Assembly: GCA_040772365.1 (NCBI GenBank)
Contig: JAXGYI010000006.1
Location: forward strand, 4,014 to 68,013
Length of the DNA stretch: 64,000 nt
Direction of reading: 5' to 3'
Origin: Candidatus Moraniibacteriota bacterium
Lineage (GTDB): Bacteria; Patescibacteriota; Minisyncoccia; Moranbacterales; GCA-2747515
In this document: positions 1-64,000 of the stretch, piece after piece
Position numbering within the stretch: the first letter of the stretch is position 1
How the letters are laid out: every line of letters starts with the position of its first letter
Position numbers and translations under genes: made by a program
Notes under the pieces: generated by a model
What the model saw: only the letters and a program-made list of their open reading frames with translations
Told to the model about the DNA's origin: nothing
Database searches by the model: none

Positions 1-2
1 TC

Positions 3-401
3 ATGTTTATTCCGTCAGAGGCCGTGTACTATGATTTGCTGACGAATCGTGTTGGTGATAGCAATATGATTGAGTATGCGTTTCGTGAGCGACGTGTGGT
101 GATTGTGTCGCCAACGTCCTTTCTCGCATATTTGCAGACGGTTGTACAAGGGTTGCATGCGCTGGAGATTGAGGAGAATGCCAAGCATATTAAAGTGCGC
201 GTAGCACAGCTGAGTCGTCACTGGAATCATTTTGAAACCTACATTGCAAAAATGGGAAAATCACTCCAAACCACAGTTAATCACTACAACCGTGCCCACG
301 AGGAGCTTGGTAAAGTGGACCGCGACGTGATGCGTATCACCGGTCGTACAGAGCCATCATTTACAGTAGAGAGTGTGGATCGTCCACTGCTGGACACATA
401 A
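3..401 (+). CDS. rmuC: DNA recombination protein RmuC, C-terminal fragment (5' end outside window)
   Basis: ORF open at the window edge. 'MFIPSEAVYYDL...VVIVSPTSFLAYLQTV' matches the conserved RmuC C-terminal region. Confidence 0.55.
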   Translation: MFIPSEAVYYDLLTNRVGDSNMIEYAFRERRVVIVSPTSFLAYLQTVVQGLHALEIEENAKHIKVRVAQLSRHWNHFETYIAKMGKSLQTTVNHYNRAHEELGKVDRDVMRITGRTEPSFTVESVDRPLLDT

Positions 402-416
402 ACTGTATACACATTT

Positions 417-809
417 ATGAAAAAATATCACAAAATTATTCCACAGGTAATGCTACGTAATACGACGTACTGGAATAATGCGATCGTGCACTGGGTAGTA
501 ATTGCTATTATTTTTGTGTGGATTGCAAGTGTGATCATTCTTGCTATTTTTGTACATCCATCAGATGTACCGCTACGATTACAGTATAACGTTTTTTTTG
601 GAACAAGTTTGCATGCGCCGTGGTGGCAAGCATATCTCATTCCAGGCGTTGGTGCGTTATTTGCTATTGGTGATTTTTTTGTGGGACGCATGCTGTATAT
701 GGCAGAGGAGCGTGTTGCAGCGTACAGTATTTTACTGGGAGGGCTGTTTGCCGAAGTAGCAATGCTCATTGCCTGTGTCAGTATTGTCATGAATAATTTT
801 TTTCTGTAG
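417..809 (+). CDS. hypothetical small membrane protein (3-4 predicted TM helices)
   Basis: 130-aa ORF with hydrophobic helices; no recognisable motif. Confidence 0.4.
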   Translation: MKKYHKIIPQVMLRNTTYWNNAIVHWVVIAIIFVWIASVIILAIFVHPSDVPLRLQYNVFFGTSLHAPWWQAYLIPGVGALFAIGDFFVGRMLYMAEERVAAYSILLGGLFAEVAMLIACVSIVMNNFFL

Positions 810-812
810 TGT

Positions 813-2516
813 ATGAGCCGTCAATTTCATTTTCCCAATCCGCAAACAACCGAGCCGCGTGAGCGAAGAGCGCAGCGTATACTGGAGGTAATCCCGGCAC
901 TGATGACGTGGACGACACTGATTGGCATGGTTGTATTTTCATTTATTGCGCCGACGTGGATGGCTGTTGCCATCATTGCCTTTGATCTCTACTGGATCCA
1001 CCGTACAGTATTTATTGCATACTATTCTGTAAAGGCATACTTACAGCTACAGCGTGGTCAGCGTATTGATTGGTATGAGCGATGTACGCGTGTCGGTGAT
1101 CCAGATGACTATGCGCGTGATATTGCCAAGCGTATTGTAGAGACCACTACAGCATTACGTGGTGCGGGTTTACGGCGACGACGACAACTTCGTGCAGCCC
1201 GCAAAGAAGATCAAAAACTGCTAGCAACACTGCGATCCCTGGATCCGTCAGTGATTATGGATTGGCGTGACGTGATTCACGTGATACTATTGCCGACTGC
1301 CACGGAAGATGCTGCAAACATTGATCCAGCGATTGCATCTATTGCAGCAAGCAAGTATCCCAAAGACAAGATCATCATCCTTCTTGCCACAGAGGAACGT
1401 GAGGACGAAGAGCGACGCAGGAAGAAGGTGGACTTTTTAATGGAAAAATACGCTGGTGTTTTTCGCGATTTTCTCGTAACGACGCATGAGGTGGCAGATG
1501 GAGAAATGAAATGTAAAGCGTCTAATGCTGCCTATGCTGCGCGCAAACTGGAGGGATATCTTGCTGAGCATCATATTGCTCCTGAGCGGGTCGTGTTTTC
1601 CAATTTTGACTGTGAGTCTGTGGTGCACCCACAGTACCTTGCAGCACTAACCTATGAGTATATTATTTCTCCACGTCGTCTACAGCAGGCATATCAGCCG
1701 ATTCCGCTGTATCATAATAATTTATGGGATACAAATGCCTTTGTGCGCGTCATTGTGACAAGCTCATCGTTTTGGCACATGTTTCAAAGCACGCGTCGCG
1801 AGATGGTGACATTCTCCTCACATTCCGAAGCATTTAAGACGCTTAAAGATGTAAACTATTGGCCGGTAAACATGATTAGTGAGGACTCTATTATTTACTG
1901 GAAAGGGTATAGTTACTACAATGGCGACTACCAAGTCAAGCCGATCTACTTGCCGATCTCCATGGATGCAGTGCTAGCAGAGTCTTATATGAAAACGATT
2001 GTGAATCAATACAAGCAAAAGCGGCGGTGGGCATACGGTATTGAAAATTTTCCAGTGATTATGCGCGCTATTTGGCCTAATAAGAAAATTGCGATTACGG
2101 AGAAGTTACGTGTGGCAGCAGAGATGCTGGAAGGACACTGGTCATGGGCAACGGCGCCGTTTATTTTGGCGCTACTTGGGTGGTTGCCGTTGATTTTTGG
2201 CGGTACGGAATTTAATCAGAGTAACGTGGCACACATTTTGCCATACGTGACGCGTTTTTTGATGATGTTAGCAATGGGCGGGCTAGTAGTCTCTATATCT
2301 ATGTCAGTATTTCTTTTGCCACCACGCCCGAAGCAGTATAGCCGTACGCGCTATCTCTTCATGTTCCTGCAGTGGATTTTAGTGCCAATTATTTCACCAA
2401 CACTTGGATCGGTTCCTGCCATTGACTCGCAGACGCGCATTCTCTTGAAAAAATACTTTACGGAGTTTTGGGTCACAGAGAAAACGATTAAGCCTAATCC
2501 GACAAAGACATCGTAG
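813..2516 (+). CDS. GT2-family processive beta-glycosyltransferase (cellulose/chitin-synthase-like) with C-terminal TM domain
   Basis: DxD-like 'NFDCES', 'SED' (TED-like) and a 'QKRRW' = QxxRW motif. Multi-TM C-terminus. Starts 4 nt after the previous ORF. Confidence 0.6.
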   Translation: MSRQFHFPNPQTTEPRERRAQRILEVIPALMTWTTLIGMVVFSFIAPTWMAVAIIAFDLYWIHRTVFIAYYSVKAYLQLQRGQRIDWYERCTRVGDPDDYARDIAKRIVETTTALRGAGLRRRRQLRAARKEDQKLLATLRSLDPSVIMDWRDVIHVILLPTATEDAANIDPAIASIAASKYPKDKIIILLATEEREDEERRRKKVDFLMEKYAGVFRDFLVTTHEVADGEMKCKASNAAYAARKLEGYLAEHHIAPERVVFSNFDCESVVHPQYLAALTYEYIISPRRLQQAYQPIPLYHNNLWDTNAFVRVIVTSSSFWHMFQSTRREMVTFSSHSEAFKTLKDVNYWPVNMISEDSIIYWKGYSYYNGDYQVKPIYLPISMDAVLAESYMKTIVNQYKQKRRWAYGIENFPVIMRAIWPNKKIAITEKLRVAAEMLEGHWSWATAPFILALLGWLPLIFGGTEFNQSNVAHILPYVTRFLMMLAMGGLVVSISMSVFLLPPRPKQYSRTRYLFMFLQWILVPIISPTLGSVPAIDSQTRILLKKYFTEFWVTEKTIKPNPTKTS

Positions 2517-2518
2517 AC

Positions 2519-3559
2519 ATGGCAGAATATACAATCATGTACGTACGTCCGTTTTTAACAGCACTTTGCATATCTGTCATAGCATGCGCCGCTCTGTTCG
2601 GCGTGGCGCGCCAGATGCGGTATAAGGATCGACGACGTGGTGAACGACATCGGCACGGCATGGGCATTTCGCGTTTTGGTGGCATCGCGATGATTGTGGC
2701 ATTTTGTGTGACATTGGCGTTAGATCCTCTTCTTGTTTTTGATCGTACGGTATGGGTATTTGTAGTGGGTGCATGTACAATCCTTGTTTTTGGTGTTGTT
2801 GATGATGTATATCCGCTGAGTTGGCGTACACAGTTCTTTGTGCAGATCGCACTGGTTCTCGTCACATTTATTTTTGGTGCGCGCATTGCCTTTGTGACCC
2901 ATCCATTTGGGGGGATACTGCCACTCGTTATGGGTTCTATTACTCTGGGTAGCCTATTATTCATGTTGGTCTGGATGCCTGTAATTATGAATGCAATAAA
3001 TTGGGCAGATGGTATTGATGGTGTCGCTGGTGGTGTAGCTGTGATTGCTGCAGTAACAATTTTTGTTTTAGCGCTACGCCCCAATGTACTGCAACCGCCA
3101 ATTGCGATTATTGCTATCGTTTTTGCCGGCGCTGTTATGGGATTTCTTCTCTTCAATCTTCCGCCAGCGCGTATTCTTGCAGGAACGTCCGGTGCATTTT
3201 TTATGGGGTATGTTCTTGCGGTGATGGCAATTGTTGCCGGCGCAAAAGTGGGGACAACATTGATGGTTTTGGCAGTACCGCTTATGGATGCTGCATGGGT
3301 AACGATTGCGCGGGTGCGGCGCCACGCCTCTATCTTTCACGGCGATGTCGGACATATGCACCACAGACTGCTGCGGCGTGGATGGCGCGTGTGGCAGGTT
3401 GTTTTGTTTTATTATGCAGTAACAGCAGCCTGCGCCATGGTTGCACTCACGACCGTGTCACAGTACAAGTGGGGGGTATTTTTACTTATCGGACTAGGGA
3501 TCACAACATTCTTTCTTCTCTACACGCGTGACTCACGTTCTCGTATAGCGCTGTCATGA
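2519..3559 (+). CDS. MraY/WecA-family polyprenyl-phosphate N-acetylhexosamine-1-phosphate transferase (GT4)
   Basis: Signature 'NAINWADGIDGVAGG' plus 'VVDDVYP' Mg-binding motif. About 10 TM helices. Confidence 0.85.
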   Translation: MAEYTIMYVRPFLTALCISVIACAALFGVARQMRYKDRRRGERHRHGMGISRFGGIAMIVAFCVTLALDPLLVFDRTVWVFVVGACTILVFGVVDDVYPLSWRTQFFVQIALVLVTFIFGARIAFVTHPFGGILPLVMGSITLGSLLFMLVWMPVIMNAINWADGIDGVAGGVAVIAAVTIFVLALRPNVLQPPIAIIAIVFAGAVMGFLLFNLPPARILAGTSGAFFMGYVLAVMAIVAGAKVGTTLMVLAVPLMDAAWVTIARVRRHASIFHGDVGHMHHRLLRRGWRVWQVVLFYYAVTAACAMVALTTVSQYKWGVFLLIGLGITTFFLLYTRDSRSRIALS

Positions 3560-4008
3560 CAAAAAAATCCTTTTTCATTTTTGGCATACTAATGAGCATT
3601 CCGTGCAGTATTGCGGTATGGACCATACGTGATTTTGTGACCTATCGCCATACAGTAGTTATTAATGATACTGTAGTACGTGTTCGCGTAGCACATAGTC
3701 CATGGCAGCGTCGCCTTGGTCTTGGTGGAACGGCATATCTCTGTGATACATGTGGTATGCTCTTGCGTTTTGATCGTCTTGCTCCACATGCATTATGGAT
3801 GCGTGGTATGATTGTGAGCATTGATGCCATATGGATTTCTGGTGGTCGCGTTGTGGATGTGGCGCAAAACATGCAGTGGTGGCGCGGCACAGCAGATGTG
3901 CGCGTCTCGCAGAAAGCAGCTGATGCAGCTATAGAAGTACCTGCAGGATTTGTAAAAACGCACAATATTCGTATAGGTGATGCAGTGATCTATGGGGATG
4001 TTGAGTGA
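3556..4008 (+). CDS. DUF192 (COG1430) family secreted protein
   Basis: N-terminal signal-like helix. 'RRLGLGG...GMLLRFD...LWMRGMIVSIDAIWIS...GDAV' fits the DUF192 consensus. Overlaps the upstream gene by 4 nt. Confidence 0.5.
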   Translation: MTKKSFFIFGILMSIPCSIAVWTIRDFVTYRHTVVINDTVVRVRVAHSPWQRRLGLGGTAYLCDTCGMLLRFDRLAPHALWMRGMIVSIDAIWISGGRVVDVAQNMQWWRGTADVRVSQKAADAAIEVPAGFVKTHNIRIGDAVIYGDVE

Positions 4009-4055
4009 TTGGTGTAGATGATCTATAATGACAAGGAGACATATATCACTGGTGA

Positions 4056-7046
4056 TTGTCGCAATATTTCATTAGTCAAACATTTTTTATGGAACAGAAG
4101 CCATGGTTTACACGGAACGTTTCACAGTATCGATCAGCCGGTGCACCACCGCGCCAGGGACGTGCGGCAAAAGATCCGCGTATACGCATGCAGCAACAAC
4201 GCTCCGGCACTGTAGCGACCCAACGCGAACCCCTTATAAAAAAACCCACGATGCACATGCCACCGCAAGCGATGCGTACAGCGCCATCTGAACATACACA
4301 GCCGCAACACCCCAAGAAACGCAGCGTATGGATTTTGGACAAGGTGATTGCACTGTGCGTGTGGATGCTATTTTTTGGTGTGCCGCTCTTCTTTCTTAAT
4401 GTGGCGTATCAAGGAGTTGCTTTTGAAAAGCAATACTATTTCTATACGTGGACATTTATTGGTGGTGCGGCTTTTGTAATACGGAGCATGATGGGCGTGA
4501 CAAGCATCATTCGGCGCACGCCGCTCGATATACCCATTGCAGTGCTATGGTGCGTCGTAGTGATATCCGCACTGTTTTCTGTTGATCGATATCATAGCGC
4601 GTTTGGGTTTTTTGGTACGCCTGTAATGGGTGTTGTTAGCCTTACGGCAGTCATTGTTGCGTACTATATTATCGTTTCGACATTTACGCGCGCACGTATG
4701 GTGCAGATATGGTGGGCTGTTATAGCAAGCGGCGCGCTCGTGACTGCATGGTCTTTTGCCGCAACGATGCGGTTCATTGGTCAGGATATTCTCGCAATTA
4801 TACCTGGAACACTAACGGGTACATTTTCAGGGTTAACGGTATATCTGGGGATGCTTTTACCATTTTTAATCCTCACGCCATCCGTTATTGGTAATACACG
4901 CACAAAACTTGTCACAGGTATTGCTGCGATTTTGATTATCTTGAATGGTATGACACTTTCGGCGCTGTATGGCTATGTGCAGTGGTATGTAATTCTTGGT
5001 GCAGTTGGACTTCTCGTTGCATTCATGATCAGCCGTCTCGTGCACTCTACACAGGAGGGTAAGGGTATGGCTATTGGCGTTTTCTTGGCACTGATGTTCC
5101 TCTTCTTGTGGGGGCAGCCACTGGTGACACGTATTGCTATTCAGCCTGAACCTGTCATGACACATGCGCTCTCATGGACGATTGCAAAAGGTGCACTATC
5201 ATCGCGCCCGCTGCTTGGCAGTGGACCAGGAACATATGGATATCACTTCTCCCTTTTTGCGCCAAATACTCTTAATAAGAATGGCGACTACGATACACGC
5301 GCTTTTGTTGGTCGTGGCATGGTGATGGACGGTATTGCTACGATTGGTATTCTTGGCGTGATTGCGCTCTGTATTGTCTTTTTTACGTATATTGGCACAG
5401 CTTGGATTGCCTGCGTGCATGACAAACGCGATGAGTCACTGACAGTAGCTACATTGGGATTTTTCATAGCGTCGGTGGTGGCTGCGGTATACAGTCTTGT
5501 GTGGGCTATTGATGGGATGATTATGCTGTATGGCGTACTCCTTGCTGCGGCATGTATGGGCGGTATTGCTTTATCATCAGAGAGGCGTGCTGCAAAGACG
5601 TGGACATTTACATTTATGTCGTCACCGCAGCACGCGCTATCTTTTGCCTTTCTCTCCATTGTGGGGGCAGTGCTTGCCGTTTTTGGGTTTGTGACTCTGG
5701 GCAAGATGTTTATTGCAGATGTCTATGCGCGCGCAGCATTTGCTGCATATCGAGACAATGATACAGATCGCGCTACAGCATTTTTTCAGAAAACAATTAA
5801 TTTAAATGGCAAAGAGGGGCGCTACTATATCCTCATCGCACAATATGGACTGGATCTTGCGATGCGTGAAGCGCGCCAGCCTACTGATCAGCAAAACCGT
5901 GATGCGATTGCTACGTTTATTGTCAGTGCCGCCGGAGCAGCAAGTATGGGATGCGATCTTATGCCAAATGATGCCTTCGCTCATGAAATTAAGGGAATTG
6001 TTTTGGAAAATAGTGGCGGATATGTACAGAGTGCGGCAGATGACGCTTTGGCATCGTATCAGCGTGCCGGCGCATTAGAGCCGCATAATCCGCAGTTTGA
6101 TATTGCCATTGGGCGAATGCAATTAGTGAAGGCGCAGACAAAGACGGGAGAGCAGGCGGGACAGGAGCGCAAAGCCCTTGTCGAGGATGCCAAAAAATCT
6201 TTTGAGGCGGCACGAGATAAGACGACATTTCTATACGGCAATAGTGATGTCAGCCTCTTTGCCCCGGCGCACTATTATTTTGCAGTGACGCAGGAGGCAT
6301 TGGGCGACATCGATAGTGCGATTACGGCTATGGATACGGCACTAGCTGTTTCACAGAACGCCTCTAGTTCAGCGCCCTCTGATGATGTAAAGGCGCAGAG
6401 TGTGAATTATGCATTTCATCTCGCGCGCATGCTACAGGTGCGTCACGCCGAGGGGGACATTGAACAGGCGGAACGTATCTTACAGAATATTATTGCCGTA
6501 CGTACTAATGATGTAGATGCTACAATTGCGCTTGGATTGCTATATGAGAAGGATGGCAAGAAAGATGCTGCTATTGCACAGTATGAAAAAGTATTAACGT
6601 TTTTACCAGAAGATGATACAGAGTCCCGTGACACCGTACAGAAGATGATTGATGCGGTACGTGATGGCAGAGGCAATACCGCAGCACAGCACGAAGACGG
6701 TCCAGCGCGGAGTGTTGTTCCTGCAGAATTTCGTGAAGATCAGACTTCTCACCTAGCACTGCCGCGCGTAGTCATCGTCCATGATACAGCATCTGAGGAG
6801 CATGCTGCCAAAGGTGGTGATATCTTGCGCAGCAATGACTATGAGGTAGAAACGCGCCATAGCGAGAATGCGTCAACTGGGGTAACCGTATTGTATCGTG
6901 ATGAGATACATCTTGGTGCTGCACAGGAATTAGCGAATCTGCTACGCGCGCAATTTCCAGAGATCACGGTTTCGCATAACGACAGTGTTTTAGCATCCTA
7001 TGCGGAGTTTGATATTCTTGTAGATATTGGTCAGGACGAACCGTAA
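4056..7046 (+). CDS. large envelope protein: Wzy/O-antigen-ligase-like polytopic membrane domain + TPR repeats + C-terminal LytR_C-like domain
   Basis: Residues about 90-560 are a 10-12 TM domain. The C-terminal third has TPR-like 'LGLLYEKDGKKDAAIAQYEKVL'. The last about 100 aa 'VVIVHDTASEEH...VTVLYRDEIHLGAAQELANLL...FDILVDIGQD' resembles LytR_C. The true start is uncertain (several in-frame Met). Confidence 0.5.
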   Translation: MSQYFISQTFFMEQKPWFTRNVSQYRSAGAPPRQGRAAKDPRIRMQQQRSGTVATQREPLIKKPTMHMPPQAMRTAPSEHTQPQHPKKRSVWILDKVIALCVWMLFFGVPLFFLNVAYQGVAFEKQYYFYTWTFIGGAAFVIRSMMGVTSIIRRTPLDIPIAVLWCVVVISALFSVDRYHSAFGFFGTPVMGVVSLTAVIVAYYIIVSTFTRARMVQIWWAVIASGALVTAWSFAATMRFIGQDILAIIPGTLTGTFSGLTVYLGMLLPFLILTPSVIGNTRTKLVTGIAAILIILNGMTLSALYGYVQWYVILGAVGLLVAFMISRLVHSTQEGKGMAIGVFLALMFLFLWGQPLVTRIAIQPEPVMTHALSWTIAKGALSSRPLLGSGPGTYGYHFSLFAPNTLNKNGDYDTRAFVGRGMVMDGIATIGILGVIALCIVFFTYIGTAWIACVHDKRDESLTVATLGFFIASVVAAVYSLVWAIDGMIMLYGVLLAAACMGGIALSSERRAAKTWTFTFMSSPQHALSFAFLSIVGAVLAVFGFVTLGKMFIADVYARAAFAAYRDNDTDRATAFFQKTINLNGKEGRYYILIAQYGLDLAMREARQPTDQQNRDAIATFIVSAAGAASMGCDLMPNDAFAHEIKGIVLENSGGYVQSAADDALASYQRAGALEPHNPQFDIAIGRMQLVKAQTKTGEQAGQERKALVEDAKKSFEAARDKTTFLYGNSDVSLFAPAHYYFAVTQEALGDIDSAITAMDTALAVSQNASSSAPSDDVKAQSVNYAFHLARMLQVRHAEGDIEQAERILQNIIAVRTNDVDATIALGLLYEKDGKKDAAIAQYEKVLTFLPEDDTESRDTVQKMIDAVRDGRGNTAAQHEDGPARSVVPAEFREDQTSHLALPRVVIVHDTASEEHAAKGGDILRSNDYEVETRHSENASTGVTVLYRDEIHLGAAQELANLLRAQFPEITVSHNDSVLASYAEFDILVDIGQDEP

Positions 7047-7124
7047 TACATAGGATGACGGTGATCACGAAGATGGGATAATTGACGACAGGAATATTTT
7101 AGTGTAGGATTGGCAATGTGTCAG

Positions 7125-7197
7125 GCGCCGTTAGCTCAGTCGGTAGAGCAGTTGGCTCTTAACCAAACGGTCGGGGGTTCAAATCCCTCACGGCGCA
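7125..7197 (+). tRNA. tRNA-Lys (anticodon CTT)
   Basis: Cloverleaf GCGCCGT/ACGGCGC acceptor. Anticodon stem GTTGG/CCAAC with loop CTCTTAA. T-loop GGTTCAAAT. Confidence 0.9.
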
Positions 7198-7279
7198 CAT
7201 ACAGAACATGCCTCCTCTCTGAGAAGGCATTTTCTGTAGAAGGGTATAGTACACATCAGAGAATTTCGCAGATCTTACT

Positions 7280-7353
7280 GCCTCGGTAGCTCAGCGGATC
7301 AGAGCAGCGGGCTTCTATCCCGTTGGTCGGGGGTTCGAATCCCTCCCGGGGCA
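7280..7353 (+). tRNA. tRNA-Arg (anticodon TCT)
   Basis: Acceptor GCCTCGG/CCGGGGC. Anticodon loop CTTCTAT. T-arm GGGGGTTCGAATCCCTC. Confidence 0.9.
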
Positions 7354-7514
7354 CAATAGCACAACCCTTCAACATTCCTGATCCACTTGTGCTTTCTAGT
7401 CTATCTTTCGTAGTGAGAACGATTCAGGAGAAGAAAAGAAGTCAATAGGCGGAATATCGCAATTGGCTTTTTTTCATTTTTTAACTGAAGTGTAAAAACA
7501 GTGAAGACATTAGA

Positions 7515-8798
7515 CTATCGGCCATTTTTTGCGATATACTCATCCCATTGTTTTTTAGACCAGTCTTTGGGTTTTTCAGTGAGTTTTGCTACATCGCCGG
7601 GACGGGGATAATCTTTTGGCGATTTATAATTACTGTTGAAAACATCATTAATAACAATATCCCCATCTTGATTTGTCACCTTTTGGGTAAAGGTTGTTTT
7701 CATGGCGCCGTCGGGTTGGCGATCAATGATGTGGGGACCATTCATGGTGACAGTACGTCCATCATGCGTACCGTAGTAGGTGAAGGTAATATCTGATCCG
7801 ACAATGGCGAGGTTGATGAGGATATAGCCTGGCGTGTTATTGATGAAGCGAAAGTCTGGCGATGGGACGTAGATAGCAGCATCAAAGCCGATTGGCGAGT
7901 AGTACTGTACAGGATAGGAATGATTACGCCGCTGGGTAATCTTCATGCCAGTGTTGATCGCACTGCGGAACATGGTTGTGGATACTTGGCAGATGCCACC
8001 ACCAAACTCTGGCTTAGTTTCATTATCGCGGATGACAAGTTCTTCCGTATAACCATGTGCAGCGTCAACGGGTCCGAGAATTTTGACAAAAGAAAACTCT
8101 TCATTTGGCGCGATGAGAATACCGTCAAAGCGACGTGCAGATACGGTGATGTTATGAATCCGCGCAGCTGTAGATCCGCGAAAATTTGATACTCCGGATC
8201 CAAGAACATCTTTAATACCAAGATCATGGGCATTGGCGCTTGTTACGTGTGCTGGTAGGGTGGTAGCAATCATCTCTATGTCGTGTGGCGGTGGTTGTGA
8301 TAGGAGTGTTTTCGCAATACGTTCTACAGTCTGATCTACGTCGAGCACAATACCATCCTGGTGTGGTGCAATTTCTTGTAGAGTTTGGCTTTCTGCGTTA
8401 AAGCGCAGGCGTGCGTTGACGGGATCAGTATTGATGCGACGTGCAAGATCAGTAACAAATGCTGTCAGTGCGCTTGTACTGATTGCAGGTGCGGATGGTA
8501 GGGTACGCGTTGTAAATGCAGCAGCAGTGGTGTTGGTGAGTAGGCATGGTGTATCACTGCGTAGGGTAGTGCAAAATAACAGTGCTTCAATTTCACTGTG
8601 GTATGTTGCGTCATAGACACGGTGAACATCCTTGCGCATAAATGACGCAACGTCCTTTTCAGTCAGTATTTCTTTTTTTACACCATGTAAACGCAGCGTT
8701 ACAGCAGATGGTGACTGTGCGTGTGTGGTGTGTGCAGTGCTAGCCAGAGAAAGTGTGCTAATAGCAATGCAGCTGTATGTAATAATACGAAAAAACAT
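7515..8798 (-). CDS. VanW-domain protein with N-terminal signal peptide
   Basis: 'EFSFVKILGPVDAAHGYTEELVIRDNE...GGGICQVSTTMFRSAINTGMKITQRRNHSY' is the VanW core. Confidence 0.7.
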   Translation of the reverse strand: MFFRIITYSCIAISTLSLASTAHTTHAQSPSAVTLRLHGVKKEILTEKDVASFMRKDVHRVYDATYHSEIEALLFCTTLRSDTPCLLTNTTAAAFTTRTLPSAPAISTSALTAFVTDLARRINTDPVNARLRFNAESQTLQEIAPHQDGIVLDVDQTVERIAKTLLSQPPPHDIEMIATTLPAHVTSANAHDLGIKDVLGSGVSNFRGSTAARIHNITVSARRFDGILIAPNEEFSFVKILGPVDAAHGYTEELVIRDNETKPEFGGGICQVSTTMFRSAINTGMKITQRRNHSYPVQYYSPIGFDAAIYVPSPDFRFINNTPGYILINLAIVGSDITFTYYGTHDGRTVTMNGPHIIDRQPDGAMKTTFTQKVTNQDGDIVINDVFNSNYKSPKDYPRPGDVAKLTEKPKDWSKKQWDEYIAKNGR

Positions 8799-8820
8799 GC
8801 GCTATATACTCAAACACACG

Positions 8821-8845
8821 AATAAAAGAGGGTAGGAAAACCCTC
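8821..8845 (-). terminator. putative intrinsic terminator downstream of the Hsp20 gene
   Basis: GAGGGT-aggaaa-ACCCTC hairpin, followed on the minus strand by TTTTATT. Confidence 0.4.
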
Positions 8846-8886
8846 CTTTAGTATAGTGTATTATTGAGTCTCTTACAATATTATTT

Positions 8887-9459
8887 TTAGAATCCACGTA
8901 CTTGAATCTTCTTCGTCTTTGTCACATCAGCTTTCGGTAGACGAATAGTCAAGATGCCATTTTTGAGGGTAGCATCAATTTTATCAGCTAAGACATCCAT
9001 AGGGAGGACGATAGATCGAGAAAATGACCCCCAATAGCACTCGCGATAGTAGTAGTTATTTTCATCCACAACTTCTTCATTTTTGCGATCACCTTTGATG
9101 GTAATCATATCATTGCTAATAGACACATCCAAATCCTCCGGCTTAACCCCGGCGATTGTTGACTTGATCACGATCTCCGTGTCTGTTTGGTATACATCAA
9201 TTGTCAACTGCCCCTCAGCATCATCTGCAGATGCTGCATGTTGCGGCATCATTTCTTGCGTATCGCCGCCCCAGTTGTCCTGTGGCAGTGTCATAGATGT
9301 ATCTTGGTAATCTACCTGCATCTGCATTTCCTGATCACCGCCATACACAGGCATAGACATTGGCTGATCGTGCAGGGTGTGCTGTTCCGGCTCTTGTGAT
9401 CCGGAGAATCGATTGAGAAAAGAGCGTTTTTCTTTCATAAAATGTGGGTTAACTAGCAA
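8887..9459 (-). CDS. Hsp20/alpha-crystallin family small heat-shock protein
   Basis: Alpha-crystallin domain 'IDVYQTDTEIVIKSTIAGVKPEDLDVSISNDMITIKGDRK...GSFSRSIVLPMDVLADKIDATLKNGILTIRLPK'. Confidence 0.85.
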   Translation of the reverse strand: MLVNPHFMKEKRSFLNRFSGSQEPEQHTLHDQPMSMPVYGGDQEMQMQVDYQDTSMTLPQDNWGGDTQEMMPQHAASADDAEGQLTIDVYQTDTEIVIKSTIAGVKPEDLDVSISNDMITIKGDRKNEEVVDENNYYYRECYWGSFSRSIVLPMDVLADKIDATLKNGILTIRLPKADVTKTKKIQVRGF

Positions 9460-9505
9460 TCACTTCTACGCGTTCATTATAAACCACAAGACGAATTGGC
9501 GCAAG

Positions 9506-10009
9506 TCATGCGGTATGGTGGAGGAGAAAGATGAGTGCATTGCCAGTGGCGTGGAGAAGAATAGTGCTGAGAAGTGCAATGACAATGCGCTGTGCAGCAG
9601 AGAGGGTATGACGCTGTGTCAACATGATTACAGCGATACTACTTACGGTGATATGGATCAGAAGTGGGGGGATTGTAGAGAGCGGTGATGTTGGCATTGT
9701 ACCCATCAGACGCAGCATCAGCTCAGTCGCCCAAAATCCGCCACCAAGACTTACGCCGTGCCACAATGCTGCTGTAGGCATCAGAGAGGCGCGGAGAAAC
9801 ATTTTTGCAATGAGAAGGACTCGCACACACTCTTCAATGCACGCAGCGAGGATGATGGCGGGGAGTGCATGAGACAGTATTGGCGTAGTATAGGAGAGCT
9901 GTTGAGGGTCGTACAGAAATACGTCTGTGACAATCATAATGCCAACCTGTGGAAGGAGTGCGATAGCAGCGATGAGAATGCCGAGGATGAATGATATGCC
10001 GTAGTTCAT
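9506..10009 (-). CDS. polytopic membrane protein, possibly CPBP (CAAX-protease-like) family
   Basis: 5-6 TM helices. HxxxN motif 'HATGN' and a weak EExxR-like 'EECVR'. Tentative. Confidence 0.35.
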   Translation of the reverse strand: MNYGISFILGILIAAIALLPQVGIMIVTDVFLYDPQQLSYTTPILSHALPAIILAACIEECVRVLLIAKMFLRASLMPTAALWHGVSLGGGFWATELMLRLMGTMPTSPLSTIPPLLIHITVSSIAVIMLTQRHTLSAAQRIVIALLSTILLHATGNALIFLLHHTA

Positions 10010-12762
10010 AGAAGACGGCGTAAGCGACGAATAGCTGCTGTCAGCTCCTGCTCTTTGGCACGCGCATCAGCAAGTTTTGTGCGCTCCCTGTTCACGACAG
10101 CTGGAGGAGCCTTCGTGGTAAATGCTTCGTTGGAGAGTTTTTTTGTTAATGTTGCAATGTAGGAAGTGACCGCTGTTAACTCTTTTTCTTTTTTCTCTTT
10201 TTCTCCTGCTGCATCTAATGCTGTGTGTGCGTCCAGCGCAATGGTAATGCCGTGCTCTGTCGTTGTTGTCAGGGATTTACGTGCAGGAGCGTCTTTCGTT
10301 ACAATGGCGTTGACAATATTTGTACGCATGCCAGCAATAATAGGCATGTGGCGCTCAATGATGTCATGTAGCGCTGCATCACAGTGAAGGGTGCAAGGGA
10401 TTTTTTTATTTGGCGCAATGCCTTGCTCTTGACGTAGCGTGCGAATTGCTGTGATGACACCAATCACCAAGTCAGCGGCGCGACTGTGCTGTTCGCGATC
10501 CGCGAGGAGTGGTAAGTAGGCATCTTCTGTCGGATAATCTGTTGTAATAAGAAGTTTGTCAGATTCTGTGCGAAATGCACCCCAGAGCTCTTCTGTGACA
10601 AACGGAATGATCGGGTGCCATAGTGCAAGGAGGTGTGTAAAAATGGCACGTAGTACGGCATTTTTTGCAACAGTGTTATGTTCAAATTTAGCTGCTTCAA
10701 TATACCAGTCTGCAAAATCATGCCATGTGAATGTCGTGAGCGTGTCGATGGCTTGTGCAAAACGATCAGCAGCAAAGTCTGCACGCACAGAAGCAATGGT
10801 GTCATGCATCTTACCAAGAATCATGACATCAAAATCTGTGAGATCATCGACAGTTGGTGCGTGGCGTGGCGGATTTTGAGTAATACGCTTTGAGATAAAA
10901 CGTCCGATGTTCCATAGTTTATTGACAAAGTTCCGCGCGCCAACAACTTTCTCTTCATAGTAGTGTGAGTCATTACCGGACGTAATGCCGGTAAGGAGAC
11001 TTAAACGAAGGGCATCGGTGCCATAGCGGATGCCGATTTCCAGAGGATCGATATTGTTGCCAGCAGATTTTGAGAATTTCTTTCCAGATCGATCACATAG
11101 CATCCCATGGATATAGGCCGATCGGAATGGAATGGTATCAAGAGTATATGTGCTCATGAGAATCATCCGCGCCATCCAGAAAAAGAGAATCTCATGCCCC
11201 ATCTGTATCCATGTTGTAGGGTGAAATGTACGAAAGTCTACGGTGTTCTCAGGCCAGCCAAGCGTGGAAAATGTCCATAGCCCAGAAGAGAACCATGTAT
11301 CTAGCGTGTCGTCATCCTGCGTCAGGGTTGTTGCGGCACACGTTGCACATGCGCGCGGTGCTTGTGTGGCGCAGGTCATATGTCCGCTAGGGCAATACCA
11401 TACCGGAATGCGATGTCCCCACCAAATTTGTCGTGAAATGGACCAGTCGCGTAAATTGTCAATCCAGTGGAGGTAATTTTTTGTAAAACGTTGTGGCGTG
11501 ATTGTGATTTTTTGCGCAGGATCGTTGTTGTGTCCAACGGTGACAGCATTGCGCATGAGATCTTTTAGAGACACGTTACGACCGGGAATCTTTTTATTTA
11601 CATCCACAAACCACTGTGTCATCGGAAGTGCCTCTACAACATCCTTGAAACGATCAGAGATGCCGACATTTTGTGTAATATCTTCTTCTTTTTGGAGGAG
11701 TTTATTGGTGCGCAGCCATGCGACAAATTTTTCACGGGCCTCTGCAACAGTGAGTCCTGCATAAGCGCGACCAGATGCAGCAGTCATTGTGCCATTCGTG
11801 TCAATAACCTGAATGAGATCAATCGGATCACCGAGTGCTTTCTGTTTTTCGTACATGTCAAAATCTACAGCGCTGTGCGCCGGCGTAACACCGAGTGCAC
11901 CAGTGCCAAACGTCGGATCAACATCGTGTGATGCGATTACCTTGATGGTGAGCGGTTGTGCCGATCCCACATCTACAGTGAAGGTTTGTCCAATGTACTT
12001 GTTATAGCGTGTATCACGTGGGTGTACAGCGACTGCAGTATCGCCAAGCTTGGTTTCCGGACGTGTTGTGGAGATGGCAATAGGAAAGTCCGCGCTGTAA
12101 CGAAATGTGTAGAGAGTTGCTGTGCGCTCAACATGCTCTACTTCATCATCGGAACATGTGGACTGACCAGTAACTGACCAGTTTACGACACGATGACCAC
12201 GATAAATTAAGCCGTCATCGTACATTTTTTTGAATACAGCATTAACGGCATTGCTACGAGGTTCATCAAAAGTATAGGCCAGTCGACTCCAATCACAACT
12301 TGTGCCCATTGCGCGGATTTGAGAGAGAATGATCGATTTGGACTCCTCTGCATACGTGCGAATTTCTTGGAGCAGTGCATCGCGACCAAGCTCTGTACGT
12401 GGGTGTGTCATGCCGCGATCCATTAGAATACGTTCAACCTTTGCCTGCGTGGCAATGGCAGCATGATCAGTACCGGGGAGGAGCAGTGTTTTGTAACCGT
12501 GCATGCGTGCCCATCGTACTTTGGCATCCATGATGCTATTTTCCAATGCGTGCCCGAGGTGGAGGACGCCTGTGACGTTAGGGGGTGGCATCATCACGCA
12601 AAAGGGATCACTTCCTGTTGCGTGATCGGGACTATATGCGCCAGATTTCTCCCACATCTTATAGAGGCGTCGTTCCGCATCAATGGCATCAAAGTGTGTT
12701 GGTAGACTTTTTGACATAGGGAGATGTAGAAAAGAGATAGTGTACTGCATGCAGTGTAGCAA
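10006..12762 (-). CDS. valS: valine--tRNA ligase
   Basis: Class I HIGH region 'PPPNVTGVLHLGHA', KMSKS 'KFSKSAGN', an editing domain, and a C-terminal coiled coil typical of ValRS. Confidence 0.9.
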   Translation of the reverse strand: MLHCMQYTISFLHLPMSKSLPTHFDAIDAERRLYKMWEKSGAYSPDHATGSDPFCVMMPPPNVTGVLHLGHALENSIMDAKVRWARMHGYKTLLLPGTDHAAIATQAKVERILMDRGMTHPRTELGRDALLQEIRTYAEESKSIILSQIRAMGTSCDWSRLAYTFDEPRSNAVNAVFKKMYDDGLIYRGHRVVNWSVTGQSTCSDDEVEHVERTATLYTFRYSADFPIAISTTRPETKLGDTAVAVHPRDTRYNKYIGQTFTVDVGSAQPLTIKVIASHDVDPTFGTGALGVTPAHSAVDFDMYEKQKALGDPIDLIQVIDTNGTMTAASGRAYAGLTVAEAREKFVAWLRTNKLLQKEEDITQNVGISDRFKDVVEALPMTQWFVDVNKKIPGRNVSLKDLMRNAVTVGHNNDPAQKITITPQRFTKNYLHWIDNLRDWSISRQIWWGHRIPVWYCPSGHMTCATQAPRACATCAATTLTQDDDTLDTWFSSGLWTFSTLGWPENTVDFRTFHPTTWIQMGHEILFFWMARMILMSTYTLDTIPFRSAYIHGMLCDRSGKKFSKSAGNNIDPLEIGIRYGTDALRLSLLTGITSGNDSHYYEEKVVGARNFVNKLWNIGRFISKRITQNPPRHAPTVDDLTDFDVMILGKMHDTIASVRADFAADRFAQAIDTLTTFTWHDFADWYIEAAKFEHNTVAKNAVLRAIFTHLLALWHPIIPFVTEELWGAFRTESDKLLITTDYPTEDAYLPLLADREQHSRAADLVIGVITAIRTLRQEQGIAPNKKIPCTLHCDAALHDIIERHMPIIAGMRTNIVNAIVTKDAPARKSLTTTTEHGITIALDAHTALDAAGEKEKKEKELTAVTSYIATLTKKLSNEAFTTKAPPAVVNRERTKLADARAKEQELTAAIRRLRRLL

Positions 12763-12786
12763 GAATAGCAGTGTTTTTCAATATAG

Positions 12787-13884
12787 CTAAAATGATGTGT
12801 CACTACGAGGAAGTGTATCTGTGGCACGGGCATGTAGTGTGCGCCACGTATCTGTGTAGCGCGTTGTGTCAGTTGTCGCAGTGTAACGGTAATAGGCTGC
12901 TGTGGCGATCATGGCGGCATTGTCGCCGCAGTATATCTGTGCGGGACAGAAAAAACGTACGTTTGGTAACTGTTCTGTAAGGGTGGCGCGTAGGTGCGTG
13001 CGCAGATGTCTATTAGCGCTGACACCACCGGCAAGCACAACAGTGCGTGCAGCATACATCCGCGCTGCGCGGATAGTTTTTTTGATCAAAACATCACAGG
13101 CTGCTTCTTGAAAAGCGTGAGCCACGGCATTGACGAAGTCAGGAGGTAGTGGTGTGTGTTGCGTGTATTGCTGCGTTGCACGAAACTCTTTGACAGTATA
13201 GAGCACGGCAGTTTTAAGACCAGAAAATGAAAAATCATATCCAGGCGTTTGCAGCATCGGACGAGGTAGTGTGAAGGGGTTTGCGCGTTGCAGTGTAGTA
13301 AATGCATCGGCATGTGTAGCAATGGCGGGGCCGCCAGGGTAGCCAAGTTCAAGAATGCGTGCCACTTTGTCAAATGCCTCGCCGACGGCATCGTCTTGTG
13401 TTTGCCCGACAATGTCGTAAACACAGTGATCGTGCATCATGACAAGTTGTGTGTGTCCACCAGAAACGACAAGTGCTAGCACAGGAAAAATGATCTCTGT
13501 TGCATGATCAATCCAGTTAGCATAGATATGTCCCTCAATATGGTGTATGCCAATGAGGGGTTTGCGCCACGCGTAGGCCAGTGTTTTTGCGGCAGCAACA
13601 CCGGTGAGAAGTGCAGGGATGAGACCGGGACGATTGGCCACTGCGATCATATCGATTGCGGGGGGTTGCACGGAGGCATCAGCAAGGGCAGTGGTAATGA
13701 TGGGGATGAGGTTTTTAGTGTGCTCTCGTGCAGCAAGGTTGGGCACAACACCGCCCCATGGTGCGTGAATTTTCACCTGGGACGCTACGATGGAACTTTC
13801 CACATCTATAGAGGACATATCTGTTGCAGTAACAACACTTGCTGCCGTCTCATCGCAGGTTGTTTCAATGCCAAGAATACGCAT
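12787..13884 (-). CDS. tsaD: tRNA N6-adenosine threonylcarbamoyltransferase TsaD (Kae1/OSGEP family)
   Basis: 'MRILGIETTCDETAASVV' N-terminus, 'HHIEGHI' metal site, 'LAGGVSANRHLR'. Confidence 0.9.
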   Translation of the reverse strand: MRILGIETTCDETAASVVTATDMSSIDVESSIVASQVKIHAPWGGVVPNLAAREHTKNLIPIITTALADASVQPPAIDMIAVANRPGLIPALLTGVAAAKTLAYAWRKPLIGIHHIEGHIYANWIDHATEIIFPVLALVVSGGHTQLVMMHDHCVYDIVGQTQDDAVGEAFDKVARILELGYPGGPAIATHADAFTTLQRANPFTLPRPMLQTPGYDFSFSGLKTAVLYTVKEFRATQQYTQHTPLPPDFVNAVAHAFQEAACDVLIKKTIRAARMYAARTVVLAGGVSANRHLRTHLRATLTEQLPNVRFFCPAQIYCGDNAAMIATAAYYRYTATTDTTRYTDTWRTLHARATDTLPRSDTSF

Positions 13885-13944
13885 AGGTACTTGCTAAAAA
13901 AGGAAAATCGGGTAGTCTGAAAGTGTTTCTATTCTAGGTGTTTT

Positions 13945-14568
13945 TTGGACTTTATGCAACGCACTACCGCAGTACGTGGACAGGTGACGCCGCAGATGTG
14001 TAATGCAGTCGGTAATGATGCTGCAATTATTGCACGTGTACGCGCAGGTGAGGAATACTATTTTTCGTGCATCATCATGCGCTATGAACGAAAATTACGT
14101 GCGTATGTGGCGCAGCTTGCTCCGCGCCGCGATGATGTAGATGATATTGTGCAGACGGTTTTTATTAAGGCACTAGATCGCCTCGAGACATTTGATGCTC
14201 GGAGAAAATTTTCACCGTGGCTCTATCGTATCGCACACAATGAAACAATGAACTGGCTTAATGCGCACACACGACGACGGACAGTGTCGCTGGATGATCC
14301 GGACCTTACTGAGCATGCACAAGCCGATCACGATACAGCAACAGCCTTGGATGAGTGGATTGCGACGGAATTACGTGGTGCGCTACATGATGCCGTAGGG
14401 GACTTGCCAGAACAGTATGCTTCTGTGATCCGCATGTACTACTTTGAGGAGATGTCTTATAAAGATATTGCCGTTGCATTGCAGAAGCCCGTAGGCAGCA
14501 TTGGCACACTGCTGCATCGTGCAAAGAAACGCTTGCTCACGAACGTCATACGGTCAAGGGAATTGTAA
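13945..14568 (+). CDS. ECF-type RNA polymerase sigma-70 family factor
   Basis: Region 2 'FSPWLYRIAHNETMNW' and region 4 HTH 'EMSYKDIAVALQKPVGSIGTLLHRAKKRL'. Confidence 0.8.
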   Translation: MDFMQRTTAVRGQVTPQMCNAVGNDAAIIARVRAGEEYYFSCIIMRYERKLRAYVAQLAPRRDDVDDIVQTVFIKALDRLETFDARRKFSPWLYRIAHNETMNWLNAHTRRRTVSLDDPDLTEHAQADHDTATALDEWIATELRGALHDAVGDLPEQYASVIRMYYFEEMSYKDIAVALQKPVGSIGTLLHRAKKRLLTNVIRSREL

Positions 14569-14633
14569 AATATGTAGCCTTTTTTTTGTAAATACGTTAC
14601 ACTTTCAAAAGTGTATATAAGCTATAAAGTACT

Positions 14634-15704
14634 ATGGATATCCAAGCACAGTTGCGCGATGACAAAAAACGCATTGACAGAGCATTGGAGGCGTTTCTTG
14701 TAGATGTGGAAAAGGAAACGCGTACTAAAGATGCTTTTATGGCAGATGCTGTAGCGTATCTGGCGAAAACGATACGTGCTGGCGGTAAACGCATTCGGCC
14801 AATCATGGTATGTTGGGGATATCGTGCTATGGGGGGAACACAGGAGGATGCGATTGTTCGTGCATCCATTAGTATTGAACTGATTCATGCATTTCTCTTA
14901 ATGCATGATGATATCATTGACCGTGATCACTTGCGGCGTGGCATGCCGACGGTACATGCTCACTATGCCAATCACTTTCGTGCACTTTTTGGCGCAGAGC
15001 AAGCCGATCATTTTGGTATGGCAATGGGTATTGTGATGGGTGACTTCACCTATTCTCTTGGCAATCGTGCACTGTTTATGGCGCAGTTCTCACCTGACAT
15101 TGTGGTGCGTGCACTACAGAGCTTGCAGGACGTTGTGGGCCTGACTGTTGTCGGAGAGATGCAGGATGTGCGCATGGGATATACGAGAGATGCTACTGTA
15201 CAGGATATTATGGCGATGTATGAAAACAAAACAGCGCGCTATACGTTTGAGGGTCCGCTGAAGCTTGGAAGTATTTTGGCTGGAGCAGACGATGCAGCGT
15301 GTGCACAGTGGGAAAAATACGCCGTGCCGCTTGGAATCGCTTTTCAGATTCGTGACGATGTTCTTGGTATTTTTGGTGACGAGAAAAAAACTGGCAAGCC
15401 TGTGGGATCAGATATTGCGGAAGGGAAGATGACGCTTTTGGTGCGTGTGGCGCTGGATCGCGCTACTGCAGCGCAGCGTGATCAATTGACAGCGATTTTA
15501 CACAAGGGTGACATGCTGACAGCTGACGACATTACGCAATACCGTACGCTGTTGAAAGAAACACAGGCGTGTGCATATGTGCAGCAGCGCATGGATGCAC
15601 TGATTGATGATGCGCATGCTGCACTGCAGGATCTTCCAGTTGCCGCATCGGCTAAGGTATTTCTCTCTGGTGTGGCGGATTATGTGCGTATGCGCGACCT
15701 CTAA
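14634..15704 (+). CDS. polyprenyl diphosphate synthase (trans-isoprenyl diphosphate synthase family)
   Basis: FARM 'LMHDDIIDRDHLRRG' and SARM 'FQIRDDVLGIFGDEKKTGK'. Confidence 0.85.
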   Translation: MDIQAQLRDDKKRIDRALEAFLVDVEKETRTKDAFMADAVAYLAKTIRAGGKRIRPIMVCWGYRAMGGTQEDAIVRASISIELIHAFLLMHDDIIDRDHLRRGMPTVHAHYANHFRALFGAEQADHFGMAMGIVMGDFTYSLGNRALFMAQFSPDIVVRALQSLQDVVGLTVVGEMQDVRMGYTRDATVQDIMAMYENKTARYTFEGPLKLGSILAGADDAACAQWEKYAVPLGIAFQIRDDVLGIFGDEKKTGKPVGSDIAEGKMTLLVRVALDRATAAQRDQLTAILHKGDMLTADDITQYRTLLKETQACAYVQQRMDALIDDAHAALQDLPVAASAKVFLSGVADYVRMRDL

Positions 15705-15729
15705 TTTTATAGTAGTAATACACATAATT

Positions 15730-16455
15730 ATGACACAGCGATCAGATTATCGCGATAGCACCGTCCCGCGTCACGTTGCTATTATCCCCGACGGCAATCG
15801 CCGATGGGCGTCGCTGCGCGGTATGGATCCGTGGATTGGACACGAACAAGGTGCACAGCGCATCGAAGAACTTGCTTCTGCGGCGCGTGACATGGGGATT
15901 ACGCATCTATCATTTTGGGGGTCGTCCATGGAAAATTTAACCAAGCGACCACTCTTGGAGCGCAAGGCATTGATGAATGTCTATGAAAAATATTTCACGA
16001 AACTGATGCACGATCCGTCAGTTGTACGAGATGAGGTGCGCATTCGTGTGTGTGGGTACTGGCGTGAGGTGCTGCCGGAAAAACTCGTTCGCGTTTTAGA
16101 TGGGGGTATAGCCGCCACAGCACAACATACACGTCACCATCTTACATTTTTTTTAAACTACAGCGGTGATTATGAAATGGTGGAGGCAGTACGTGCAATG
16201 ATTGTTGGCGGTGTGCCGGCACACACTGTTTCTGCTGCGACACTGAAGGCGCACCTGCTCACGGCAGACTTGCCGCCGGTGGATTTCCTGATTCGCACAG
16301 GAGGTGAGCCCCATCTCAGTGCGGGGTTTCTGATGTGGGATATAGCAAATGCGCAGCTGTATTTTGATGATGTGCTATTTCCGGATTTTGATGTAGCGCA
16401 TTTGCAAACTGCGCTAGATGACTATGCGCGGCGCACACGGCGATTAGGAAAGTAG
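15730..16455 (+). CDS. uppS: di-trans,poly-cis-undecaprenyl-diphosphate synthase (UppS, cis-prenyltransferase)
   Basis: 'RHVAIIPDGNRRWA' signature. The ATG at 15730 was chosen because the longer ORF start at 15604 overlaps the upstream gene. Confidence 0.85.
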   Translation: MTQRSDYRDSTVPRHVAIIPDGNRRWASLRGMDPWIGHEQGAQRIEELASAARDMGITHLSFWGSSMENLTKRPLLERKALMNVYEKYFTKLMHDPSVVRDEVRIRVCGYWREVLPEKLVRVLDGGIAATAQHTRHHLTFFLNYSGDYEMVEAVRAMIVGGVPAHTVSAATLKAHLLTADLPPVDFLIRTGGEPHLSAGFLMWDIANAQLYFDDVLFPDFDVAHLQTALDDYARRTRRLGK

Positions 16456-16605
16456 GTACCTATATTTTTCGATCGTAGATTCAGAGAATATTTTTGCATG
16501 CATACGAGAGCATTTCGATTGATACATTCAAAGCGTTTGAGTGGTTACTCCTCACGATGTGGATAACACATCCTTACGCAGTACGTGCATTATTTTGCAC
16601 GATGG

Positions 16606-16613
16606 TGTATAAT
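16606..16613 (+). promoter_or_regulatory. extended -10 promoter element (TGTATAAT) upstream of the pilin gene
   Basis: TGnTATAAT about 47 nt upstream of the pilin ATG. RBS GGAGGTGA at 16644-16651. Confidence 0.35.
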
Positions 16614-16659
16614 GAAAACTGTAAAAACAAAAATGACATAGAATGGAGGTGATACGAAC

Positions 16660-17058
16660 ATGAAAAAAGGTTTTACGCTTATCGAGCTCCTTATCGTGAT
16701 CGCAATCATCGGTATCTTGGCATCCATTGTCTTGGTATCGCTGAACAGCGCACGTCAGAAGGCGCGTATTGCGGCAGCAAAATCCTCCATTTCTTCCACG
16801 GTCCCCGGAGCGGTGATGTGTGCAGATGATGGTGGTATCCTCCAGGCACCTAATGCAGCGACGGGCGGAGGTGCAATGTGTGATACGGACGACAGTACAG
16901 CTTGGCCGGAGTTAGGTGATGGTGCTACGTGGAATACAACTATTGAACCAAACTCTTTGACGAATAGTGATTTCAAGTATACAGCAACAATTCAGACTAG
17001 TGACGGTGACTGTACAGCAACGTGTACTGCCACAGGTTGCTCGTTTGATAACTGCTAA
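16660..17058 (+). CDS. type IV pilin / type II secretion pseudopilin-like major pilin
   Basis: Class III signal '[23 protein letters not shown]' (G|F, Glu+5). Confidence 0.8.
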
Positions 17059-17075
17059 TGTTGTGATGAACTGCC

Positions 17076-17120
17076 TCACTTGCTATTTTTCATATAAAAT
17101 GGCAAGTGAAAGGATTTTTT
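17076..17120 (+). terminator. hairpin + T-run after the pilin gene (possible partial terminator/attenuator)
   Basis: TCACTTGC...GCAAGTGA 8-bp stem with a large loop, then AAGGATTTTTT. Confidence 0.3.
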
Positions 17121-17138
17121 CACTATAGCGAATTCAAT

Positions 17139-17936
17139 ATGTTTGTTGCGGCACTCCTCTTCGTTTTTGGTGGAATTGTTGGTAGTTTTTGCAATGTGCT
17201 CATCTATCGTCTACACAGCGGTGATGATTTTGTATATACGCGATCACGGTGTCGCGCATGTAAGAAGCACATTGCATGGTACGATAATGTTCCCGTAGTG
17301 AGTTTTATACTCTTGCGGGGAGTGTGTCGGCGGTGTGGCGTGCGAATTGCATGGCAGTACCCACTTGTAGAGATTGTTGTGGCGATACTTTTTGGTGTTG
17401 TGGGGTTTTTCTTTGCGATAGGATCTATTGTGTCTGTTGTGGCGACTGCAATGATTGCGCTTTCTTGTGCAGGCTTAGTAGTAGTGTTTGTCTATGATGC
17501 GCGACACATGGAGATCCCTATGGGCGTAATGTGGGCAGTGATTGGGTTTTTGATCGTAGCAAACGGCAGTACGGATGTGGCAAGTGGAGCGTTTACGCAC
17601 GGGCTTTTACACACTGCCACGGTGACGCACGGCCTATCTGCTCTGGCCGCATTCTGCTTTTTCTTTGCACTCAGTTACATATCAGATGAAACGTGGATGG
17701 GATACGGTGATGCATTCGTAGCGATTGCCGTAGGTCTCCTCTGCGGTCCCATTGGAACATTTGTCGCGCTTCTGATCGCATTTTGCATTGGGTCGGTGTA
17801 CGGTATCAGTCTCACGCTACTCAAACGTGCCACGATGAAATCTGCTGTACCCTTTGGTCCATTTCTCATCATTGGCGCGATCACGACATTTATACTTGTA
17901 CACAGCGGTGTGCAGTTTGATTTTTTGGGAATGTAA
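17139..17936 (+). CDS. pilD: prepilin peptidase (A24 family, PilD-like)
   Basis: Zinc-binding 'CRACKKHIAWYDNVPVVSFILLRGVCRRCG' and a multi-TM C-terminus. The ATG at 17139 is preferred over GTG 17106, which lies inside the hairpin. Confidence 0.8.
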   Translation: MFVAALLFVFGGIVGSFCNVLIYRLHSGDDFVYTRSRCRACKKHIAWYDNVPVVSFILLRGVCRRCGVRIAWQYPLVEIVVAILFGVVGFFFAIGSIVSVVATAMIALSCAGLVVVFVYDARHMEIPMGVMWAVIGFLIVANGSTDVASGAFTHGLLHTATVTHGLSALAAFCFFFALSYISDETWMGYGDAFVAIAVGLLCGPIGTFVALLIAFCIGSVYGISLTLLKRATMKSAVPFGPFLIIGAITTFILVHSGVQFDFLGM

Positions 17937-18164
17937 TACGGATCGTTCAGAAAGAAAAGCACCTTGTTATTTCGGGACGTGTTTCGGATCTTCGCTTACA
18001 GAGATGCTTGAGATACGTTTAGTTATGACATGCGGATAAGATCCGAGCCGACAATGAGGATTTAGCATGGCACTGAGGTGGTGGGGACTAATCCACAGTT
18101 GCCGTGGTGTGTTGCGAGAGAATGTGATATACTATACATGATAAATCAAAAATACAAACAGCAC

Positions 18165-18845
18165 ATGGCATATCAATTTAAAAATCGTCGGGGCTTCTCT
18201 TTTATGGAGCTAATTATTGTGATTGCCATTATCATGATCATGACATTTGTGATGTTGGTGATGTCAATGAGAGACCGGGAGAAGAAGAAGTTTGAAGCAG
18301 CTGGCCGTGAAGTTGCAGCGGCCGTGCGTGAGGCACAAAACAATGCTTTAACAGGGAAACAAAAAGATAACAACTCTCTGCCTTGTGCAATGATGTTTTA
18401 TACAGATAGTAACGAGTTTAGCGTTATAGGGTCATTTCGTACATTAGACAGTTCTTGCGGAAGCGATACAGATATTCGTAGCTATGCAATGGATAGTCCT
18501 TTTATGGCTAGTGCACTTTCGCCACGCAACCTTAAGATGCAAATGTATAACTATGATGAAGACGCAGATAGCGGTCGTATGCCAGCTCAGGATAAACAGT
18601 TTATTATTTTTACAGTACCCTATGGTAAGTATATTGATAACTTAGGCGTAAGGCCTGGTGAATTAAATAGCACAAGTCGCGGTACAGAAATTCATATTTT
18701 AGATATTACCGACACTGCCAGTAATCCAGAAAAAATGTTCTATCGTATCTGCGTGCATCCAACAGGCTTAATTGAAGATATGGGGATCATTGAACCAGGA
18801 AATGCTAATGCGGCAGGGAAGGTGTGTTTATTTAAGACCATCTAA
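18165..18845 (+). CDS. prepilin-type N-terminal cleavage/methylation domain protein (minor pilin/pseudopilin)
   Basis: 'MAYQFKNRRGFSFMELIIVIAIIMIM' (G|F, Glu+5). The annotated ORF could start earlier (18078). Confidence 0.65.
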   Translation: MAYQFKNRRGFSFMELIIVIAIIMIMTFVMLVMSMRDREKKKFEAAGREVAAAVREAQNNALTGKQKDNNSLPCAMMFYTDSNEFSVIGSFRTLDSSCGSDTDIRSYAMDSPFMASALSPRNLKMQMYNYDEDADSGRMPAQDKQFIIFTVPYGKYIDNLGVRPGELNSTSRGTEIHILDITDTASNPEKMFYRICVHPTGLIEDMGIIEPGNANAAGKVCLFKTI

Positions 18846-18863
18846 GTTCCTATATCATATAAT

Positions 18864-19541
18864 GTGAAAAATAGTACTATGCTACAATGTGCTGCTCGTA
18901 AAGGGTTTTCTATTGCCGAGGTTTTAGTGGCGATGTTTATTTTATTAATAGGTATTGTGGACGTTATCTATCTTACAGGTCGCGGCGTAACGGAGACGCG
19001 CAGTGCCACAAATGCTGTGATTGCCACCATGCTTGCACAGGAGGGGACGGAGTTTGTACGCAATGTGCGAGATAATAACGTGACGCAAACCGATTGCGGA
19101 TCAGGCAGCGAACGATGTACAGCATTTTATAGATACTTTCCCAATGTCGCCGGGGGCGCCATGACTAATTTTTGTACGATCAGTGTGGCTGGATCTGGTG
19201 GTGATCCCATGACGTGTAGCGGTGTTTCCAGCGGCAGTGGTGATGCATTATTTATCAACGAGGCTACTGGCCTGTATCAACATCAGCACGCAGGAAATCA
19301 GACAACACCTTTTCGTAGGCGTATCTATATTCAATACACTATGACTAACGGAGATCCGCTAGATCAAACAAGCTCACATTTAGTGGCAGACGTGACGAGC
19401 GTGGTGTTGTTTAGCGGGAAAGAATTCGACACTCTTGATATGCACGGGGGTATTGGCGCTGTCGAGGAATGGTGCAAAATTGGCGCAGATTGTGCATTTG
19501 CGCAAACGCGCTTGACATCATGGATTAATTATGACAACTAA
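18864..19541 (+). CDS. prepilin-type N-terminal domain protein (minor pilin)
   Basis: 'ARKGFSIAEVLVAMFILLIGI' class III signal. Confidence 0.65.
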   Translation: MKNSTMLQCAARKGFSIAEVLVAMFILLIGIVDVIYLTGRGVTETRSATNAVIATMLAQEGTEFVRNVRDNNVTQTDCGSGSERCTAFYRYFPNVAGGAMTNFCTISVAGSGGDPMTCSGVSSGSGDALFINEATGLYQHQHAGNQTTPFRRRIYIQYTMTNGDPLDQTSSHLVADVTSVVLFSGKEFDTLDMHGGIGAVEEWCKIGADCAFAQTRLTSWINYDN

Positions 19542-19546
19542 GGACG

Positions 19547-20284
19547 ATGATTATGTATATGCGCACTAGGTGGTATAAAAAGGAAAAGGGATTCACTCTT
19601 GTAGAAATGATTATTGCAGTGTTTATTTTTCTCATGGTGATCTTAGCACTGGTAACGCTTTTTGCAGCGCAGATGCGGGCGTACATGCACGCACGTAGTG
19701 GACAGAAAGACTTGGAAAATGCACAGTTTGCACTTAATTACCTCGGCAAGTCACTGCGCACAGCAACACTTGTTGGTGCCGATGGGCGATCTCTTCAGCG
19801 TATGCAGATTCAACAGGGACTTGGTAATGACTTCTGGAATTTTCACATGTCTATGGATAGGCCGGGAAAAACATTAGTGTTCTATGACTTTTCACAGGAT
19901 TTATGTATGCGCCTCTTTGTTAAGGAGCGTGCAGATGGTTTAGGATCCGCGCTCTTTCTTCAGGAGGCAGCAAATAAACCTCAAGGAAGTACCGGTGGTC
20001 TTATGATTGCATATGATCGCACAGATGTCTGCATGGATCCCCGAGTTTACTCAGATTATTTTGACTATCGTGAGACACGTCTCACGAGTGGCGATGTTGA
20101 TGTCAATGTATGGGTTGCACCGACGCGCTCTACGGATATTTTTCGAGGCAGGCAAACAAACACCATCGGACGTGCTACAATCACGCTGAAAGTATGGCCA
20201 CTCAATCATAAGGATGACGATAAGCCAATGTATATTCAAACTACAGCATCGCTACGCGACTATCCACGCGACATGAGTTATTAA
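19547..20284 (+). CDS. prepilin-type N-terminal domain protein (minor pilin)
   Basis: 'KKEKGFTLVEMIIAVFIFLMVILAL' class III signal. The start is possibly at 19559. Confidence 0.65.
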   Translation: MIMYMRTRWYKKEKGFTLVEMIIAVFIFLMVILALVTLFAAQMRAYMHARSGQKDLENAQFALNYLGKSLRTATLVGADGRSLQRMQIQQGLGNDFWNFHMSMDRPGKTLVFYDFSQDLCMRLFVKERADGLGSALFLQEAANKPQGSTGGLMIAYDRTDVCMDPRVYSDYFDYRETRLTSGDVDVNVWVAPTRSTDIFRGRQTNTIGRATITLKVWPLNHKDDDKPMYIQTTASLRDYPRDMSY

Positions 20285-20320
20285 TATAAAAAAGTAAAAG
20301 CATAACATCATCTTTATCGT

Positions 20321-21961
20321 ATGAAACACAATCAACGCGGATCCATTGTTGTTTTTGCATTGATCATCTTGGCATTTGTACTTACTGCGGCAATGTCTGT
20401 TGCAGCTGTGGTGTTGATCAATCGACGCAGTGCCAACATTTCTGTGAATTCTTCAGTAGCGTTTCAAAACTCTGACAAGGGTATGGAGGATTTTTTACAG
20501 CAACTGCATAAAGAACTTGCGTCAGATGCTACTCTTACTGACGTCGCAGCTCAGTTGAGTGCATATACCGGTGAAGCATATCGGTGTGAGGATGGAGATA
20601 GTCGCGTGGCTGCAACAATTGGAACTGTCAATAATCGCTTTATTATTACAGCATACGAGGAGACACCGCTTGCGCAACAAGTAGGGCAGTCTGGGTGGGG
20701 CACAATAGACATTGGTACAGACACAGAACGTATCTCTGAACGAGAAGAGCTAAGGCCATTCCAGTCATGTGCGAGCACAATGCTCAGGGACATCGACCGA
20801 TTTAAAGTTGTGGGTAATCAAAATAACGCCATGCGCGCGGTATTTGTGAAAATAGGATCGCGTGGTGACGCAGGTTTAGTTGCGCATTGGGATTTTGAGG
20901 ATTGGTGGACTGAATACCTGCAGCATAGTCACGCTGATGGTGGTGCACATGCAAGTGCAAATACTCAAGTATATACGGCACAAGATATAGTAGGTAATAG
21001 CCTCATGGAGTTTTGTCGGCGCAATGCAAGAGACGTTGAAGTTTCTGATCGTATAAGTGGACAGTACCACGTTCTGAAGACAAGCTCTGTATGCCCACAG
21101 GGATCTGGTGATAATTATATTCTCCCAAAATTCTACGAGCTAGAGTTACCCAATCCGCGTGGTATGCTTACAGCTTTTGGCTTTGTAAGGGAGTTTCACA
21201 GCCGTGACAATAGTACGCGCCCTAGCATTGCAGTTCAGTTTGGCACGATTCCCGAAATGCAGAATTATCTCGTGGCACGTGTACGAGATGATTGTCGATC
21301 ATGCTACTACAGAGATGACTCTTCTACGTCAGACTGTGTATTGAATTGCATACCATCGGGAGATGATCGATTACTCATGAAAGATGGTATTACAGTTTCT
21401 GCATGGGTGAAGTGGGAGGGGCAGAGTGCCAATCATGGTGACATTCAACCAATCGTGTCACGATGGGAGGATGGTAAGGGGTACCGCCTGTATTTGAAAA
21501 CCACAGCACATACAGCGCAGGCATGTTTTCAAATCAATAGAACAGAGTCGTGTGGTGGTAGGGTTATGATGACAGGGACGAGTGACAGCACTCAAGTATG
21601 GCATCATGTTGTGGGACGATGGGAAAAAGGGGGATCTGTTGAGGTGATTGTAGACGATACGCTCAGTAGTGGAAATTTAGTGGATAGCAACATTGCTTAT
21701 GCGAGATCAGGAAATGATCAAAATAATATCTATATTGGCGCAGATACAGAATTAGGAGGTACAAAATTTTATAAGGGCATTATTGATGATGTCAAAATTT
21801 GGAACCGTAAGATTAGTAACAAAGAAGTGAATGGCGTGTGTCAAAAAGCACAGTGTAGAGGAGGGTTTTGTCAAGGAGGAATAAGTGATTTAAATCTGAG
21901 AGATGCGACGGACTTTCGGATCAGGAGAGGGCCAGTAAATTCTGTAAGGTGCTTTAACTAG
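20321..21961 (+). CDS. membrane-anchored large pilus-associated protein with concanavalin A-like/LamG domain and Cys-rich C-terminus
   Basis: N-terminal TM. 'VSAWVKWEG...IVSRWEDGKGYRLYLKT...GIIDDVKIWNRKIS' resembles a LamG/Laminin_G_3 fold. C-terminal 'CQKAQCRGGFCQGG'. Confidence 0.5.
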   Translation: MKHNQRGSIVVFALIILAFVLTAAMSVAAVVLINRRSANISVNSSVAFQNSDKGMEDFLQQLHKELASDATLTDVAAQLSAYTGEAYRCEDGDSRVAATIGTVNNRFIITAYEETPLAQQVGQSGWGTIDIGTDTERISEREELRPFQSCASTMLRDIDRFKVVGNQNNAMRAVFVKIGSRGDAGLVAHWDFEDWWTEYLQHSHADGGAHASANTQVYTAQDIVGNSLMEFCRRNARDVEVSDRISGQYHVLKTSSVCPQGSGDNYILPKFYELELPNPRGMLTAFGFVREFHSRDNSTRPSIAVQFGTIPEMQNYLVARVRDDCRSCYYRDDSSTSDCVLNCIPSGDDRLLMKDGITVSAWVKWEGQSANHGDIQPIVSRWEDGKGYRLYLKTTAHTAQACFQINRTESCGGRVMMTGTSDSTQVWHHVVGRWEKGGSVEVIVDDTLSSGNLVDSNIAYARSGNDQNNIYIGADTELGGTKFYKGIIDDVKIWNRKISNKEVNGVCQKAQCRGGFCQGGISDLNLRDATDFRIRRGPVNSVRCFN

Positions 21962-21991
21962 CGGGCATCAGGAGATGGCATAGTGCAATAA

Positions 21992-24142
<2,151 letters not shown>

Positions 24143-24178
24143 AAATATAAGGTCATGATTTATTAATAACAAGGTTTT

Positions 24179-24952
24179 ATGGCAGAGCAAGACACGAGTG
24201 CTGTACAAAGTGTGCCACAGGCGCAAGATGTGCCGCTGCGGTACGCTGGGTTCTGGGTGCGATGGGCTGCTGCAATCATTGATGGGTGGGTTACTGGTAT
24301 TGTCATATCGTTAGTAATGTTGCCATTTGGTTTTATGATGGGATTTTTTGCTGCAGCGTTCAGCGAAAAACATCCAATGGTATCGATTACATCTCTCGGA
24401 AGTTTGACTGTGGTGGGTGCGTGCGTTGTTTTTGCCTACTATGTTTTCATGACGCACCGATTTGGTGCAACGCTTGGAAAGATGGCAGTAGGAGCGCGTG
24501 TTTGTGCGGAGGATGGAACGCCGCTGCCGTTGGGTAGAATTGCGTTGCGCGAGATTATTGGTAAGTTTATTTCAGGCCTCCTCTTCTATGGTGGTTTTCT
24601 CGTGGCAGCGTTTACTCGCCACAAGCGCGCGCTACATGACATGATGGCTCAATCCGTTGTTGTATATAAAAATCCTATTACGGGACCTCATCGATTTGTC
24701 GTTGCAATAGTGTATGGCATTTCTGCGTTCACTATGCTTATATTTATGACACTCGTGGGTGCCATTGTGATCTCTGGGATGCTCTTTTTCAAGAATGCAC
24801 ATGAGGATGGATGGGATGGTCGGGCGATTTTTGATGCTATAGAAATGGAGTTGCATGATGATGCGGTGCGTGATGATAGTGTGTTGATGGATATTTTTAC
24901 TGAAGACATCCTGCCTGTGCACGATGGCAGTGATGCCACAGCAGTACATTGA
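24179..24952 (+). CDS. RDD family membrane protein
   Basis: 'RYAGFWVRWAAAIIDGWV' RDD signature with TM helices. Confidence 0.65.
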   Translation: MAEQDTSAVQSVPQAQDVPLRYAGFWVRWAAAIIDGWVTGIVISLVMLPFGFMMGFFAAAFSEKHPMVSITSLGSLTVVGACVVFAYYVFMTHRFGATLGKMAVGARVCAEDGTPLPLGRIALREIIGKFISGLLFYGGFLVAAFTRHKRALHDMMAQSVVVYKNPITGPHRFVVAIVYGISAFTMLIFMTLVGAIVISGMLFFKNAHEDGWDGRAIFDAIEMELHDDAVRDDSVLMDIFTEDILPVHDGSDATAVH

Positions 24953-24974
24953 TTAGTGATAATGAGGGATATAT

Positions 24975-25265
24975 ATGGCACTTACACATGATGATATTGC
25001 CCACATTGCCACTTTGGCACGCATTGGGATTACAGACGATGAGAAGCAGCAGTACCACAAAGAACTATCTTCCGTTGTGGAATATTTTGGAACATTGCAA
25101 GAGGTGAATACAGATGGCGTAGATGCTATAGGGCATATTACGGGTATGACGGATGTGGTGCGTGATGATATTGCAAGAGAGGTGGATGATCAGACACGTG
25201 TGGCGATTATGGAAAATGTGCCACGCACACATGACGGACAGATTGCAGTAAAGAATATCTTGTAA
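24975..25265 (+). CDS. gatC: Asp-tRNA(Asn)/Glu-tRNA(Gln) amidotransferase subunit C
   Basis: 96 aa, 'IAHIATLARIGITDDEKQQY...EYFGTLQEVNTDGV'. Immediately upstream of gatA. Confidence 0.85.
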   Translation: MALTHDDIAHIATLARIGITDDEKQQYHKELSSVVEYFGTLQEVNTDGVDAIGHITGMTDVVRDDIAREVDDQTRVAIMENVPRTHDGQIAVKNIL

Positions 25266-25281
25266 TATCGAAGAAGAAAGT

Positions 25282-26718
25282 ATGATTCGACATATCCATG
25301 AACAACTGGTGAATAAAGATGTCACGGCAGTGGAGTTAGCGCAAAAATCACTGGCGTATATTGCCGAGGTCAACCCGAAGCGCAATGCATTTCTTACAGT
25401 ACTGAAAGAGGAGGCACTACGTGATGCGCAGGCCGTAGATGACAAGATTGCCCGTGGTGAGAAGATTGATCTGCTTGCGGGCATCCCCTATGCTATCAAA
25501 GATAATATTTGCATGAAAGGCATACGGACAACAGCAGCATCAAAAATGCTGGACACGTACCGTGCGCCCTATGATGCAACAGTGATTGAGCGGTTACGCT
25601 CTGTGCATGCTGTTCCCATTGGGAAAACAAATATGGACGAATTTGCCTGTGGTGGTAGCACAGAGAATAGTGCCTATGGGCCGACGACGAATCCAGTAGA
25701 TGACACACGTGTGCCCGGTGGCAGTAGCGGTGGTAGTGCGGCGGCGGTGGCAGACGGATCGGTGGCATGGGCATTGGGTACGGATACAGGCGGATCGGTA
25801 CGTGGACCAGCAAGTTTCTGCGGTGTTGTGGGCTTGAAGCCAACATATGGGCGTGTATCGCGCTACGGTGTGATTGCTATGGGTTCTAGTCTAGATCAAG
25901 TGGGTCCGATTACAAAGACGGTAGAGGACGCTGCAATTGTTTTGAGTCGCATTGCCGGACGCGATACTCGTGATGCTACCAGTGCCAAGAGCAGTGATAA
26001 GCCGTATGAAGACTACTGTGTTGGAAAAATCACTGGTGCAAAAATTGGTATTCCGAAAGAATATCTTGGTGATGGTCTGGACGCGCGTGTTCGTGAGACG
26101 TTTTTAGAGGCTGTAGAGCAATACAAATCTCTCGGCGCAGAAATCATAGACATTTCATTGCCGCATACAGCATATGCCTTGGCTGCATACTATATTATTA
26201 TGCCGTGCGAACTAAGTTCCAATTTGGCACGTTTTGACGGGCTGCGATATGGTGGCACAAAGGAGGATATCACTGGCACACTTTTGGACCACTACGTACA
26301 TATACGCGGCTCACTTTTTGGCGCTGAAGTAAAACGACGGATTATGTTAGGCACATATGCGTTGTCTGCCGGTTACTATGACGCGTACTATAAAAAAGCA
26401 CAAAAAGTGCGTGCGTTAATCACGGAAGATTTTCGTAAGGCGTTTACCAAAGTGCATTACATTTTTACGCCAACAACACCGGAAGTGGCATTTAAAATTG
26501 GTGCAAAAACAACAGATCCTCTGACGATGTATCTGTCTGACATCTATACTGCAACGGCAAATCTCGCCGGTGTGCCAGCACTGTCACTGCCGATTGGCAC
26601 CGTGGAAGATGGCGCTGTCACATTGCCAGTTGGTGGTCAATTGATGGGTAAGTGGTTTGATGAAGAAGGTGTTCTCAATGCTGGTTATACGTATGAAACT
26701 GCAACGAAAAATCTATGA
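25282..26718 (+). CDS. gatA: Glu-tRNA(Gln) amidotransferase subunit A (amidase signature family)
   Basis: 'GIPYAIKDNICMKGIRTTAASKML' and 'GGSSGGSAAAVA'. Confidence 0.9.
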   Translation: MIRHIHEQLVNKDVTAVELAQKSLAYIAEVNPKRNAFLTVLKEEALRDAQAVDDKIARGEKIDLLAGIPYAIKDNICMKGIRTTAASKMLDTYRAPYDATVIERLRSVHAVPIGKTNMDEFACGGSTENSAYGPTTNPVDDTRVPGGSSGGSAAAVADGSVAWALGTDTGGSVRGPASFCGVVGLKPTYGRVSRYGVIAMGSSLDQVGPITKTVEDAAIVLSRIAGRDTRDATSAKSSDKPYEDYCVGKITGAKIGIPKEYLGDGLDARVRETFLEAVEQYKSLGAEIIDISLPHTAYALAAYYIIMPCELSSNLARFDGLRYGGTKEDITGTLLDHYVHIRGSLFGAEVKRRIMLGTYALSAGYYDAYYKKAQKVRALITEDFRKAFTKVHYIFTPTTPEVAFKIGAKTTDPLTMYLSDIYTATANLAGVPALSLPIGTVEDGAVTLPVGGQLMGKWFDEEGVLNAGYTYETATKNL

Positions 26719-27245
26719 TGGGAGATGTTTTTTTAGAGATAGGGGATCTGATCTATGCGTGGTACACGGCATTTTTGGATAGTGCGGTATTTGTTGGGAT
26801 CAAGGTTTTTCTTGTTATCTACACGACAATTTTAATAGTAGATATTATTCTGCTTGTATACCTAGGTGATGTCAAAAAGCAGTGGCGTCGGCATCAGACA
26901 GGAAGTTCCGTGCGCAAGCCGTCTAAGAAAAAGGAGCGACAAGTATGGGCGGACATCATGATGCGCTTAGAAAGCAATGACGAAAATCAATTCAAGGCGG
27001 CAATTTTGGAGGCAGATCATTTCACCTATGAGCGTATGGGATTTCAGGGCTATCACGGTTCTACATTTTCTGAGAGGTTGGCACAAATTCCACCGGGAAG
27101 TTTTCGTGCCATTGATGCTGTGCATGTGGCGCATCGACTGAGTAATGCAATCATCAAAAAGGAGAATGTGACAATGACCAAGGAACAAGCACTGAATACG
27201 CTGAAAATTTACGAGCAATTCCTGAAGGACATTGATGTGATCTAG
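26715..27245 (+). CDS. hypothetical membrane protein
   Basis: Two N-terminal TM helices followed by a soluble domain; no motif recognised. Confidence 0.4.
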   Translation: MMGDVFLEIGDLIYAWYTAFLDSAVFVGIKVFLVIYTTILIVDIILLVYLGDVKKQWRRHQTGSSVRKPSKKKERQVWADIMMRLESNDENQFKAAILEADHFTYERMGFQGYHGSTFSERLAQIPPGSFRAIDAVHVAHRLSNAIIKKENVTMTKEQALNTLKIYEQFLKDIDVI

Positions 27246-27251
27246 CGTGCT

Positions 27252-27806
27252 TTAGATGATGGTGGCATGCAGGGATCGGGCGATGGTTTTTTCAAGATCT
27301 TGTGTAAAGGCTGCAGATAAAACTGCAATTGCCTCATGATCGTTGAGGCCGCGGGTGTGCAGGTAGTTGCGCTGAGTGCGATCTACTGGTGTGGCGGTTG
27401 CCGCATGTGTACAGTGAACATTGGAGGGTGTTACTTCCATCTGTGGCGTGACGGTTGCGCGTGCATCCGCAGACAGTAGGAGTGTATGTATGTCTGTTGT
27501 AGCGACTGCATCATCTGCGTCGTGGGCGATATGGATCAGGTTTGTTGCTGTGAGCACAGCGGCGTTGTTGAGGACTGTGCGGATGGAGCACGTGCTGTGC
27601 GTGTGTGGTGCATGGTGACGCTGTGTGATGTGCAATGTGAAAATGTCAGTTGTAGTGCCGTGATAGACACCGTAGATTTCTGCTACGGCATGTGGTACTG
27701 CGAGGTCAACAGTGAGTGCCACATGCGGGCTACGCACAATAAAAGTATATGTTCCAGGATCTGTGAGTGTATGGTGCGTTGTGATGGCAGAATGTTGTGT
27801 GGACAT
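27252..27806 (-). CDS. sufD: short SufD-like (SufBD family C-terminal region) Fe-S assembly protein
   Basis: Directly downstream of sufB on the same strand. C-terminal 'NYLHTRGLNDHEAIAVLSAAF' resembles the SufB/D C-terminus. Unusually short (184 aa). Confidence 0.45.
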   Translation of the reverse strand: MSTQHSAITTHHTLTDPGTYTFIVRSPHVALTVDLAVPHAVAEIYGVYHGTTTDIFTLHITQRHHAPHTHSTCSIRTVLNNAAVLTATNLIHIAHDADDAVATTDIHTLLLSADARATVTPQMEVTPSNVHCTHAATATPVDRTQRNYLHTRGLNDHEAIAVLSAAFTQDLEKTIARSLHATII

Positions 27807-27818
27807 AATGTAATCTTA

Positions 27819-29234
27819 CTATCCGATAGTTTTTTCCATCTCCATATGAATCAGACGATGCAGCTCTACAGCATACTCCAATGGGATCTCTTTGGTGATG
27901 TCACTGATAAACCCATTAACCATCATACTACGGGCTGCAATCTCATCTAGTCCACGCGACATTGCATACAGCAGCATTGCTGCATCCAGTTTTTCTATAC
28001 TCGCCTCATGTGCTGTGTGCGTAGTATTTCCCCCAGTTTTTGTTGTGGGATAGGTTGTAGAAGTAGAGTGATCATCAAGCAAGAGAGCGTCGCACCGAGT
28101 GAAACTTGTTGCTTCATGTGCTTCGGATGACACATCAATCAGTCCGCGATAGGTGGATATACCACCCCCTGCGCAAATAGACTTAGAGACAATATGAGAT
28201 GTCGTGTGTGGTGCACGGTGTATCATTTTTGCACCGGCGTCGATGTGCTGTCCTGCACCGGCAATAGCAAGAGAGGTGGTAGTACCGCGTGCACCATCGC
28301 CAGCAAGAATCACAGTGGGATACTTCATGGTTACGCCTGATCCAATATTGCAGTCGATCCATTCCATAGTAGCGTTGCGATCAGCGCGTGCGCGTTTGGT
28401 GACAAGGTTGTAGATATTTGTACTCCAATTTTGAACTGTGGTGTAGCGCACAGTTGCGCCATCATGGATAAAAATTTCTACAACAGCAGCATGGAGAGAT
28501 GCTGTTGTATAGGTTGGTGCAGTACATCCTTCCACATAGTGCACAGAAGAGTCCTTGTCGGCAATGATGAGTGTACGTTCAAATTGCCCAAAGCGTTCCG
28601 CGTTAATGCGAAAATATGCTTGCACCGGCAGTGCAATCTGGACTCCGGGCGGCACATATATAAATGATCCACCGGACCACACTGCTGTATTGAGTGCGGC
28701 AAATGTATTATCTGATGCTGGAACAAGTGTGCCAAAATATTTCTGCACAAGAGAGGGGTGTTCACGAAGGGCTGTATCCATGTCACAAAAGATCACGCCT
28801 TGTTCTGCTAGCTCTTTTTTGAGAGATCCATAAACAACTTCACTTTCATATTGCGCACTGACACCAGAGAGCCATGCTTTTTCGTGCTCAGGGACACCAA
28901 TCCGATTATACGTTTCCTTAATCGTATCTGGTAAATTTTCCCATGCTTCTGCTGGCGCATCTGTGGCGCGGGAAAAATAGGTAATCTCATCAAAGTCGAT
29001 TGTATGCAAGTCTGGTCCCCAAGATGGGAGAGGCTTTTGCGTAAAGAGAGTGTAGCCGGCGTGGCGATGATCGCGCATCCAGGATGGCTCATCTTTGAGT
29101 GCGCTAATGCGAGTAACGATGTCGTGTGAGAGGCCTTTGGGCAGCGTAATGCGGGATGTGTTCGGCATGGAAAAGTCATGACGTGTACTATCAGATACAG
29201 AAGTGTGCGATTGTATAGATGCAGTAGGGAGCAT
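27819..29234 (-). CDS. sufB: Fe-S cluster assembly protein SufB
   Basis: Long conserved SufB core 'GCTAPTYTTASLHAAVVEIF...VQNWSTNIYNLVTKRA'. Confidence 0.9.
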   Translation of the reverse strand: MLPTASIQSHTSVSDSTRHDFSMPNTSRITLPKGLSHDIVTRISALKDEPSWMRDHRHAGYTLFTQKPLPSWGPDLHTIDFDEITYFSRATDAPAEAWENLPDTIKETYNRIGVPEHEKAWLSGVSAQYESEVVYGSLKKELAEQGVIFCDMDTALREHPSLVQKYFGTLVPASDNTFAALNTAVWSGGSFIYVPPGVQIALPVQAYFRINAERFGQFERTLIIADKDSSVHYVEGCTAPTYTTASLHAAVVEIFIHDGATVRYTTVQNWSTNIYNLVTKRARADRNATMEWIDCNIGSGVTMKYPTVILAGDGARGTTTSLAIAGAGQHIDAGAKMIHRAPHTTSHIVSKSICAGGGISTYRGLIDVSSEAHEATSFTRCDALLLDDHSTSTTYPTTKTGGNTTHTAHEASIEKLDAAMLLYAMSRGLDEIAARSMMVNGFISDITKEIPLEYAVELHRLIHMEMEKTIG

Positions 29235-29245
29235 TGAAAGGAGTG

Positions 29246-29980
29246 TTATGCAGTTAGGGTGCCATAACCATTGGCATCAATTGTTTTCACGAGCGATGCG
29301 TCACCGCGGCGTGCAATGGTTCCGCGGTGCAGTACGATGGTTTCATCCACGGAGAGGTGTGTAAAAATTCGTGCGTAGTGCGTGATGAGGATCAGTGTTG
29401 TCTGTGGATGCGTGACGCGTAGTTGTGCGAGTGCTTGTGAAATGATGCCAATCGAATCAACGTCCACGCCGGTGTCAATTTCATCCAGAATCACATAGTG
29501 TGGCTGCATGATGAGCGCTTGGAGAACTTCCATTTTTTTGCGCTCACCACCGCTGAAGTTATCGTTGAGTGAGCGTGAGAGGAGGTGCGAGGGAATATGC
29601 AGCGCTTTTGCAGTCTGTGTGATGGCACCAAGCAGGGACTTGCTGTCCATACGATCACGTGGTACTGCTTCACGTAGTAGTCGCTGTACAGTGATACCAG
29701 GCAGGGCGGGGGGAGACTGCGGTGAATAAAAGATACCACGGCGTGCACGTTCATAGGGTGGCAGTGCAGTGATTGATGTGTCATCAAGAAAGATATCGCC
29801 AGCGGTTCTGGTGAGTGCAGGATCACCGATGATGGTGCGTGCCATGGTACTTTTTCCAGATCCATTTGGACCCATGACGGCATATACCATGCCCCGTGAA
29901 AAATCTGCAGAGAAATCGGATAGAATATCGTTCTGATTGCTATGGATTGTAAGATTACGAAGGGAAAGCATAAAAAACAT
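29246..29980 (-). CDS. sufC: Fe-S cluster assembly ATPase SufC
   Basis: Walker A 'GPNGSGKST', ABC signature 'FSGGERKK', Walker B 'ILDEIDTG'. Confidence 0.9.
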   Translation of the reverse strand: MFFMLSLRNLTIHSNQNDILSDFSADFSRGMVYAVMGPNGSGKSTMARTIIGDPALTRTAGDIFLDDTSITALPPYERARRGIFYSPQSPPALPGITVQRLLREAVPRDRMDSKSLLGAITQTAKALHIPSHLLSRSLNDNFSGGERKKMEVLQALIMQPHYVILDEIDTGVDVDSIGIISQALAQLRVTHPQTTLILITHYARIFTHLSVDETIVLHRGTIARRGDASLVKTIDANGYGTLTA

Positions 29981-30052
29981 TAAAACGCTACAAGGAATTG
30001 TAGCGTTTTAATAACGTTTTGTCTACAGAATGCAATGTGCGTACAAGGAATG

Positions 30053-30739
30053 CTACTTTTTCTTAGAGAGTTTCTTCTCAATGTCCCCCTTGCTGATTTT
30101 TCGTGTACAGAAAAACCAGTCATAGCATTTGTCGGCATCTTTCCCAGCCATACGGTCTTTTGCTGTACCGCAAGAACCGGCTGGTGGTACGATGACGTCA
30201 TCGCCAGGTTGCCAATCAGCTGGTGTTGCTACAGAAAATGCATCTGCTGTCTGCAAACCGATCAATGCGCGGTAGATTTCATCAAAGTTGCGCCCCAGGC
30301 TCAACGGATAGTAGATAATTGCACGAATGATGCCCTTTGGATCAATAAAGAATACTGCGCGTACTGCAGATGTCGCGCTTTCTCCTGGTTGAATCATACC
30401 AAAGCGTTTTGCCACGTTCATGGAGATGTCATCAATGAGTGGGAACTTCACTTCCACATCTTGCATGCCTTTATATGCAATTTTTTCTTTAATGGTTCTG
30501 AGCCATGCGATGTGGGAGTATAGACCATCCACAGACAGCCCCAGTAGCTCACAATTCGCCTGCTTAAACTTTTTCTCCATTGCGGCGAATGTCATGAACT
30601 CAGAGGTGCACACCGGTGTGAAATCAGCTGGATGGCTAAAGAAAATTACCCACTTACCCTTATACTGTTCAGGAAATTTTACAATACCCTGCGTAGAGTT
30701 TGCCTCAAATGCCGGTGCCATATCGCCAATGCGTGGCAT
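30053..30739 (-). CDS. peroxiredoxin (Prx6/1-Cys-like AhpC/TSA family)
   Basis: 'FFSHPADFTPVCTSE' peroxidatic Cys motif. The start at Met31 of the long ORF was chosen because it has a GAGGAAG SD; the in-frame upstream Cys-rich 30 codons are probably untranslated. Confidence 0.85.
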   Translation of the reverse strand: MPRIGDMAPAFEANSTQGIVKFPEQYKGKWVIFFSHPADFTPVCTSEFMTFAAMEKKFKQANCELLGLSVDGLYSHIAWLRTIKEKIAYKGMQDVEVKFPLIDDISMNVAKRFGMIQPGESATSAVRAVFFIDPKGIIRAIIYYPLSLGRNFDEIYRALIGLQTADAFSVATPADWQPGDDVIVPPAGSCGTAKDRMAGKDADKCYDWFFCTRKISKGDIEKKLSKKK

Positions 30740-30933
30740 TGAAACCTGTTCTTCCTCTGCATAGCAATCGCACCAATGACACATGCAGCACATGCAGTCG
30801 TCGTTGATCTCTTTCATAGATGTATACATTTAATAGTTATTATGTCTACTGTCATTTCACTGACATGCTCTAACTTCACATTATAGAACATTTTTTTGAA
30901 GAGAGCAAAAGAGAAATGCTGATCTAGACAATG

Positions 30934-31020
30934 CGGAGGCGGAGGGATTCGAACCCCCGGTCCCCGTGAAGGGACTTCGGTTTTCAAGACCGATGCAATC
31001 GACCACTCTGCCACACCTCC
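30934..31020 (-). tRNA. tRNA-Ser (anticodon TGA)
   Basis: Reverse complement folds with acceptor GGAGGTG/CGCCTCC, anticodon loop CTTGAAA, a long variable arm, and T-loop GGTTCGAAT. Confidence 0.9.
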
Positions 31021-31133
31021 GAGATGGTATGTATATCGTGTTATCCACAGAATCGTGTATTTCTTATCATAGCATGTGGCAAGGCGCTTGTAAATGTGGT
31101 ATAATTGTCTTGCAGTAAAACACAAATGTACAT

Positions 31134-31880
31134 ATGGCTGTAAATTTGCGTGAAAACAAAATGGATAAGTACGAACCATCTAAGGTTGGTGCGTTTTTTC
31201 GTCGTCTATTCGGTGGCGGATCTCAGAAGGTAGAGGATTTTGCAACACCGTCAGTGCGTAGAGGTGAATTTGTACAGGAGCCGGCTGCTGCATCAGGTGC
31301 AAAGAAAGCAGCAGTGGCACACCATGATTTTTCCAAAAAAATAGACCCTATCACACCAGACTATCAAGAGGATATTCAGTACAAGACAGATTACTCTCCT
31401 TACATCCAGCAGTTCCCCGATAATGTCATTGTACAGTGGCGCGGTCCGGAATTTGAGCGGTATCCGCATGATACGCAGTGGTATTTAGGGGCTCTTGCTG
31501 TGATTGCTGCGGTTGTTGTGTACGCAATTTTTACTGACAGTATTTTGATGGCCATTGTTTTCATCTTGATTGCGTTAACGGGGTACTTGTATTTTCGTCA
31601 ACCACAAACAGTGACGGATTTTGCTATCACGTATGACGGCATTGTCGTGGGGCGTAATATCTATCCATTTGATGACATGGAGTCATTTTGGATTATTTAT
31701 GAGCCACCGCATACACGTGTGATCAGTTTTCGCGTGCATGGCTATTTCCGCCCCTATTTACGTGTTCCGCTACACCAGGTAGATCCAGTGATTGTGTTGC
31801 GAGAATTGACGCGATTTATTCCCGAGGTACGCCAAGAGCAGGGCTGGATTGATCTTTTTGAGCGCTTACTACATCGCTAG
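31134..31880 (+). CDS. hypothetical membrane protein
   Basis: 248 aa with central TM helices; no motif recognised. Confidence 0.4.
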   Translation: MAVNLRENKMDKYEPSKVGAFFRRLFGGGSQKVEDFATPSVRRGEFVQEPAAASGAKKAAVAHHDFSKKIDPITPDYQEDIQYKTDYSPYIQQFPDNVIVQWRGPEFERYPHDTQWYLGALAVIAAVVVYAIFTDSILMAIVFILIALTGYLYFRQPQTVTDFAITYDGIVVGRNIYPFDDMESFWIIYEPPHTRVISFRVHGYFRPYLRVPLHQVDPVIVLRELTRFIPEVRQEQGWIDLFERLLHR

Positions 31881-32224
31881 GCTGTACGCAAAAATGCACA
31901 CAGAAAAAACAGGCAGTGCCTGTTTTGTTTTTACCGCGATGTATTTTTGGATATCATAAAGAAAAGTCCTCACTGCAAGAGCGCATATGAATCCCTATGA
32001 AAAATGCTATCGGAAAAAATATTTTTCCCTGTTTTCCAGGTGGGTTCCATGCCGCCCGCACTGATGTAGGTGGTGTTGGTACTGTGTATGTGAAGCATAC
32101 GATACACCAGCTACATCAGCGCGGGGTTATTCAGCACCCTATTCTGAAGACTTTTCACTTTCTTTATAGCATTTTTAGCGCGCGCCGTCAAAGGGCGGGT
32201 ACGTAAGAATGCTACGCATTTCAC

Positions 32225-33169
32225 TTGTACAAAAGCAATAATCTCGGTACAATAACATTGTGGCACTGTTTATGCCATTTTAGTATATTTACTAGGATTT
32301 TTATGGTGGATCATTTAGTGCAAATGCAACAGTGGATGCGACTACCGCGATTCTCGGATAACGTTGACCGCGATTCCATTTTGGCGCACATGCGGCGTAA
32401 TTGTGAAAATGATCGTAATATCATTAACAAAGCATTTCACCTGAAAAGTACGGGAGATGTGTGTGTGATGTTGCTTCATGGATGGACGTCGACCCCGTAC
32501 GAGATGCGTGTGCTTGGAAAAGAATTGCATGAGCAAGGTATTGCAGTAGATGCACCGCTGCTATCGGGACACGGTACACGACCACAAGATTTGGAGAATG
32601 TCACGTGGGATCAGTGGGTAGCAGATGCGGATCGTGCATATAAGCGTCTGCGCAGGCAATATGCACGCGTCTATGTTGGCGGGATGTCAATGGGTGGTAA
32701 TTTGGCGTTGCATGTGGCGCAGAGAAACCCTGATGCATGTGGGGTAATTCTCATGAGTACGCCGTATCGTATGCGATTTCAGACGGCTGGCATGATGGTT
32801 GCTTACATTACCAAGCGCTTCTTTTCGTACAAGAAAAAATACTATCCACGGTGGGCACAGAAGCAAGCAAGTATTACACAGATTATTTCCTACCAGAAGT
32901 ATCCTATCAACAGTGCATTTGAGGCATATGAGGCAATTCGCAATTCTTTTGATAGCATTGAGCAGGTACGTCAACCGGCATTTTTGATTCAGTCAACGAG
33001 TGATCACATTGTGGCACGGAACAGTATAGATAAAATCTACAGAGCAATCGGGTCGCGCCATAAGGAAATGCGCCTCATCAAGCATGCGAGTCATAATTTC
33101 ATGGGTAATGGTGCGCATGAAGATGTTTTTCAAGATGTTGTGCGATTTGTATTGAAGCGCGAATGCTAG
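32225..33169 (+). CDS. alpha/beta-hydrolase fold esterase/lipase
   Basis: 'VMLLHGWTSTP' and nucleophile elbow 'GGMSMGG'. The His is near the C-terminus. Confidence 0.7.
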   Translation: MYKSNNLGTITLWHCLCHFSIFTRIFMVDHLVQMQQWMRLPRFSDNVDRDSILAHMRRNCENDRNIINKAFHLKSTGDVCVMLLHGWTSTPYEMRVLGKELHEQGIAVDAPLLSGHGTRPQDLENVTWDQWVADADRAYKRLRRQYARVYVGGMSMGGNLALHVAQRNPDACGVILMSTPYRMRFQTAGMMVAYITKRFFSYKKKYYPRWAQKQASITQIISYQKYPINSAFEAYEAIRNSFDSIEQVRQPAFLIQSTSDHIVARNSIDKIYRAIGSRHKEMRLIKHASHNFMGNGAHEDVFQDVVRFVLKREC

Positions 33170-33209
33170 TGTTTTATCTGCGTCATGAACTGTTATACAA
33201 CAACGCCTT

Positions 33210-34382
33210 ATGCATGTCGCAATCTTTACCAATAATTACTTGCCAAATCCGTACGGTGTCAGCACATCCGTAGAGGGTTTTCGGTATGGTCTGAAGCAGG
33301 CAGGACATACGGTGACAATTTTTGCACCACAGTGGGATGGACATGAAAACGATGTTCCTGGTGTCCATCGCTATCCCGCTTTTGCGGTACCGACAAAAGT
33401 ACCATTTACACTTGCTTACCCGCACGCGCATGGTACATTGCACGACATACTTCACAGTACGCAATGGGATGTCACGCACGTGCAGCATCCATCACTGCTT
33501 GGTGCGGAGGGGCGTCGATGGGCGCAGCGCAAGAAGACACCGCTGGTTTTTACGTGGCATTCACTCTATGACCGCTATACACACTATGTGCCACTTGTGC
33601 CACATAGCCTTGCTGGTGCCGTGGCGATGAGGCATGCTGCGCGTTTTGCGCAGAAGTGCGATCATGTCATTGCGCCAACGCAATCCGTGGTGGATGTAAT
33701 GCGTGCGGCAGGTGTGACGCATGATCGTATCAGTGTGATTGCGTCGCCGGTGGATGCTGCGCTCTTTGCAGATGCTGATGGTGTTGCAATCCGCACGAAC
33801 TATGGCATTGCAGATACGGCAATGGTATTTGTGACAATTGCGCGACTGACGGAGGAGAAGAACGTACAATTTTTAATGCGTGCAATGGTACGGGTACTGG
33901 TCCAGATACCGCAGGCAGTTTTTCTCTTTTGCGGTGAGGGTGATCAGCGTGATGCACTGCAGAAAATTGCACACACACATGGTGTCAATGATCGCGTAAT
34001 CTTTCCTGGAAAAATACCGCGTGATGCAGTGCGGCATTACCTTGCAGCAGGTGATATCTTTGTCTATGGATCCACATCAGAAACGCAGGGAACAATTATT
34101 ACAGAAGCAATGTGGTGCGGTGTTCCTGTTGTTGCCGTGCGGTCAACAGGTATATGTGATGTGGTACGTGAGGGCGTGACCGGTGTATTGACAGAGGAGC
34201 ATGAGGACGCTTTTGCTTCTGCGGTGCATCAGCTAAGCCATGATCGACAAACACGTGTGCGCTATGGACAGCAAGCAGCAACAATTGCGCGAGATGCGTA
34301 TAGCATTACAGCATGTACGCAAAAACTCGTTGATGCCTACGCGCATGCGCTGGCATATTACCGTGAAGCTAATACACGATAA
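33210..34382 (+). CDS. GT4-family glycosyltransferase (group 1)
   Basis: 'MHVAIFTNNYLPNPYGVSTSVEGF' N-terminal GT4 fold and a C-terminal 'E...GTIITEAMWCGVPVVA' EX7E-like motif. Confidence 0.8.
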   Translation: MHVAIFTNNYLPNPYGVSTSVEGFRYGLKQAGHTVTIFAPQWDGHENDVPGVHRYPAFAVPTKVPFTLAYPHAHGTLHDILHSTQWDVTHVQHPSLLGAEGRRWAQRKKTPLVFTWHSLYDRYTHYVPLVPHSLAGAVAMRHAARFAQKCDHVIAPTQSVVDVMRAAGVTHDRISVIASPVDAALFADADGVAIRTNYGIADTAMVFVTIARLTEEKNVQFLMRAMVRVLVQIPQAVFLFCGEGDQRDALQKIAHTHGVNDRVIFPGKIPRDAVRHYLAAGDIFVYGSTSETQGTIITEAMWCGVPVVAVRSTGICDVVREGVTGVLTEEHEDAFASAVHQLSHDRQTRVRYGQQAATIARDAYSITACTQKLVDAYAHALAYYREANTR

Positions 34383-34391
34383 GCTTTGTGG

Positions 34392-36500
34392 TTATTCGTA
34401 ATGCGTGCGTGCAGCAAGTTCGTCTACAGCGTTACGTAAAACCGGATGCGCAGTCAAATGTGGATCATTTTCTAAAAGATTTTTTGCTTCGTCGCGCGTG
34501 ATAGTGATGAGTTTGGTGTTGGTGATGTTTTTCATGGCGCCGTCGGGAATGCCACTTTGGCGTGTACCAAGAAACTCACCAGGACCGCGCAATTGCAAGT
34601 CAATTTCCGCTAAGGCGAATCCATCAGCATGTTTAGTGAGTGCACGGAGACGTGGACTACGCACGTGTGCTGAAAAGAGGAAGCAGTAGGATTGATGATC
34701 GCCACGCCCGATGCGTCCGCGAAACTGGTGCAGTTGCGAGAGGCCGAAGCGTTCTGCATTTTCAATCACCATGACGGTAGCATTTGGCACATCCACACCC
34801 ACCTCCACAACAGATGTAGACACAAGAATATGAATACGGTTTTCGGAGAAATCTTTCATTAATTTTTCTTTTTCCTTGGGCTTGAGGCGACCGTGCATGA
34901 GACCAAGTGTATATGTGGGAAAAACATCACGCGTGAGCCGTTCGTATTCTTGTTTTGCTGCTTTGACATTTTTGAGCGTATCAGACTCTTCTACAAGTGG
35001 GAGGATGATGTAGGCTTGGCGACCGGCATCAATTTCACGTGCAATATGGATATATGCGTCTCCTTGTGCTGATGGCGGGATGATGCGTGTGATGATTTCT
35101 TTGCGATTACCAGGTTTTTCGTCCAAAACGGATACGTGTAAGTCACCAAAGAGCGCTAATGCAAAGGTGCGTGGGATGGGTGTTGCCGTCATAGTGAGGA
35201 GATGAGGTACGGTTGCTGGTGTTGCATCCGGTGCGGCAATGCTTTTTTGCGTGAGGGCGGCGCGTTGCGCAACGCCAAAACGATGCTGCTCATCTACAAT
35301 GATAAGTGCAAGATCATCAAAGACAATATCTTGCTGCAGGAGGGCATGTGTGCCGATGATCACGCGCGTGTGACCGGTGCGGATGCGTGCGCGCAGGGTA
35401 TCGCGCGTTGTGGTGTGGAGTAATGCGGGGTGTGTGCCGTGCGATTTATAGGCACTTGTCAGAAGTGCCACATCAATATCAAATGGTGCAAGTTGTGTGA
35501 CAAATGTAGAAAAATGCTGCTGCGCCAAAACTTCCGTTGGGGCGAGAATGGCAACTTGCTTGCCGCAATCGGCGACGGCAAGCGCAGCAATGAGTGCGAC
35601 CAGTGTTTTGCCAGCGCCGACGTCACCGTTGAGCAGGCGGTGCATTGGCAGGGGTTGCGCCATATCGGTGAGGATGCTGAATGCGCTTTTGCGTTGTGCG
35701 TCGGTTGGTGTGAATGGCAGTGTGGCGAGGAGCTTTTTGATGAGAGCATCATTGCGTGGAATGATGGGCGCGTGCTGTGCGGCAATCCGCGATCGTAGGC
35801 GCAGCATGAGTAGCTGTAATAGAAACATCTCTTCAAATATGAAGCGCTTGTGCGCCAGATGGTAGTCGGTCTCCGTGCGCGGATAGTGCATGAGTTTGAG
35901 GGCATGCATGCGTGTTGGTAAGTGTAATCGCGTGCGGATGTCGTCAGGGAGCGGATCGGGGATTGTGATGGCAGCATCTGCAAGGAGCATGTGAATTTGC
36001 CAGCGCAGCCACTTGGACGTGATGCCGGCTGTTTCGGGATAGGTGGGGACGAGGCGTCCCGTGCTTGTGGGTTCGCGCTGTGCGCGTTCAATGGCAGGTG
36101 CGGAGAGGTGTAGGCCATTTTGTTCGGAATAGGCGACTTTGCCACTGAGGCGGTAGAGCTGACCAATGCGCGTACTTGTGGCGATGAATGATTGATTGAA
36201 CCATATGGCAGAAATGCTTCCCGTGTCATCAGTGAGGGTGACGGTGGTGATGCTTAATTTGCGTCCGCGCAGGCGCTTAACGGCAACGTCGGTGACGGTG
36301 CCGACGACGGTGGCGTTGATATCAGCAGTAAGTTCGGCAACAGGATATATTGTTGCAAAATCTTCGTAGCGAAAGGGGAAGTGGTAGAGTAAATCACGGA
36401 CGGTGTCCAAACCCATTTTTGCAAGTCGCTTCGCATGGTGTGGTGTCACACGAGGGAGTTGTACAAGTGGTGTGGAAAGTGTAGTCATGGCTACTGTCAA
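34392..36500 (-). CDS. recG: ATP-dependent DNA helicase RecG
   Basis: Wedge domain, helicase motif I 'GDVGAGKTLVA', motif II 'DEQHRFG', and a C-terminal TRG region. Confidence 0.9.
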   Translation of the reverse strand: MTVAMTTLSTPLVQLPRVTPHHAKRLAKMGLDTVRDLLYHFPFRYEDFATIYPVAELTADINATVVGTVTDVAVKRLRGRKLSITTVTLTDDTGSISAIWFNQSFIATSTRIGQLYRLSGKVAYSEQNGLHLSAPAIERAQREPTSTGRLVPTYPETAGITSKWLRWQIHMLLADAAITIPDPLPDDIRTRLHLPTRMHALKLMHYPRTETDYHLAHKRFIFEEMFLLQLLMLRLRSRIAAQHAPIIPRNDALIKKLLATLPFTPTDAQRKSAFSILTDMAQPLPMHRLLNGDVGAGKTLVALIAALAVADCGKQVAILAPTEVLAQQHFSTFVTQLAPFDIDVALLTSAYKSHGTHPALLHTTTRDTLRARIRTGHTRVIIGTHALLQQDIVFDDLALIIVDEQHRFGVAQRAALTQKSIAAPDATPATVPHLLTMTATPIPRTFALALFGDLHVSVLDEKPGNRKEIITRIIPPSAQGDAYIHIAREIDAGRQAYIILPLVEESDTLKNVKAAKQEYERLTRDVFPTYTLGLMHGRLKPKEKEKLMKDFSENRIHILVSTSVVEVGVDVPNATVMVIENAERFGLSQLHQFRGRIGRGDHQSYCFLFSAHVRSPRLRALTKHADGFALAEIDLQLRGPGEFLGTRQSGIPDGAMKNITNTKLITITRDEAKNLLENDPHLTAHPVLRNAVDELAARTHYE

Positions 36501-36587
36501 TCAAAAACATCGTCGGAACAAATCCGACGATGTTAGTATAACATAAATAAAGAACGCGCAAGCCGGCGAGGCGGCTTGCGCGGGGTC

Positions 36588-36944
36588 TCACATAACATAA
36601 TAGTATTTTGCCCTGCATGCAGGGCAAAGGGGCTCTTGGCACGTGATTATGTCACGTATTAGTAGTGGTGTGCCACACGTACATGCCCAGTCTGCAGTCA
36701 TTGGATTTTCGCATGCGATCATGGCTTTTTCGCACGCCTGTATCCACATGCGCGCCTTCTCTGCTTGGTCTTTTATCTCTGGACATTTACATCCAAAGGC
36801 ACCGTTGCATCTATCAATGGTTGCTTGGTGCATATTTTGTAGAACGCGTAGCTCCTCGTAGATATATTCAAAAATGGATTTTTTTGGGTCATAGTCTTCG
36901 GGCATGCTTTCTACGGGGAAGTGCATCATGACGGTTTGTGGCAT
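36588..36944 (-). CDS. hypothetical Cys-rich small protein (possible zinc-binding)
   Basis: 118 aa with about 10 Cys including CxxC pairs. 87 nt upstream of recG on the same strand. Confidence 0.35.
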   Translation of the reverse strand: MPQTVMMHFPVESMPEDYDPKKSIFEYIYEELRVLQNMHQATIDRCNGAFGCKCPEIKDQAEKARMWIQACEKAMIACENPMTADWACTCGTPLLIRDIITCQEPLCPACRAKYYYVM

Positions 36945-37288
36945 GGGGTGCTCCTTTAGCGTTGAGGTTGAATTTTACCTACCCTTTTAATTTTTTAAAG
37001 AATTTTCAATGTATAAGATTTTATAGCACAAAAAATAGAATCAGTCAAATTTTACGTGCCATTATTTCATCGCACGGCATAGGTTTTTTTGCTGCGGTAG
37101 AGTATACTAAAATGGTAAAGAGCATGGGATTATTGTATGACAATGGAAAAATGGACGCCGTTGGAACGAGAGGAAGTATATCTTGTGCCACTGGAAGAAT
37201 TTAAAACACTTGTGCGCCGTGGCAATACAATGACGGATGTGGATGCTGCGCTTCTGGGCTTAGCTGCGTTTGGGCTATTGTAATTTTT

Positions 37289-39847
37289 TTGATCATGTCA
37301 AAACAACAACCTCTTCCACAAGGACTCACAATGGCGCAGGTGCGCGCAGCACATCAGGTGCATGGATACAATGAACTACCAGCGCAGCGTCGAGAAGGCG
37401 TGTTGCGGATTTTGTGGAGCGTAATCAGTAGCCCGATGATTGTGCTCCTGCTTGTTGCCGGGTCGATCTATTGGTTTTTGGGGGAGAGGATGGACGCAGG
37501 TGCGCTCCTACTCTTTGTGTTTGTGGTGATTGGCATTACGTTCTATCAACAACGCAAGACCACACGTGCATTGGATGCGTTGAAAGTATTAGCGAGTGGC
37601 ACGGCGCGTGTGGTGCGTGACGGTGTGGAGGTGCGTGTGCCGGTACGCGATATTGTCCCCGGCGACATCGTCATGATTGTAGAAGGTGATCGTGTGCCGG
37701 CGGATGGCGTTGTAGTGGATATGATGTCACTAATGGTTGAGGAGTCCATCATAACCGGTGAATCGCTTGCTGTTAGCAAACGGGTGGGACACCAGGATGA
37801 AGCGTGTGACGTGCCAGGTGGCGACGCTCAAGGATGTGTGTTTTCTGGAACGATGGTAACGCAGGGACATGCGACGATACGCGTAACGGCAACTGGAGAG
37901 AAAACGCACATTGGTGCAATCGGATCCTCGCTAGCGACAATTCGTCAGGAGCGTCCGCTTTTAACCAAAGAGGTCGCGCGGTTGGTGCGCGTTGTCGCGA
38001 TGATGAGTATTGTTTTGTGCGGCGCGGTTATTGCAGTATATGGTTTTTGGTGGGGTGATTGGATGCAAGGGATATTGAGCGGATTGTCACTCAGTATGGC
38101 GTTGCTGCCAGAAGAGTTTAGTGTAGTACTAACAGTGTTTCTTGCTATTGGGGCGTGGCGTATGTCGACGAAAAATGTTTTATTACGTAATACGGCGGCA
38201 ATTGAAACGTTGGGCGCGGCAAATGTGTTGTGTGTGGACAAGACGGGAACATTGACACAGAATGTTATGCAGTTGCGCGCCGTTCTGCATAACGAGGTGC
38301 TCCGTATGTATGATGCTGCAACGCCACTGCAAGCAGGAGATCAGCAGTTAATTGAGATTGCGGCACTAGCGAGTCAGGAATCACCATTTGATCCTTTGGA
38401 GCGGGGCATTGTAGATGTCATAACGTCACGCGCGGAGTTTGCAACATATACACAGACGCAAAAAACCATTGTGCGTGAGTACCCACTGTCAGATGCCATG
38501 TTGGCTGTGGCGCGTGCGTGGAGTGGCATAGACGATGATGGGTGCATCATTGCAGTCAAAGGTGCGCCAGAGGCGATTGCGGATCTGTGCCACATGGACG
38601 ATTCTTCCATGAGGGGGTTACGCAGGAATAGTGATGTGCTGTCACAGCGTGGGTGGCGTGTTTTGGGCGTTGCTGCTGCACGAGCATCGCATGCGAAAGT
38701 GCAGCGTACGGACAATGTGCATGACTATCACTTTACATTTATGGGATTTTTGGCATTTGCCGATCCTGTGCGCGATGACGCAGCAGCAACAGTTGCAGAG
38801 TGTGCACGCGCCGGTGTAGATGTGGTGATGATTACAGGGGATTACCCTGGCACAGCACAGACAATTGCACGTGAGGTTGGACTGCGTGATTCACGCGTGG
38901 TGCTGACCGGTGCGGATATTGCAGCATGTGATCCCGCGGTGTTGCGCACACGTGTTCGCGATGTCTCAGTGTTTGCGCGGGTTGTGCCACAGCAAAAATT
39001 GGAAATCGTGAATGCGCTCAAGGACAATGGCGCTGTAGTAGCAATGACGGGTGATGGCGTGAATGATGCACCGGCTCTGGCGGCGGCACACGTGGGGATT
39101 GCCATGGGTGGGCGTGGGACGGATATTGCGCGCGAAGCAGCGGATATTGTGTTGCTGGATGATCGTTTTACATCAATCGTTGCTGGTATACGCCTAGGGC
39201 GTCGAATCTATGATAATATCAAAAAAGCAGTAAGCTACATTGTTTCTGTACACGTGCCGATTGCTGGCGTGGCTTTTTTGCCGGTTGTTTTGCATGTGTC
39301 GCCAATGCTGATGCCAGTACATATTGCTTTTCTAGAGCTCATTATTGACCCCGCATGCTCTTTGGTGTTTGAATCTCAGCCAGCTGACAAGGGCATGATG
39401 CGTCGCCCGCCCCGATCATTGCGTCAGTCACTTTTTTCTGGACGCATGTTCGTGCGCAGTATCGTGGAGGGTCTTGGTGTACTCAGTGCAGTTGTTGTGG
39501 TTTTTTTATGGGGGATGCGTGATGGTTTTGATGCTGCTGTGATACGTGGGTTAACATTTATTGCACTTGTCGTAGGTAATGTCGCACTGATTTTCGTCAA
39601 TGTGTCTGCACGTGGCACGGCTACTGTTACGGGTAATCGCATGTTGTGGTGGATTACTGGCGGGGCGATGGCGGCACTGTGGGGTATTTTCGCCATACCG
39701 TTTTTACGGACTGTGTTCCATGTCGCACCACCACCCCTGTGGCATAGTGTGATGGCAATCGTCGTAACATTGTCCGCGGTTGTGGTGGTGAGCAGCTTTG
39801 GACGTGTGATACACGCGATTGCTGCGCGGCGACAAAAGATATCATAA
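37289..39847 (+). CDS. P-type cation-transporting ATPase (type II, Ca2+/Mg2+-like)
   Basis: Phosphorylation site 'CVDKTGTLTQN', 'TGES' actuator motif and hinge 'TGDGVNDAPAL'. 10 TM helices. Confidence 0.9.
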   Translation: MIMSKQQPLPQGLTMAQVRAAHQVHGYNELPAQRREGVLRILWSVISSPMIVLLLVAGSIYWFLGERMDAGALLLFVFVVIGITFYQQRKTTRALDALKVLASGTARVVRDGVEVRVPVRDIVPGDIVMIVEGDRVPADGVVVDMMSLMVEESIITGESLAVSKRVGHQDEACDVPGGDAQGCVFSGTMVTQGHATIRVTATGEKTHIGAIGSSLATIRQERPLLTKEVARLVRVVAMMSIVLCGAVIAVYGFWWGDWMQGILSGLSLSMALLPEEFSVVLTVFLAIGAWRMSTKNVLLRNTAAIETLGAANVLCVDKTGTLTQNVMQLRAVLHNEVLRMYDAATPLQAGDQQLIEIAALASQESPFDPLERGIVDVITSRAEFATYTQTQKTIVREYPLSDAMLAVARAWSGIDDDGCIIAVKGAPEAIADLCHMDDSSMRGLRRNSDVLSQRGWRVLGVAAARASHAKVQRTDNVHDYHFTFMGFLAFADPVRDDAAATVAECARAGVDVVMITGDYPGTAQTIAREVGLRDSRVVLTGADIAACDPAVLRTRVRDVSVFARVVPQQKLEIVNALKDNGAVVAMTGDGVNDAPALAAAHVGIAMGGRGTDIAREAADIVLLDDRFTSIVAGIRLGRRIYDNIKKAVSYIVSVHVPIAGVAFLPVVLHVSPMLMPVHIAFLELIIDPACSLVFESQPADKGMMRRPPRSLRQSLFSGRMFVRSIVEGLGVLSAVVVVFLWGMRDGFDAAVIRGLTFIALVVGNVALIFVNVSARGTATVTGNRMLWWITGGAMAALWGIFAIPFLRTVFHVAPPPLWHSVMAIVVTLSAVVVVSSFGRVIHAIAARRQKIS

Positions 39848-39935
39848 ATATACACAGATATTTGCTGGATATTTATGATGGCGGTGTGTCTATGTTATAC
39901 TGTGTGTAGGGTAATCATATAAACATATAAGCACT

Positions 39936-40184
39936 ATGATGTCATGGATTATTTTTCTCGTCTTTGGTGGCGTGGTCGGTTGGGTTGCTTCACTGATCAT
40001 GCACACAGATGGGCAACAAGGGATTATTCTCAATGTGATTGTCGGCATTGTCGGTGCCATGATCGGTAACTGGATTGCGGCACAAATGGGTCTTGCAACA
40101 GGCACACCGTATAGCATCATGAGCTTTGCTGTGGCGCTTTTCGGTGCAGTCATTCTTATCGCTGTGATCAAGGTCATTCGTTAG
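39936..40184 (+). CDS. GlsB/YeaQ/YmgE family (transglycosylase-associated) small membrane protein
   Basis: 82 aa, 'FGGVVGWVASLIMHTDGQQGIILNVIVGIVGAMIGNWIA'. Confidence 0.7.
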   Translation: MMSWIIFLVFGGVVGWVASLIMHTDGQQGIILNVIVGIVGAMIGNWIAAQMGLATGTPYSIMSFAVALFGAVILIAVIKVIR

Positions 40185-40337
40185 GAGGAGAATGTAGATG
40201 CGCATGCCGCAATACTCGCCACAGTGCGGGGGTTGTGGCTTTTTATTGTGCGTGGTTGACAATGCGGCAATGTAGTTTATAGTGTGTGCATAGTGTTCTT
40301 CGACAATATAATAACAATCAACAAAAAGGAGGCTGTG

Positions 40338-41426
40338 ATGGCCCTTGCAAAAGAAAAGCACATCATTGTCATTTTGGCAGGTGGTGGCGGTAGTCGATTG
40401 GTTCCAATTTATAGCGAACATCGACCGAAGCAATTTCATGATATCTTTAATACAGGTCGAACATTACTCCAAGCGACATTTCTCAGGTGTTTGCGTTCGG
40501 CGGACTGCAGTGAGATTTACATTGCAACAACTGAAGGATTCCAGCAGATGACCATTGATCAACTGCATGAGATTGTCACTCAGGAGATGGGGATGCTGCC
40601 CGAAGACGCAATGCGTTATGTTGCGGATCACCTGATTGTGGATCCTGCACGGCGCGATACGGCAGCAGCGATCGTGTACGCAACGCAAGTACTCTATGAT
40701 CGCTACAGTCAAGATGTGTTGACATTTGTACCGGCAGATCAGTTTTTTCTGCGTGAAGATAGTATAGAGTATTTTCAAATGCTCAAGATTCTTTATAATA
40801 CGGTACAGCGCGACTATGATGTGATTGCTCTTGCTGGAGTGCCTTCTCAATATACATTTAATGATGCACTTGGACATCTCATCAGTGCGGGTGTAGATCA
40901 TTACCCAGTCTTTCATGTAGAGCAATTCGTAGAGAAGCCCACGCGGGAGGCGTTTGATACGATGGTATACGAAGGATCTGGTGAGGTGCGCTGCAGTCTT
41001 GGCATCATCACGTGTTGCCCGGGCACACTATTGGATTTGGCACAAGAATATCTCCCTGCAATCCATCGTGTGATTGCAGCAGATGAGATTTCTACAGAGG
41101 CCTATCAGAAGCTCCGCACCACTTCTATTGGGCATGCGCTGCTGAGTCAAGAAGATGTGTGGCCATCGCTGCGTGTGGTGCATTGCAATATCGGCCCATG
41201 GGCCGATCTTGGCACGGCGGAACAGATCTATAAGTTTGCCATCACGCATCTGCGCAAACAAGGCACGGAAAACGTCTCTATCGGATCTGTGCCCGCAAAA
41301 TTCGTACGGTGCAAAAGGTGTGTCGTGATTAGTGATGGGGCATGCTCCGTCTCTATGCGGGACGCGTGGAACACTTTGCAGATTGTGCATGGGGGTACTG
41401 TGCACACGATGCGTATGATGATATAG
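40338..41426 (+). CDS. sugar-phosphate nucleotidyltransferase (mannose-1-phosphate guanylyltransferase-like)
   Basis: 'IVILAGGGGSRLVPIYSEHRPKQF' nucleotide-binding loop. The start at 40338 has a strong SD (AAAGGAGG, 5-nt spacer). Confidence 0.6.
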   Translation: MALAKEKHIIVILAGGGGSRLVPIYSEHRPKQFHDIFNTGRTLLQATFLRCLRSADCSEIYIATTEGFQQMTIDQLHEIVTQEMGMLPEDAMRYVADHLIVDPARRDTAAAIVYATQVLYDRYSQDVLTFVPADQFFLREDSIEYFQMLKILYNTVQRDYDVIALAGVPSQYTFNDALGHLISAGVDHYPVFHVEQFVEKPTREAFDTMVYEGSGEVRCSLGIITCCPGTLLDLAQEYLPAIHRVIAADEISTEAYQKLRTTSIGHALLSQEDVWPSLRVVHCNIGPWADLGTAEQIYKFAITHLRKQGTENVSIGSVPAKFVRCKRCVVISDGACSVSMRDAWNTLQIVHGGTVHTMRMMI

Positions 41427-41825
41427 TAGTTTTTAACTGCAGCTGCCTTGAGCACATCTCACGGCAGCTGTTTTTTGTTTACGGTATGTCGTGTCGCGTG
41501 CGATGCGCAATATAAATCTATGAAAAACAAAAAAAGCTACATCCAGATGAATTTGAGCTAGAATGCACAGCAGTGTGGGCTTTCCCACGTCGCGGGAATT
41601 GGGCGACTCACAAATCAGACTGGCGAGGAAATTGGTCGCCGGAATCAGTTGTTCCGATTACGTTACCGTGCGATAGCAACTCAAAATACAAGTTTTATAC
41701 TTTGATGATAGTGGATTTATTGACTTTCAACACATCGCGCTGTTGCCAAAAGGTGTGTGGTAATGCTATGCTTGATGGGCTTTCCGTGCGCGGAGAGTGG
41801 TGCGATGATGCATGATACGCAGGGG

Positions 41826-41914
41826 GGAGAGGTGCCAGAGTGGTCGAATGGGACTGACTCGAAATCAGTTGTCTGTTCTTGAATGGACCGTGGGTTCGAA
41901 TCCCACCCTCTCCG
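41826..41914 (+). tRNA. tRNA-Ser (anticodon CGA)
   Basis: Acceptor GGAGAGG/CCTCTCC, anticodon stem ACTGA/TCAGT with loop CTCGAAA, a long variable arm, T-loop GGTTCGAAT. Confidence 0.9.
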
Positions 41915-41968
41915 CACAAAGCTCATAAGGTAGAGTAAGACCCAGGGTCTTCGCAAAATGAGCAATCT

Positions 41969-41994
41969 AAAACCGCCATGAATTTGGCGGTTTT
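41969..41994. terminator. bidirectional intrinsic terminator
   Basis: AAAACCGCCA-tgaattt-GGCGGTTTT: a 9-bp GC-rich stem with A/T runs on both sides. Sits between tRNA-Ser(+) and a minus-strand gene. Confidence 0.6.
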
Positions 41995-42017
41995 AGTGTG
42001 TCTATATTTTTGTTTTT

Positions 42018-42821
42018 TTACTTGCAGTCGCTGCTTATGAACTTGCCCCAAGTCCTTTGACTTAGTGATCCAGTTTCATCTTCATTAGGTGCGACTTGCA
42101 TCATTACTTTCCAGAATCCAGTTGGTCCTGCCATAGCTGGACTCCAGTCCATTTTAGCTCCATCTTCAGATCCTAAGCTTACTCTAAGATTTCCCCATGA
42201 TGTGAAGAGTACTCTTGATACCTTATCTTTAATTGAGCTGTCAGAATATACAGCTTTCATAATCTGGAATGAAACTATCTTCGCACTATCGCAATTTGGA
42301 AGTGCTCCATTGCCAGCATTTACGATAACCTCGTAAGGCGGAGGCGTGGTTGATTTTGCAAAATTACTTTTTGAATCCCAGATAGTGATCTCAAATTTAT
42401 CACTTATTTGTTTAATATTGCTTTCTATTTTTGCAATAGGGTCAGTTTTCTCTTCTTCAGTTTTAGTTGGGGTTTCAGTTACAGGCGCAGGTTGAGGTTC
42501 TGCTTGAGTTGCTACAGCTTGCGGTTCTTCAGTTTTCTGCGGTTCTGGTTGCGGCTGCTTGTTTTCTGTTACAGTAACCTTATTTTCAACTGGCGCAGAT
42601 TTGTTTTCAGATTTATTTCCTCCATAAATAAATATGGCAAGAATGATTACTCCAATAATTGCAAAGCCTTGCTTTTCTTTACTCCAAGTTGTTTTATGGG
42701 TTATATACCACATGGCAAACAGTGGCCATATTAGCAAGGCAATTATGATGCCCCACCATTTTTTATACCATTCTTTTTGAGCATTTTGAGTCTGCTCAAC
42801 AGACTTTGTTTCTTTTTCCAT
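42018..42821 (-). CDS. hypothetical membrane-anchored protein with Pro/Glu/Thr-rich linker
   Basis: N-terminal TM helices, 'PQPEPQKTEEPQAVATQAEPQPAPVTETPTKTEE' linker, C-terminal globular domain. Confidence 0.4.
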   Translation of the reverse strand: MEKETKSVEQTQNAQKEWYKKWWGIIIALLIWPLFAMWYITHKTTWSKEKQGFAIIGVIILAIFIYGGNKSENKSAPVENKVTVTENKQPQPEPQKTEEPQAVATQAEPQPAPVTETPTKTEEEKTDPIAKIESNIKQISDKFEITIWDSKSNFAKSTTPPPYEVIVNAGNGALPNCDSAKIVSFQIMKAVYSDSSIKDKVSRVLFTSWGNLRVSLGSEDGAKMDWSPAMAGPTGFWKVMMQVAPNEDETGSLSQRTWGKFISSDCK

Positions 42822-42941
42822 AATTTTTCGTCTAGGTTTTTTAAAATTATTTCAAAAATTGATTTTTAAGTAACACAAAAGGTCCCGCGAGCCGGACGAC
42901 AATCCCTTTCGAGACTGCCCGATGAACCTTTCGGAACATCG

Positions 42942-42988
42942 ACCTAGACGAATAAGCGCCGGTCACGAGACCGTTTCTATTCGTCTAG
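42942..42988. repeat. perfect 12-bp inverted repeat (CCTAGACGAATA ... TATTCGTCTAGG) with 23-bp spacer; a third CGTCTAGG copy at 42827-42838
   Basis: Read directly from the sequence. Lies about 100 bp downstream of the serine recombinase gene. Confidence 0.45.
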
Positions 42989-43087
42989 GATTCATATATT
43001 CTGCCATGCCCACGCCTTTCGTCATGGGTTTAGGCAATGTTGTACCCCAATTATTACATTTTTAAGGAACCTTTTCAATACCTGTGG

Positions 43088-44458
43088 TTATTTCATGGGG
43101 GTCTCATCTTTTTTGGCTAGTTTTAACTTCTTATTTATAAAAATAAGCCTGCTTTTCAGGCCTGCTAGCAACTCTCGCTTTTCATCAATTTTTCCTTCCC
43201 TTAGGACATACTTGGCATAAGTTCTGATATCAAAATTTTCTTGGAGCTTGGCTTCTTTTTCTTTGCCTTGCATCATGAGTACAGTTTTCTGGAACTGGTT
43301 GTATCTTTCGATTTCTTCCTCAAATTGTTTTCTAAGACCGATCTCATCAATTTCTAGTTCATCAACAATTTTCACTAGATCATTTATTAAATCTATTTCT
43401 CTCGCGTATCCAGCTTTGCAATGCAGATCTCTCGCCTTGGTACATCCATAGTAGATATGTTTATTTAGCCCGCCATTTTTTAATTGCTTGTATTTTTCTG
43501 TGGCAGTAATTCCCGAACCGCAATGTCCACAAGTTATGAGTTTGGTAAATGCGAACTCGCGACCTTCTCTGACAATGCGATCTCGCTTAAGTTGCTCTTG
43601 AGTGAGTTCGAATAATTCTTTTGTGATAAGCGGTTCATGATTTCCTTGATACCAATTTCCGCTATCTTTGGGATATTCAAATGGTCCATAATAGAAGGTA
43701 TTTTGAAGAAGCCGATAAATATTACTTAGTGAAAGATTTTTATTACTTTTGCCTTTGAAGTTCAATTCAAACCTAAGCCAATGATAAACCTTTCTTCCGC
43801 TCCAGTGATCGTATCCGACTTTTTCAAACATCCTTTTTATGATCGGTCCTCGAATTGGATCAATGACTACTCGGCAATTTCGCTCAGACAATCTTTCGTT
43901 GATATATCCAGTTGGAGTGCATGTTGGCCAAATACCCATTTCGCATCTTGCACGAAGTCCTCGCTTCACATTGATGCCCCTGTTATCATTTTCAAGTTTG
44001 GCTTGCGAGCATAAAATCATTAGCAAAAATTTTTCATTGGGAGAATTTTTGAATTGCTGACCATAAGTTCTGATTTCCATCAGAAGTTTTTGATCCATTA
44101 AATCAACCAGCGTTCCAAGATCGCCAGCGTTTCTGCTTAAACGATCGGGTGCCCAAGTCAGTATTCCGTTAAATTTATCTCTCCGAATATCTTCAATAAG
44201 TTCATTAAAAACTGGTCTTTGCGCTGAATCCTTAGCTGAGTGACTTTCACGTCTGATTTCCACAATTTCCAAATTCTCACGCTCCGCGATCTGGAGCATT
44301 TCTTTGACTTGGGAATCAATTGAAAGCACTTGGCGTTCCTCGGATTCGGTTGATTTTCTTGCGTACAGGCAATATTTGACCTTAGTCGGTTCTGCCTCTT
44401 GCTGGCCTTGAAAACCCTTGGAAATCCCTATTTTTTGCTCTACGGTTGTGTTATTCAT
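43088..44458 (-). CDS. large serine recombinase (resolvase/integrase family)
   Basis: N-terminal catalytic domain 'CLYARKSTESEERQVLSIDSQ' with the Ser nucleophile. Recombinase domain and C-terminal zinc ribbon 'CGHCGSG...YYGC'. Confidence 0.85.
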   Translation of the reverse strand: MNNTTVEQKIGISKGFQGQQEAEPTKVKYCLYARKSTESEERQVLSIDSQVKEMLQIAERENLEIVEIRRESHSAKDSAQRPVFNELIEDIRRDKFNGILTWAPDRLSRNAGDLGTLVDLMDQKLLMEIRTYGQQFKNSPNEKFLLMILCSQAKLENDNRGINVKRGLRARCEMGIWPTCTPTGYINERLSERNCRVVIDPIRGPIIKRMFEKVGYDHWSGRKVYHWLRFELNFKGKSNKNLSLSNIYRLLQNTFYYGPFEYPKDSGNWYQGNHEPLITKELFELTQEQLKRDRIVREGREFAFTKLITCGHCGSGITATEKYKQLKNGGLNKHIYYGCTKARDLHCKAGYAREIDLINDLVKIVDELEIDEIGLRKQFEEEIERYNQFQKTVLMMQGKEKEAKLQENFDIRTYAKYVLREGKIDEKRELLAGLKSRLIFINKKLKLAKKDETPMK

Positions 44459-44524
44459 ATAGTTATTACTTTATCTAATGAATGACGCAACCCTTGAATG
44501 AAGTCCAGACCCCTTAGAAATCTG

Positions 44525-45964
44525 CTAAAATCCCATCGGTTTTCTGGCAAAAACCCTTGGTGATCGCTTGTCCATTTTCACTGCCTCTCTGGCAACTATC
44601 GTAAAAGCATCAACCAAATCGTCGTGTTTTTCCTTGCCAAAACCAATGAGGTTTTCTATTAATTCTTCTGCTCCAATTTTGGGAAAGAGAATTCTACCAC
44701 TTGGGATAAGATTACTTATGGATGCAAGACGTGCGCGTTTGTCTGAAGTAACCTTACTGCCTTCAGCTTTGCAACCCTGAATGATTAACTGTTCAATGGC
44801 AACTCTTTGATATCCAACATCCTCAACAAAAATAATCCTATATCCCAAATATTGAAGCGATTCATACAGCAACTTAATTTGTTCAATGGTTTCTGTGAAA
44901 TTAAATCTGCTGTTTATTGGATTGGGCAAAATATAAATATGAAAATCTTTTCCATGTCCATAAATTGCAGCACTAACTATAGCAGTAAAGTCTGCTGACG
45001 TTTTTTGTGATATTGCCAAATCGGCTCCTATAATAACTTTCCTACATCTTCCCTTGGGTAAGGATGGATAATATTTGATTTGATCAGGATAAACAATCTG
45101 GTCTTCATCGGGAATTATCTCCAGCAGGTACTCACGTTTCCATGCAATCTCATTTCCAATGTTTTTATGTTCAATCTCAATATCTTTTAGAGTTGGATAT
45201 TTTCCTGACCACAATATTTCTCCTTTATCATCTACAAGAGGATAAGACTTAAAGACTCCGGTCGAACTTCCTTCTTCAATATCTCGTTTCAAATGCATCA
45301 GTAAAGAGTCTTCATGAAGAAGATTCCCAACAATCACAAGTTTTGTATTTCTATCTCCAGTAGGAATCACTTCACCCTTAAGCCAATCGTATGTTTTTTG
45401 TCGACCTTCTTTTGTTTTGGCTGATGCCATATCTTCAACATCGTCGCCAATAATTAAATCTGGGCGATGTGCTCCATGACGGAGTCCACGAATACTTTGC
45501 TCAGTAGATGCAACAGAAATTCTGGCGTTCATATTGGAAAAAACAAGAGAAGAAGAGCCCCACTCATCACTTTCTTCTTGAAAGGGTCCGAGATCATTTT
45601 TTAGTAACTGATTGCTTTCAAGCTCACGTTTAAGATTTATCATGTGCTGCTTTGCTTGATTTCTGGTTTGGCAAAGAATTAACACAAACTTCTTTTGTTG
45701 TTTTCCAAGAATTGCCCATATTGGATATGAGGTTGTAATTATGGTGGATTTTCCAGAACCCCGAAAAGCTACTATGTATAAATTTTTAACTTTTTTATCT
45801 TCCGTAAGATTAAACATTTCTTCTTGGAAATATGCAGTCTCATATTTTACATAATGAGGAAAATAGAAATTGAAAAACATGATATGACTTTCTTTAGTCA
45901 CCGCAATTCTGACAGCTCTGTCAGACATCATCCTATTAGTTAATTTTTTGTTTATTACTTTCAT
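44525..45964 (-). CDS. phage terminase large subunit
   Basis: Walker A 'AFRGSGKST', Walker B 'LIIGDDVED', C-terminal RNaseH-like nuclease 'IGADLAISQKTSADFTAIV'. Confidence 0.75.
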   Translation of the reverse strand: MKVINKKLTNRMMSDRAVRIAVTKESHIMFFNFYFPHYVKYETAYFQEEMFNLTEDKKVKNLYIVAFRGSGKSTIITTSYPIWAILGKQQKKFVLILCQTRNQAKQHMINLKRELESNQLLKNDLGPFQEESDEWGSSSLVFSNMNARISVASTEQSIRGLRHGAHRPDLIIGDDVEDMASAKTKEGRQKTYDWLKGEVIPTGDRNTKLVIVGNLLHEDSLLMHLKRDIEEGSSTGVFKSYPLVDDKGEILWSGKYPTLKDIEIEHKNIGNEIAWKREYLLEIIPDEDQIVYPDQIKYYPSLPKGRCRKVIIGADLAISQKTSADFTAIVSAAIYGHGKDFHIYILPNPINSRFNFTETIEQIKLLYESLQYLGYRIIFVEDVGYQRVAIEQLIIQGCKAEGSKVTSDKRARLASISNLIPSGRILFPKIGAEELIENLIGFGKEKHDDLVDAFTIVAREAVKMDKRSPRVFARKPMGF

Positions 45965-46344
45965 TTCCGCTTCTTAAAAGATGCGAGGCGCAAAGCTTCT
46001 CTAACTGCACTAGCTTGTTCTGGTGTTAATTCTTCTTGCGGTTCTGATTTTGTTGTAATCTCAACACGTTCTTTGAACTTTTCATGACGATGATTTAACC
46101 AAAATCTAATCGCTGGAAAATTCTTTTCTTTGATTAATGATATGAGTTGAGACTCGCTCATATCATTTACCAGGGCTTCACCTTCAGACAATGCTTCATC
46201 CAAAACTTTACGAAACTTCTTATCCTTATCTCGCCAACGATAAACGGTAGCTCGAGAAACTCCAGCTTTCTCGCAAGCCACTTGGATGATTGGAATTTTC
46301 TTGAGATTATCCAAAAAAAGTTTTTTAGTGTCATTGCTTTTCAT
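45961..46344 (-). CDS. HTH DNA-binding protein, terminase small-subunit-like
   Basis: 'IQVACEKAGVSRATVYRWRDKD' HTH. Sits directly upstream of the terminase large subunit with a 4-nt overlap. Confidence 0.5.
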   Translation of the reverse strand: MKSNDTKKLFLDNLKKIPIIQVACEKAGVSRATVYRWRDKDKKFRKVLDEALSEGEALVNDMSESQLISLIKEKNFPAIRFWLNHRHEKFKERVEITTKSEPQEELTPEQASAVREALRLASFKKRK

Positions 46345-46622
46345 ATTTGTTTTGCCTTTATTCCAAAAGTTTTATCAAATCGATTGATAATTGTTTGGCA
46401 ATATTCAGGATCAAGTTCGACCATCACACATTTTCTTTTGGTTTGTTCACATGCCACCATAGTTGAGCCGCTGCCTCCGAAGCAGTCATAAATAACTTCA
46501 CCGATTTCCGTACTATTGAGAATAATTCTGCGAAGTAGACCGATTGGTTTTTGTGTAGGATGCAATGAACTTTTATTTGGCTTTGGATAGTAAAGAATCG
46601 ATTTATCAATGATACGAGGCAA
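46341..46622 (-). pseudogene. truncated beta-class N6-adenine/N4-cytosine DNA methyltransferase (C-terminal fragment only)
   Basis: 'HPTQKPIGLLRRIIL...DCFGGSGSTMVA' (SAM-binding FxGxG end of beta-class MTases). No DPPY/NPPY catalytic motif in frame upstream. Confidence 0.55.
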
Positions 46623-46805
46623 ATAATTAAATGTTTAAGGAATAAAATATTGCTTAAAGATGATTTAACCACTGAAGATGAAGAGTTTCTTGGAAAATTA
46701 AACGAGGCACATAGCTTTCAACCATACTTAGGTAGTGGAAATAAATTCAAGGAAAGCGTTCAGAAATTATTTGAAAAATAGAATAATTAAGTATCTCATA
46801 AACAA

Positions 46806-49211
46806 ATGGAAAGTAAGCCATACTCAGTCTATATAGATCATCGCCCTACAAGGATAGCATTCTTAGTTAATCCTGATGGTGATCAAGCTTGGATTGATAG
46901 AATAATTGAATATAACAGAGAAAAATGGGGTGGAAGATTCAACCCCATTATTTTTACCGATGGAAAAAATATCGAAGATAAGTGGTGGAAATTCTTAAAG
47001 GATTATGATCCAGATATTATCAAGTCTACAATGCCACTTGAAGACGATCTTCTTAAAAAGATTCGAATATTTTTAACACCTTATTCTGTAGAAGTTCCTC
47101 GCCAAGATGAACAATATATACATATTCCTGATGACCCAGTTTCAATATTTCCCACCAAACAAGGAATTTTGCAAATTTCTAGAAGCTTCATGGATGATGC
47201 TGCGAGTCTGGTAATGTTTGATGTTGAAAAAGATACTCCTGATTCTATAAAAAAGTTTTTAGAAAGAAATTTTGGTGTTCAAGAGGATAATCAAAGTACT
47301 CCATATTATATAAGAAAGTCCCTAAGAAACTGCGACAAAAAAATATACAAAATTAAAGATTTTGAATCCCTAAATGAAGCCCTCTTAGATTTAGGAGATT
47401 TTCATAATAGAATTGTATTTCCTGCTCAAATATGTTCGATTCCAAATTATTTTAAAGACACCGCTTGGAGCAATGAAACAGAAAAATTTACAGTTGTTAT
47501 AGGAGACACGCCTGATGAATTAGCGTACCTATGGAACAGAGCTTTGCAGATTAAAAGCTGGCTAAGGCAAGATTTTACATGTCTTTGGTTGTCCAATGAA
47601 TTAGCAAATAATGAAATCATTAAGCCAGGATTAACAAAACTCTTTATTCGCTTTTCTGAAAGAGTTGGGAATGATAATTATCGTGGAATAAATTTCGTAT
47701 CTTTTTCATTATCGGAACAAGAAATAACTACTTTTTCATCAAGTATTGATGGATCATTATGGAGGCCACGGCAAATAATCAAGTACAATGAAATTCAAAT
47801 ACCCAATTTTGATAACAGGGCATCATTTTTTATTTTGAAACGAGGTCTCGAACTTTACAGGGCTCATTCCGAGGAAGAGCACATTATAATAAATGAACCT
47901 AATACAGAAGAGGGTGTTATGGGTGGTCAACATTGGGTTATTGATTTGCATATTCAATATCGGCCAGAATTATTCGAAAACATACAAGGAATAGATTACT
48001 GGTGGCAATTACCAAGAAGAGCAAATATTTTTCATAGCTTAAGGATGTTTAATAAGGAGACAAGAATAAATGAAGATGGGATGTTTAGTATTAAGATGCG
48101 AAGAAAATCTCACATTGAGCCAGATGAAAATATTTTAGTAGTTAGACTTCCACAAGAAAGAGGAATTTTTCATGCACTAACCTGTGGAGATAGTTATGAT
48201 TTTTATAAAGGAACTGACAGAGAACGATTTATGTCCAGACCTTTTGATTCCATGCAACGCTCAGATAAGGGCATGTATTTATCTGGAATTTTAAGCTTAT
48301 TTCCTGACCTGTTGAATGCTCATTACCAAATAGAAGATAGCTATTGGAGAAGTATTTTTGAAAAAATGTCTAACAGAAATGCTAATAAGGATCCCGATAG
48401 AAAAACAGAGATAAAAAACAAATTAAAGAAAATTATTGATAAAAATCAGGATTATAATGATCCTCAAAAACTAGATTATCTAGCTGAGAAAGTTTTAGTA
48501 ATGGCAAAAAATAATTCAGTACAAGAGGTTGAATTTTATTTCAAAGATTTTCTTAAAAATTATACCAACGACGAGGGAAAGAAATTTTCAGATTTAGAGA
48601 CAGAAGAAGCTGAGAGAGCAAAAAATGATATAAAGGATAATATTTCAGGCTTGATAGAGCAAAACATTTTATTAGCTGGCATTAAGCCTAGATGTCCGCG
48701 TTGTGGCTATAGAATTTGGTACCACATAAACGAAACTCAGCAACATATTGATTGTAAAGGATGTGGCCATATTTTTTCCCTAGATGGTGAAGAAAGGTGG
48801 TCTTATAAGTTAAACAGCCTTGTGAGATCCGCTTTTTCACTGCATGGGACAATCCCTGTTTTATTAGCACTCGGACAATTGCAACATGATGTTAGATCAT
48901 CGTTTATATTTTTCCCTGGAATTGAACTTATTTCGAAAGATGAAGAAGAAAAAATAGATAATGAAATCGATTTGATTTGTATTAAGGATGGAAAATTTAT
49001 TATAGGTGAGATAAAACAAACGATAGGATTATTTTGTCCGGAGGATTTCAAGCGCATGGAGAAAGTTGCAAAATTAATCAAACCAGATAAAGTAATTTTT
49101 TCTTCACTTGATAAGCAACCAACTGTATATGTAAATAAGGCAATTGAATCTTTAAGAAATAATCTTAAAGATTTGGAAATTGAAGTTGAATGGTATCAAC
49201 TCCATTTTTAG
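46806..49211 (+). CDS. large hypothetical protein with C-terminal zinc ribbon and possible PD-(D/E)xK nuclease-like motif
   Basis: 801 aa, very AT-rich. 'CPRCGYRIWYHINETQQHIDCKGCGH' followed by 'IDLICIKDGKFIIGEIKQ' (D...ExK spacing). No other recognisable domain. Confidence 0.5.
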   Translation: MESKPYSVYIDHRPTRIAFLVNPDGDQAWIDRIIEYNREKWGGRFNPIIFTDGKNIEDKWWKFLKDYDPDIIKSTMPLEDDLLKKIRIFLTPYSVEVPRQDEQYIHIPDDPVSIFPTKQGILQISRSFMDDAASLVMFDVEKDTPDSIKKFLERNFGVQEDNQSTPYYIRKSLRNCDKKIYKIKDFESLNEALLDLGDFHNRIVFPAQICSIPNYFKDTAWSNETEKFTVVIGDTPDELAYLWNRALQIKSWLRQDFTCLWLSNELANNEIIKPGLTKLFIRFSERVGNDNYRGINFVSFSLSEQEITTFSSSIDGSLWRPRQIIKYNEIQIPNFDNRASFFILKRGLELYRAHSEEEHIIINEPNTEEGVMGGQHWVIDLHIQYRPELFENIQGIDYWWQLPRRANIFHSLRMFNKETRINEDGMFSIKMRRKSHIEPDENILVVRLPQERGIFHALTCGDSYDFYKGTDRERFMSRPFDSMQRSDKGMYLSGILSLFPDLLNAHYQIEDSYWRSIFEKMSNRNANKDPDRKTEIKNKLKKIIDKNQDYNDPQKLDYLAEKVLVMAKNNSVQEVEFYFKDFLKNYTNDEGKKFSDLETEEAERAKNDIKDNISGLIEQNILLAGIKPRCPRCGYRIWYHINETQQHIDCKGCGHIFSLDGEERWSYKLNSLVRSAFSLHGTIPVLLALGQLQHDVRSSFIFFPGIELISKDEEEKIDNEIDLICIKDGKFIIGEIKQTIGLFCPEDFKRMEKVAKLIKPDKVIFSSLDKQPTVYVNKAIESLRNNLKDLEIEVEWYQLHF

Positions 49212-49229
49212 CTAAAACTTTTACTAATA

Positions 49230-50324
49230 ATGAATAATTACAAACATCTCCGAGATTGCATCTACTACAGCGAGCTATACGACCGCATGACAATCGACGA
49301 ATGCGAATGTTGGGATAGCGAAGTTTATGATGCTTATGTAAAATCGGGTAAAAAGTTTGACCCAGCAAAACCATCGCGAAGACTTCATGGCGGACTTTTG
49401 GCGGATCTTCACTTGCATTTTGTTAAAGGTGAACGCTATCTTGATAAGGAAACCACGATCAATGAATGGATGAAACGCGATCAAGCAAAAGATGAAAAAC
49501 TGGAAAATGCCATTGAGACAAAAGGCGTGCGTTGCCTTCATTGCAGTAGATCACTAACTAACTGCATTTCTCGTGATCTGATGATTGACTCTAAGGGCAA
49601 TGAAGAAGTTGTCTTTTTATTTGAATGCGACAAATGCCATAAGCGCAGAGCCTATTGGGAAAACGGAATTGAATGGCGACCAAAACCAGTATTGTGTGAG
49701 AAATGTAATTCAGAAATGGAAAGCAGTCATAATAAAAAAGGAAGCGTTGTTGAAACCAGTTACCGTTGCCTTAAGTGTCATCACAAAACCACTTTTAGCT
49801 ACGATCTTAATGAAAAAGAAGAAGCTATTGATCCAAACTTCGAATCCAAGCGAAAGAAGTATTGCCTTTCGAAAGAAGAAGGCATTGAATATTCTATCGG
49901 TAAAGGACATCTTGAGGCAGCAACCAATCTCATGAAAGATATGGAAGAAAGAGAATCTAATAGTGACCTTTATGATGCTATTGCAAAAATAAAGAAGCTT
50001 ACTGTTGCGGAGCTTCAAAGTTTCCTTGATCCAGTCATAGAAAAAGCTGGCTATACCAAGCTTGAGTTTGAAAAGCCAGATATTCAAAAGGATGTGGTTT
50101 TAGGATTCGGCATTCAAGATGCTAAATCTGGCAGAAATGACCGCGAAAGCATTTATGATCTCCAAAGACTTCTCAAAACTAGCTTAAAGCCTACAAATTG
50201 GCGTCTAATGAGCGACGGGGTGAACTACCGCCTTGGATACCTCCAAGGTCGTTTAAAGGGCTTGGAAGGCGAAGAAAATCTCCGAAAGCTTGTTGAATGT
50301 TATAATAAAAATAAGATGAAATAA
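49230..50324 (+). CDS. hypothetical multi-zinc-ribbon protein
   Basis: 364 aa. CxxC pairs 'CLHCSRS...CDKCHKRR...CEKCNSE...CLKCHH'. 18 nt after the upstream gene. Confidence 0.45.
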   Translation: MNNYKHLRDCIYYSELYDRMTIDECECWDSEVYDAYVKSGKKFDPAKPSRRLHGGLLADLHLHFVKGERYLDKETTINEWMKRDQAKDEKLENAIETKGVRCLHCSRSLTNCISRDLMIDSKGNEEVVFLFECDKCHKRRAYWENGIEWRPKPVLCEKCNSEMESSHNKKGSVVETSYRCLKCHHKTTFSYDLNEKEEAIDPNFESKRKKYCLSKEEGIEYSIGKGHLEAATNLMKDMEERESNSDLYDAIAKIKKLTVAELQSFLDPVIEKAGYTKLEFEKPDIQKDVVLGFGIQDAKSGRNDRESIYDLQRLLKTSLKPTNWRLMSDGVNYRLGYLQGRLKGLEGEENLRKLVECYNKNKMK

Positions 50325-50328
50325 ATTT

Positions 50329-51129
50329 ATGATAATTGATTCTCACATTCACATCTCACTATACAATGACAATGCAAAATCATTGCCGGAAGCTTTTGAT
50401 TTGTTCTTGCAAAAGATGGAGAAAAATGAAATAAGTGGCGCGATAATTATTCCGGATAATATAGAAGGCAGTGACAGCATTGCTGATTTGGAAAAAGCTA
50501 TTACATTGATTGGTGCGCGCAAAAACTTGTTCCTTCTGGGCAGTCCGCAAATCATTCAGAGAGGATCAAGTGAATTGGAAAAATATCGAAAGCTTTTGGA
50601 GGATGGAAAAGTAAAAGGACTCAAATTTTTTTCGGGTCACGATCCTTATTATCCGACCGATGAGCGCTGTCAGCCGTATTATGAACTATGTCAAAAATTG
50701 GATGTGCCGGTTTTATTTCATACTGGTGAGAACTCAGGCGACAGCGAATGTGGCAAATGGAATGACCCAAGATATATCGTTGAGGTAGCCAAAAAATATC
50801 CCAAACTAAAAGTTGTCATTACTCATTATTATTGGCCAAAAATGGAATATTGTTATGACATAACTAGGGACATTTCAAATATCTACTTTGAAACGGCGGC
50901 CATGGCTGATGCCGAAGTGGTTGAAAAAAGCGGCGGGATTGAAAAGGTCAAAGAAATATTGCAAAAAACTATTACTGATCGACCGGACAAAGTTATTTTT
51001 GGCACCGACTGGCCGATGTGCAAAATTGAGGAGCATGTTGAGCTAGTGAAATCATTGGGGTTGAATAAGGATTTAGAAGAAGGGATATTTTGGGGAAATG
51101 CAAAGAAAGCTTATAATCTTCCGTTATAA
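50329..51129 (+). CDS. amidohydrolase-2 family TIM-barrel metal-dependent hydrolase
   Basis: 'MIIDSHIH' HxH metal site, 'LFHTGE', 'VVITHYY', 'FGTDWPM' Asp. 4 nt after the upstream gene. Confidence 0.7.
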   Translation: MIIDSHIHISLYNDNAKSLPEAFDLFLQKMEKNEISGAIIIPDNIEGSDSIADLEKAITLIGARKNLFLLGSPQIIQRGSSELEKYRKLLEDGKVKGLKFFSGHDPYYPTDERCQPYYELCQKLDVPVLFHTGENSGDSECGKWNDPRYIVEVAKKYPKLKVVITHYYWPKMEYCYDITRDISNIYFETAAMADAEVVEKSGGIEKVKEILQKTITDRPDKVIFGTDWPMCKIEEHVELVKSLGLNKDLEEGIFWGNAKKAYNLPL

Positions 51130-51191
51130 TTTGCCAAATAATTCAAAAGACGCTAGCATATAAAAATTAAAAAATAATACTATTAAGTAAC

Positions 51192-51956
51192 ATGAAATCA
51201 CAAATTTACAATCAGGCCAAATATTACGAAATCGCTTTTAGCTTTGTTGATTCAGAAAGACAAGCCGATTTGTTTGAGAAGTTTATAAAAAAATATAGCA
51301 AGACGGGCGTAAAATCTGTTTTGGATTTGGCTTGCGGAACTGCTCTGCAACTCAGGGAAATGGCAAAAAGAGGATACAAATCAATCGGCCTGGATGCTAG
51401 TTCAAAAATGCTGGATTATTTGAAATGTGAATCTGAAAAAAATGGATTGAATGTAAACACAATCAAAGCTGATATCAATAATTTTAAGCTCAAGGAAAAA
51501 ATTGATTTTGCGTATATAATGATGGGGTCTATCATCTATGTCAAAAGCAATGATTTATTTCTTTCACATTTAAATTCAGTCGCGGATTCGCTAAATTCCG
51601 GCGGACTGTATCTTATAGAAAATCTCGCTATAAATTGGGCTGATCCATCTTTTTTTAAACCGCAACGCTGGATAATGAAAGAGGGTAAAATTAAGGTAAA
51701 AACAACTTATCAAATAATTCCGAAAAATCCGCTGAAACAAACAGTGACCCAAATATTAAAGATGGAAGTAGACGACAATGGAAAAAAGATGGAATTTATC
51801 GATAAGGATGATCTTAAGATAATTTTCCCTGAAGAATTGAGACTCCTTGTGGATAAAAATAGTAAGTTTGAATTAATTGGTTTTTTTGAGAGAAATAACG
51901 CGAAGCTATTAAAGAATGTTTCGCCCGATAATATTGTTTTATTAAGGAAAAAATAG
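51192..51956 (+). CDS. class I SAM-dependent methyltransferase
   Basis: Motif I 'VLDLACGTA' and post-I acidic 'GLDAS'. No DNA-MTase catalytic motif. Confidence 0.75.
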   Translation: MKSQIYNQAKYYEIAFSFVDSERQADLFEKFIKKYSKTGVKSVLDLACGTALQLREMAKRGYKSIGLDASSKMLDYLKCESEKNGLNVNTIKADINNFKLKEKIDFAYIMMGSIIYVKSNDLFLSHLNSVADSLNSGGLYLIENLAINWADPSFFKPQRWIMKEGKIKVKTTYQIIPKNPLKQTVTQILKMEVDDNGKKMEFIDKDDLKIIFPEELRLLVDKNSKFELIGFFERNNAKLLKNVSPDNIVLLRKK

Positions 51957-52024
51957 TTTCATTTTAAAATTATATAAGGAAAATGACCGGCTTTTCAGTC
52001 GGTCATTTTGTTTTGTGAAGATTC

Positions 52025-53221
52025 TCACAGTGATGCCCTGCGGATTTTAAGCTTTTTTAAAGCTGGGTATACACCGCAGTGGTTGGTGTCTTTGTATAGG
52101 TGTCTAGACATTGCCATGTTTTGCAAATCGCAGTGTCCACCGGATTTGAGCAAAGAGCAGTTGATGCATCCGGAAAAGGTATCGATTCGGAGTTTTCGTT
52201 CCTCTCCAAAGGCTTGAAGCCATGCGTCTGAAAATCTTGTATAACGAAGGTTATATTTTGATTTCCAGTTTTCTGCAGCATAGTAATTGTCGGCATACAA
52301 AAATCCATCCGAACTTACATATGCCACGAAAAGGCCTGGCTCCGGCCTCCCAGTTATTCTGACCAACTCCGAGATCGACTCGTAGATATTCGGATTTGAA
52401 ACAGGATATGTAGGCATCGGAATTGAGCGATTAGATTCGTAGCTCCTCCTGGCTTTTTCGAGCTCCAAAAGTTTCAGGAACTGATTTTCGCACAGAAGAA
52501 GTGACGGATTTTTCTTCGCTCTTCCGATTGGCAGGATGTCATTGAGAGAAAAATCGATGCCACTTTCAGCGCACCATTTTGCGGCTTGGATCATCTCGTC
52601 AATATTGTCATTGAAGATCAGTCCTTGGATTGCGAATGCCCTCCTTTTCGATTTGAGATTATTGATTATGCCCAAGATTCGCTTTCCTTGTATATGCCGT
52701 AAAATCGCGGTGCCTTTTTCTCCGTCAAAACTCAACACCAGAAAAACATCTTTGGGGATATCATCCACATTGATATTTTTCTCAAACTCAAGCCCGTTGG
52801 TTAGAAGATTACAGTTTAGCCCGATCCTCCTGGCATAAGTTACAAGTTCTATGCAATCTTTCCGCAGCAATGGATCTCCGCCGGTAAAGTATACATTTAA
52901 AACCTGCAACTTTCTGAGTTGATCTAGGATGTTTTTCCATTCGGTCGTGGACAACTCATCTTTTCTCGGTTTTCCGGCAGAGATGTAGCAGTGCTCGCAA
53001 CGCAAACCGCAACTTCGGGTAAGTTCCAGGTGTACTACTAATGGTGATTTTAGCGGGCAGGGTTTTGTTGTTAATTCGACAGGATAATCGGACAGTGGTT
53101 GATTGTCTTTGTTCAGGAAAATCAATTTTCCATCACCTGTTGATCGGATATTGCAGTAGCTTTCATGCCTTTCGATTTCTATATACATGGAAACCTCCTT
53201 GATTAAGTTGTTAAGGTGCAT
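52025..53221 (-). CDS. radical SAM enzyme with C-terminal SPASM domain
   Basis: 'LTRSCGLRCEHCY' CxxxCxxC, and a C-terminal 'CINCSLLKSGGHCDLQNMA...HCGV' auxiliary-cluster Cys pattern. Confidence 0.8.
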   Translation of the reverse strand: MHLNNLIKEVSMYIEIERHESYCNIRSTGDGKLIFLNKDNQPLSDYPVELTTKPCPLKSPLVVHLELTRSCGLRCEHCYISAGKPRKDELSTTEWKNILDQLRKLQVLNVYFTGGDPLLRKDCIELVTYARRIGLNCNLLTNGLEFEKNINVDDIPKDVFLVLSFDGEKGTAILRHIQGKRILGIINNLKSKRRAFAIQGLIFNDNIDEMIQAAKWCAESGIDFSLNDILPIGRAKKNPSLLLCENQFLKLLELEKARRSYESNRSIPMPTYPVSNPNIYESISELVRITGRPEPGLFVAYVSSDGFLYADNYYAAENWKSKYNLRYTRFSDAWLQAFGEERKLRIDTFSGCINCSLLKSGGHCDLQNMAMSRHLYKDTNHCGVYPALKKLKIRRASL

Positions 53222-53283
53222 CTTCTTTGACTTCCAAGACTATCATATCAATTTTGTTTAGTCAAAATTACCTGCGCGAAATC

Positions 53284-53335
53284 TTGACAAAAGCAATATT
53301 TATCTGTATAAAGATATGAACTGCATTTTTGCAGT
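53284..53335 (+). promoter_or_regulatory. near-consensus sigma70 promoter (TTGACA-N17-TATAAA) plus palindromic operator-like site ACTGCA-N4-TGCAGT
   Basis: -35 at 53284-53289, -10 at 53307-53312, palindrome at 53320-53335. About 55 nt upstream of the RNHCP/radical-SAM operon start. Confidence 0.45.
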
Positions 53336-53388
53336 CAATCAAACGGATTGCAACTTAACAACAGAATATACGATAAAAGGAGGCTGTG

Positions 53389-53703
53389 ATGGCAAAGCGA
53401 TTTTCAAGGCGTATCGAGGATTTTGTCTGTGAGAACTGTGGGGAGCTTGTTGAGGGTAACGGGTACACGAATCATTGTCCCAGATGCCTTTTTAGCAAAC
53501 ATGTCGATGTTAACCCGGGAGACAGAGCGGCAACTTGTGGCGGAATCATGGAGCCGATCAGTATTGAGGGTGGAAGAAAGGGCTTCATGATAACATTCCG
53601 ATGCAAGAAATGCGGTCATACGAAAAGAAACAGATCATCTGAAGTTGATGACATGAACAAAATCATTGAGCTTTCCAAGGGATATGCTCAAAAAAGGAGG
53701 TGA
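53389..53703 (+). CDS. RNHCP-domain zinc-ribbon protein
   Basis: 'GYTNHCPRC' (RNHCP-like motif) plus 'CENCG' and 'CKKCGH' CxxC pairs. Strong SD AAAGGAGG. Confidence 0.55.
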   Translation: MAKRFSRRIEDFVCENCGELVEGNGYTNHCPRCLFSKHVDVNPGDRAATCGGIMEPISIEGGRKGFMITFRCKKCGHTKRNRSSEVDDMNKIIELSKGYAQKRR

Positions 53704-53707
53704 TGCC

Positions 53708-54991
53708 ATGAATATCTTTATCCCAAGTGTTCCACATCTGGTTCACATAGAAACGACTTACGCTTGCAATCAGAGCTGTCGTTTCTGTTACAACCCTAAC
53801 CGCAACATGAAAATTGACCGGACGATTATCGATGGTATCGTTATGTCAATTTTCGAAGCATGGATTCCTCATGTGTATTTGATCGGAGGAGAACCCAGCT
53901 TGCTCGGTGCGAAGAAGCTCAATGAATACATAGAACTTCTCTCGCAGAGATCGTCGGTCACTATCGTGACAAATGGCCAAGTTTATCTCGAAGGCCTTTC
54001 CGATAAATTGGCCTGCATCGGGATACCTATGCATGGCATCAGCGAAACTCACGATTTTCTTGCTGGAAAAAGCGGAAGCTTCGAAACAGCAATCAAGTCG
54101 GTCGAGCGGTATGTGAAAAGAGGATTTGATGTCCGGTGCATACCCGTGCTGACAAAGACCAACTTCGACCAGATGTATGATGTCATCGGGTTAGCGAAAG
54201 AGCTCGGGATGGAAAGCGTCTTCGTAGACAGATACGAGGATGGCGGCATAGGCAGTCTTCGCTCATTGGAGCTTAAGCCATCACTTGAACAATTCAGGGT
54301 GGCGCTGGGGCAAATGATCGAAGGCAGAAATGATTTCGGTATCCCCGTTGGATGGGGAACGGCCATACCGTTCTGCTTGGATGAAAGGTTGATCACCGAA
54401 AACATGTTTGCGGATTGTGGAGCAGGTATTACATTCTGCGCCGTCAATCCCAAGGGTGAAGTAAGGCTGTGCAACCAATCCGAGCGGATTTACGGCAATG
54501 TGTTGAACGAACCGATGAATGAAATCTGGCACAAACCGGAACTTTCGGAGTTCCGCGATCTTGGATGGGTTGAAAAACCATGTCTGGGTTGCGCGGTTTT
54601 GTCAGATTGCATGTGCGGTTGTAAAGTTGATGCTAACCACTCGGAAACATTCTGCATCGACTACGCCGTAAGGGAAAATGGTAGCTTTTGCGAACCCAAA
54701 CCCTTGATTCATGATCGGGAAGGCTCGGGCATTCCTCACGAATTGCGTCGCTTCAAACTGAACAAGTACGCGCGACTCAATTCTCAACATAAGGAAAAAT
54801 ATCTGGTGACTCAATACCAGACAATTATCCTTGACGACATCGCCCTGTCTATGATGCAACAAATACTGTCAGGTGTAGTATGTGAAGAAACCCTGATAAG
54901 TATGAATGCTGAATTCGTAGATGAGGACGAGGTGAGGAAGTTTGTGTCTGTCCTGGATCAAGTCAAGGCAATAGACATTATCAAGGAGTGA
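53708..54991 (+). CDS. radical SAM enzyme with SPASM domain
   Basis: 'ETTYACNQSCRFCY' CxxxCxxC, C-terminal 'CLGCAVLSDCMCGCKVD' SPASM. The ATG at 53708 has SD AAAAAGGAGGTGA. Confidence 0.8.
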   Translation: MNIFIPSVPHLVHIETTYACNQSCRFCYNPNRNMKIDRTIIDGIVMSIFEAWIPHVYLIGGEPSLLGAKKLNEYIELLSQRSSVTIVTNGQVYLEGLSDKLACIGIPMHGISETHDFLAGKSGSFETAIKSVERYVKRGFDVRCIPVLTKTNFDQMYDVIGLAKELGMESVFVDRYEDGGIGSLRSLELKPSLEQFRVALGQMIEGRNDFGIPVGWGTAIPFCLDERLITENMFADCGAGITFCAVNPKGEVRLCNQSERIYGNVLNEPMNEIWHKPELSEFRDLGWVEKPCLGCAVLSDCMCGCKVDANHSETFCIDYAVRENGSFCEPKPLIHDREGSGIPHELRRFKLNKYARLNSQHKEKYLVTQYQTIILDDIALSMMQQILSGVVCEETLISMNAEFVDEDEVRKFVSVLDQVKAIDIIKE

Positions 54992-54994
54992 ACA

Positions 54995-55933
54995 ATGGAA
55001 AGAGAGCTGGCAGTGCGAGATTGGCACTGGGAAGTCACAAAAAAATGCAACCTGAAATGCCGCCACTGTATACTCGGGGGCTGTAGCAGTCAGGAGCAGG
55101 AGTTGACGACTCAGGATTCGCTCAGGGTCATATCTCGCATTGTCCAGCTTGGAGGAAAAACCCTCAGGATTACCGGTGGGGAGCCTCTTATGCGAAAAGA
55201 TCTAGGCCTAATTATTCGGGAGGCACACGCTTCTGGATTAGGCCTAGACTTAATAACTAACGGGACAATGTTAGACGATGACTTCCTGAGAAAGTACGGA
55301 CAGTGTATCAGTCACATGGCAATCAGTATTGATGGACAGAAAGAAGCCCATGAATATCTGAGAGGGATAGGGTCGTATGAAAAGTCCATACTGGCTGCAA
55401 AGAAGATTATGGACGTGGGTATAGATCTTTCTGTCTACATTACGGTACACTCATTAAATGAAAGCTCACTCGATCTTCTTGTGGATGAACTTGTGTCCCT
55501 TGGGATTGGAAGTTTTCATTTTAATGAAATCAATATGGAAGGGAGAGCATCGAAAAATCGGCATTTGCTTCTCGGACGGGAAAAGACTTCCAATAGACTT
55601 GATCGCATATTGTCCCAGCTACAAAAAGTCGTAGACGTTGGGCATGTTTCTCGCGATTCAAGCTGCTCGATCTCTTCAGACTCGGTCTACCTTGCTTCGG
55701 ACGGAAGAATCTATGCTTGCGTGGAGATAGCTTTTAAATCTCCCGAGCAAAAGATTGCCCATATTCTCGACCATGGGGCTGAAGGCAGGATAAACCGGTT
55801 CTTTTCAGAAGTGGTTATCCCGAAAGACTGCATTTGCCGATATTCATCATTTAGCATGCAAGGTATTAGTGTGTTACTTAATGAATCGGAGAGATGCCCA
55901 ATTCTAAAGGAAAGGAGGTTTGACAATGGATAG
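54995..55933 (+). CDS. radical SAM enzyme (possible SPASM/twitch C-terminus)
   Basis: 'VTKKCNLKCRHCILGG' CxxxCxxC. C-terminal Cys residues 'CVEIAF...DCICRY'. Confidence 0.75.
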   Translation: MERELAVRDWHWEVTKKCNLKCRHCILGGCSSQEQELTTQDSLRVISRIVQLGGKTLRITGGEPLMRKDLGLIIREAHASGLGLDLITNGTMLDDDFLRKYGQCISHMAISIDGQKEAHEYLRGIGSYEKSILAAKKIMDVGIDLSVYITVHSLNESSLDLLVDELVSLGIGSFHFNEINMEGRASKNRHLLLGREKTSNRLDRILSQLQKVVDVGHVSRDSSCSISSDSVYLASDGRIYACVEIAFKSPEQKIAHILDHGAEGRINRFFSEVVIPKDCICRYSSFSMQGISVLLNESERCPILKERRFDNG

Positions 55934-56492
55934 TCATCTGCGTAAACTGTACTCAGAGTTTAGTTTTCTCTACCGGGACATTCGATCTGTTTGCGCAGAT
56001 TGTAAAGATCATGACTGCGAGGGATATGTGTGGCTTCTGAAAGACGAGGCGTCCTTGCTGTATGATCTGAACGTTCCCATAGTGGAAATAAACGATAGTA
56101 CCTTTTTCATCCACTCATTCGAAGAGGTTGATGGATCATTATCGATCGACAAGCCAAAGCCGCCATGTAATCTGAGGCGCGATGGACTCTGTTCGATATA
56201 TGATTCAAGACCCTTGGTGTGCAGGATGTATCCGGTTGGACTCGTTACGGTGGATGGTGAGGTTTTGCTTGTCCTGCACAAGGACTGCAAATTCTCACGC
56301 GATATCAACGGCGAGGCTAAGGCAGCATTCATCGCGCAAGTGATTGAAGTGCTGAAACGGGCATCACCTGATCTTCTTGTGGAAGTCATGACTTCCTACA
56401 GAGAGGTTGATGCAATCTCGGCCTTTCCTGAAGGCCCCAACACCTATGAGGTTATCATGCCTTTTAGGTCTCTCATCCAAGAAAGGAGGTGA
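55926..56492 (+). CDS. YkgJ-family CxxCxxCC cysteine-cluster protein (putative Fe-S/Zn-binding)
   Basis: 'CADCKDHDCEGY...RRDGLCSIYDSRPLVCRMYP' matches the YkgJ/UPF0153 consensus. Confidence 0.6.
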   Translation: MDSHLRKLYSEFSFLYRDIRSVCADCKDHDCEGYVWLLKDEASLLYDLNVPIVEINDSTFFIHSFEEVDGSLSIDKPKPPCNLRRDGLCSIYDSRPLVCRMYPVGLVTVDGEVLLVLHKDCKFSRDINGEAKAAFIAQVIEVLKRASPDLLVEVMTSYREVDAISAFPEGPNTYEVIMPFRSLIQERR

Positions 56493-56498
56493 GCGGTT

Positions 56499-56615
56499 AT
56501 GTCGAAGTGCAAAGCTGTTTTGGACAGCCAGAAGGTGACCAAGATCACGGTCAGGAAGAAGGGCGAGAAGGCGACGGAGGTGTCGAAGGAAGTTGCGGCG
56601 ACCAAGAAGCCCTGA
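56499..56615 (+). CDS. unannotated 38-codon Lys-rich small ORF (MSKCKAVLDSQKVTKITVRKKGEKATEVSKEVAATKKP)
   Basis: ATG 6 nt after the YkgJ stop, preceded by AAAGGAGGTGA. Strongly AAG-biased Lys codons. Below the 60-aa cutoff of the ORF track. Confidence 0.35.
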   Translation: MSKCKAVLDSQKVTKITVRKKGEKATEVSKEVAATKKP

Positions 56616-57043
56616 AGAGCGTGGCGGTCTTGCAGTGAACTCTAACAAGGAGATTCGGTTTAAAAAACTGGGTCTCCTTTTTCTTTATACTATAATAATT
56701 TTCGAAACACCGTACTGTCTTATTCCTCAAAATAAGACAGTGGCTGTCCCGTGTCTCATTTGTCTCATTTTGCCCTCAAAAACCCGACCCGACCTCTTCA
56801 AATCCCAAGACTGGACAGACCCTCAAAAAAGCCTTATAATTCCCTATATATTTGGGTTCCAGACCGAGGTAGCCCGCTAAAGGTCCTTGTGCACGCTTTC
56901 GCTACGTGAAGATTTTTTAGAGCCGCAATACATACAGCAGTAAGGATTATGATTATGACGTATTGTGTGTGTTGTGCGATACAGTTGCGTAAAAGGGCAT
57001 GTGGCTTTATAATAGAGTCGTATGTTTTATGTGAGGAGATGAT

Positions 57044-57574
57044 ATGCTAATCTTGTGTAGGAGAACTATGCGACTGTTCAAGGGTGTGGGTATAGGTGTA
57101 GCAGTGTCGTGGTGTGTACCAGGAAGTGTGTGGGCTGTGTGTCCCGTATGCACGGTTGCTGTTGGCGCTGGCGTAGGACTGTCGCGCTATTTAGGCGTAG
57201 ATGATACTATTGCAGGATCATGGATTGGCGCACTAACAGTATCAGTGATTTTGTGGACCAATAGCTGGTTGGAGAAAAAAAACATACGATTTCGTTTTCG
57301 TGATGCCGTGGTGACATTATTGTATCTTGTGCTTGTAGTTGTGCCATTGTATTGGAGTGATATTGTAGGGCACCCACTCAACACACTGTGGAATGTAGAC
57401 AAGTTGATACTCGGTATTGCTGTTGGCGGTGGAGTGTTTTATGGTGCGGTGCAATGGTATGCATATCTCAAGGCACGCAATAATGGACGCAGTTATTTTC
57501 CATTTCAAAAGGTTGTGATGCCGTTGGTAGCGGTAGCGCTTGTGAGTATAGCATTTTATGTGATTACAAAATAA
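57044..57574 (+). CDS. hypothetical membrane protein
   Basis: 176 aa with a signal/TM N-terminus and several helices; host-like GC. Confidence 0.4.
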   Translation: MLILCRRTMRLFKGVGIGVAVSWCVPGSVWAVCPVCTVAVGAGVGLSRYLGVDDTIAGSWIGALTVSVILWTNSWLEKKNIRFRFRDAVVTLLYLVLVVVPLYWSDIVGHPLNTLWNVDKLILGIAVGGGVFYGAVQWYAYLKARNNGRSYFPFQKVVMPLVAVALVSIAFYVITK

Positions 57575-57586
57575 CGATATAGTACT

Positions 57587-58135
57587 ATGAGCAGTGATCT
57601 AAAAAAATTGAATGAGTTTGTGGAGAAAATTGACCACATGAAGAAACAGGATAAGATGGATCTGTCATCTGACCAGGATTTGAGTCTCGCGATCATGAAC
57701 CTCATTAGCATTGAAGAGCATTTCTTTTTTACAGCAGAGAAGACGGGGAAAAGTGAGTATTTGATGTTACTGAAAGAGGTTCGCGAGATGCGCAAGGTAT
57801 TGCTTCAAAAAATTATCAAGGAATATGAAGGTGAAGTATGGTGTATTTCCAAACACCTACTTGCAGCAAGTATGCGTCTTATGGAAGTCGGTACAAAGCA
57901 GTTGGGACAAGGCAATGATGCGGAGGCGCAGGAGATGTTTCAGAAGTCCTATGACCTCTATGGGATGTTTTGGGCGTTGAATATGAATTTAATCGGATCG
58001 GATGATGTGAAGAAGGCTGGCGGAATCAAAAAAATTGACGCGAAGGCGCTGAATAAAAATGACAAAGAAAAGAGTGGCTTTTCGGGGAAGCTACGCGACC
58101 TCGTGCGCAAGGCGATTGACTGCTGTATTGAGTAG
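57587..58135 (+). CDS. hypothetical soluble protein
   Basis: 182 aa, charged/helical; no motif recognised. Confidence 0.45.
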   Translation: MSSDLKKLNEFVEKIDHMKKQDKMDLSSDQDLSLAIMNLISIEEHFFFTAEKTGKSEYLMLLKEVREMRKVLLQKIIKEYEGEVWCISKHLLAASMRLMEVGTKQLGQGNDAEAQEMFQKSYDLYGMFWALNMNLIGSDDVKKAGGIKKIDAKALNKNDKEKSGFSGKLRDLVRKAIDCCIE

Positions 58136-58174
58136 CATGTGTACTGTTAACGACTGATAGGGAAAATATGAAAA

Positions 58175-58200
58175 CAGAATCACGCGGATTCTGTTTTTTT
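58175..58200 (+). terminator. intrinsic terminator
   Basis: CAGAATC-acgcg-GATTCTG hairpin followed by T8. Confidence 0.65.
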
Positions 58201-58201
58201 G

Positions 58202-58273
58202 TTGTCCGGGCAGGGATCGAACCTGCGCATGACGGGACCAAAACCCGTTGCCTTACCGCTTGGCTACCGGACA
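58202..58273 (-). tRNA. tRNA-Gln (anticodon TTG)
   Basis: Reverse complement TGTCCGGTAGCCAAGCGGTAAGGCAACGGGTTTTGGTCCCGT...GGTTCGATCC. U1:A72 and a D-arm like E. coli tRNA-Gln. Confidence 0.8.
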
Positions 58274-58333
58274 GCAGGGGAGTCTTGCACATGTTGACTA
58301 TAGTACCGCAGGATACATTTTTTTTCAAGTATT

Positions 58334-59908
58334 TTATGCTGTACCACCCATCAGTTGTGTGGCATAGGAGAGGAGCTCAGACGATGTGGCGGTGTTTTCC
58401 GTTGAGGCGCCAACAGAGACGGTAATTTTGAGGGTGCGCTCACAGTGCTCACAGAGGGCAGTTTCAATGATTTTGCGATTGGCGTGCTCGGTAATTTTAT
58501 CTTTATGGAAAGCATATGGTACGGTAATATTGATCGTGTTTTCGTCGGCGACGCAAGCAGTGCATTGCGTGAGGAGTTGTGCTAGTGTCTTGTGCTGTGT
58601 ATTAAGCCCAGTGATGCATGCGTGCCACGCATCGGCGAATGTTGTCGCATCCAAAGACTGCTGTTGCGTAGTATTGTGGGAGGTGGTAGGCACACTGTGG
58701 AGCGTTGTATGTTTTGACGGTGCTGTTGCGGTGCGGGGGGTAGCAGCGGTTTTTTGCGGTGTCGCTGCTTGACGTGGTGCTGTAGATGGTGGCTGCTGTG
58801 CAGTGGGAGGGCTGGAGATATGTGTACAGATTCGTACCACGGCAACTTCCAAAGGCAGTTGCGGAATTGTTGTGGCACGGGACTTGGTGAGTGCTGTAGT
58901 GCATTCCTCAATCATGAAGATGATTTGTGCACTTGTGAGATGGCGTGTGTATGCGCGTAGCTGTGTGAGATCGCTGTGGGTGACGGAGAGGAGGTTTGTC
59001 ATTGCGTCATCATGTGTGTCAGCGGTAACAGAGATGTAGAGCATGGTTCGCAGATGAACGATGACTGCCCGGGTGAATGTCTCAATGTTGTAACCATCTG
59101 CGGCAACGCGTGTAACGACGCCTAAAGCGTCCATAGTTGCACCCTTACTGATCGCTTCTACAAACGCCATAAGATCTTGAGCGTCTGTTGTGCCGAGGAT
59201 GCGACCAACCTCTGCAACAGTGATATGTTTATCTTCAAGGGCAAAAACTTGTGCAAGGAGACTTTCGGCATCGCGCATGCCGCCATCTGCTGCAAGGGCA
59301 ATCATCTCTACAGCCTCCGCCGCAATTTTTACTTTCTCCTTCTTGGCAATTATCGTGAGCTTGCGCACAATCTCATTGAGAGGGAAGCGCGCAAAGTCAA
59401 ATCGTTGGCATCGTGATGTAATTGTTGCCGGTACCTTATGGATATCTGTTGTAGCGAGAATAAAAATCACGTGCGCGGGTGGTTCTTCTAGTGTTTTGAG
59501 GAGTGCATTAAATGCACCAGTGGAGAGCATATGCACCTCATCAATAATGTAAACCTTATAGCGCGCCTCAGATGGTGCAAGAGCAACGGTTTCTCGTAGG
59601 CTGCGAATATTATCTACGCCGGTATGGGACGCTGCATCAATTTCGATAATATCAAGAGACTGTCCTTGCGCAAGGCGATCACGGATGTCGTCGGGCATGG
59701 GTGTGCCATCTGCGCGTGTGGCATTGACAGCATCGGCAAAAATACGCGCTAATGTTGTCTTGCCGGTGCCACGCGGTCCGGTAAAGAGATAGGCATGTGC
59801 AATACGGTCTGCACGAATGGCATTTTGCAGTGTAGTAACAATATGCTCTTGTCCAATGACATCAGCAAATTTTTTGGGACGGTAGGCGCGGTAGAGTGTT
59901 GCAGACAT
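58334..59908 (-). CDS. dnaX: DNA polymerase III subunit gamma/tau
   Basis: 'YRPKKFADVIGQEHI...LFTGPRGTGKTT' AAA+ clamp-loader N-terminus and an 'SRC'-containing sensor region. Confidence 0.9.
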   Translation of the reverse strand: MSATLYRAYRPKKFADVIGQEHIVTTLQNAIRADRIAHAYLFTGPRGTGKTTLARIFADAVNATRADGTPMPDDIRDRLAQGQSLDIIEIDAASHTGVDNIRSLRETVALAPSEARYKVYIIDEVHMLSTGAFNALLKTLEEPPAHVIFILATTDIHKVPATITSRCQRFDFARFPLNEIVRKLTIIAKKEKVKIAAEAVEMIALAADGGMRDAESLLAQVFALEDKHITVAEVGRILGTTDAQDLMAFVEAISKGATMDALGVVTRVAADGYNIETFTRAVIVHLRTMLYISVTADTHDDAMTNLLSVTHSDLTQLRAYTRHLTSAQIIFMIEECTTALTKSRATTIPQLPLEVAVVRICTHISSPPTAQQPPSTAPRQAATPQKTAATPRTATAPSKHTTLHSVPTTSHNTTQQQSLDATTFADAWHACITGLNTQHKTLAQLLTQCTACVADENTINITVPYAFHKDKITEHANRKIIETALCEHCERTLKITVSVGASTENTATSSELLSYATQLMGGTA

Positions 59909-59980
59909 AGTAAAACAGCATTAATAATCACATGATCACATTTCTCGTGTCATTATAGCATAGTGCGAATGCATGGTGGG

Positions 59981-60622
59981 TTATTTTTTGAATACGATGA
60001 ATTTATATCCCAAAAAGTTCCATATCATGGAGGCTACAGTTGCTACACCGGCAGCAATCTGCGCTAGCTGCTGCGGCGTTACTACTTGCGTGCCGGTAAA
60101 AATCTGAACAATAAACCATGTCAGGCTTACATTGATCGCCGCGCCGATGACACTTACTGTGAGAAAGAGTGCCATTTCATTGGCGGTGCTTTTATCAGGT
60201 GCATTAAATGTCCAGTATTTATTCCACAAATATCCACCAATGACAGCAACACCAAAGGATGTTGCTTTAAATAATGCAATTGCGGATCCGGCATAGACCT
60301 GTGTTGTTAGCATGAGGAGGCTATAGACACCCCAGTCGAGGAATGTGTTGAACGCGCCGACGGCAGCGAATTTTGCAAGCTGTAAGACAACAGGAATGCG
60401 TGTGGCGATGAGACCTGCAATAGCAAGGGCGCCCATAGCCATCAGAACAAAAAAGATGATCATGCCCACGATGACGGGGAGGGAGAGGTGGATAAATGGT
60501 AAATTGAGGTTTGTGAGGATGGGGATGGCAAATAATGCAAATGCTGCGCCAATAAAAGCAACAAAAGAAAAATCTCGCCGCGTTAATTGTGGTGCGGTAA
60601 ATGACTGTGACATAAACATCAA
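59981..60622 (-). CDS. GtrA-like polysaccharide-synthesis membrane protein with N-terminal extension
   Basis: C-terminal half has 4 TM helices ending '...IWNFLGYKFIVFKK', typical of GtrA. Confidence 0.45.
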   Translation of the reverse strand: MMFMSQSFTAPQLTRRDFSFVAFIGAAFALFAIPILTNLNLPFIHLSLPVIVGMIIFFVLMAMGALAIAGLIATRIPVVLQLAKFAAVGAFNTFLDWGVYSLLMLTTQVYAGSAIALFKATSFGVAVIGGYLWNKYWTFNAPDKSTANEMALFLTVSVIGAAINVSLTWFIVQIFTGTQVVTPQQLAQIAAGVATVASMIWNFLGYKFIVFKK

Positions 60623-60643
60623 ATATAGATAGGTGATTTACTA

Positions 60644-61480
60644 CTAATCATCGGTTGCGCGCTTCATCTCATTGCGAATTTCCTGCTCAATCTCATCAAT
60701 GGACGGCACCCATTCATCAATAATGTCGTTCTGTGCAGTATTGGATGACTCTGTGGATCCAGTGAGTATTTCCGTTGCGGTTTTTGGGGTTGTGTTTTCT
60801 GGTGTGTCATGTGGTGTAAGCGCACTGAATGATGGCGGTGTTGTACCGGAAGGGGCATGCTGTAAGATTGCTTCAATAGATGCCCACGTCGCATTGGGAT
60901 CTTGCGATGTAACAATTGCAACCTCATCACCTGGCTCGGCGCCGAAATAGGTAATGGATGCGAGGAGGATGCGGTAAGGCTTGCCGTCAGCAACGACAAA
61001 ATAGTTGTTGCTGGCGTCTTGTCCGACAATGCCAATTTTGTTTTGGCGCGGAACAGGACCGATTTGTTTGTAAATAAATGATCCATCTGGTACGATCGTG
61101 AGCTTGAGGAAGTCGCCCTCTACAAGCTTGGATTTAGACGCGTAGTTTGCTGGTACAGGATATTGCTTGCCGTTTGTGCCAATCATTAATTGTCCGTCAA
61201 ATGTGCCTTGCACGACATTGCCCTCGTTTTCTTCTGTTTTACGGCGACGCCCAACACGCTTCTTTCCTTCAATTTGGAGAAGCATGGATTTGGCGCTCTG
61301 GATGGTTTGCTCTGCGCTAGTGATCATGTCGCGCAGTGCTTGGATTTTTTGCACCTTCTCCTCGTCAGAAAGTTGTGTAATTTCGTCAGACATAATTTTT
61401 GCATGTATTTTTATTTCTAGTTGCAGTATAGCGCATAACGGATGAATGCGCAAATGGTGTGCATGCAAGGCTTGCATCAC
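60644..61480 (-). CDS. hypothetical protein (N-terminal coiled coil)
   Basis: 278 aa; no motif recognised. Start possibly at the internal Met (61393). Confidence 0.4.
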   Translation of the reverse strand: MMQALHAHHLRIHPLCAILQLEIKIHAKIMSDEITQLSDEEKVQKIQALRDMITSAEQTIQSAKSMLLQIEGKKRVGRRRKTEENEGNVVQGTFDGQLMIGTNGKQYPVPANYASKSKLVEGDFLKLTIVPDGSFIYKQIGPVPRQNKIGIVGQDASNNYFVVADGKPYRILLASITYFGAEPGDEVAIVTSQDPNATWASIEAILQHAPSGTTPPSFSALTPHDTPENTTPKTATEILTGSTESSNTAQNDIIDEWVPSIDEIEQEIRNEMKRATDD

Positions 61481-61529
61481 ATCGCGATGGTGGTATTATT
61501 GGTAGGATAATCATGCTACACGGGAGACC

Positions 61530-62702
61530 ATGGGCAAGACATTTTTCATCAAGACATTTGGATGTCAGCAAAACACGGCGGATAGCGAGCGCATACGACA
61601 GTACTATCTGGAGCGTGGTGCTGTGCCTGTGTCCACGGAGCAGGATGCGGATATTGTTGTGGTGAATAGCTGCATGATTCGTGGTATGGCGGAGGAGAAG
61701 GTCTACGGTTATGTGCGCAATGTACGCATGCACGCCAAAAGCAACGGACGCACACAAGAAGTCATACTAACAGGGTGTATTGTCGGTGCAGCGGGGCGTG
61801 AGCCGAGCGGTGCATTGCAAAAAACACTTGCGCGCCGATTGCCAGATGTAACGTTGATGCCGACGGAGAGCATTGCCGCATCTCGTCCGCGTCGTGCGCC
61901 GGGATCACATGCATGGGTGTCCATTTCCAACGGGTGCAACAATTTTTGCAGTTATTGTATTGTGCCGTTTGCGCGCGGCAAAGAGAAATCACGCCCATTT
62001 GATGCCATTCTTGCGGATGTGCGCCATGCGGTTACTGCGGGTTACACATCGTTGACGCTCGTGGGACAAAACGTTAATTCCTACGGCGCAGACCTTGTGC
62101 GCAACAACATCGATGCATACACTTTGCCCGATGGCACGATCGTTGCGCCCGTCATGGTGGACCATCTTGGCAAGACGCGCATTCCCACGCTTTTTCCGCA
62201 TCTTCTGGAGGCTGTGGCGCAAACATCCGGTGTTCGCACAGTGACATTCACCAGCTCCAATCCGTGGGATTTCTCTGATACGCTGATTGACGTGATTGCC
62301 CGCAATACCACCATTGATCGCATGATCCACTTGCCGGTGCAGTCGGGTAGCGATACAGTGCTTGCGGCAATGCGGCGGTGGTATACTGCGGAGGATTTTG
62401 AACAACTCACGCAACGCATTGTTGCAGCAGTGCCAGATGCGACATTTGCTACAGACATCATTGTAGGGTTTCCCGGTGAGACAGAAGACGATTTTCAAAA
62501 GACTGTAGACCTTGTCACGCGGGTTGGATTTGTGAAAGCTTTTATCGGGTGCTATTCGCCACGCCCCGGCACTCATGCCGCAACGCATCTTCCCGACACG
62601 ATTCCGTGGGCGGAAAAAAAGCGCCGCTGGCACATCATTAATACGCTGATTAACAAAGCCAACCAAGGCGCGACGTATGATAAGGATTGGGTGCGGCGGT
62701 GA
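61530..62702 (+). CDS. MiaB/RimO-family radical SAM methylthiotransferase (no obvious TRAM domain)
   Basis: MTTase N-domain 'FIKTFGCQQNTADSE' plus radical SAM 'GCNNFCSYCIVPFARG'. Confidence 0.8.
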   Translation: MGKTFFIKTFGCQQNTADSERIRQYYLERGAVPVSTEQDADIVVVNSCMIRGMAEEKVYGYVRNVRMHAKSNGRTQEVILTGCIVGAAGREPSGALQKTLARRLPDVTLMPTESIAASRPRRAPGSHAWVSISNGCNNFCSYCIVPFARGKEKSRPFDAILADVRHAVTAGYTSLTLVGQNVNSYGADLVRNNIDAYTLPDGTIVAPVMVDHLGKTRIPTLFPHLLEAVAQTSGVRTVTFTSSNPWDFSDTLIDVIARNTTIDRMIHLPVQSGSDTVLAAMRRWYTAEDFEQLTQRIVAAVPDATFATDIIVGFPGETEDDFQKTVDLVTRVGFVKAFIGCYSPRPGTHAATHLPDTIPWAEKKRRWHIINTLINKANQGATYDKDWVRR

Positions 62703-62762
62703 GTGAAAGGACGCGATAGGTGGGATGATGGTGAGGGCATGGATTGTGTGGTATAGTACACA

Positions 62763-63347
62763 ATGACGTGTAATGACTTATGTAGTGTGAAAGATATGCA
62801 GCAGCAACAGATAATGACGCCCTATTCACGCGACGTGGTGTTTTTTGATGCGGAATTTACGGGACATGATCTCATGCGCGACCACCTCATGTCCGTGGGG
62901 ATGGTGTCGCTGGATGGGACGCGGGAGATGTATTGTGAATTGGCATACGATCCGGCGCAAATCAGTGCGTGGGTGCGCGATAATGTGGTGCCACACCTTG
63001 TCGGTAATGCAGTGTCGCACGAGGAGGCACGCACGCAAATCCGTGCATTTTGCGGTAATACCGAACCACACTTAGTGGCAACGGTCAACCACTACGATAT
63101 GGCGTATTGGCACAAGCTATTTGATGGCGAGAAAGAACCGATTCACAGTATTCCGATTGATTTCGCTTCCATGTTGTTTGCCGTGGGATTATCGCCGGCG
63201 CGCGAGATTGGCGGGGAAAAGCGACAGTTCTATGCGCAATTTGGTATTGATGTGGATGCCTACAAATTGCACAACGCGCTGGATGACGCCAAGCTGATGC
63301 GTGATCTCTATGTACGTCTGGCGGGAACGGAAGCGCATCGTGTATAA
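62763..63347 (+). CDS. DEDDh-family 3'-5' exonuclease domain protein
   Basis: Exo I 'VFFDAEFTG' and Exo III 'YKLHNALDDAKLM'. The start is possibly at 62814. Confidence 0.7.
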   Translation: MTCNDLCSVKDMQQQQIMTPYSRDVVFFDAEFTGHDLMRDHLMSVGMVSLDGTREMYCELAYDPAQISAWVRDNVVPHLVGNAVSHEEARTQIRAFCGNTEPHLVATVNHYDMAYWHKLFDGEKEPIHSIPIDFASMLFAVGLSPAREIGGEKRQFYAQFGIDVDAYKLHNALDDAKLMRDLYVRLAGTEAHRV

Positions 63348-63385
63348 TACTAAGGTGAAGTGTAATTGTCTTAACTAAAAATTCT

Positions 63386-63766
63386 ATGACGGAACGCAAT
63401 CAGATCTATCGCTGCACTATTTGCGGCAATATTGTGGAGGTGCACCATGCAGGTGCCGGTGAGCTGGTGTGTTGCGGGCAGCCGATGACACTCTTGCACG
63501 TCAACACCGAGGACGCATCTACGGAGAAGCACGTGCCGGTGATTGTGCGCGACGGCGAGCACATTATTGTAAAAATCGGCGAAACGCCGCATCCGATGGA
63601 AAGCGATCACTACATTGAGTGGGTGACGCTCGTGTCGGAAAACAAGACAAAGACAGTTTACCTCTCTCCTGAGGATCAGCCAGAGGCGATCTTTTGCACA
63701 TCATCCGAACCTGTGGCGGCATACGCATATTGCAATTTGCACGGTTTGTGGATGGCGCGCGAGTAG
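63386..63766 (+). CDS. dfx: desulfoferrodoxin (2Fe superoxide reductase)
   Basis: Desulforedoxin N-domain 'YRCTICGNIVEV...LVCCG', SOR domain 'EKHVPVI...HPMESDHYIEWV...YCNLHGLW'. Confidence 0.85.
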   Translation: MTERNQIYRCTICGNIVEVHHAGAGELVCCGQPMTLLHVNTEDASTEKHVPVIVRDGEHIIVKIGETPHPMESDHYIEWVTLVSENKTKTVYLSPEDQPEAIFCTSSEPVAAYAYCNLHGLWMARE

Positions 63767-64000
63767 GCAGGCGATGTGCGCACAAAATGGGACTGATTTT
63801 GCAAAATGAGGATCCTACGAGGATTTTACGAGTGAAAATCCTATTAGGAAAATCTGAAATAGTTGGAAAAATACGGTAAACCCATAAAAGAGGTCTATTA
63901 TTGTATAGTGCATGTGTACACAGTATACATCTTTACTTTTTCACACGTTTGTAGTATGCTAGGCAGAGTTAATCGCAAGAGTGATAATCTATGAAAATTT

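Follow-up and report, generated by a model that had tools for sequence, protein, structure and literature searches.

The 14,962 bp from position 41,916 to position 56,877 of the window (the whole 64,000-nucleotide stretch of Candidatus Moraniibacteriota DNA analysed here) are most likely one integrated mobile element, a reading to which we give a probability of roughly 0.7. The element belongs to a widespread, conserved family of capsid-less, terminase-bearing elements of Patescibacteria/CPR-type bacteria and would most likely spread as a satellite. Its recombinase and terminase genes lie next to a host tRNA-Ser(CGA) gene, a conserved non-coding sequence forms the far end, and the genes between them are cargo that differs from relative to relative.

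Boundaries and composition of the island

The ends of the island are described by the following features, in which a slash marks the junction.

41826..41915, + strand: host tRNA-Ser(CGA) (ARAGORN and Rfam)
41912..41960, no strand: attL junction CCGC/ACAAAGCTCATAAGGTAGAGTAAGACCCAGGGTC; the part after the slash is the left-end arm of the element (P')
56683..56877, + strand: non-coding right end of the element, with hairpin, motif and terminal arm
56751-56770: motif GTGTCTCATTTGTCTCATTT, within the right end
56855-56877: terminal arm GGTTCCAGACCGAGGTAGCCCGC, the right-end arm of the element
56874..56925, no strand: attR junction GCCCGC/TAAAGGTCCTTGTGCACGCTTTCGCTACGTGAAGATTTTTT; the part after the slash is host DNA

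The 15-kb AT-rich stretch past tRNA-Ser is a foreign insertion. In 1-kb windows, GC content is 0.49 at 41-42 kb, drops to 0.32-0.39 between 42 and 52 kb, rises to 0.41-0.47 between 52 and 57 kb, and is host-like again (~0.47-0.53) to the right of 57 kb, which is the mosaic profile that an earlier note on this DNA had described. GC content is 0.389 over the whole island and 0.475 in the host, and none of the random host chunks of 3.6-15 kb falls below 0.442. By segment, it is 0.376 in the large serine recombinase (LSR) core, 0.345 in p801 and p364, 0.349 in the amidohydrolase and methyltransferase (MTase) genes, and 0.451 in the radical-SAM (rSAM) part. Tetranucleotide usage correlates with that of the host at 0.16-0.32 in every island segment, compared with at least 0.80 in host chunks (200 random chunks per segment size). 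GGCC, TCGA, and CTAG are avoided by the host, with observed/expected ratios of 0.24-0.30; of these, GGCC and TCGA occur at about the expected frequency (~1.0) in the island. The rSAM cluster has the intermediate GC noted earlier, and it, too, is foreign in tetranucleotide usage despite its near-host GC.

The earlier note had proposed a comparison with related genomes. No insertion-free relative was found, and the junctions were instead fixed by a divergent second allele at the same site (Logan SRR13001968). Its flanks are 99-100% identical to the window, in the tRNA and from ~56,880 rightwards, and inside the island it is 60-98% identical or unalignable, with the divergence set exactly at both junctions. 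The variant allele L017 departs from the window immediately past tRNA-Ser(CGA), and at attR the variant allele goes from ~80% to 99-100% identity with the window. The divergence of the alleles and the conserved arm of the element both start at the base next to ...CCTCTCCGC of the tRNA. The first base of the island is the one directly past the tRNA gene, and CCGC flanks the island. The limits given before, 41,826-56,900, included the tRNA on the left, where the true start is 41,916, and came within ~25 bp of the right end. The horizontally acquired island beside tRNA-Ser(CGA) is itself confirmed by its composition and by the allele that diverges at both junctions.

The assembly is not chimeric. 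An independent Logan contig of 16,279 bp is 99.9% identical over 41,981-58,258, and over 47,860-64,000 an NCBI contig of 114 kb matches at 99.5% identity. The contigs of three relatives break at the island junctions. That of L003, an 80%-identical relative, stops exactly at the end of tRNA-Ser(CGA), and that of the NCBI MAG L007 begins at 56,991. L003 is the closest genome record and bears the label 'Micavibrio', which was counted against the CPR-type host assignment.

The 3' end of tRNA-Ser(CGA), composed of the T-arm and acceptor strand, reads ...GGGTTCGAATCCCACCCTCTCCGC and would be the left arm of attB. The host DNA to the right of attR would be what originally followed the tRNA, and the terminal arm at 56855-56877 would be the P arm of attP. 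This arm and the tRNA T-arm plus acceptor strand are alike at 16 of 27 positions, a resemblance that is suggestive only. In a limited search, neither the empty site (predicted as ATCCCACCCTCTCCGC-TAAAGGTCCTTGTGC) nor the excised or circular attP junction (predicted as GAGGTAGCCCGC-ACAAAGCTCATAAGG) was found; an IMG/VR query with the predicted attP returned nothing, and the site is occupied in both sampled strains. No significant duplicate of the 3' segment of the tRNA, suggested earlier as a check, was found. The best copy of the tRNA 3' end has 19/31 matches, which is not significant (95th-99th percentile of shuffled maxima), and the two junctions have in common only the short imperfect core CCGC[A]NAAAG (CCGC..AAAG). 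A short imperfect core without tRNA duplication is the pattern expected of serine recombinases, not of tyrosine recombinases. The related element L021 has a 9-nt repeat, CCGCATCAA, at both ends.

Both ends of the element are conserved elsewhere. On the left, a P'-like sequence, A[TC]CAAGCTCAT...GACCC.AG, trails tRNA-Ser genes of other anticodons in L018, L021, and L022 and is also present in the variant L017. The right end is 90.5% identical to L081:20024-20202 in another genome. Its core is conserved in L021, L019, L036, L026, and L017, and conservation ceases past GCCCGC. The right-end motif is found alongside a TerL module or p364 in 5 of 15 IMG/VR matches.

The tRNA-proximal backbone and its relatives

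The backbone module is composed of the following features.

~41970..41995, no strand: hairpin AAAACCGCCA-N6-TGGCGGTTTT, visible in the sequence, inside the element
42018..42821, - strand: gene for a 267-aa membrane-anchored protein (translation), att-proximal accessory gene
42898..43036, - strand: LOOT RNA (Rfam RF03000), between the recombinase gene and the 267-aa gene
43088..44458, - strand: large serine recombinase (integrase), 456 aa (Pfam, phrog_95, translation)
44525..45964, - strand: TerL, terminase large subunit, full length (phrog_38, 7e-75 over residues 11-471)
45961..46344, - strand: TerS-like HTH protein, 127 aa (phrog_4044, 2.8e-13, and further TerS PHROGs)
46341..46622, - strand: DNA MTase remnant (N6/N4), last 93 codons, second MTase of the core module

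The recombinase gene lies 1.17 kb from the left junction. The protein matches Resolvase (PF00239, 9.5e-21), Recombinase (PF07508, 1.6e-12), and Zn_ribbon_recom (PF13408, 3.8e-7), all above the cut-offs, and the phrog_95 integrase family at 5e-62. The nucleophilic Ser (catalytic motif YARKS36T) and all three LSR domains are present. TerL has an intact Walker A motif (GSGKST), Walker B motif (LIIGDD), and nuclease-domain aspartates. Both terminase subunits are under strong purifying selection, with a dN/dS of 0.076 for TerL (against L018) and 0.073 for TerS. TerS also has a weak, sub-threshold AlpA-like HTH signal. The MTase remnant aligns only to positions 152-219 of the 221-position PF01555 profile. 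Relatives have two intact MTases of ~427 and ~255 aa, and the variant allele retains 220 aa; the truncation in the window copy means that the backbone is partly damaged.

The hairpin at 41970-41995 has equivalents in L017, L018, and L021 and is probably a two-way terminator for the tRNA and the 267-aa gene. A bidirectional terminator had been noted at this place before; the hairpin is there, but a consensus terminator scan does not list it. In the 267-aa protein, two TM helices are followed by a linker rich in P, E, and T and by a globular domain at the C-terminus. Its weak PHROG match to a superinfection-exclusion family (E 1.3e-3) suggests that it possibly serves in superinfection exclusion. 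At this position, L018 and L017 encode relatives of 260 aa and 286 aa, respectively, and L019 encodes a DUF4352 protein. The LOOT RNA scores 55.1 bits (gathering score 46.4) and covers model positions 1-121 of 121. Model R1 of this RNA has 28 copies in 65 sources. Across 24 distinct sequences, 88.1% of cells are paired, compared with 31-41% in slid controls, and 30 of 35 pairs have changes on both sides, in an alignment that was fitted to the model and thereby somewhat favours the structure.

The module of DNA MTase, TerS, TerL, large serine recombinase, LOOT RNA, and small membrane protein is found again at more than 55 loci. Across the 57 loci, the recurrent protein families are four only: TerL (56), MTase (53), TerS (53), and the serine recombinase (41). 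TerS is always directly upstream of TerL (53 loci), and the recombinase is about as conserved as TerL. In these loci, searched to 10 kb on each side, no portal, capsid, other structural, or replication family is recurrent. In the window, no portal, major capsid, tail, or lysis gene or remnant was found among the 19 ORFs (Pfam, PHROGs, NCBIfam), and no primase, replicase, or AlpA was detected in the element. The gene content listed in the earlier note, a large serine recombinase, TerS, TerL, a truncated MTase, and an rSAM cluster (three rSAM genes) with no capsid or tail genes, stands. Two elements are complete and lack structural genes, that of the window (15.0 kb) and L021 (16.5 kb, from tRNA-Ser(GGA) to the far-end arm). 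TerL has 3,607 homologues, the best 120 of which are 58-100% identical; those with names are mostly Patescibacteria/CPR, the host taxonomy being read from the names of homologue records only. A tRNA-Ser is found at the recombinase end in L018, L021, L022, L069, and L071, and a tRNA-Gln lies 1.8-5 kb beyond that end in L052, L053, L064, and L068. In different genomes, the same backbone abuts Ser-CGA, Ser-GCT, and Ser-GGA tRNA genes (with Gln nearby), and its arms start at the same tRNA position.

Cargo genes

Two + strand genes for Zn-ribbon proteins and an eight-gene cassette lie between the backbone and the right end.

46806..49211, + strand: p801, 801 aa, uncharacterised, with a Zn ribbon (CxxC...CxxC) at the C-terminus and a predicted PD-(D/E)xK nuclease domain
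49230..50324, + strand: p364, 364-aa Zn-ribbon protein, a CPR-specific cargo or accessory gene that recurs in this element family
50319..56682, + strand: discrete cassette of eight genes, 6.36 kb (Pfam, NCBIfam, homology to L083)
50329-51129, + strand: Amidohydro_2
51192-51956, + strand: SAM MTase
52025-53221, - strand: rSAM
53386-53703, + strand: RNHCP
53708-54991, + strand: rSAM/SPASM
54995-55933, + strand: rSAM
55920-56492, + strand: CxxCxxCC protein
56499-56615, + strand: 38-aa Lys-rich peptide
56647-56679: terminator at the cassette end (terminator scan)

p801 has no family match in Pfam, PADLOC, PHROG, or NCBIfam, and sequence-profile searches gave no match for its PD-(D/E)xK domain. There are 2,097 representative homologues, and the residues of the predicted nuclease motif (D722, E735, and K737) do not vary among 42 sequences. 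Its AF2 model (pLDDT 86.8, pTM 0.84) is best matched in Foldseek by VC1899, Can2, and Cdn1, and also by EcoT38I, as local matches with E values of 1e-4 to 0.1. p801 is predicted to be a PD-(D/E)xK nuclease. At this position, an unrelated gene of 232 aa is present in the variant allele. p364 has 241 homologues, the named ones being from Moranbacteria, Parcubacteria, Yanofskybacteria, and Patescibacteria, and is present in L017, L021, L071, L081, and L100. Its AF2 model (pLDDT 86.7) has no convincing PDB match.

The eight cassette genes occur as a single block in another genomic context in L083-L086, outside any such element. Nucleotide homology to L083 covers exactly 50,319-56,682 at 81.5% identity, and the p364 and amidohydrolase genes are 4 bp apart. 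The cassette is best understood as cargo that the element picked up. Relatives carry defence genes: a type I R-M system, ThsB-TIR, and YgjP in L015; PLD-SNF2 and an Eco57I/MmeI-like MTase in L012; AbiEii in L019; LexA/S24, SMODS, DUF4238, and a helicase in L021; and a type I R-M system and DUF4238 in L081, where other genes follow the p364 homologue. For the window element, all cargo functions are putative.

Mode of spread and comparison with known elements

The large serine recombinase would have inserted the element at the last bases of tRNA-Ser(CGA), with the exact crossover presumably at or beside ...CCGC/. The tRNA is left intact, with the element providing a new downstream hairpin. The fixed backbone by the tRNA and the fixed non-coding far end enclose exchangeable cargo cassettes. 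Infection by a helper phage, on which the element would depend, may lead to its excision, after which its own TerS and TerL would act on a recognition site within the element and package the element into the procapsids of the helper. The window copy may still be mobile in this way. To our knowledge, no helper phage is known for these elements. The lack of a recognisable replication gene counts against the satellite reading, as it is unusual for satellites, which need concatemers for packaging.

The earlier interpretation was partly upheld, since the island and a satellite delivering cargo operons fit the data and prophage decay and tRNA duplication do not. A temperate phage that had lost its structural, lysis, and replication genes would leave an integrase, a terminase, and some morons. 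TerS, TerL, the MTase, and the integrase are typical phage genes, the core MTase of the window is visibly truncated, and degraded copies of the module exist elsewhere (in L097, TerL is cut at 401 aa beside host PfkB and RNR genes). The same minimal set in the same order nevertheless turns up at over 50 loci in many samples with no recurrent structural family within 10 kb, and independent decay would not halt at one gene set each time. With TerL and TerS intact in their motifs at a dN/dS of ~0.07, and with elements defined at both ends measuring only 15-16.5 kb without structural genes, prophage decay is very improbable.

The site might instead be a fixed defence hotspot by tRNA-Ser that does not move site-specifically, in which alleles are swapped by homologous recombination through the flanks and the terminase has been domesticated (GTA-like, lateral-transduction-like, or for packaging interference). 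The occupied site in both strains, the failure to find an empty site or excised form, and the lack of a replication module would all fit. Identity between the alleles also shifts stepwise within the element, in a left-to-right gradient, a sign that internal segments have been exchanged by homologous recombination, so that arrival of the 15 kb in a single event is not required. We consider this hotspot unlikely, given that the backbone abuts different tRNA genes with element-side arms conserved from the same tRNA position, that the composition is foreign and unameliorated, and that the recombinase is intact and conserved. Two side-by-side acquisitions, a recombinase element of ~8.4 kb (41,916-50,324) and a separate chromosomal rSAM cassette of 6.4 kb, would account for the cassette standing alone with exact homology limits in L083-L086, for the different genes after p364 in L081, and for the unequal GC of the two parts. 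The alleles, too, are 78-98% identical over the cassette and less than 75% identical or unalignable to its left. Against this, the conserved element end (motif and P arm, as in L081, L021, and L019) is on the right-hand side of the cassette and not in the gap that separates p364 from the amidohydrolase gene. The cassette is also as foreign in tetranucleotide usage as the rest (0.29-0.32), and 78-98% identity where the strain flanks are 99-100% identical means that it is not ordinary core DNA. Such a double acquisition hardly seems probable at all.

As one mobile element, the island resembles PICIs/SaPIs and related phage satellites, as defined for SatelliteFinder (PMC10085698), in being integrated, in its size (10-20 kb), in having its integrase gene near one end, a TerS that could redirect packaging, and accessory and defence cargo, and in having no tail or lysis genes; one relative, L021, has a LexA/CI-like S24 repressor. 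Unlike them, the window element has a full TerL besides TerS and a large serine recombinase in place of the usual tyrosine integrase, and no primase/replicase, AlpA, or capsid-size-redirection genes were detected in it. CPR-type hosts and a backbone with LOOT RNA and paired DNA MTases also set it apart. The cf-PICIs encode their own TerS and TerL, which makes packaging specific to the satellite, plus capsid, portal, protease, and head-tail connectors (bioRxiv 10.1101/2022.09.08.507074). The window element shares the terminase pair, but the capsid, portal, protease, and connectors were not found in it and do not recur in the 57 loci.

More tentatively, and short of an even chance, these elements could form an undescribed, CPR-abundant satellite family with its own TerS, TerL, and DNA methylases and no capsid or replicon, in which the attP arm of the LSR mimics the 3' end of tRNA-Ser and the LOOT RNA acts as a leader before accessory genes. 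If true, such satellites could be a major vehicle for the movement of defence systems among tiny-genome bacteria.

Prochlorococcus tycheposons reportedly target tRNA genes and carry cargo, using tyrosine recombinases and regenerating a long tRNA repeat. The element resembles them in tRNA 3' end integration, small streamlined genomes, a conserved mobility backbone with swappable cargo, and close strains that can hold different elements at the same site. It differs in its serine recombinase, in a repeated core of only 9-10 imperfect nt, and in its terminase module. The LSR prophages and islands phiC31, Bxb1, A118, and SCCmec CcrAB mostly target protein-coding or intergenic sites. The window element shares with them a three-domain recombinase, a recombinase gene beside one att site, and short att sites with little attB-attP identity. 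Unlike these classic LSR elements, the family in the window targets the extreme 3' end of tRNA-Ser genes.

The tRNA-Ser(CGA) island and its genes

The 3' end of tRNA-Ser(CGA) adjoins a foreign element that is bounded by att sites and belongs to a conserved family. By 1-kb window, GC falls from 0.49 to 0.32-0.39 (42-52 kb), reaches 0.41-0.47 (52-57 kb) and then returns to ~0.47-0.53. The recombinase/terminase segment has a GC content of 0.376, p801 and p364 (cargo genes of 801 and 364 aa) 0.345, the amidohydrolase and methyltransferase genes 0.349, and the rSAM part 0.451. The remaining window is at 0.475, and random host chunks of 3.6-15 kb never fall below 0.442. After normalisation for base composition, the tetranucleotide usage of every island segment has a correlation of 0.16-0.32 with that of the host, compared with at least 0.80 in random host chunks. 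The rSAM part shares this low correlation, although its GC is nearly host-like. GGCC and TCGA occur near their expected frequency in the island, which lacks the host's avoidance of both. The compositional shift described in an earlier note is therefore borne out by GC, tetranucleotide and palindrome data, and is stronger than was visible to its reader.

In host DNA (window 1-41,825 and 56,880-64,000), the observed/expected ratio of GGCC is 0.24, with zero copies in the 7.1-kb right flank. CTAG (0.24) and TCGA (0.30) are strongly avoided as well, and GCGC (2.5) and TGCA (2.35) are over-represented. The avoidance of palindromes suggests long-standing restriction pressure.

All genes listed in the earlier note were found, and its inventory is correct.

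Features of the island and the adjoining tRNA gene
41,826-41,915, plus: tRNA-Ser(CGA)
42,018-42,821, minus: 267-aa membrane protein
42,898-43,036, minus: LOOT RNA
43,088-44,458, minus: large serine recombinase with all three LSR domains and the YARKS36T motif
44,525-45,964, minus: TerL, Walker A and B intact
45,961-46,344, minus: TerS-like HTH protein
46,341-46,622, minus: N6/N4 DNA methyltransferase (MTase) remnant, last 93 codons
Beyond the MTase remnant, plus, in this order: p801 (46,806-49,211), p364 (49,230-50,324), Amidohydro_2 protein, SAM methyltransferase
Beyond the SAM methyltransferase: divergent rSAM, RNHCP, rSAM/SPASM, third rSAM, CxxCxxCC protein, 38-aa peptide gene

Capsid, portal, tail, lysis and replication families had no match among the island genes. 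Independent assemblies reproduce the island, so the assembly is not chimeric: one has 99.9% identity over 41,981-58,258, and a 114-kb contig has 99.5% identity over 47,860-64,000.

Ends of the element and a second allele

Among the fetched loci (L-numbers), tRNA-Ser adjoins the recombinase end in L018 (GCT), L021 (GGA), L022 (GCT), L069 (GGA) and L071. In four others, a tRNA-Gln lies 1.8-5 kb past that end. The sequence after the tRNA is conserved across unrelated genomes, as seen in the window, L018 and L021.

Left junctions (slash, junction)
Window: ...CCTCTCCGC / ACAAAGCTCATAAGGTAGAGTAAGACCCAGG
L018: ...CCGC / ATCAAGCTCATGAGTTAGAGTAAGACCCGAGG
L021: ...CCGC / ATCAAGCTCATAGTATCGAGGGTGACCCGAG

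At the opposite end, window 56,704-56,882 has a non-coding counterpart in L081, a locus from another genome, at 90.5% identity. The core of this right end is also conserved in L021, L019, L036, L026 and the variant allele described below. It holds GTGTCTCATTTGTCTCATTT and terminates in GGTTCYAGACYGA-N4-GCCCGC; Rfam has no match within the conserved right end. To the right of GCCCGC, conservation ceases in all these loci and unrelated sequence follows, which in L021 and L081 opens with a terminator-like hairpin. The right junction in the window is therefore placed between 56,877 and 56,878, and the island spans 41,916-56,877 (14,962 bp) with CCGC at both sides. Both ends lie on one contig in L021, where a 16.5-kb element is found between copies of the 9-nt repeat CCGCATCAA. 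The predicted junctions are GGGTTCGAATCCCACCCTCTCCGC+TAAAGGTCCTTGTGCACGC for attB and GGTTCCAGACCGAGGTAGCCCGC+ACAAAGCTCATAAGGTAGAG for attP. A search of IMG/VR for the excised form gave no match to the predicted attP junction, a more stringent form of the far-end motif had no match either, and generic repeat finding returned no att-like pair.

At islands of tyrosine integrases, an extended second copy of the tRNA 3' end is left behind. Such a duplicate, which the earlier note had considered, is absent here: in an ungapped comparison of the last 31 nt with 42.0-58.2 kb, the best match was 19/31, off-junction, and equal to the 95th-99th percentile of shuffled-sequence maxima. This absence is consistent with a serine recombinase. 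The terminal arm and the tRNA T-arm plus acceptor strand are alike at 16 of 27 positions, a likeness that is suggestive, was scored at a position fixed beforehand and would not reach significance in an unbiased scan.

Several loci carry additional tRNA genes or remnants near the ends. In L021, a second, degenerate tRNA-Ser 3' end (16,998-17,070) lies ~320 nt past the right junction and is followed by a further copy of the left-end arm (...CCCTTTCCGCATCAAGCTCATAGTATTGAGAG...), suggesting that elements accumulate in tandem at a single site. L071 has two tRNA-Ser-like genes 190 nt apart (17,164-17,253 and 17,444-17,531) beside the element; one with the unusual anticodon ACT may be a hybrid or pseudo-tRNA from integration. 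L068 (11,501-19,298) holds a family element in another genome, with tRNA-Gln(TTG) 2.6 kb past the recombinase gene and then dnaX. The tRNA-Gln-dnaX pair is also present in the window (58,201-59,908), 1.3 kb right of the island, and several metagenome contigs break at its tRNA-Gln. The top sigma-70-like match of the region (56,812-56,840, plus; TGGACA-17-TATAAT, 11/12) lies within the conserved right end and faces outward; judged by this motif, the element may drive or replace the promoter of host genes at 57,068-58,135.

No island-free genome was found; a second allele at the site was found instead. Looking up the flanking genes by exact protein yielded occupied or broken contigs and no others. 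A scan of the genome collection gave one relative (80% identical) whose contig stops exactly at the last bases of the tRNA, and an NCBI MAG contig begins at 56,991. The variant allele is a 14,919-bp Logan contig (SRR13001968_36006; L005, L010, L017) with the gene order and flanks of the window. Its tRNA 3' end is identical, and identity is 99-100% from ~56,880 to 58,261. Inside the element, identity declines stepwise to 90-98% (53.25-56.75 kb), 78-90% (50.25-53 kb) and ~73% over the TerS/MTase region, and other internal parts are unalignable. TerL is 66%, the recombinase 69% and p364 44% identical, and the position of p801 is taken by an unrelated 232-aa gene.

The nearest genome record, L003 (CAYRUU010000004.1), whose flanking gene shows 80% identity, bears the label 'uncultured Micavibrio sp.'. 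Unlike this label, the named relatives of the island proteins are nearly all Patescibacteria/CPR; either the label or the host affiliation that we infer may be mistaken.

The element family and its proposed mode of transfer

A total of 3,607 TerL homologues occur in the protein collection, some on contigs of up to 495 kb. The best 120 of these are 58-100% identical; those named are mostly Moranbacteria, Zambryskibacteria and Parcubacteria, with one labelled Bacteroidota and others just 'bacterium'. Loci were fetched from IMG/VR (5) and metagenomes (60), and several contigs were retrieved by exact protein. The order MTase(-MTase)-TerS-TerL does not vary among them, and the serine recombinase lies directly after TerL, after inserted cargo, or upstream on the opposite strand. 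When ORFs from 57 loci were clustered, only four families occurred in more than 12: TerL (56), MTase (53), TerS (53) and the recombinase (41). None of the recurrent families was structural or replicative. Compared with the 81%-identical L018, dN/dS is 0.076 for TerL and 0.073 for TerS.

L013/L027 (one IMG/VR and metagenome contig) carries two tandem, diverged TerL genes (702-2,081 and 2,226-3,617; 54% and 50% identical to the window TerL) between TerS and the recombinase. L097 (1-14,480; IMGVR_UViG_3300020195_001307), filed as viral, includes a perfect 9,117-bp direct repeat with MTase-MTase-TerS, a TerL that stops at 401 aa, and genes of host type for PfkB, ribonucleotide reductase and NUDIX. 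These host genes and the truncated TerL led us to reject a circular or concatemeric element; the repeat is due either to tandem duplication in a chromosome or to misassembly.

The LOOT RNA (RF03000) scores 55.1 bits in the window and has 28 copies in 65 sources, 27 of them beyond the window (L012-L077). Covariation is strong: base pairing is retained in 88% of cells, and both partners vary in 30 of 35 pairs. Copies of LOOT follow the recombinase gene, precede the MTase operon on the opposite strand, or separate TerL from the recombinase. Nearly all are 50-77 nt upstream of an ORF on their own strand, and the ORFs concerned come from many unrelated families. LOOT resembles a 5' leader of the element's accessory genes, or else an sRNA marking the borders of cassettes. 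The motif is absent from the main-text discussion of the LOOT paper. An orphan RNA, typed in Rfam only as sRNA, gains a concrete genomic context upstream of element accessory genes.

As such, the island is an ordinary tRNA-adjacent integrative element. The earlier note took its terminase genes, standing without capsid or tail genes, as a sign of a degraded prophage or a satellite. Random decay does not yield a small gene set that is under selection and repeated so often, so we consider a decayed prophage very unlikely. A fixed hotspot with domesticated terminase genes is improbable as well. Two side-by-side acquisitions are the least probable, because the conserved far end lies beyond the rSAM cassette and places the cassette within the element; the mosaic composition is explained by the captured cassette and the swapped first gene (p801 or the 232-aa gene).

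In the proposed mechanism, the element would be integrated and excised by its recombinase at ...CCGC/. Upon infection by a helper phage, its TerS and TerL would package it into helper capsids, the methylases would protect the DNA on arrival, and the cargo would defend the host. This proposal is weakened by the failure to find attB/attP, the lack of a recognisable replication gene, the truncated MTase in this copy and the lack of a known helper phage. PICI-type satellites are closest to the family. Having no primase/replicase or AlpA, it is not a PICI, and having no capsid module, it is not a cf-PICI. Further differences are the presence of TerL, the serine integrase specific for tRNA-Ser ends, the pairing of methylases and the LOOT RNA. 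A full-text literature search found no description of such elements, which is not proof of absence.

CPR bacteria have very small genomes, and to our knowledge little is known of their mobile elements, gene exchange and phage defence. The element is compact and can be recognised by its four backbone proteins, a structured RNA and a conserved sequence at each end, with thousands of occurrences. It is useful for phage-satellite biology in uncultured bacteria, and as a source of serine integrases with defined tRNA-end att sites.

Cargo genes

The annotatable cargo in relatives is defence-related and includes R-M, Thoeris-like TIR, SMODS/CBASS-like and Abi genes.

Cargo of related elements
L015: type I R-M, two ThsB-type TIR proteins, YgjP peptidase (between TerL and recombinase)
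L012: PLD-SNF2 protein, Eco57I/MmeI-like methylase
L019: AbiEii
L081: type I R-M, DUF4238
L021: LexA/S24 repressor, SMODS nucleotidyltransferase, DUF4238, helicase

The element is thus a handle for new CPR defence systems, with p801/p364 and the rSAM/RNHCP cassette as candidates. PADLOC gave no system-level match to the cargo, just generic rSAM/pVip N-terminal and mad2 methyltransferase similarity.

p801 has 2,097 representative homologues (clusters at 50% identity), most of ~800 aa, and no match among Pfam, PADLOC and NCBIfam families. C630/C633/C650/C653 and D722/E735/K737 are invariant. The best structural matches of its confident AlphaFold model (pLDDT 86.8, pTM 0.84) are VC1899, Can2 and Cdn1, and the modelled C-terminus is like Can2/Card1-type nucleases. 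These features point to a C-terminal zinc ribbon and a predicted PD-(D/E)xK nuclease, which is consistent with, though not proof of, a defence effector. No relationship was found between p801 and the ~800-aa proteins beside p364 in L021 and L081, or between p801 and the variant's 232-aa gene.

p364 has 241 homologues, all of the named ones from CPR, and recurs in five fetched elements. Several homologues are on contigs equal in size to those bearing TerL homologues. Its fold gave no informative structural match, and no relationship was found with a recurrent 359-aa family downstream of LOOT. A role as the element's terminal gene is ruled out by L081, in which p364 is separated from the conserved end by 9 kb carrying other genes.

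In L083-L086 the eight-gene run that starts with the amidohydrolase and finishes with the 38-aa peptide likewise forms one block amid unrelated genes (two-component regulators to one side; peptidase S51, acetyltransferase and AlbA_2 ATPase to the other). Nucleotide homology to the window covers exactly 50,319-56,682 (81.5%). The cassette is therefore a discrete unit captured as cargo. Three rSAM proteins (two SPASM-type), a methyltransferase, an amidohydrolase and a small peptide suggest a possible role in peptide or small-molecule modification. The rSAM/SPASM protein has homologues whose identity declines without a gap from 93% to 55%, and the named ones are nearly all from CPR lineages, with one Caldithrix label. 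In other CPR lineages there are RNHCP-rSAM/SPASM fusions, and some homologues are double-length rSAM proteins; proteins of these kinds are P0300 (534 aa) and P0347/P0353/P0361 (~722-725 aa). They support a functional link between these neighbouring cassette genes.

Follow-up and report, generated by a model that had tools for sequence, protein, structure and literature searches.

A four-gene array on a Patescibacteria island, read as a junction of mobile units with a candidate single-gene defence nuclease

Do four tightly spaced genes on an AT-rich island make up one functional system, or do they have separate origins and separate roles? The genes in question lie on the forward strand of a 64,000-nucleotide stretch of DNA from a Candidatus Moraniibacteriota bacterium, here called the window. 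They encode an 801-aa protein from an unnamed family (gene 1, 46806–49211), a 364-aa double zinc-ribbon protein (gene 2, 49230–50324), a 266-aa metal-dependent protein of hydrolase/decarboxylase type in Amidohydro_2 (PF04909; gene 3, 50329–51129), and a 254-aa class I SAM-dependent methyltransferase matching Methyltransf_25 (gene 4, 51192–51956). The open reading frame coordinates agree with the initial annotation, which described co-directional genes with gaps of 18, 4 and 62 nt. It had also placed their GC content far below that of the host, and this holds: the fractions are 0.326, 0.394, 0.385 and 0.328 for genes 1 to 4, against about 0.48 in the flanks (0.475 in window positions 1–41800 and 0.481 in 57000–64000). 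The sole terminator-like hairpin of the array (13-bp stem, 51980–52009, unstranded) comes after gene 4, where the methyltransferase and radical-SAM genes converge, and co-transcription of genes 1–4 in the window is therefore plausible. With moderate confidence, we read the array as the meeting point of three units that move independently, in which the 801-aa protein is cargo from a single-gene family and probably acts as a stand-alone defence nuclease.

The array lies on an integrative island of about 15 kb (about 41.9–56.9 kb in the window) with a backbone of serine recombinase and TerS/TerL genes. This backbone (43088–46622, minus strand) is common to elements with 801 homologues in other genomes, and includes a large serine recombinase (43088–44458), TerL (44525–45964), TerS (45961–46344) and a 93-aa fragment of a truncated DNA methyltransferase (46341–46622), all on the minus strand. 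The array had been placed between degraded phage packaging genes and a radical-SAM cluster. The neighbours are right, with TerL and TerS upstream and the radical-SAM cluster downstream, but "degraded" is only partly apt, because TerL and TerS both seem intact and are found again in related elements. Host elements of this kind resemble PICI-type phage satellites and serine-integrase islands that bear defence cargo: they have a large serine recombinase, their own TerS/TerL and a ParB-methyltransferase, carry restriction-modification (R-M) systems and other cargo, and adjoin a tRNA gene. The host element showed neither capsid nor tail genes. Unlike PICIs, it is found in Patescibacteria, and its hallmarks are a LOOT RNA, the 364-family gene and an array of TGTCTCA repeats, none of which is known to have been described for PICIs.

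Across genomes, a conserved four-gene operon was not found. All four genes occur together elsewhere only on a short contig with 99.95% identity to the window (L086) and in a near-identical strain (L085). Locus L010 has genes 1 and 2 only: it matches the window at 94% identity over 46596–50297, then diverges, and the match resumes only at 56715–56885. Where the window has genes 3 and 4, L010 carries DUF4238 and a MauJ-like gene. L005 shares even less with the window (only 49233–50297), and three further loci (L087–L089) share only 50326–53079, at 81% identity, having genes 3 and 4 and lacking genes 1 and 2. A recombination junction is thereby placed at 50298–50325 (unstranded), between the end of the L010 and L005 homology at 50297, which lies 27 nt short of the 364-aa gene's stop codon, and the start of the L087–L089 homology at 50326. 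Upstream of gene 1, 46578–46778 (plus strand) holds the 3' remnant of a 316-aa gene, namely its last 63 codons at 91% identity. The gene is intact in L010, upstream of the 801 homologue, and the remnant marks the left junction of the shared 801–364 block.

The segment at which L010 homology resumes (56715–56885, plus strand) is a conserved non-coding element, with an inverted pair of TGTCTCA-type heptamers and then GTGTCTCATTTGTCTCATTTTG (56751–56772), in which TGTCTCATTT is directly repeated twice over. In loci that are "empty", the stop codon of the 364-family gene is where this element starts, and in L167, L163 and L130 the stop codon is within the first heptamer of the array; in the window, 6.4 kb of cargo lies in between. 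Within the final ~9 codons of the 364-family gene, the inserts of the window and L010 differ. Of 120 contigs with the 22-mer, 13 show a co-oriented 364-family gene on its upstream side, at a distance of 40–64 nt in four cases and of 0.5–4.8 kb in the rest. Variable cargo gathers on both sides of the 364-family gene. Judged from these sequence comparisons, the 364-aa gene is the anchor, or backbone gene, of a cargo-insertion hot spot beside the TGTCTCA-repeat array, and its product is possibly a DNA-binding regulator of that array. All named homologues of this protein are from Patescibacteria, and the four CxxC pairs previously noticed in it (C102/105, C133/136, C156/159 and C180/183) are indeed conserved: across 50 homologues all are either invariant or retained in at least 90%.

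It could be argued that the 364-aa protein is instead the constant partner (an adaptor, regulator or sensor) in a two-gene system with interchangeable large effectors, one of them the 801-aa nuclease. Time and again the 364-family gene comes last, behind the gene for a large Pfam-less protein of 801, 809, 815, 880, 1220 or 1583 aa, sometimes with small genes in between (two in L005 and L009), and its start is at most 18 nt from, or overlaps, whatever gene is directly upstream. The same 801-to-364 order is found in a divergent element (L156; 31% and 44% amino acid identity), and both genes were transferred jointly, in a block of 3.7 kb (94% identity), between the window genome and L010, so that the two may be functionally linked. 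However, the large proteins upstream of 364-family genes have no detectable mutual similarity, and the 364 genes of L003 and L142 have no large upstream partner. The gap between the two genes is about 270 nt in L156, and in L003/L011 they are 6 kb apart with terminase genes in between. The predicted 364-aa structure gave no informative fold match, with neither an enzymatic nor a known sensor fold. The 801 family also extends beyond Patescibacteria to Bacteroidota, Acidobacteriota, Poribacteria, Cloacimonadota and proteobacterial plasmids, and its loci there have no 364-family gene nearby. The initial annotation called the 364-aa protein a partner of the 801-aa protein; the two genes are adjacent in L010 and L156, but a 364-family gene is within 10 kb of an 801 homologue at only 2 of 73 genome loci. 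On this comparison the 364-aa protein is not an obligate partner of the 801-aa nuclease, and we consider a two-gene system doubtful.

The reading of gene 1 as a stand-alone defence nuclease begins with the protein itself. A C4 zinc ribbon (CxxC...CxxC: C630, C633, C650 and C653; codons 48693–48764, plus strand), recognised from the homologue alignment and from weak Pfam matches to Zn_ribbon_IS1595 and IBR_1, is followed by IDLICIKDGKFIIGEIKQ, which contains the nuclease catalytic motif D722-x12-E735-x-K737 (codons 48969–49016, plus strand), supported by conservation and fold matches. None of these seven residues varies in any of 45 homologues. In diverse representatives of the family the four cysteines are found in 130/130, D722 in 129/130, E735 in 128/130 and K737 in 126/130, so that the ribbon and D...ExK pattern first read from the one sequence is near-invariant. 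In the AF2 model (pLDDT 85.3, pTM 0.81) the motif is on predicted strands 717–727 and 730–736. Foldseek matched this model to VC1899/DUF1887 (E 4e-4), Cdn1 (1e-3) and Can2 (2.5e-3); further fold matches were AspBHI, SdaI, EcoT38I, the Mrr-like domain of LlaBIII, and FokI. The PD-(D/E)xK-like core suspected earlier is thus borne out by structure prediction: the C-terminus has the alpha-beta-beta-beta-alpha-beta core of solved members, its structurally nearest family is Card1/Can2 (DUF1887), and it is predicted to be a nuclease fold of the Card1/Can2 type with an intact D...ExK site. The N-terminal region of ~620 aa has two Rossmann-like alpha/beta lobes, a beta-rich domain, and winged-helix-like and helical parts. 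Its two near-invariant motifs, WGGR (41–44) and DPD (68–70), are more suggestive of a site for ligand binding or catalysis.

The family is large, with 3889 clusters at 50% identity. Cluster representatives, mostly full length, number 3889, 2235 and 729 at E values of at most 1e-3, 1e-10 and 1e-30. No Pfam, NCBIfam, PHROG or PADLOC family matches the 801-aa protein, and its plasmid homologues are named "hypothetical protein" by PGAP. A PADLOC search, one of the checks proposed with the initial annotation, was run and gave no credible match for either protein: PADLOC-DB 2.0.0 returned nothing for the 364-aa protein and, for the 801-aa protein, a single chance-level match to a Type I S-subunit (E 0.044). 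Viral contigs seldom carry the family (6 loci). No R-M system is present in the window. Elsewhere, a Type I or Type ISP R-M system is within 10 kb of the 801 homologue at 18 of 73 loci and is mostly adjacent to it or has it embedded, although these 18 are not independent, because only about four lineages contribute them. The 18 are made up as follows. In Patescibacteria-type islands the 801 homologue is directly 3' of HsdR-YgjP with a 4-nt gap (L003, L011–L013) or directly follows HsdR (L019). In four Poribacteria loci and L004 the order is hsdS, 801 homologue, hsdM (L004, L029, L031, L033 and L035), and in eight Poribacteria loci the 801 homologue is 2–4 genes downstream of a Type ISP enzyme. 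Other direct neighbours are mixed, and the variable neighbourhoods hold genes for Schlafen-AlbA_2, STAND NTPase and toxin-antitoxin proteins. Integrase genes are a recurrent feature within 10 kb, and many 801 homologues have no defence genes as direct neighbours, which would also suit a role in repair or maintenance. Genes in the fetched comparison loci are simple ORF calls, and across the loci examined no conserved partner gene of the 801 family was found.

Since this large unnamed nuclease family recurs in and beside R-M operons, the 801-aa protein is a good candidate for a hitherto undescribed anti-phage defence made up of one gene. Its most likely identity is that of a stand-alone DNA nuclease serving defence; we infer its activity, its DNA substrate and its role in defence from family membership, motif conservation, the fold, the lack of a conserved partner and the linkage to R-M systems and islands. 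As an ATP-independent DNA endonuclease it would act against phages and other mobile DNA, with the N-terminal region sensing a trigger or recognising a DNA feature and then licensing the nuclease. It would complement ATP-dependent R-M, acting as a Type IV-like enzyme that depends on modification or serving as a back-up effector.

A nuclease of this kind might also serve in maintenance, recombination or repair, of mobile elements or of the host, for instance as a structure-specific or homing-type enzyme with no part in defence. Proteins combining PD-(D/E)xK folds and zinc ribbons act in repair and recombination too, NucS and RuvC-like chains are among the weaker fold matches, and the 801 gene is often a passenger of serine-recombinase islands. 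In addition, its position is stable and housekeeping-like in the Cloacimonadota clade, where it sits among purine-biosynthesis genes, and in one patescibacterial locus (L001), where a copy lies amid housekeeping genes. Against this, the family is taxonomically patchy, it is embedded in Type I R-M operons and found after Type ISP enzymes, and its neighbourhoods vary and hold the Schlafen-AlbA_2, STAND NTPase and toxin-antitoxin genes mentioned above. The top fold matches are defence nucleases (Can2, Card1, FokI and restriction enzymes). A role outside defence is, in our judgement, improbable.

Three groups of known systems are worth comparing with the stand-alone defence nuclease proposed here. 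The 801-aa protein shares its predicted nuclease fold with Can2, Card1, Can1, Cdn1 and VC1899 (DUF1887), the CARF-nuclease effectors of type III CRISPR. It differs from Card1/Can2 in sequence and setting: neither it nor its 45 homologues have Card1_endonuc or CARF Pfam matches, even at E <= 1, and cas and cyclase families are absent from the listed direct-neighbour families and annotated recurrent neighbour clusters of 801 loci. Mrr-kind Type IV (modification-dependent) enzymes are co-located with hsdRMS in the immigration control region of E. coli. Like them, the 801-aa protein combines in one polypeptide a putative recognition part at the N-terminus with a PD-(D/E)xK domain at the C-terminus, in a family that adjoins Type I R-M; unlike them, it has no detected Mrr_cat match or modified-base reader domain (SRA, EVE or YTH), and its N-terminal region, with the WGGR and DPD motifs, is much larger. 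PrrC and RloC, which are latent nucleases of abortive infection, are encoded inside Type I R-M operons. The 801 homologues at four Poribacteria loci are likewise within a Type I operon, which is not so in the window, and by analogy the hsdS–hsdM placement points to a back-up function tied to the R-M complex. Unlike PrrC and RloC, the 801-aa protein has no detected ABC-ATPase or other ATPase, P-loop (Walker A) or PrrC-type anticodon-nuclease domain, and its effector is the PD-(D/E)xK fold.

Genes 3 and 4 are a different matter. Both earlier assignments exceed their Pfam cut-offs, gene 3 with 90 bits against Amidohydro_2 (cut-off 26.4, E 3e-25), where no NCBIfam equivalog was reached, and gene 4 with 51.8 bits against Methyltransf_25 (cut-off 27). 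The top NCBIfam match of gene 4, the daptide RiPP methyltransferase NF041820, scores 45 bits and fails the cut-off of 175, so membership is only in the generic class I SAM methyltransferase family. Gene 4 resembles methyltransferases of small molecules and RiPPs, not DNA methyltransferases. The initial annotation saw all four genes as a candidate novel defence or modification module. In such a system, nuclease and zinc-ribbon partner would be joined by a hydrolase and a self-protecting methyltransferase. The tight co-directional spacing, with the first terminator-like site only after gene 4, fits this, a methyltransferase beside a nuclease recalls R-M logic, and gene 4 has a partial PADLOC "mad2" match (E 2.6e-13). 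Yet that match spans only the generic SAM-binding fold, homology breaks exactly between genes 2 and 3, genes 3 and 4 are seen with a radical-SAM gene and without genes 1 and 2, L010 has other genes in their place, and an amidohydrolase or methyltransferase homologue was found at none of the other 801 loci; a single four-gene system is very unlikely.

The alternative raised at the same time, a biosynthetic pathway shared with the radical-SAM genes, is right for genes 3 and 4 and wrong for genes 1 and 2, because of the breakpoint between genes 2 and 3 and because genes 3 and 4 travel with the radical-SAM gene without genes 1 and 2. Although genes 3 and 4 are linked physically and evolutionarily to the convergent radical-SAM gene and the entire 50298–56714 stretch behaves like inserted cargo, a pathway of all four genes is scarcely credible, as genes 1 and 2 are outside the insert, are widespread without a radical-SAM neighbour and are observed in L010, L156 and L003 without radical-SAM or tailoring genes, and gene 1 is predicted to encode a nuclease, not a biosynthetic enzyme. 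Under the preferred reading as a junction of mobile units, genes 3 and 4 and the radical-SAM (SPASM/twitch-like) gene (52025–53221, minus strand), the third and convergent gene of the set, make up a separate 2.75-kb module, here inserted at the hot spot. In this genome the module lies between the 364-aa gene and the repeat array, and its function is probably the tailoring of a small molecule or peptide. In L087–L089 it adjoins an IS200-type transposase gene.

The four co-directional open reading frames are present exactly as the initial annotation had them, on the plus strand with gaps of 18, 4 and 62 nt: gene 1 (801 aa, 46806-49211), gene 2 (364 aa, 49230-50324), gene 3 (a 266-aa amidohydrolase, 50329-51129) and gene 4 (a 254-aa SAM methyltransferase, 51192-51956). 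Their AT-richness was likewise borne out, with GC of 0.33-0.39 against 0.475 and 0.481 in the host flanks. The host belongs to the Patescibacteria (CPR); the closest named homologues of its DnaX, 57-62% identical, come from Patescibacteria, Parcubacteria and Moranbacteria. Co-transcription in the window is plausible, since the sole terminator-like hairpin of the gene row (51980-52009) comes after gene 4. Comparison with loci in other genomes and metagenomes (given L-numbers here) corrects the reading of these genes as one defence or modification operon. The mosaic structure of the row is well supported, and the tight same-strand spacing reflects recent juxtaposition, not a functional operon. 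Directly 5' of the 801-aa gene, a truncated DNA methyltransferase gene (46341-46622, minus strand) codes for 93 aa, where related elements have about 440. It overlaps what is left of the 3' end of a second gene (46578-46778, plus strand), which in L010 is intact and encodes 316 aa. This overlap marks a deletion or recombination scar, the left junction.

The 801-aa protein has 154 close homologues, all of them unnamed and without Pfam domains. A family profile built from 45 homologues retrieves 3889, 2235 and 729 cluster representatives at E <= 1e-3, 1e-10 and 1e-30, respectively, and most of these are about 800 aa long and align end to end. Pfam, NCBIfam, PHROGs and PADLOC gave only chance-level zinc-ribbon matches, even when all 45 members were scanned, and PDB sequences searched with the family alignment profile gave no match below E = 1. 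Plasmid-borne homologues carry the PGAP label 'hypothetical protein', and a literature search for a named family, or for an equivalent embedded in restriction-modification (R-M) loci, found nothing specific. The zinc ribbon and D...ExK motif first noticed in the single sequence hold up in the 45-sequence alignment, where C630, C633, C650, C653, D722, E735 and K737 are invariant; among 130 diverse representatives the cysteines are kept in all 130, D722 in 129, E735 in 128 and K737 in 126. The motif is real and looks functional. The structure prediction shows a C4 zinc ribbon and, after it, a C-terminal nuclease of the Card1/Can2 PD-(D/E)xK type. The N-terminal region of about 620 residues is predicted to be built of two lobes of Rossmann-like fold, a beta-rich domain and further parts that are winged-helix-like or helical; no strong structural relative was found for it, and no P-loop was seen in the protein. 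A second near-invariant site of the family is N-terminal (W41-G42-G43-R44 and D68-P69-D70).

A scan of 185,579 species genomes yielded 158 confirmed relatives, from which 75 distinct loci were retained, their genes being simple ORF calls. The hosts include Patescibacteria, Bacteroidota, Cloacimonadota, Poribacteria, Acidobacteriota, Gemmatimonadota, Bdellovibrionota and others. No conserved partner gene was found in these loci: direct neighbours are heterogeneous, and clustering them brought out nothing beyond R-M genes, recombinases and synteny within clades. The families seen most often in the 138 immediate neighbours, with five members each, are the methyltransferase domains N6_Mtase, Eco57I and UPF0020, and Aminotran_5, followed by SLFN_AlbA_2 (4), HsdM_N (4) and YgjP (3). 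The R-M linkage takes several forms. In the islands of Patescibacteria type, the order HsdM-HsdS-x-HsdR-YgjP is followed by the 801 homologue at a 4-nt gap in L003 and L011-L013, and in L019 the homologue directly follows HsdR. It stands between hsdS and hsdM in four Poribacteria loci and L004, and adjoins a Type I operon in L045 and L075. In eight further Poribacteria loci it lies 2-4 genes 3' of a 1630-aa Type ISP R-M enzyme, with an HNH protein in between in four of the eight. Altogether 18 of 73 full-length loci are R-M-linked, drawn from only about four lineages, and we take this linkage to be far above chance, as estimated from general R-M gene density. Further contexts are tyrosine integrases, caspase-TPR proteins and STAND NTPases, as well as toxin-antitoxin and Fic genes on plasmids; on viral contigs the family is rare, with six distant loci. 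Against a defence role count a Cloacimonadota clade in which the gene sits stably among purine genes, and the homologue of L001, which lies among housekeeping genes. A class-V aminotransferase/cysteine-desulfurase-like gene is found beside the 801 homologue, at position +1, in Cloacimonadota (L021-L026) and four genes upstream of it in L001 (Patescibacteria). These aminotransferase-like neighbours give weak DndA/SspA matches in PADLOC, and their proximity may be coincidence or may hint at sulfur/phosphorothioate chemistry.

The 801-aa protein would be expected to work like known nuclease effectors, yet it departs from the three types compared. Unlike Card1/Can2, it shows neither a CARF nor a Card1_endonuc signal, and cas families are absent from the listed recurrent neighbours of the family. 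Unlike Mrr-type enzymes, it lacks an Mrr_cat or modified-base reader domain, and unlike PrrC/RloC, it lacks an ATPase or anticodon-nuclease domain. It also matched no model of PADLOC-DB 2.0.0 (2023), the newest defence catalogue used. Given these differences and the lack of a PADLOC model, we rate it as a predicted R-M-linked stand-alone nuclease of new architecture. Established for this large orphan family are an intact PD-(D/E)xK site and zinc ribbon in a predicted Card1/Can2-like fold, a single-gene distribution, and genomic association with R-M loci and with mobile islands. We propose that the protein is an ATP-independent DNA endonuclease serving defence, in which the N-terminal region may sense a trigger or a DNA feature and so gate the nuclease. 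Its role might be complementary to Type I and Type ISP systems, that of either a modification-dependent restriction enzyme or a back-up effector. We lean towards this overall reading, a mosaic gene row with the 801-aa protein as a defence endonuclease, its defence role being less certain than the mosaic structure. Should the family prove to act as a nuclease in defence, it would add thousands of 50%-identity clusters, spread over many phyla and represented in cultured Flavobacterium and Pedobacter, that are unnamed in all curated libraries searched. It would also represent a new architecture, a sensor plus a Card1/Can2 nuclease working without CRISPR, and a further case of immune genes wired into Type I/Type ISP R-M operons.

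The 364-aa protein, which has no more than weak zinc-ribbon matches in Pfam, NCBIfam, PHROGs and PADLOC, is not an obligate partner of the 801-aa nuclease. A 364-family gene lies within 10 kb of an 801 homologue in 2 of 73 loci: in L010 the two are adjacent, and in L011 they are 6 kb apart with terminase genes between them. Elsewhere the 364-family gene comes after unrelated large proteins (815, 880, 1220 and 1583 aa) or small ones. The large upstream proteins show no similarity to one another except for two related pairs, the 801-aa protein with an 809-aa protein of L156, and a protein of L163 with one of L167. A two-gene system of the 801- and 364-aa proteins draws support from L156, which repeats the gene order of the window (TerL-TerS-methyltransferase, 801 homologue, 364 homologue, 1.4 kb, heptamer array) at protein identities of 31% (801) and 44% (364). 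On our reading, this order means that the nuclease is often carried as cargo next to a 364 anchor gene; a two-gene system is quite improbable. Two other candidates were rejected: the 815-aa protein beside the 364 homologue of L005 has no similarity to the 801-aa protein, and neighbours of about 200 aa upstream of 364-family genes are alike in size, not homologous. DUF4238 proteins also occur next to 364-family genes, upstream in L005 (7104-8000) and downstream in L010 (4640-5680). Since L010 in addition has a Type II R-M pair and a ClpP-like protease of SDH type, it is considered a defence-type island.

A conserved non-coding array at 56715-56885 is common to the window, L010, L009 and L007, always 3' of the 364-family gene. 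It consists of an inverted TGTCTCA/TGAGACA heptamer pair followed by two direct TGTCTCATTT repeats, and an Rfam search with the 172-nt element gave no match. Its 22-mer core, GTGTCTCATTTGTCTCATTTTG (56751-56772), has a single copy in the window, where none would be expected by chance, and was found in at least 120 metagenome contigs by an exact-match search, which inflates the apparent conservation of the core. A 364-family gene is present on 14 of these contigs, upstream and in the same orientation in 13 of the 14, and in 4 of those 13 it ends 40-64 nt before the core. A serine recombinase is found in 13 of the 22-mer contigs and TerS in 8, and the 22-mer often lies either directly 3' of a 364-family gene or about 250 nt 5' of the start codon of a serine recombinase. 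In three empty loci (L167, L163 and L130), where the 364-family gene directly abuts the array, its stop codon falls inside the first TGAGACA heptamer, whereas the window and L010 have different cargo (6.4 kb and 2 kb) inserted within the last nine or so codons of the gene. From this comparison of empty and filled loci, the 364 gene and the array together mark a hot spot for cargo, which is often the right end of an island of this family. The array probably serves to bind a protein involved in recombination, packaging or regulation. A more ambitious proposal joins three claims: that the 801 family is a new, widespread single-gene immune nuclease coupled in function to the ATP-dependent Type I and Type ISP R-M machines, perhaps as a guard set off by inhibition of the R-M complex or as a nuclease drawn to translocating complexes that have stalled, that the conserved N-terminal WGGR/DPD domain is an undescribed sensor or second catalytic site, and that the 3' end of the 364 gene with the array is a dedicated cargo-capture site of Patescibacteria islands. 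Taken jointly, these are rather unlikely to hold.

Genes 3 and 4 are part of such an insertion. Homology of L010 and L005 to the window ends at 50297, and L010 has a DUF4238 gene and a MauJ-like gene in their place. In L087-L089 an 81% identical block (50326-53079) takes in genes 3 and 4 together with most of the convergent radical-SAM gene; genes 1 and 2 are absent there, and the block is flanked by an IS200-type transposase gene in L087 and L088. These breakpoints and the block without genes 1 and 2 indicate that genes 3 and 4 belong with the radical-SAM gene in a predicted tailoring module. The gene 4 product resembles small-molecule/RiPP methyltransferases (its best NCBIfam match, a daptide methyltransferase, is below cut-off), and the radical-SAM protein is similar to SPASM/twitch enzymes that mature peptides and cofactors. 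A 'mad2' match of gene 4 in PADLOC was judged to be generic SAM-fold similarity. The radical-SAM biosynthetic pathway offered initially as an alternative is thus retained for genes 3 and 4, which travel with the radical-SAM gene, and dismissed for genes 1 and 2, which are missing from L087-L089. A second part of the cargo (53386-56492) encodes an RNHCP-domain zinc protein, two radical-SAM proteins, one of them of radical-SAM/SPASM type, and a YkgJ-like protein with a CxxCxxCC motif; the GC of this part, 0.45-0.47, is close to that of the host, unlike the adjoining AT-rich genes. Distantly related radical-SAM genes also adjoin the heptamer array in L175.

To our knowledge, the phage defences and mobile elements of Patescibacteria are poorly known, and the analysis outlines a recurrent island of this group with a serine recombinase, its own terminase, LOOT RNA, and a conserved anchor gene beside a cargo-gathering repeat array. 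In the window the island starts next to tRNA-Ser (41826-41915) and contains a large serine recombinase, TerL, TerS and the 93-aa methyltransferase fragment; direct repeats of the tRNA-Ser 3' end, sought as att sites, were not found. Islands of this type, about 15-18 kb long, were seen in the window (41916-56885) and in L003/L011, L012-L015, L019, L131, L142, L156, L170 and L193. They encode a large serine recombinase, TerL and TerS that seem intact, and a ParB-DNA-methyltransferase, and their cargo includes Type I R-M systems among other genes. Capsid and tail genes were not seen in them, and the type resembles a satellite more than it does a prophage in decay. LOOT RNA (Rfam RF03000), an orphan motif on which the literature search found nothing specific, lies just 3' of the serine recombinase gene in the window (42898-43036, minus strand, 55 bits). 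It scores 75-84 bits in five related islands (L011 12620-12741, L013 14909-15040, L015 16283-16402, L102 1243-1367 and L142 9557-9685), and appears to be a recurrent part of the Patescibacteria island family with serine recombinase and TerS/TerL. In a near-identical strain (L085, GCA_040769235.1), aligned to window 40227-61140, the island genes are split into fragments. Pseudogenisation was rejected as the cause: the breaks are single-base indels, six of eight in homopolymers, and host genes are affected too, so they are regarded as assembly errors. Within the same alignment, window 40227-44458 is highly divergent from L085, with 33-96 substitutions per kb.

Follow-up and report, generated by a model that had tools for sequence, protein, structure and literature searches.

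The window, a 64,000-nucleotide stretch of DNA from Candidatus Moraniibacteriota bacterium, holds a compact locus encoding three radical SAM enzymes, two small cysteine-containing proteins and a short peptide. Five of the genes lie in a row on the plus strand: an RNHCP zinc-ribbon gene (53389-53703, alternative start 53386; 104 aa), rSAM-B (53708-54991; 427 aa), rSAM-C (54995-55933; 312 aa), a gene for a YkgJ/CxxCxxCC-type Cys protein, here called YkgJ-like (55926-56492, alternative start 55920; 188 aa), and a precursor peptide gene (56499-56615; 38 aa), the product of which we propose as the substrate. From RNHCP, the first gene, to the peptide, the last, successive gaps are 4, 3, -8 and 6 nt, and an intrinsic terminator (56647-56679, plus strand; a 15-bp stem, then a T-run) starts 32 nt past the peptide stop codon. 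The five genes form a translationally coupled operon that this terminator closes. The remaining enzyme, rSAM-A (52025-53188, minus strand; 387 aa), is transcribed divergently; its longest ORF reaches 53221, and the gene caller favors the start at 53188. An earlier note on this DNA had placed all six genes where we find them and had inferred the coupling of the plus-strand genes, which the gaps and the terminator bear out.

The same gene set recurs with conserved gene order in 59 related loci from independent genomes, so the clustering is far beyond chance; this is the neighborhood conservation that the earlier note had proposed as a check of its reading. Many hosts are ultra-small symbionts, either CPR bacteria or DPANN archaea. 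The loci are spread over roughly twelve CPR/Patescibacteria lineages, DPANN archaea and one gut Firmicute, and the system is rare and sporadic, with 47 clusters at 50% identity. Its conserved core consists of the peptide, rSAM-B and the YkgJ-like protein; rSAM-C is usual (about 80% of loci), RNHCP is found in bacteria only, and variable tailoring genes surround this fixed core. Natural gene fusions join RNHCP to rSAM-B (P0053), rSAM-B to rSAM-C (P0106), rSAM-C to YkgJ-like (P0291 and about 16 others) and rSAM-B to YkgJ-like (P0351), together connecting all four proteins. Among the conserved neighbors across related loci, we found no exporter, protease or immunity gene.

Radical SAM enzymes and their neighbors

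All three enzymes meet the Pfam Radical_SAM profile PF04055 (53.4, 51.6 and 77.1 bits vs GA 29.5), and the CxxxCxxC cluster cysteines of each are invariant in family alignments. The motif reads CGLRCEHC in rSAM-A, CNQSCRFC in rSAM-B (C20, C24 and C27; Radical_SAM E 1.6e-13) and CNLKCRHC in rSAM-C (Radical_SAM E 2.3e-21). The earlier note had counted at least two SPASM enzymes. Taking as our criterion a SPASM domain match together with the motif CX9-15GX4C ... CX2CX5CX3C ... C, we find a full SPASM domain (PF13186/TIGR04085) in rSAM-B only. Here PF13186 is matched at E 6e-9 (36.5 bits vs GA 21.5), and all seven cysteines are conserved (C237-x12-G250-x4-C255, C292-x2-C295-x5-C301-x3-C305, C316); an eighth invariant cysteine, C223, lies upstream of the motif. 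The rSAM-C protein of the window has no Pfam SPASM match, and some of its homologs give weak half-SPASM matches (E about 5e-4 to 1e-3). These matches, along with the invariant C-terminal cysteines in an alignment of 44 sequences (C224, G237-x4-C242, C281, C301), fit a one-cluster ‘twitch’-type domain, and we infer from the alignment that rSAM-C probably has a single auxiliary cluster ligated by C224, C242, C281 and C301.

The C-terminal region of rSAM-B, at about residues 348-424 (window 54749-54979), is modeled by AF2 as a beta3-alpha3 domain of topology beta-beta-beta-(beta)-alpha-alpha-alpha (pLDDT 84-97). This topology fits an RRE/PqqD-like domain, a winged helix-turn-helix, but homology is not statistically established: only 3 members out of 18 gave PqqD Pfam matches, all weak (E 0.012 at best), no match was found among PDB and NCBIfam sequences, and a comparison with a PqqD sequence by hhalign yielded P = 0.046. 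The structures closest to rSAM-B are SkfB, SuiB, anSME, ChlB, PqqE and CteB, which are peptide or protein maturases (SkfB and SuiB mature RiPPs, anSME a protein), and we counted this toward a peptide-maturation reading. The public annotation of rSAM-B is ‘AdoMet-dependent heme synthase’.

None of the three enzymes could be assigned to a described family. Their best NCBIfam matches (NirJ, AhbD and MftC) score 64-104 bits vs cut-offs of 265-650. The earlier note had held that its reading would fail if these proteins fell into well-characterized non-peptide families and the neighborhood were not conserved with any small peptide; none reaches the cut-off of such a family, so this condition does not hold. 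Among the identities that we rejected, MftC (TIGR03962), the top NCBIfam match of rSAM-B, scores 64.8 bits vs 265 and has no Mft neighbors, PqqE (TIGR02109) scores 53.8-83 bits vs 381 (rSAM-B 53.8) with no pqq genes alongside, and AhbD/NirJ (TIGR04545/04051/04055) score 63-104 bits vs 500-650 with no tetrapyrrole context. The PapB ranthipeptide maturase (NF047865; rSAM-B 36.8 bits vs 340), SkfB (TIGR04403; rSAM-A 73.4 and rSAM-C 59.4 bits vs 300) and StsB (NF045574; rSAM-C 101.2, rSAM-A 70.5 and rSAM-B 34.1 bits vs 625) are also far below their cut-offs. Similarity to the prokaryotic viperin of PADLOC (pVip) is limited to the N-terminal radical SAM core, residues ~1-155 of 257-262, and NCBIfam viperin gives 48-74 bits vs a cut-off of 180. 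Curated families, the PDB and the literature yielded nothing covering this system.

The YkgJ-like gene is present in 52 of 56 clustered loci. PF03692 is matched by 25/25 aligned family members (best E 1.7e-6), but the window protein itself, at 20.1 bits, falls slightly below the GA of 23. Seven cysteines are invariant (C23, C26, C31, C81, C89, C99 and C121). An AF2 model (pLDDT 85) matched no PDB fold (Z <= 3.6). We regard the YkgJ-like protein as a probable Fe-S protein and core component. The RNHCP protein, for which the earlier note had suggested a domain search, matches PF12647 well above threshold (E 1.9e-28, 98.7 bits vs GA 24). Its motif reads TNHCP, and an alignment of 39 sequences shows C15, C18, H30, C31, C34, H39, C51, C73 and C76 to be invariant. 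RNHCP is missing from the DPANN loci, where the peptide gene takes its position; since the archaeal versions lack it, RNHCP is best read as a helper and not as the substrate.

Upstream on the plus strand lie an Amidohydro_2-family metal hydrolase or decarboxylase (50329-51129; 266 aa; PF04909 E 3e-25) and a SAM-dependent methyltransferase (51192-51956; 254 aa; Methyltransf_25 E 1.3e-13), the best NCBIfam match of which, a daptide RiPP methyltransferase, reaches only 45 bits and is far under the cut-off. An aminotransferase-like protein and a GNAT are also nearby. The amidohydrolase adjoins the core in 14/59 loci, in varying positions and orientations, and the methyltransferase in 9/59. By blastn, the 6.5 kb from amidohydrolase to peptide (50321-56877) constitute a shared cassette, 94% identical in DNA to one related locus (L010) and 80% to another (L002), with unshared flanks. 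The two genes thus behave as optional and travel with the core, in keeping with the tailoring role suggested for them in the earlier note. rSAM-A also lies inside the cassette. It keeps C341-x2-C344-x8-C353...C371 and has no Pfam SPASM match, and a homolog adjoins the core in no more than about 7 loci. The earlier proposal that all three radical SAM enzymes belong to one system stands for rSAM-B and rSAM-C; rSAM-A is an accessory outside the conserved core and, like the amidohydrolase and the methyltransferase, lineage-specific.

The 38-amino-acid peptide

The last gene of the operon is preceded by a strong RBS, AAAGGAGGTG, that is conserved in relatives. In the window it encodes a peptide beginning MSKCKAVLD, which reads MSKCKAVLDSQKVTKITVRKK and then continues into a Lys/Ala/Glu-rich tail. 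Homologous peptides are intact in 53 of 60 loci and frameshifted in one more (L011), the remainder being truncated contigs that could not be assessed. They follow the pattern MSKC[K]A[V][L]D..K[VI]..[IL].[V]K.K plus a variable tail, which is acidic in several lineages. M1, S2, K3, C4 and D9 are invariant and K12 and K21 nearly so, while the codons for invariant and conserved residues vary freely, with all 6 Ser, both Cys and 6 Leu codons in use. This comparison of sequences identifies the 38-codon ORF as a real gene under protein-level purifying selection. No NCBIfam or Pfam family, precursor models included, matches it.

The peptide accompanies rSAM-B in every assessable locus, bacterial or archaeal and regardless of gene order, and is the most faithful co-occurring partner of the SPASM enzyme in both domains. 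It is also tied to rSAM-C: Ala6 is present in 42/42 loci that carry rSAM-C and in only 2/10 that lack it (Fisher p = 6e-8), varying in the other 8. The loci without rSAM-C are scattered over the rSAM-B tree, which argues that the losses were independent. Co-occurrence, purifying selection and this covariation all favor the hidden ORF as the peptide of the system, as had been suggested.

A putative peptide-maturation system

In our interpretation the locus encodes a RiPP-like system, not described before, in which radical SAM/SPASM enzymes mature the 38-aa peptide as their substrate; we assign this reading a probability of roughly 0.7. Comparative evidence supports the earlier note, which had seen here a candidate novel RiPP/cofactor-maturation system. 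At the level of genomic comparison, co-occurrence and covariation establish the precursor and the enzymes; that the adjoining radical SAM enzymes chemically modify the peptide is the most likely inference, and the modification was not observed.

Among known systems, the ranthipeptide/SCIFF group (CteB, Tte1186, PapB) and QhpD likewise pair a SPASM enzyme with a short, widely conserved Cys peptide, often without an exporter, and CteB matches rSAM-B in structure and sequence. Ranthipeptides have six Cys in a C-terminal core, whereas our peptide has a single Cys near its N-terminus; the putative recognition domain also lies at the C-terminal end of the enzyme instead of the N-terminal end, and a second radical SAM enzyme, the YkgJ-like protein and RNHCP are partners. 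PapB and QhpD form Cys-to-Asp/Glu thioethers, a chemistry that the invariant Cys4...Asp9 pair would suit. SkfB, SuiB (streptide) and anSME differ from rSAM-B in domain order and share only 15-19% sequence identity, and the peptide core lacks Trp, the acceptor residue of SuiB. FliB, a flagellin lysine N-methyltransferase, has a PF03692-like Cys motif and needs its [4Fe-4S] for SAM-dependent Lys methylation (PMC8598068). The YkgJ-like protein resembles it in its CxxCxxCC-type Cys-rich motif, and the proposed substrate is Lys-rich, with K3 invariant and K12 and K21 near-invariant. Unlike FliB, however, the 188-aa YkgJ-like protein has C-x2-C-x4-C in place of C-x4-C-x3-CC, shows no detectable homology outside the Cys motif and frequently occurs as a fusion with a radical SAM enzyme.

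By our proposed mechanism, peptide residues 12-21, an amphipathic segment, would dock on rSAM-B at its C-terminal beta3-alpha3 domain, taken to be RRE/PqqD-like. With the SAM cluster and two auxiliary clusters, rSAM-B would then carry out hydrogen-atom abstraction and thereby modify the invariant N-terminal core (S2, K3, C4 ... D9). Our preferred chemistry, held only tentatively and by analogy, is an intramolecular thioether of ranthipeptide/QhpD type from Cys4-S to Asp9-C. In anSME and SuiB the auxiliary clusters are fully ligated; in sactisynthases such as CteB, by contrast, one site stays free to bind the Cys of the substrate. The invariant C223 suggests fully ligated clusters in rSAM-B, which weakens the thioether guess specifically. 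rSAM-C may next modify, or require, Ala6 or Val7, with epimerization or further C-H functionalization as possibilities. The YkgJ-like protein might act as a [4Fe-4S]-type partner, either supplying electrons to the radical SAM enzymes or methylating Lys in a SAM-dependent, FliB-like manner, while RNHCP, as a Zn- or Fe-Cys4 ribbon, may aid the bacterial enzymes as reductant or peptide chaperone. The scaffold could then be decorated in a lineage-specific way, here by the Amidohydro_2 protein, the methyltransferase and rSAM-A. Given the lack of a conserved exporter, protease or immunity gene and a core that is invariant across two domains, a bacteriocin is less likely as the product than a molecule with a physiological role, be it a signal or something cofactor-like. 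Several points count against this explanation. There is no biochemical evidence, the RRE homology is unproven, the YkgJ-like protein of the window misses its Pfam threshold, the conserved N-terminal and variable C-terminal parts reverse the usual leader-core layout, and with no linked protease or exporter there is no evidence of classical RiPP release.

The peptide could instead be a sacrificial scaffold, as in PQQ (PqqA/D/E) or mycofactocin (MftA/B/C) biosynthesis, from which a small redox-active or signaling molecule is excised from S2-K3-C4...D9 and tailored. The radical SAM enzymes would cross-link or oxidize N-terminal residues, the amidohydrolase would excise or decarboxylate, and the methyltransferase, aminotransferase and GNAT would tailor. 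In those systems, too, an rSAM-SPASM enzyme goes with a small peptide that is highly conserved, and the putative PqqD-like recognition fold may be common to both; a core invariant from CPR to DPANN with a freely varying tail recalls PqqA and MftA, the leading family matches of rSAM-B include MftC and PqqE, there is no conserved exporter or immunity gene, and small-molecule enzymes (Amidohydro_2, aminotransferase-like, GNAT) are near. Yet no conserved peptidase goes with the core, no MftB/D/E/F or PqqB/C/F homologs are present, and the putative excision and tailoring enzymes are confined to a minority, 14/59 loci at most. The residues that are conserved lie toward the N-terminus and do not include an aromatic one of the kind used by PQQ and mycofactocin, and so sporadic and rare a system on a mobile cassette is unlike a housekeeping cofactor pathway. 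We consider this route possible, though unlikely.

Less probable still is an anSME-like reaction in which rSAM-B or rSAM-C oxidizes Cys4 to C-alpha-formylglycine in a C-x-A-x-x context without any cross-link. anSME has eight Cys that fully ligate two clusters, and rSAM-B equals this count with the eight Cys that are invariant in its SPASM region. The sulfatase motif is C/S-x-P/A-x-R; the peptide's C4-K-A6 fits its first three positions, and the rSAM-C-linked residue is the Ala at +2 from Cys. However, the peptide has only this part of the motif, with Leu or Met replacing the Arg at +4, the neighborhood lacks a sulfatase-like protein, the anSME NCBIfam model is outside the top matches, and the invariance of Asp9, Ser2 and Lys3 is left unexplained. 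That the substrate is no peptide at all but a tetrapyrrole (as for AhbD and NirJ) or an RNHCP-bound nucleic acid, the peptide being a co-conserved subunit or regulator, we find very doubtful: the heme synthase annotation, the place of NirJ and AhbD among the best NCBIfam matches, the weak similarity of RNHCP to transcription-factor and RNA-polymerase zinc ribbons and a basic tail that could bind nucleic acid are outweighed by NirJ/AhbD scores 5-8 times under cut-offs, a neighborhood without heme or siroheme genes, the dispensability of RNHCP in archaea, the acidic tails of several lineages and the Ala6/rSAM-C covariation, which is hard to explain unless an enzyme reads Ala6.

Returning to the peptide-maturation reading, its boldest form, which we offer as speculation, is that rSAM-B, rSAM-C, YkgJ-like and RNHCP make up a four-protein Fe-S complex that produces a new modified peptide, or a peptide-derived cofactor or signal, shared between CPR bacteria and DPANN archaea via inter-domain transfer. 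If this is true, the chemistry at the N-terminal Ser-Lys-Cys...Asp core and Ala would be unseen in known RiPP classes, and the YkgJ/CxxCxxCC fold would be a dedicated radical SAM partner.

Gene content of the locus

Reading this locus from the sequence alone, the earlier note had proposed a peptide- or cofactor-maturation system, and ORF listing and domain scans confirmed every gene that it named here. An operon on the plus strand runs from an RNHCP zinc-ribbon protein (53389-53703; PF12647, E 1.9e-28) through the radical SAM enzymes rSAM-B (53708-54991; Radical_SAM and SPASM domains) and rSAM-C (54995-55933; Radical_SAM) to a YkgJ-like Cys-rich protein (55926-56492; PF03692, 20.1 bits, slightly below the gathering score) and a 38-codon ORF (56499-56615), upstream of which lies the ribosome-binding site AAAGGAGGTG. 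The gaps between these genes measure 4, 3, -8 and 6 nt, and a terminator with a 15-bp stem (56647-56679) ends the operon, the structure of which is established. The third radical SAM enzyme, rSAM-A (52025-53188/53221; Radical_SAM), is transcribed divergently on the minus strand. An Amidohydro_2 protein (50329-51129; PF04909) and a SAM methyltransferase (51192-51956; Methyltransf_25) are encoded on the plus strand. A hairpin between the convergent methyltransferase and rSAM-A genes (51980-52009), with a 13-bp stem and T-runs on both strands, is probably a bidirectional terminator. An Rfam scan of 49-58.5 kb returned only a tRNA-Gln and no riboswitch upstream of the operon. Two genes without a family match (57044-58135), encoding a predicted membrane protein of 176 aa and a protein of 182 aa, separate the cassette from this tRNA; they are not conserved beside the system in other loci.

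The earlier note had ascribed SPASM domains to at least two of the enzymes. rSAM-B does carry a full SPASM domain, but it is the only one that does. Its profile matches SuiB, SkfB, PqqE, anSME and CteB in the PDB, and because of these profile matches rSAM-B looks like a peptide maturase. The public annotation, 'AdoMet-dependent heme synthase', is not supported. No protein of the locus meets any curated NCBIfam cut-off: dozens of radical SAM families were matched, all several-fold below threshold, the best of them (NirJ, AhbD, MftC, SkfB and PqqE) five- to eight-fold too low, and nothing in NCBIfam matched the peptide, the YkgJ-like protein or the amidohydrolase. A defence system was rejected, as PADLOC gave just generic viperin-core matches to the radical SAM N-termini.

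A constrained peptide gene and its partners

rSAM-B has more than 400 database homologues, and those that are named come almost all from Patescibacteria/CPR. Scanning one genome per species recovered 59 loci. The bacterial loci belong to Saccharibacteria, Berkel-, Nealson-, Staskawicz-, Dojka-, Magasanik-, Sung-, Taylor- and Gracilibacteria, Microgenomates and Gottesmanbacteria; further loci come from DPANN archaea (Woese-, Nano- and Pacearchaeota) and from the gut organism Firmicutes bacterium CAG:822. The human-gut locus (L057) holds a complete system, so the system is not confined to CPR/DPANN or to groundwater; 69 public contigs carry its 30-aa peptide (CCY46860.1). CPR-like cassettes also occur on contigs binned as Bdellovibrionales, Caldithrix, Gammaproteobacteria or Methanosarcinales (L010, L004, L011, L018, L034 and L043), a sign either that short contigs were mis-binned or that the cassette has spread further by horizontal transfer.

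The small ORF recurs throughout this set. In bacteria a homologous ORF directly follows the YkgJ-like gene, and in DPANN loci the peptide gene lies directly upstream of rSAM-B, the place that RNHCP occupies in bacteria. The peptide was found in 53/60 loci; five of the seven remaining contigs end too early, one ends right after the YkgJ-like gene (L052), and one carries a frameshifted copy (L011). At assessable loci the co-occurrence of peptide and rSAM-B is complete, whatever the gene order or domain of life, and the linkage between peptide and enzyme is well established. Across 53 distinct peptides M1, S2, K3, C4 and D9 are invariant, position 12 carries K or R, aliphatic residues fill positions 13, 16 and 18, and K21 is present in 48/53. 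Beyond residue 21 the sequence varies freely, being Lys-, Pro- or Ser-rich or acidic, for a total length of 21-60 aa. All six codons are used for Ser2, both for Cys4 and six for Leu8, and the constraint therefore acts on the protein rather than on DNA or RNA. Judged by this conservation, the small ORF is a genuine gene under strong constraint. All matches of a profile search with the peptide were stand-alone peptides of 30-57 aa that carry the label hypothetical. A public gene caller chose instead a 49-aa GTG-start ORF (56489-56638) in a different frame that overlaps the 38-aa gene. We rejected it in favour of the 38-aa frame; since its frame is conserved in near-identical loci only, it is probably, from sequence comparison, an erroneous call that masks the true peptide gene.

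Tblastn and neighbour clustering delineated a fixed core made up of rSAM-B (56 clustered loci), the YkgJ-like protein (52) and, in bacteria only, RNHCP (at least 37); rSAM-C is present in about 80% of loci. Optional genes around this core encode the amidohydrolase (in 14 loci), the methyltransferase (in 9) and rSAM-A (in about 7). The interpretation that the earlier note gave of the locus is supported, with the correction that these three genes are accessories. Other lineages place different accessories near the core, among them a B12-binding radical SAM enzyme (5 loci), an aminotransferase-like protein (6) and a GNAT protein (5), and a second type of methyltransferase is linked to the core in DPANN (7 loci). 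Peptide natural-product clusters are usually built in this way, with tailoring enzymes that change around a fixed core.

Some lineages depart from the common arrangement. RNHCP is missing from the DPANN loci L019, L031, L033, L036, L037, L047, L053 and L056, and several of their peptides have acidic, not basic, tails. In Dojkabacteria-type loci (L013, L016, L017, L020 and L021) rSAM-C is separated from the YkgJ-like gene, here more divergent, by an aminotransferase class I/II-like gene (about 389 aa); three of them (L017, L020 and L021) encode the peptide on the other strand, at a distance from the operon end. One patescibacterial locus without rSAM-C (L022, 11863-12220) encodes two tandem peptide paralogues, MSKCKSSLDQNK... 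and the 60-aa MSKCLPILDAEK...

The core proteins are also found joined in natural fusions, which we observed between RNHCP and rSAM-B (P0053, 534 aa), rSAM-B and rSAM-C (P0106 and about 5 others, 722-731 aa), rSAM-C and the YkgJ-like protein (P0291 and about 16 other representatives, 467-496 aa) and rSAM-B and the YkgJ-like protein (P0351, 649 aa). With all four proteins joined in this way, the fusions suggest that RNHCP, rSAM-B, rSAM-C and the YkgJ-like protein form one machine.

Two of these partners are poorly understood. In alignment the YkgJ-like protein keeps seven invariant cysteines (C23-x2-C26-x4-C31, C81, C89, C99 and C121), and its model (pLDDT 85) has a fold without a PDB counterpart. 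The family is small: among 1.84 billion representatives, 47 clusters fall at E <= 1e-30, and of characterised proteins our searches returned only FliB with a comparable Cys motif. The FliB motif binds a [4Fe-4S] cluster that SAM-dependent lysine methylation needs (PMC8598068). The RNHCP alignment shows two conserved Cys/His knuckle pairs, and the protein bears only a weak likeness to rubredoxin-like and transcription-factor ribbons. Sequence searches of RNHCP and the YkgJ-like protein against the PDB gave nothing significant, and no paper on RNHCP (PF12647) was found in the literature searched.

Proposed substrate recognition and chemistry

Ala6 of the peptide depends on rSAM-C. It is present in 42/42 loci with rSAM-C versus 2/10 without (Fisher p = 6e-8), where Pro, Ser, Gly or Thr replaces it, and Val7 shows the same trend (36/42 versus 4/10). 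Loci without rSAM-C are scattered over a neighbour-joining tree of rSAM-B, and several are sisters of loci that kept it (L035/L032, L038/L050 and L048/L046, rSAM-C absent versus kept), so the losses were independent, and each relaxed position 6. From these sequence data, the covariation is difficult to account for if rSAM-C neither reads nor modifies that region of the peptide. Together with the conserved peptide and its co-occurrence with rSAM-B, it bears out the peptide-maturation reading of the earlier note. RNHCP as the modified substrate can be ruled out, as archaeal loci without it still keep the peptide; RNHCP is a helper, not a substrate.

Residues 348-424 of rSAM-B form a confidently modelled domain in which three or four strands precede three helices, a topology that PqqD-type RiPP recognition elements share. 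R347, N358, E363, Y365, T368, Y370, Q371 and T372 are invariant in this C-terminal part of the alignment. Sequence support is marginal: a profile of the domain found only a chance match in the PDB and no match in NCBIfam, Pfam PqqD matched marginally in 3/18 members, and hhalign against a K. pneumoniae PqqD sequence entered by hand aligned the expected helix at P = 0.046 only. On its modelled fold, a PqqD-type recognition element is likely but unproven, and we treat it as a lead.

We propose that residues 12-21 of the peptide would bind this domain as a strand and that rSAM-B would then modify the invariant N-terminal core. rSAM-C may act at or beside Ala6-Val7, the YkgJ-like protein could supply an Fe-S function, as an electron relay or in FliB-like methyl transfer, RNHCP would assist in bacteria, and the optional enzymes would tailor the product.

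The cross-links made by SuiB, PqqE and MftC are Trp- and Tyr-based, and the peptide core has no aromatic residue, which excludes them. Within this core, only Ser2, Lys3, Cys4 and Asp9 offer reactive side chains that are invariant. Our leading guess, a tentative one made by analogy, is a Cys4-Asp9 thioether of the kind made by PapB and QhpD. Formylglycine in its place remains alive: in alignment rSAM-B has an eighth invariant cysteine, C223, upstream of the SPASM motif, a hint that the auxiliary clusters may be fully ligated, as they are in anSME.

In its proposed mode of action the system resembles the radical SAM/SPASM maturation pathways of ranthipeptides/SCIFF, sactipeptides, streptide, mycofactocin and PQQ. 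It fails the NCBIfam membership test of each curated family of this type. Unlike in those systems, the precursor has a single Cys and a conserved N-terminus, the putative recognition domain is placed differently, and the YkgJ-like protein and, in bacteria only, RNHCP are obligatory partners. Literature searches on RNHCP, the SKCKAV motif and radical SAM enzymes or RiPPs of CPR, DPANN or Saccharibacteria turned up no account of the system; subscription journals were incompletely covered and an earlier description is possible. Apparently this is a well-defined, undescribed peptide-maturation module characteristic of CPR and DPANN.

Mobility and biological role

The system is accessory and mobile. 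A tRNA-Ser(CGA) (41826-41915) is followed by a low-GC stretch to about 52000 (0.34-0.39 versus 0.45-0.50 elsewhere) that encodes, on the minus strand, a large serine recombinase (43088-44458), a helicase/terminase-like protein (44525-45964) and an HTH protein (45961-46344), and also holds an N6_N4 methylase fragment. This island (41826-52000, about 42-52 kb) looks like an integrated element, and the cassette sits at the end far from the tRNA-Ser. Just upstream of the cassette, two large genes (46806-50324; 801 aa and 364 aa), each with several CxxC zinc-ribbon motifs, have no Pfam, NCBIfam or PADLOC family and lie outside the block common to the window and loci L010 and L002. The 6.5-kb block 50321-56877 is 94% identical to the L010 contig, the flanks of which are unlike those of the window. 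Archaeal rSAM-B proteins are nested among bacterial ones at 48-57% identity, indicating inter-domain transfer. No relatives were found on IMG/VR viral contigs, and thus the system is not phage-borne.

No conserved transporter, protease or immunity-like gene was found among the neighbours of the loci. Given the invariant core and the lack of linked export or immunity genes, we regard a physiological product as probable, not an antibiotic. As partners of radical SAM enzymes, the orphan domains RNHCP and YkgJ/CxxCxxCC gain their first functional handles. The module is experimentally tractable and brings a specific residue-level prediction: the Ala6/rSAM-C covariation is an unusually specific and cheap-to-test hypothesis, and a small peptide with enzymes of ordinary size makes heterologous reconstitution realistic. 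A large part of microbial diversity consists of CPR bacteria and DPANN archaea, which have minimal genomes; to our knowledge, almost none of their secondary or cofactor metabolism has been characterised. Here a compact, mobile five-gene module carries a 21-residue peptide core common to two domains, and since this core is nearly invariant in both, its product probably matters for CPR/DPANN physiology or host interaction.
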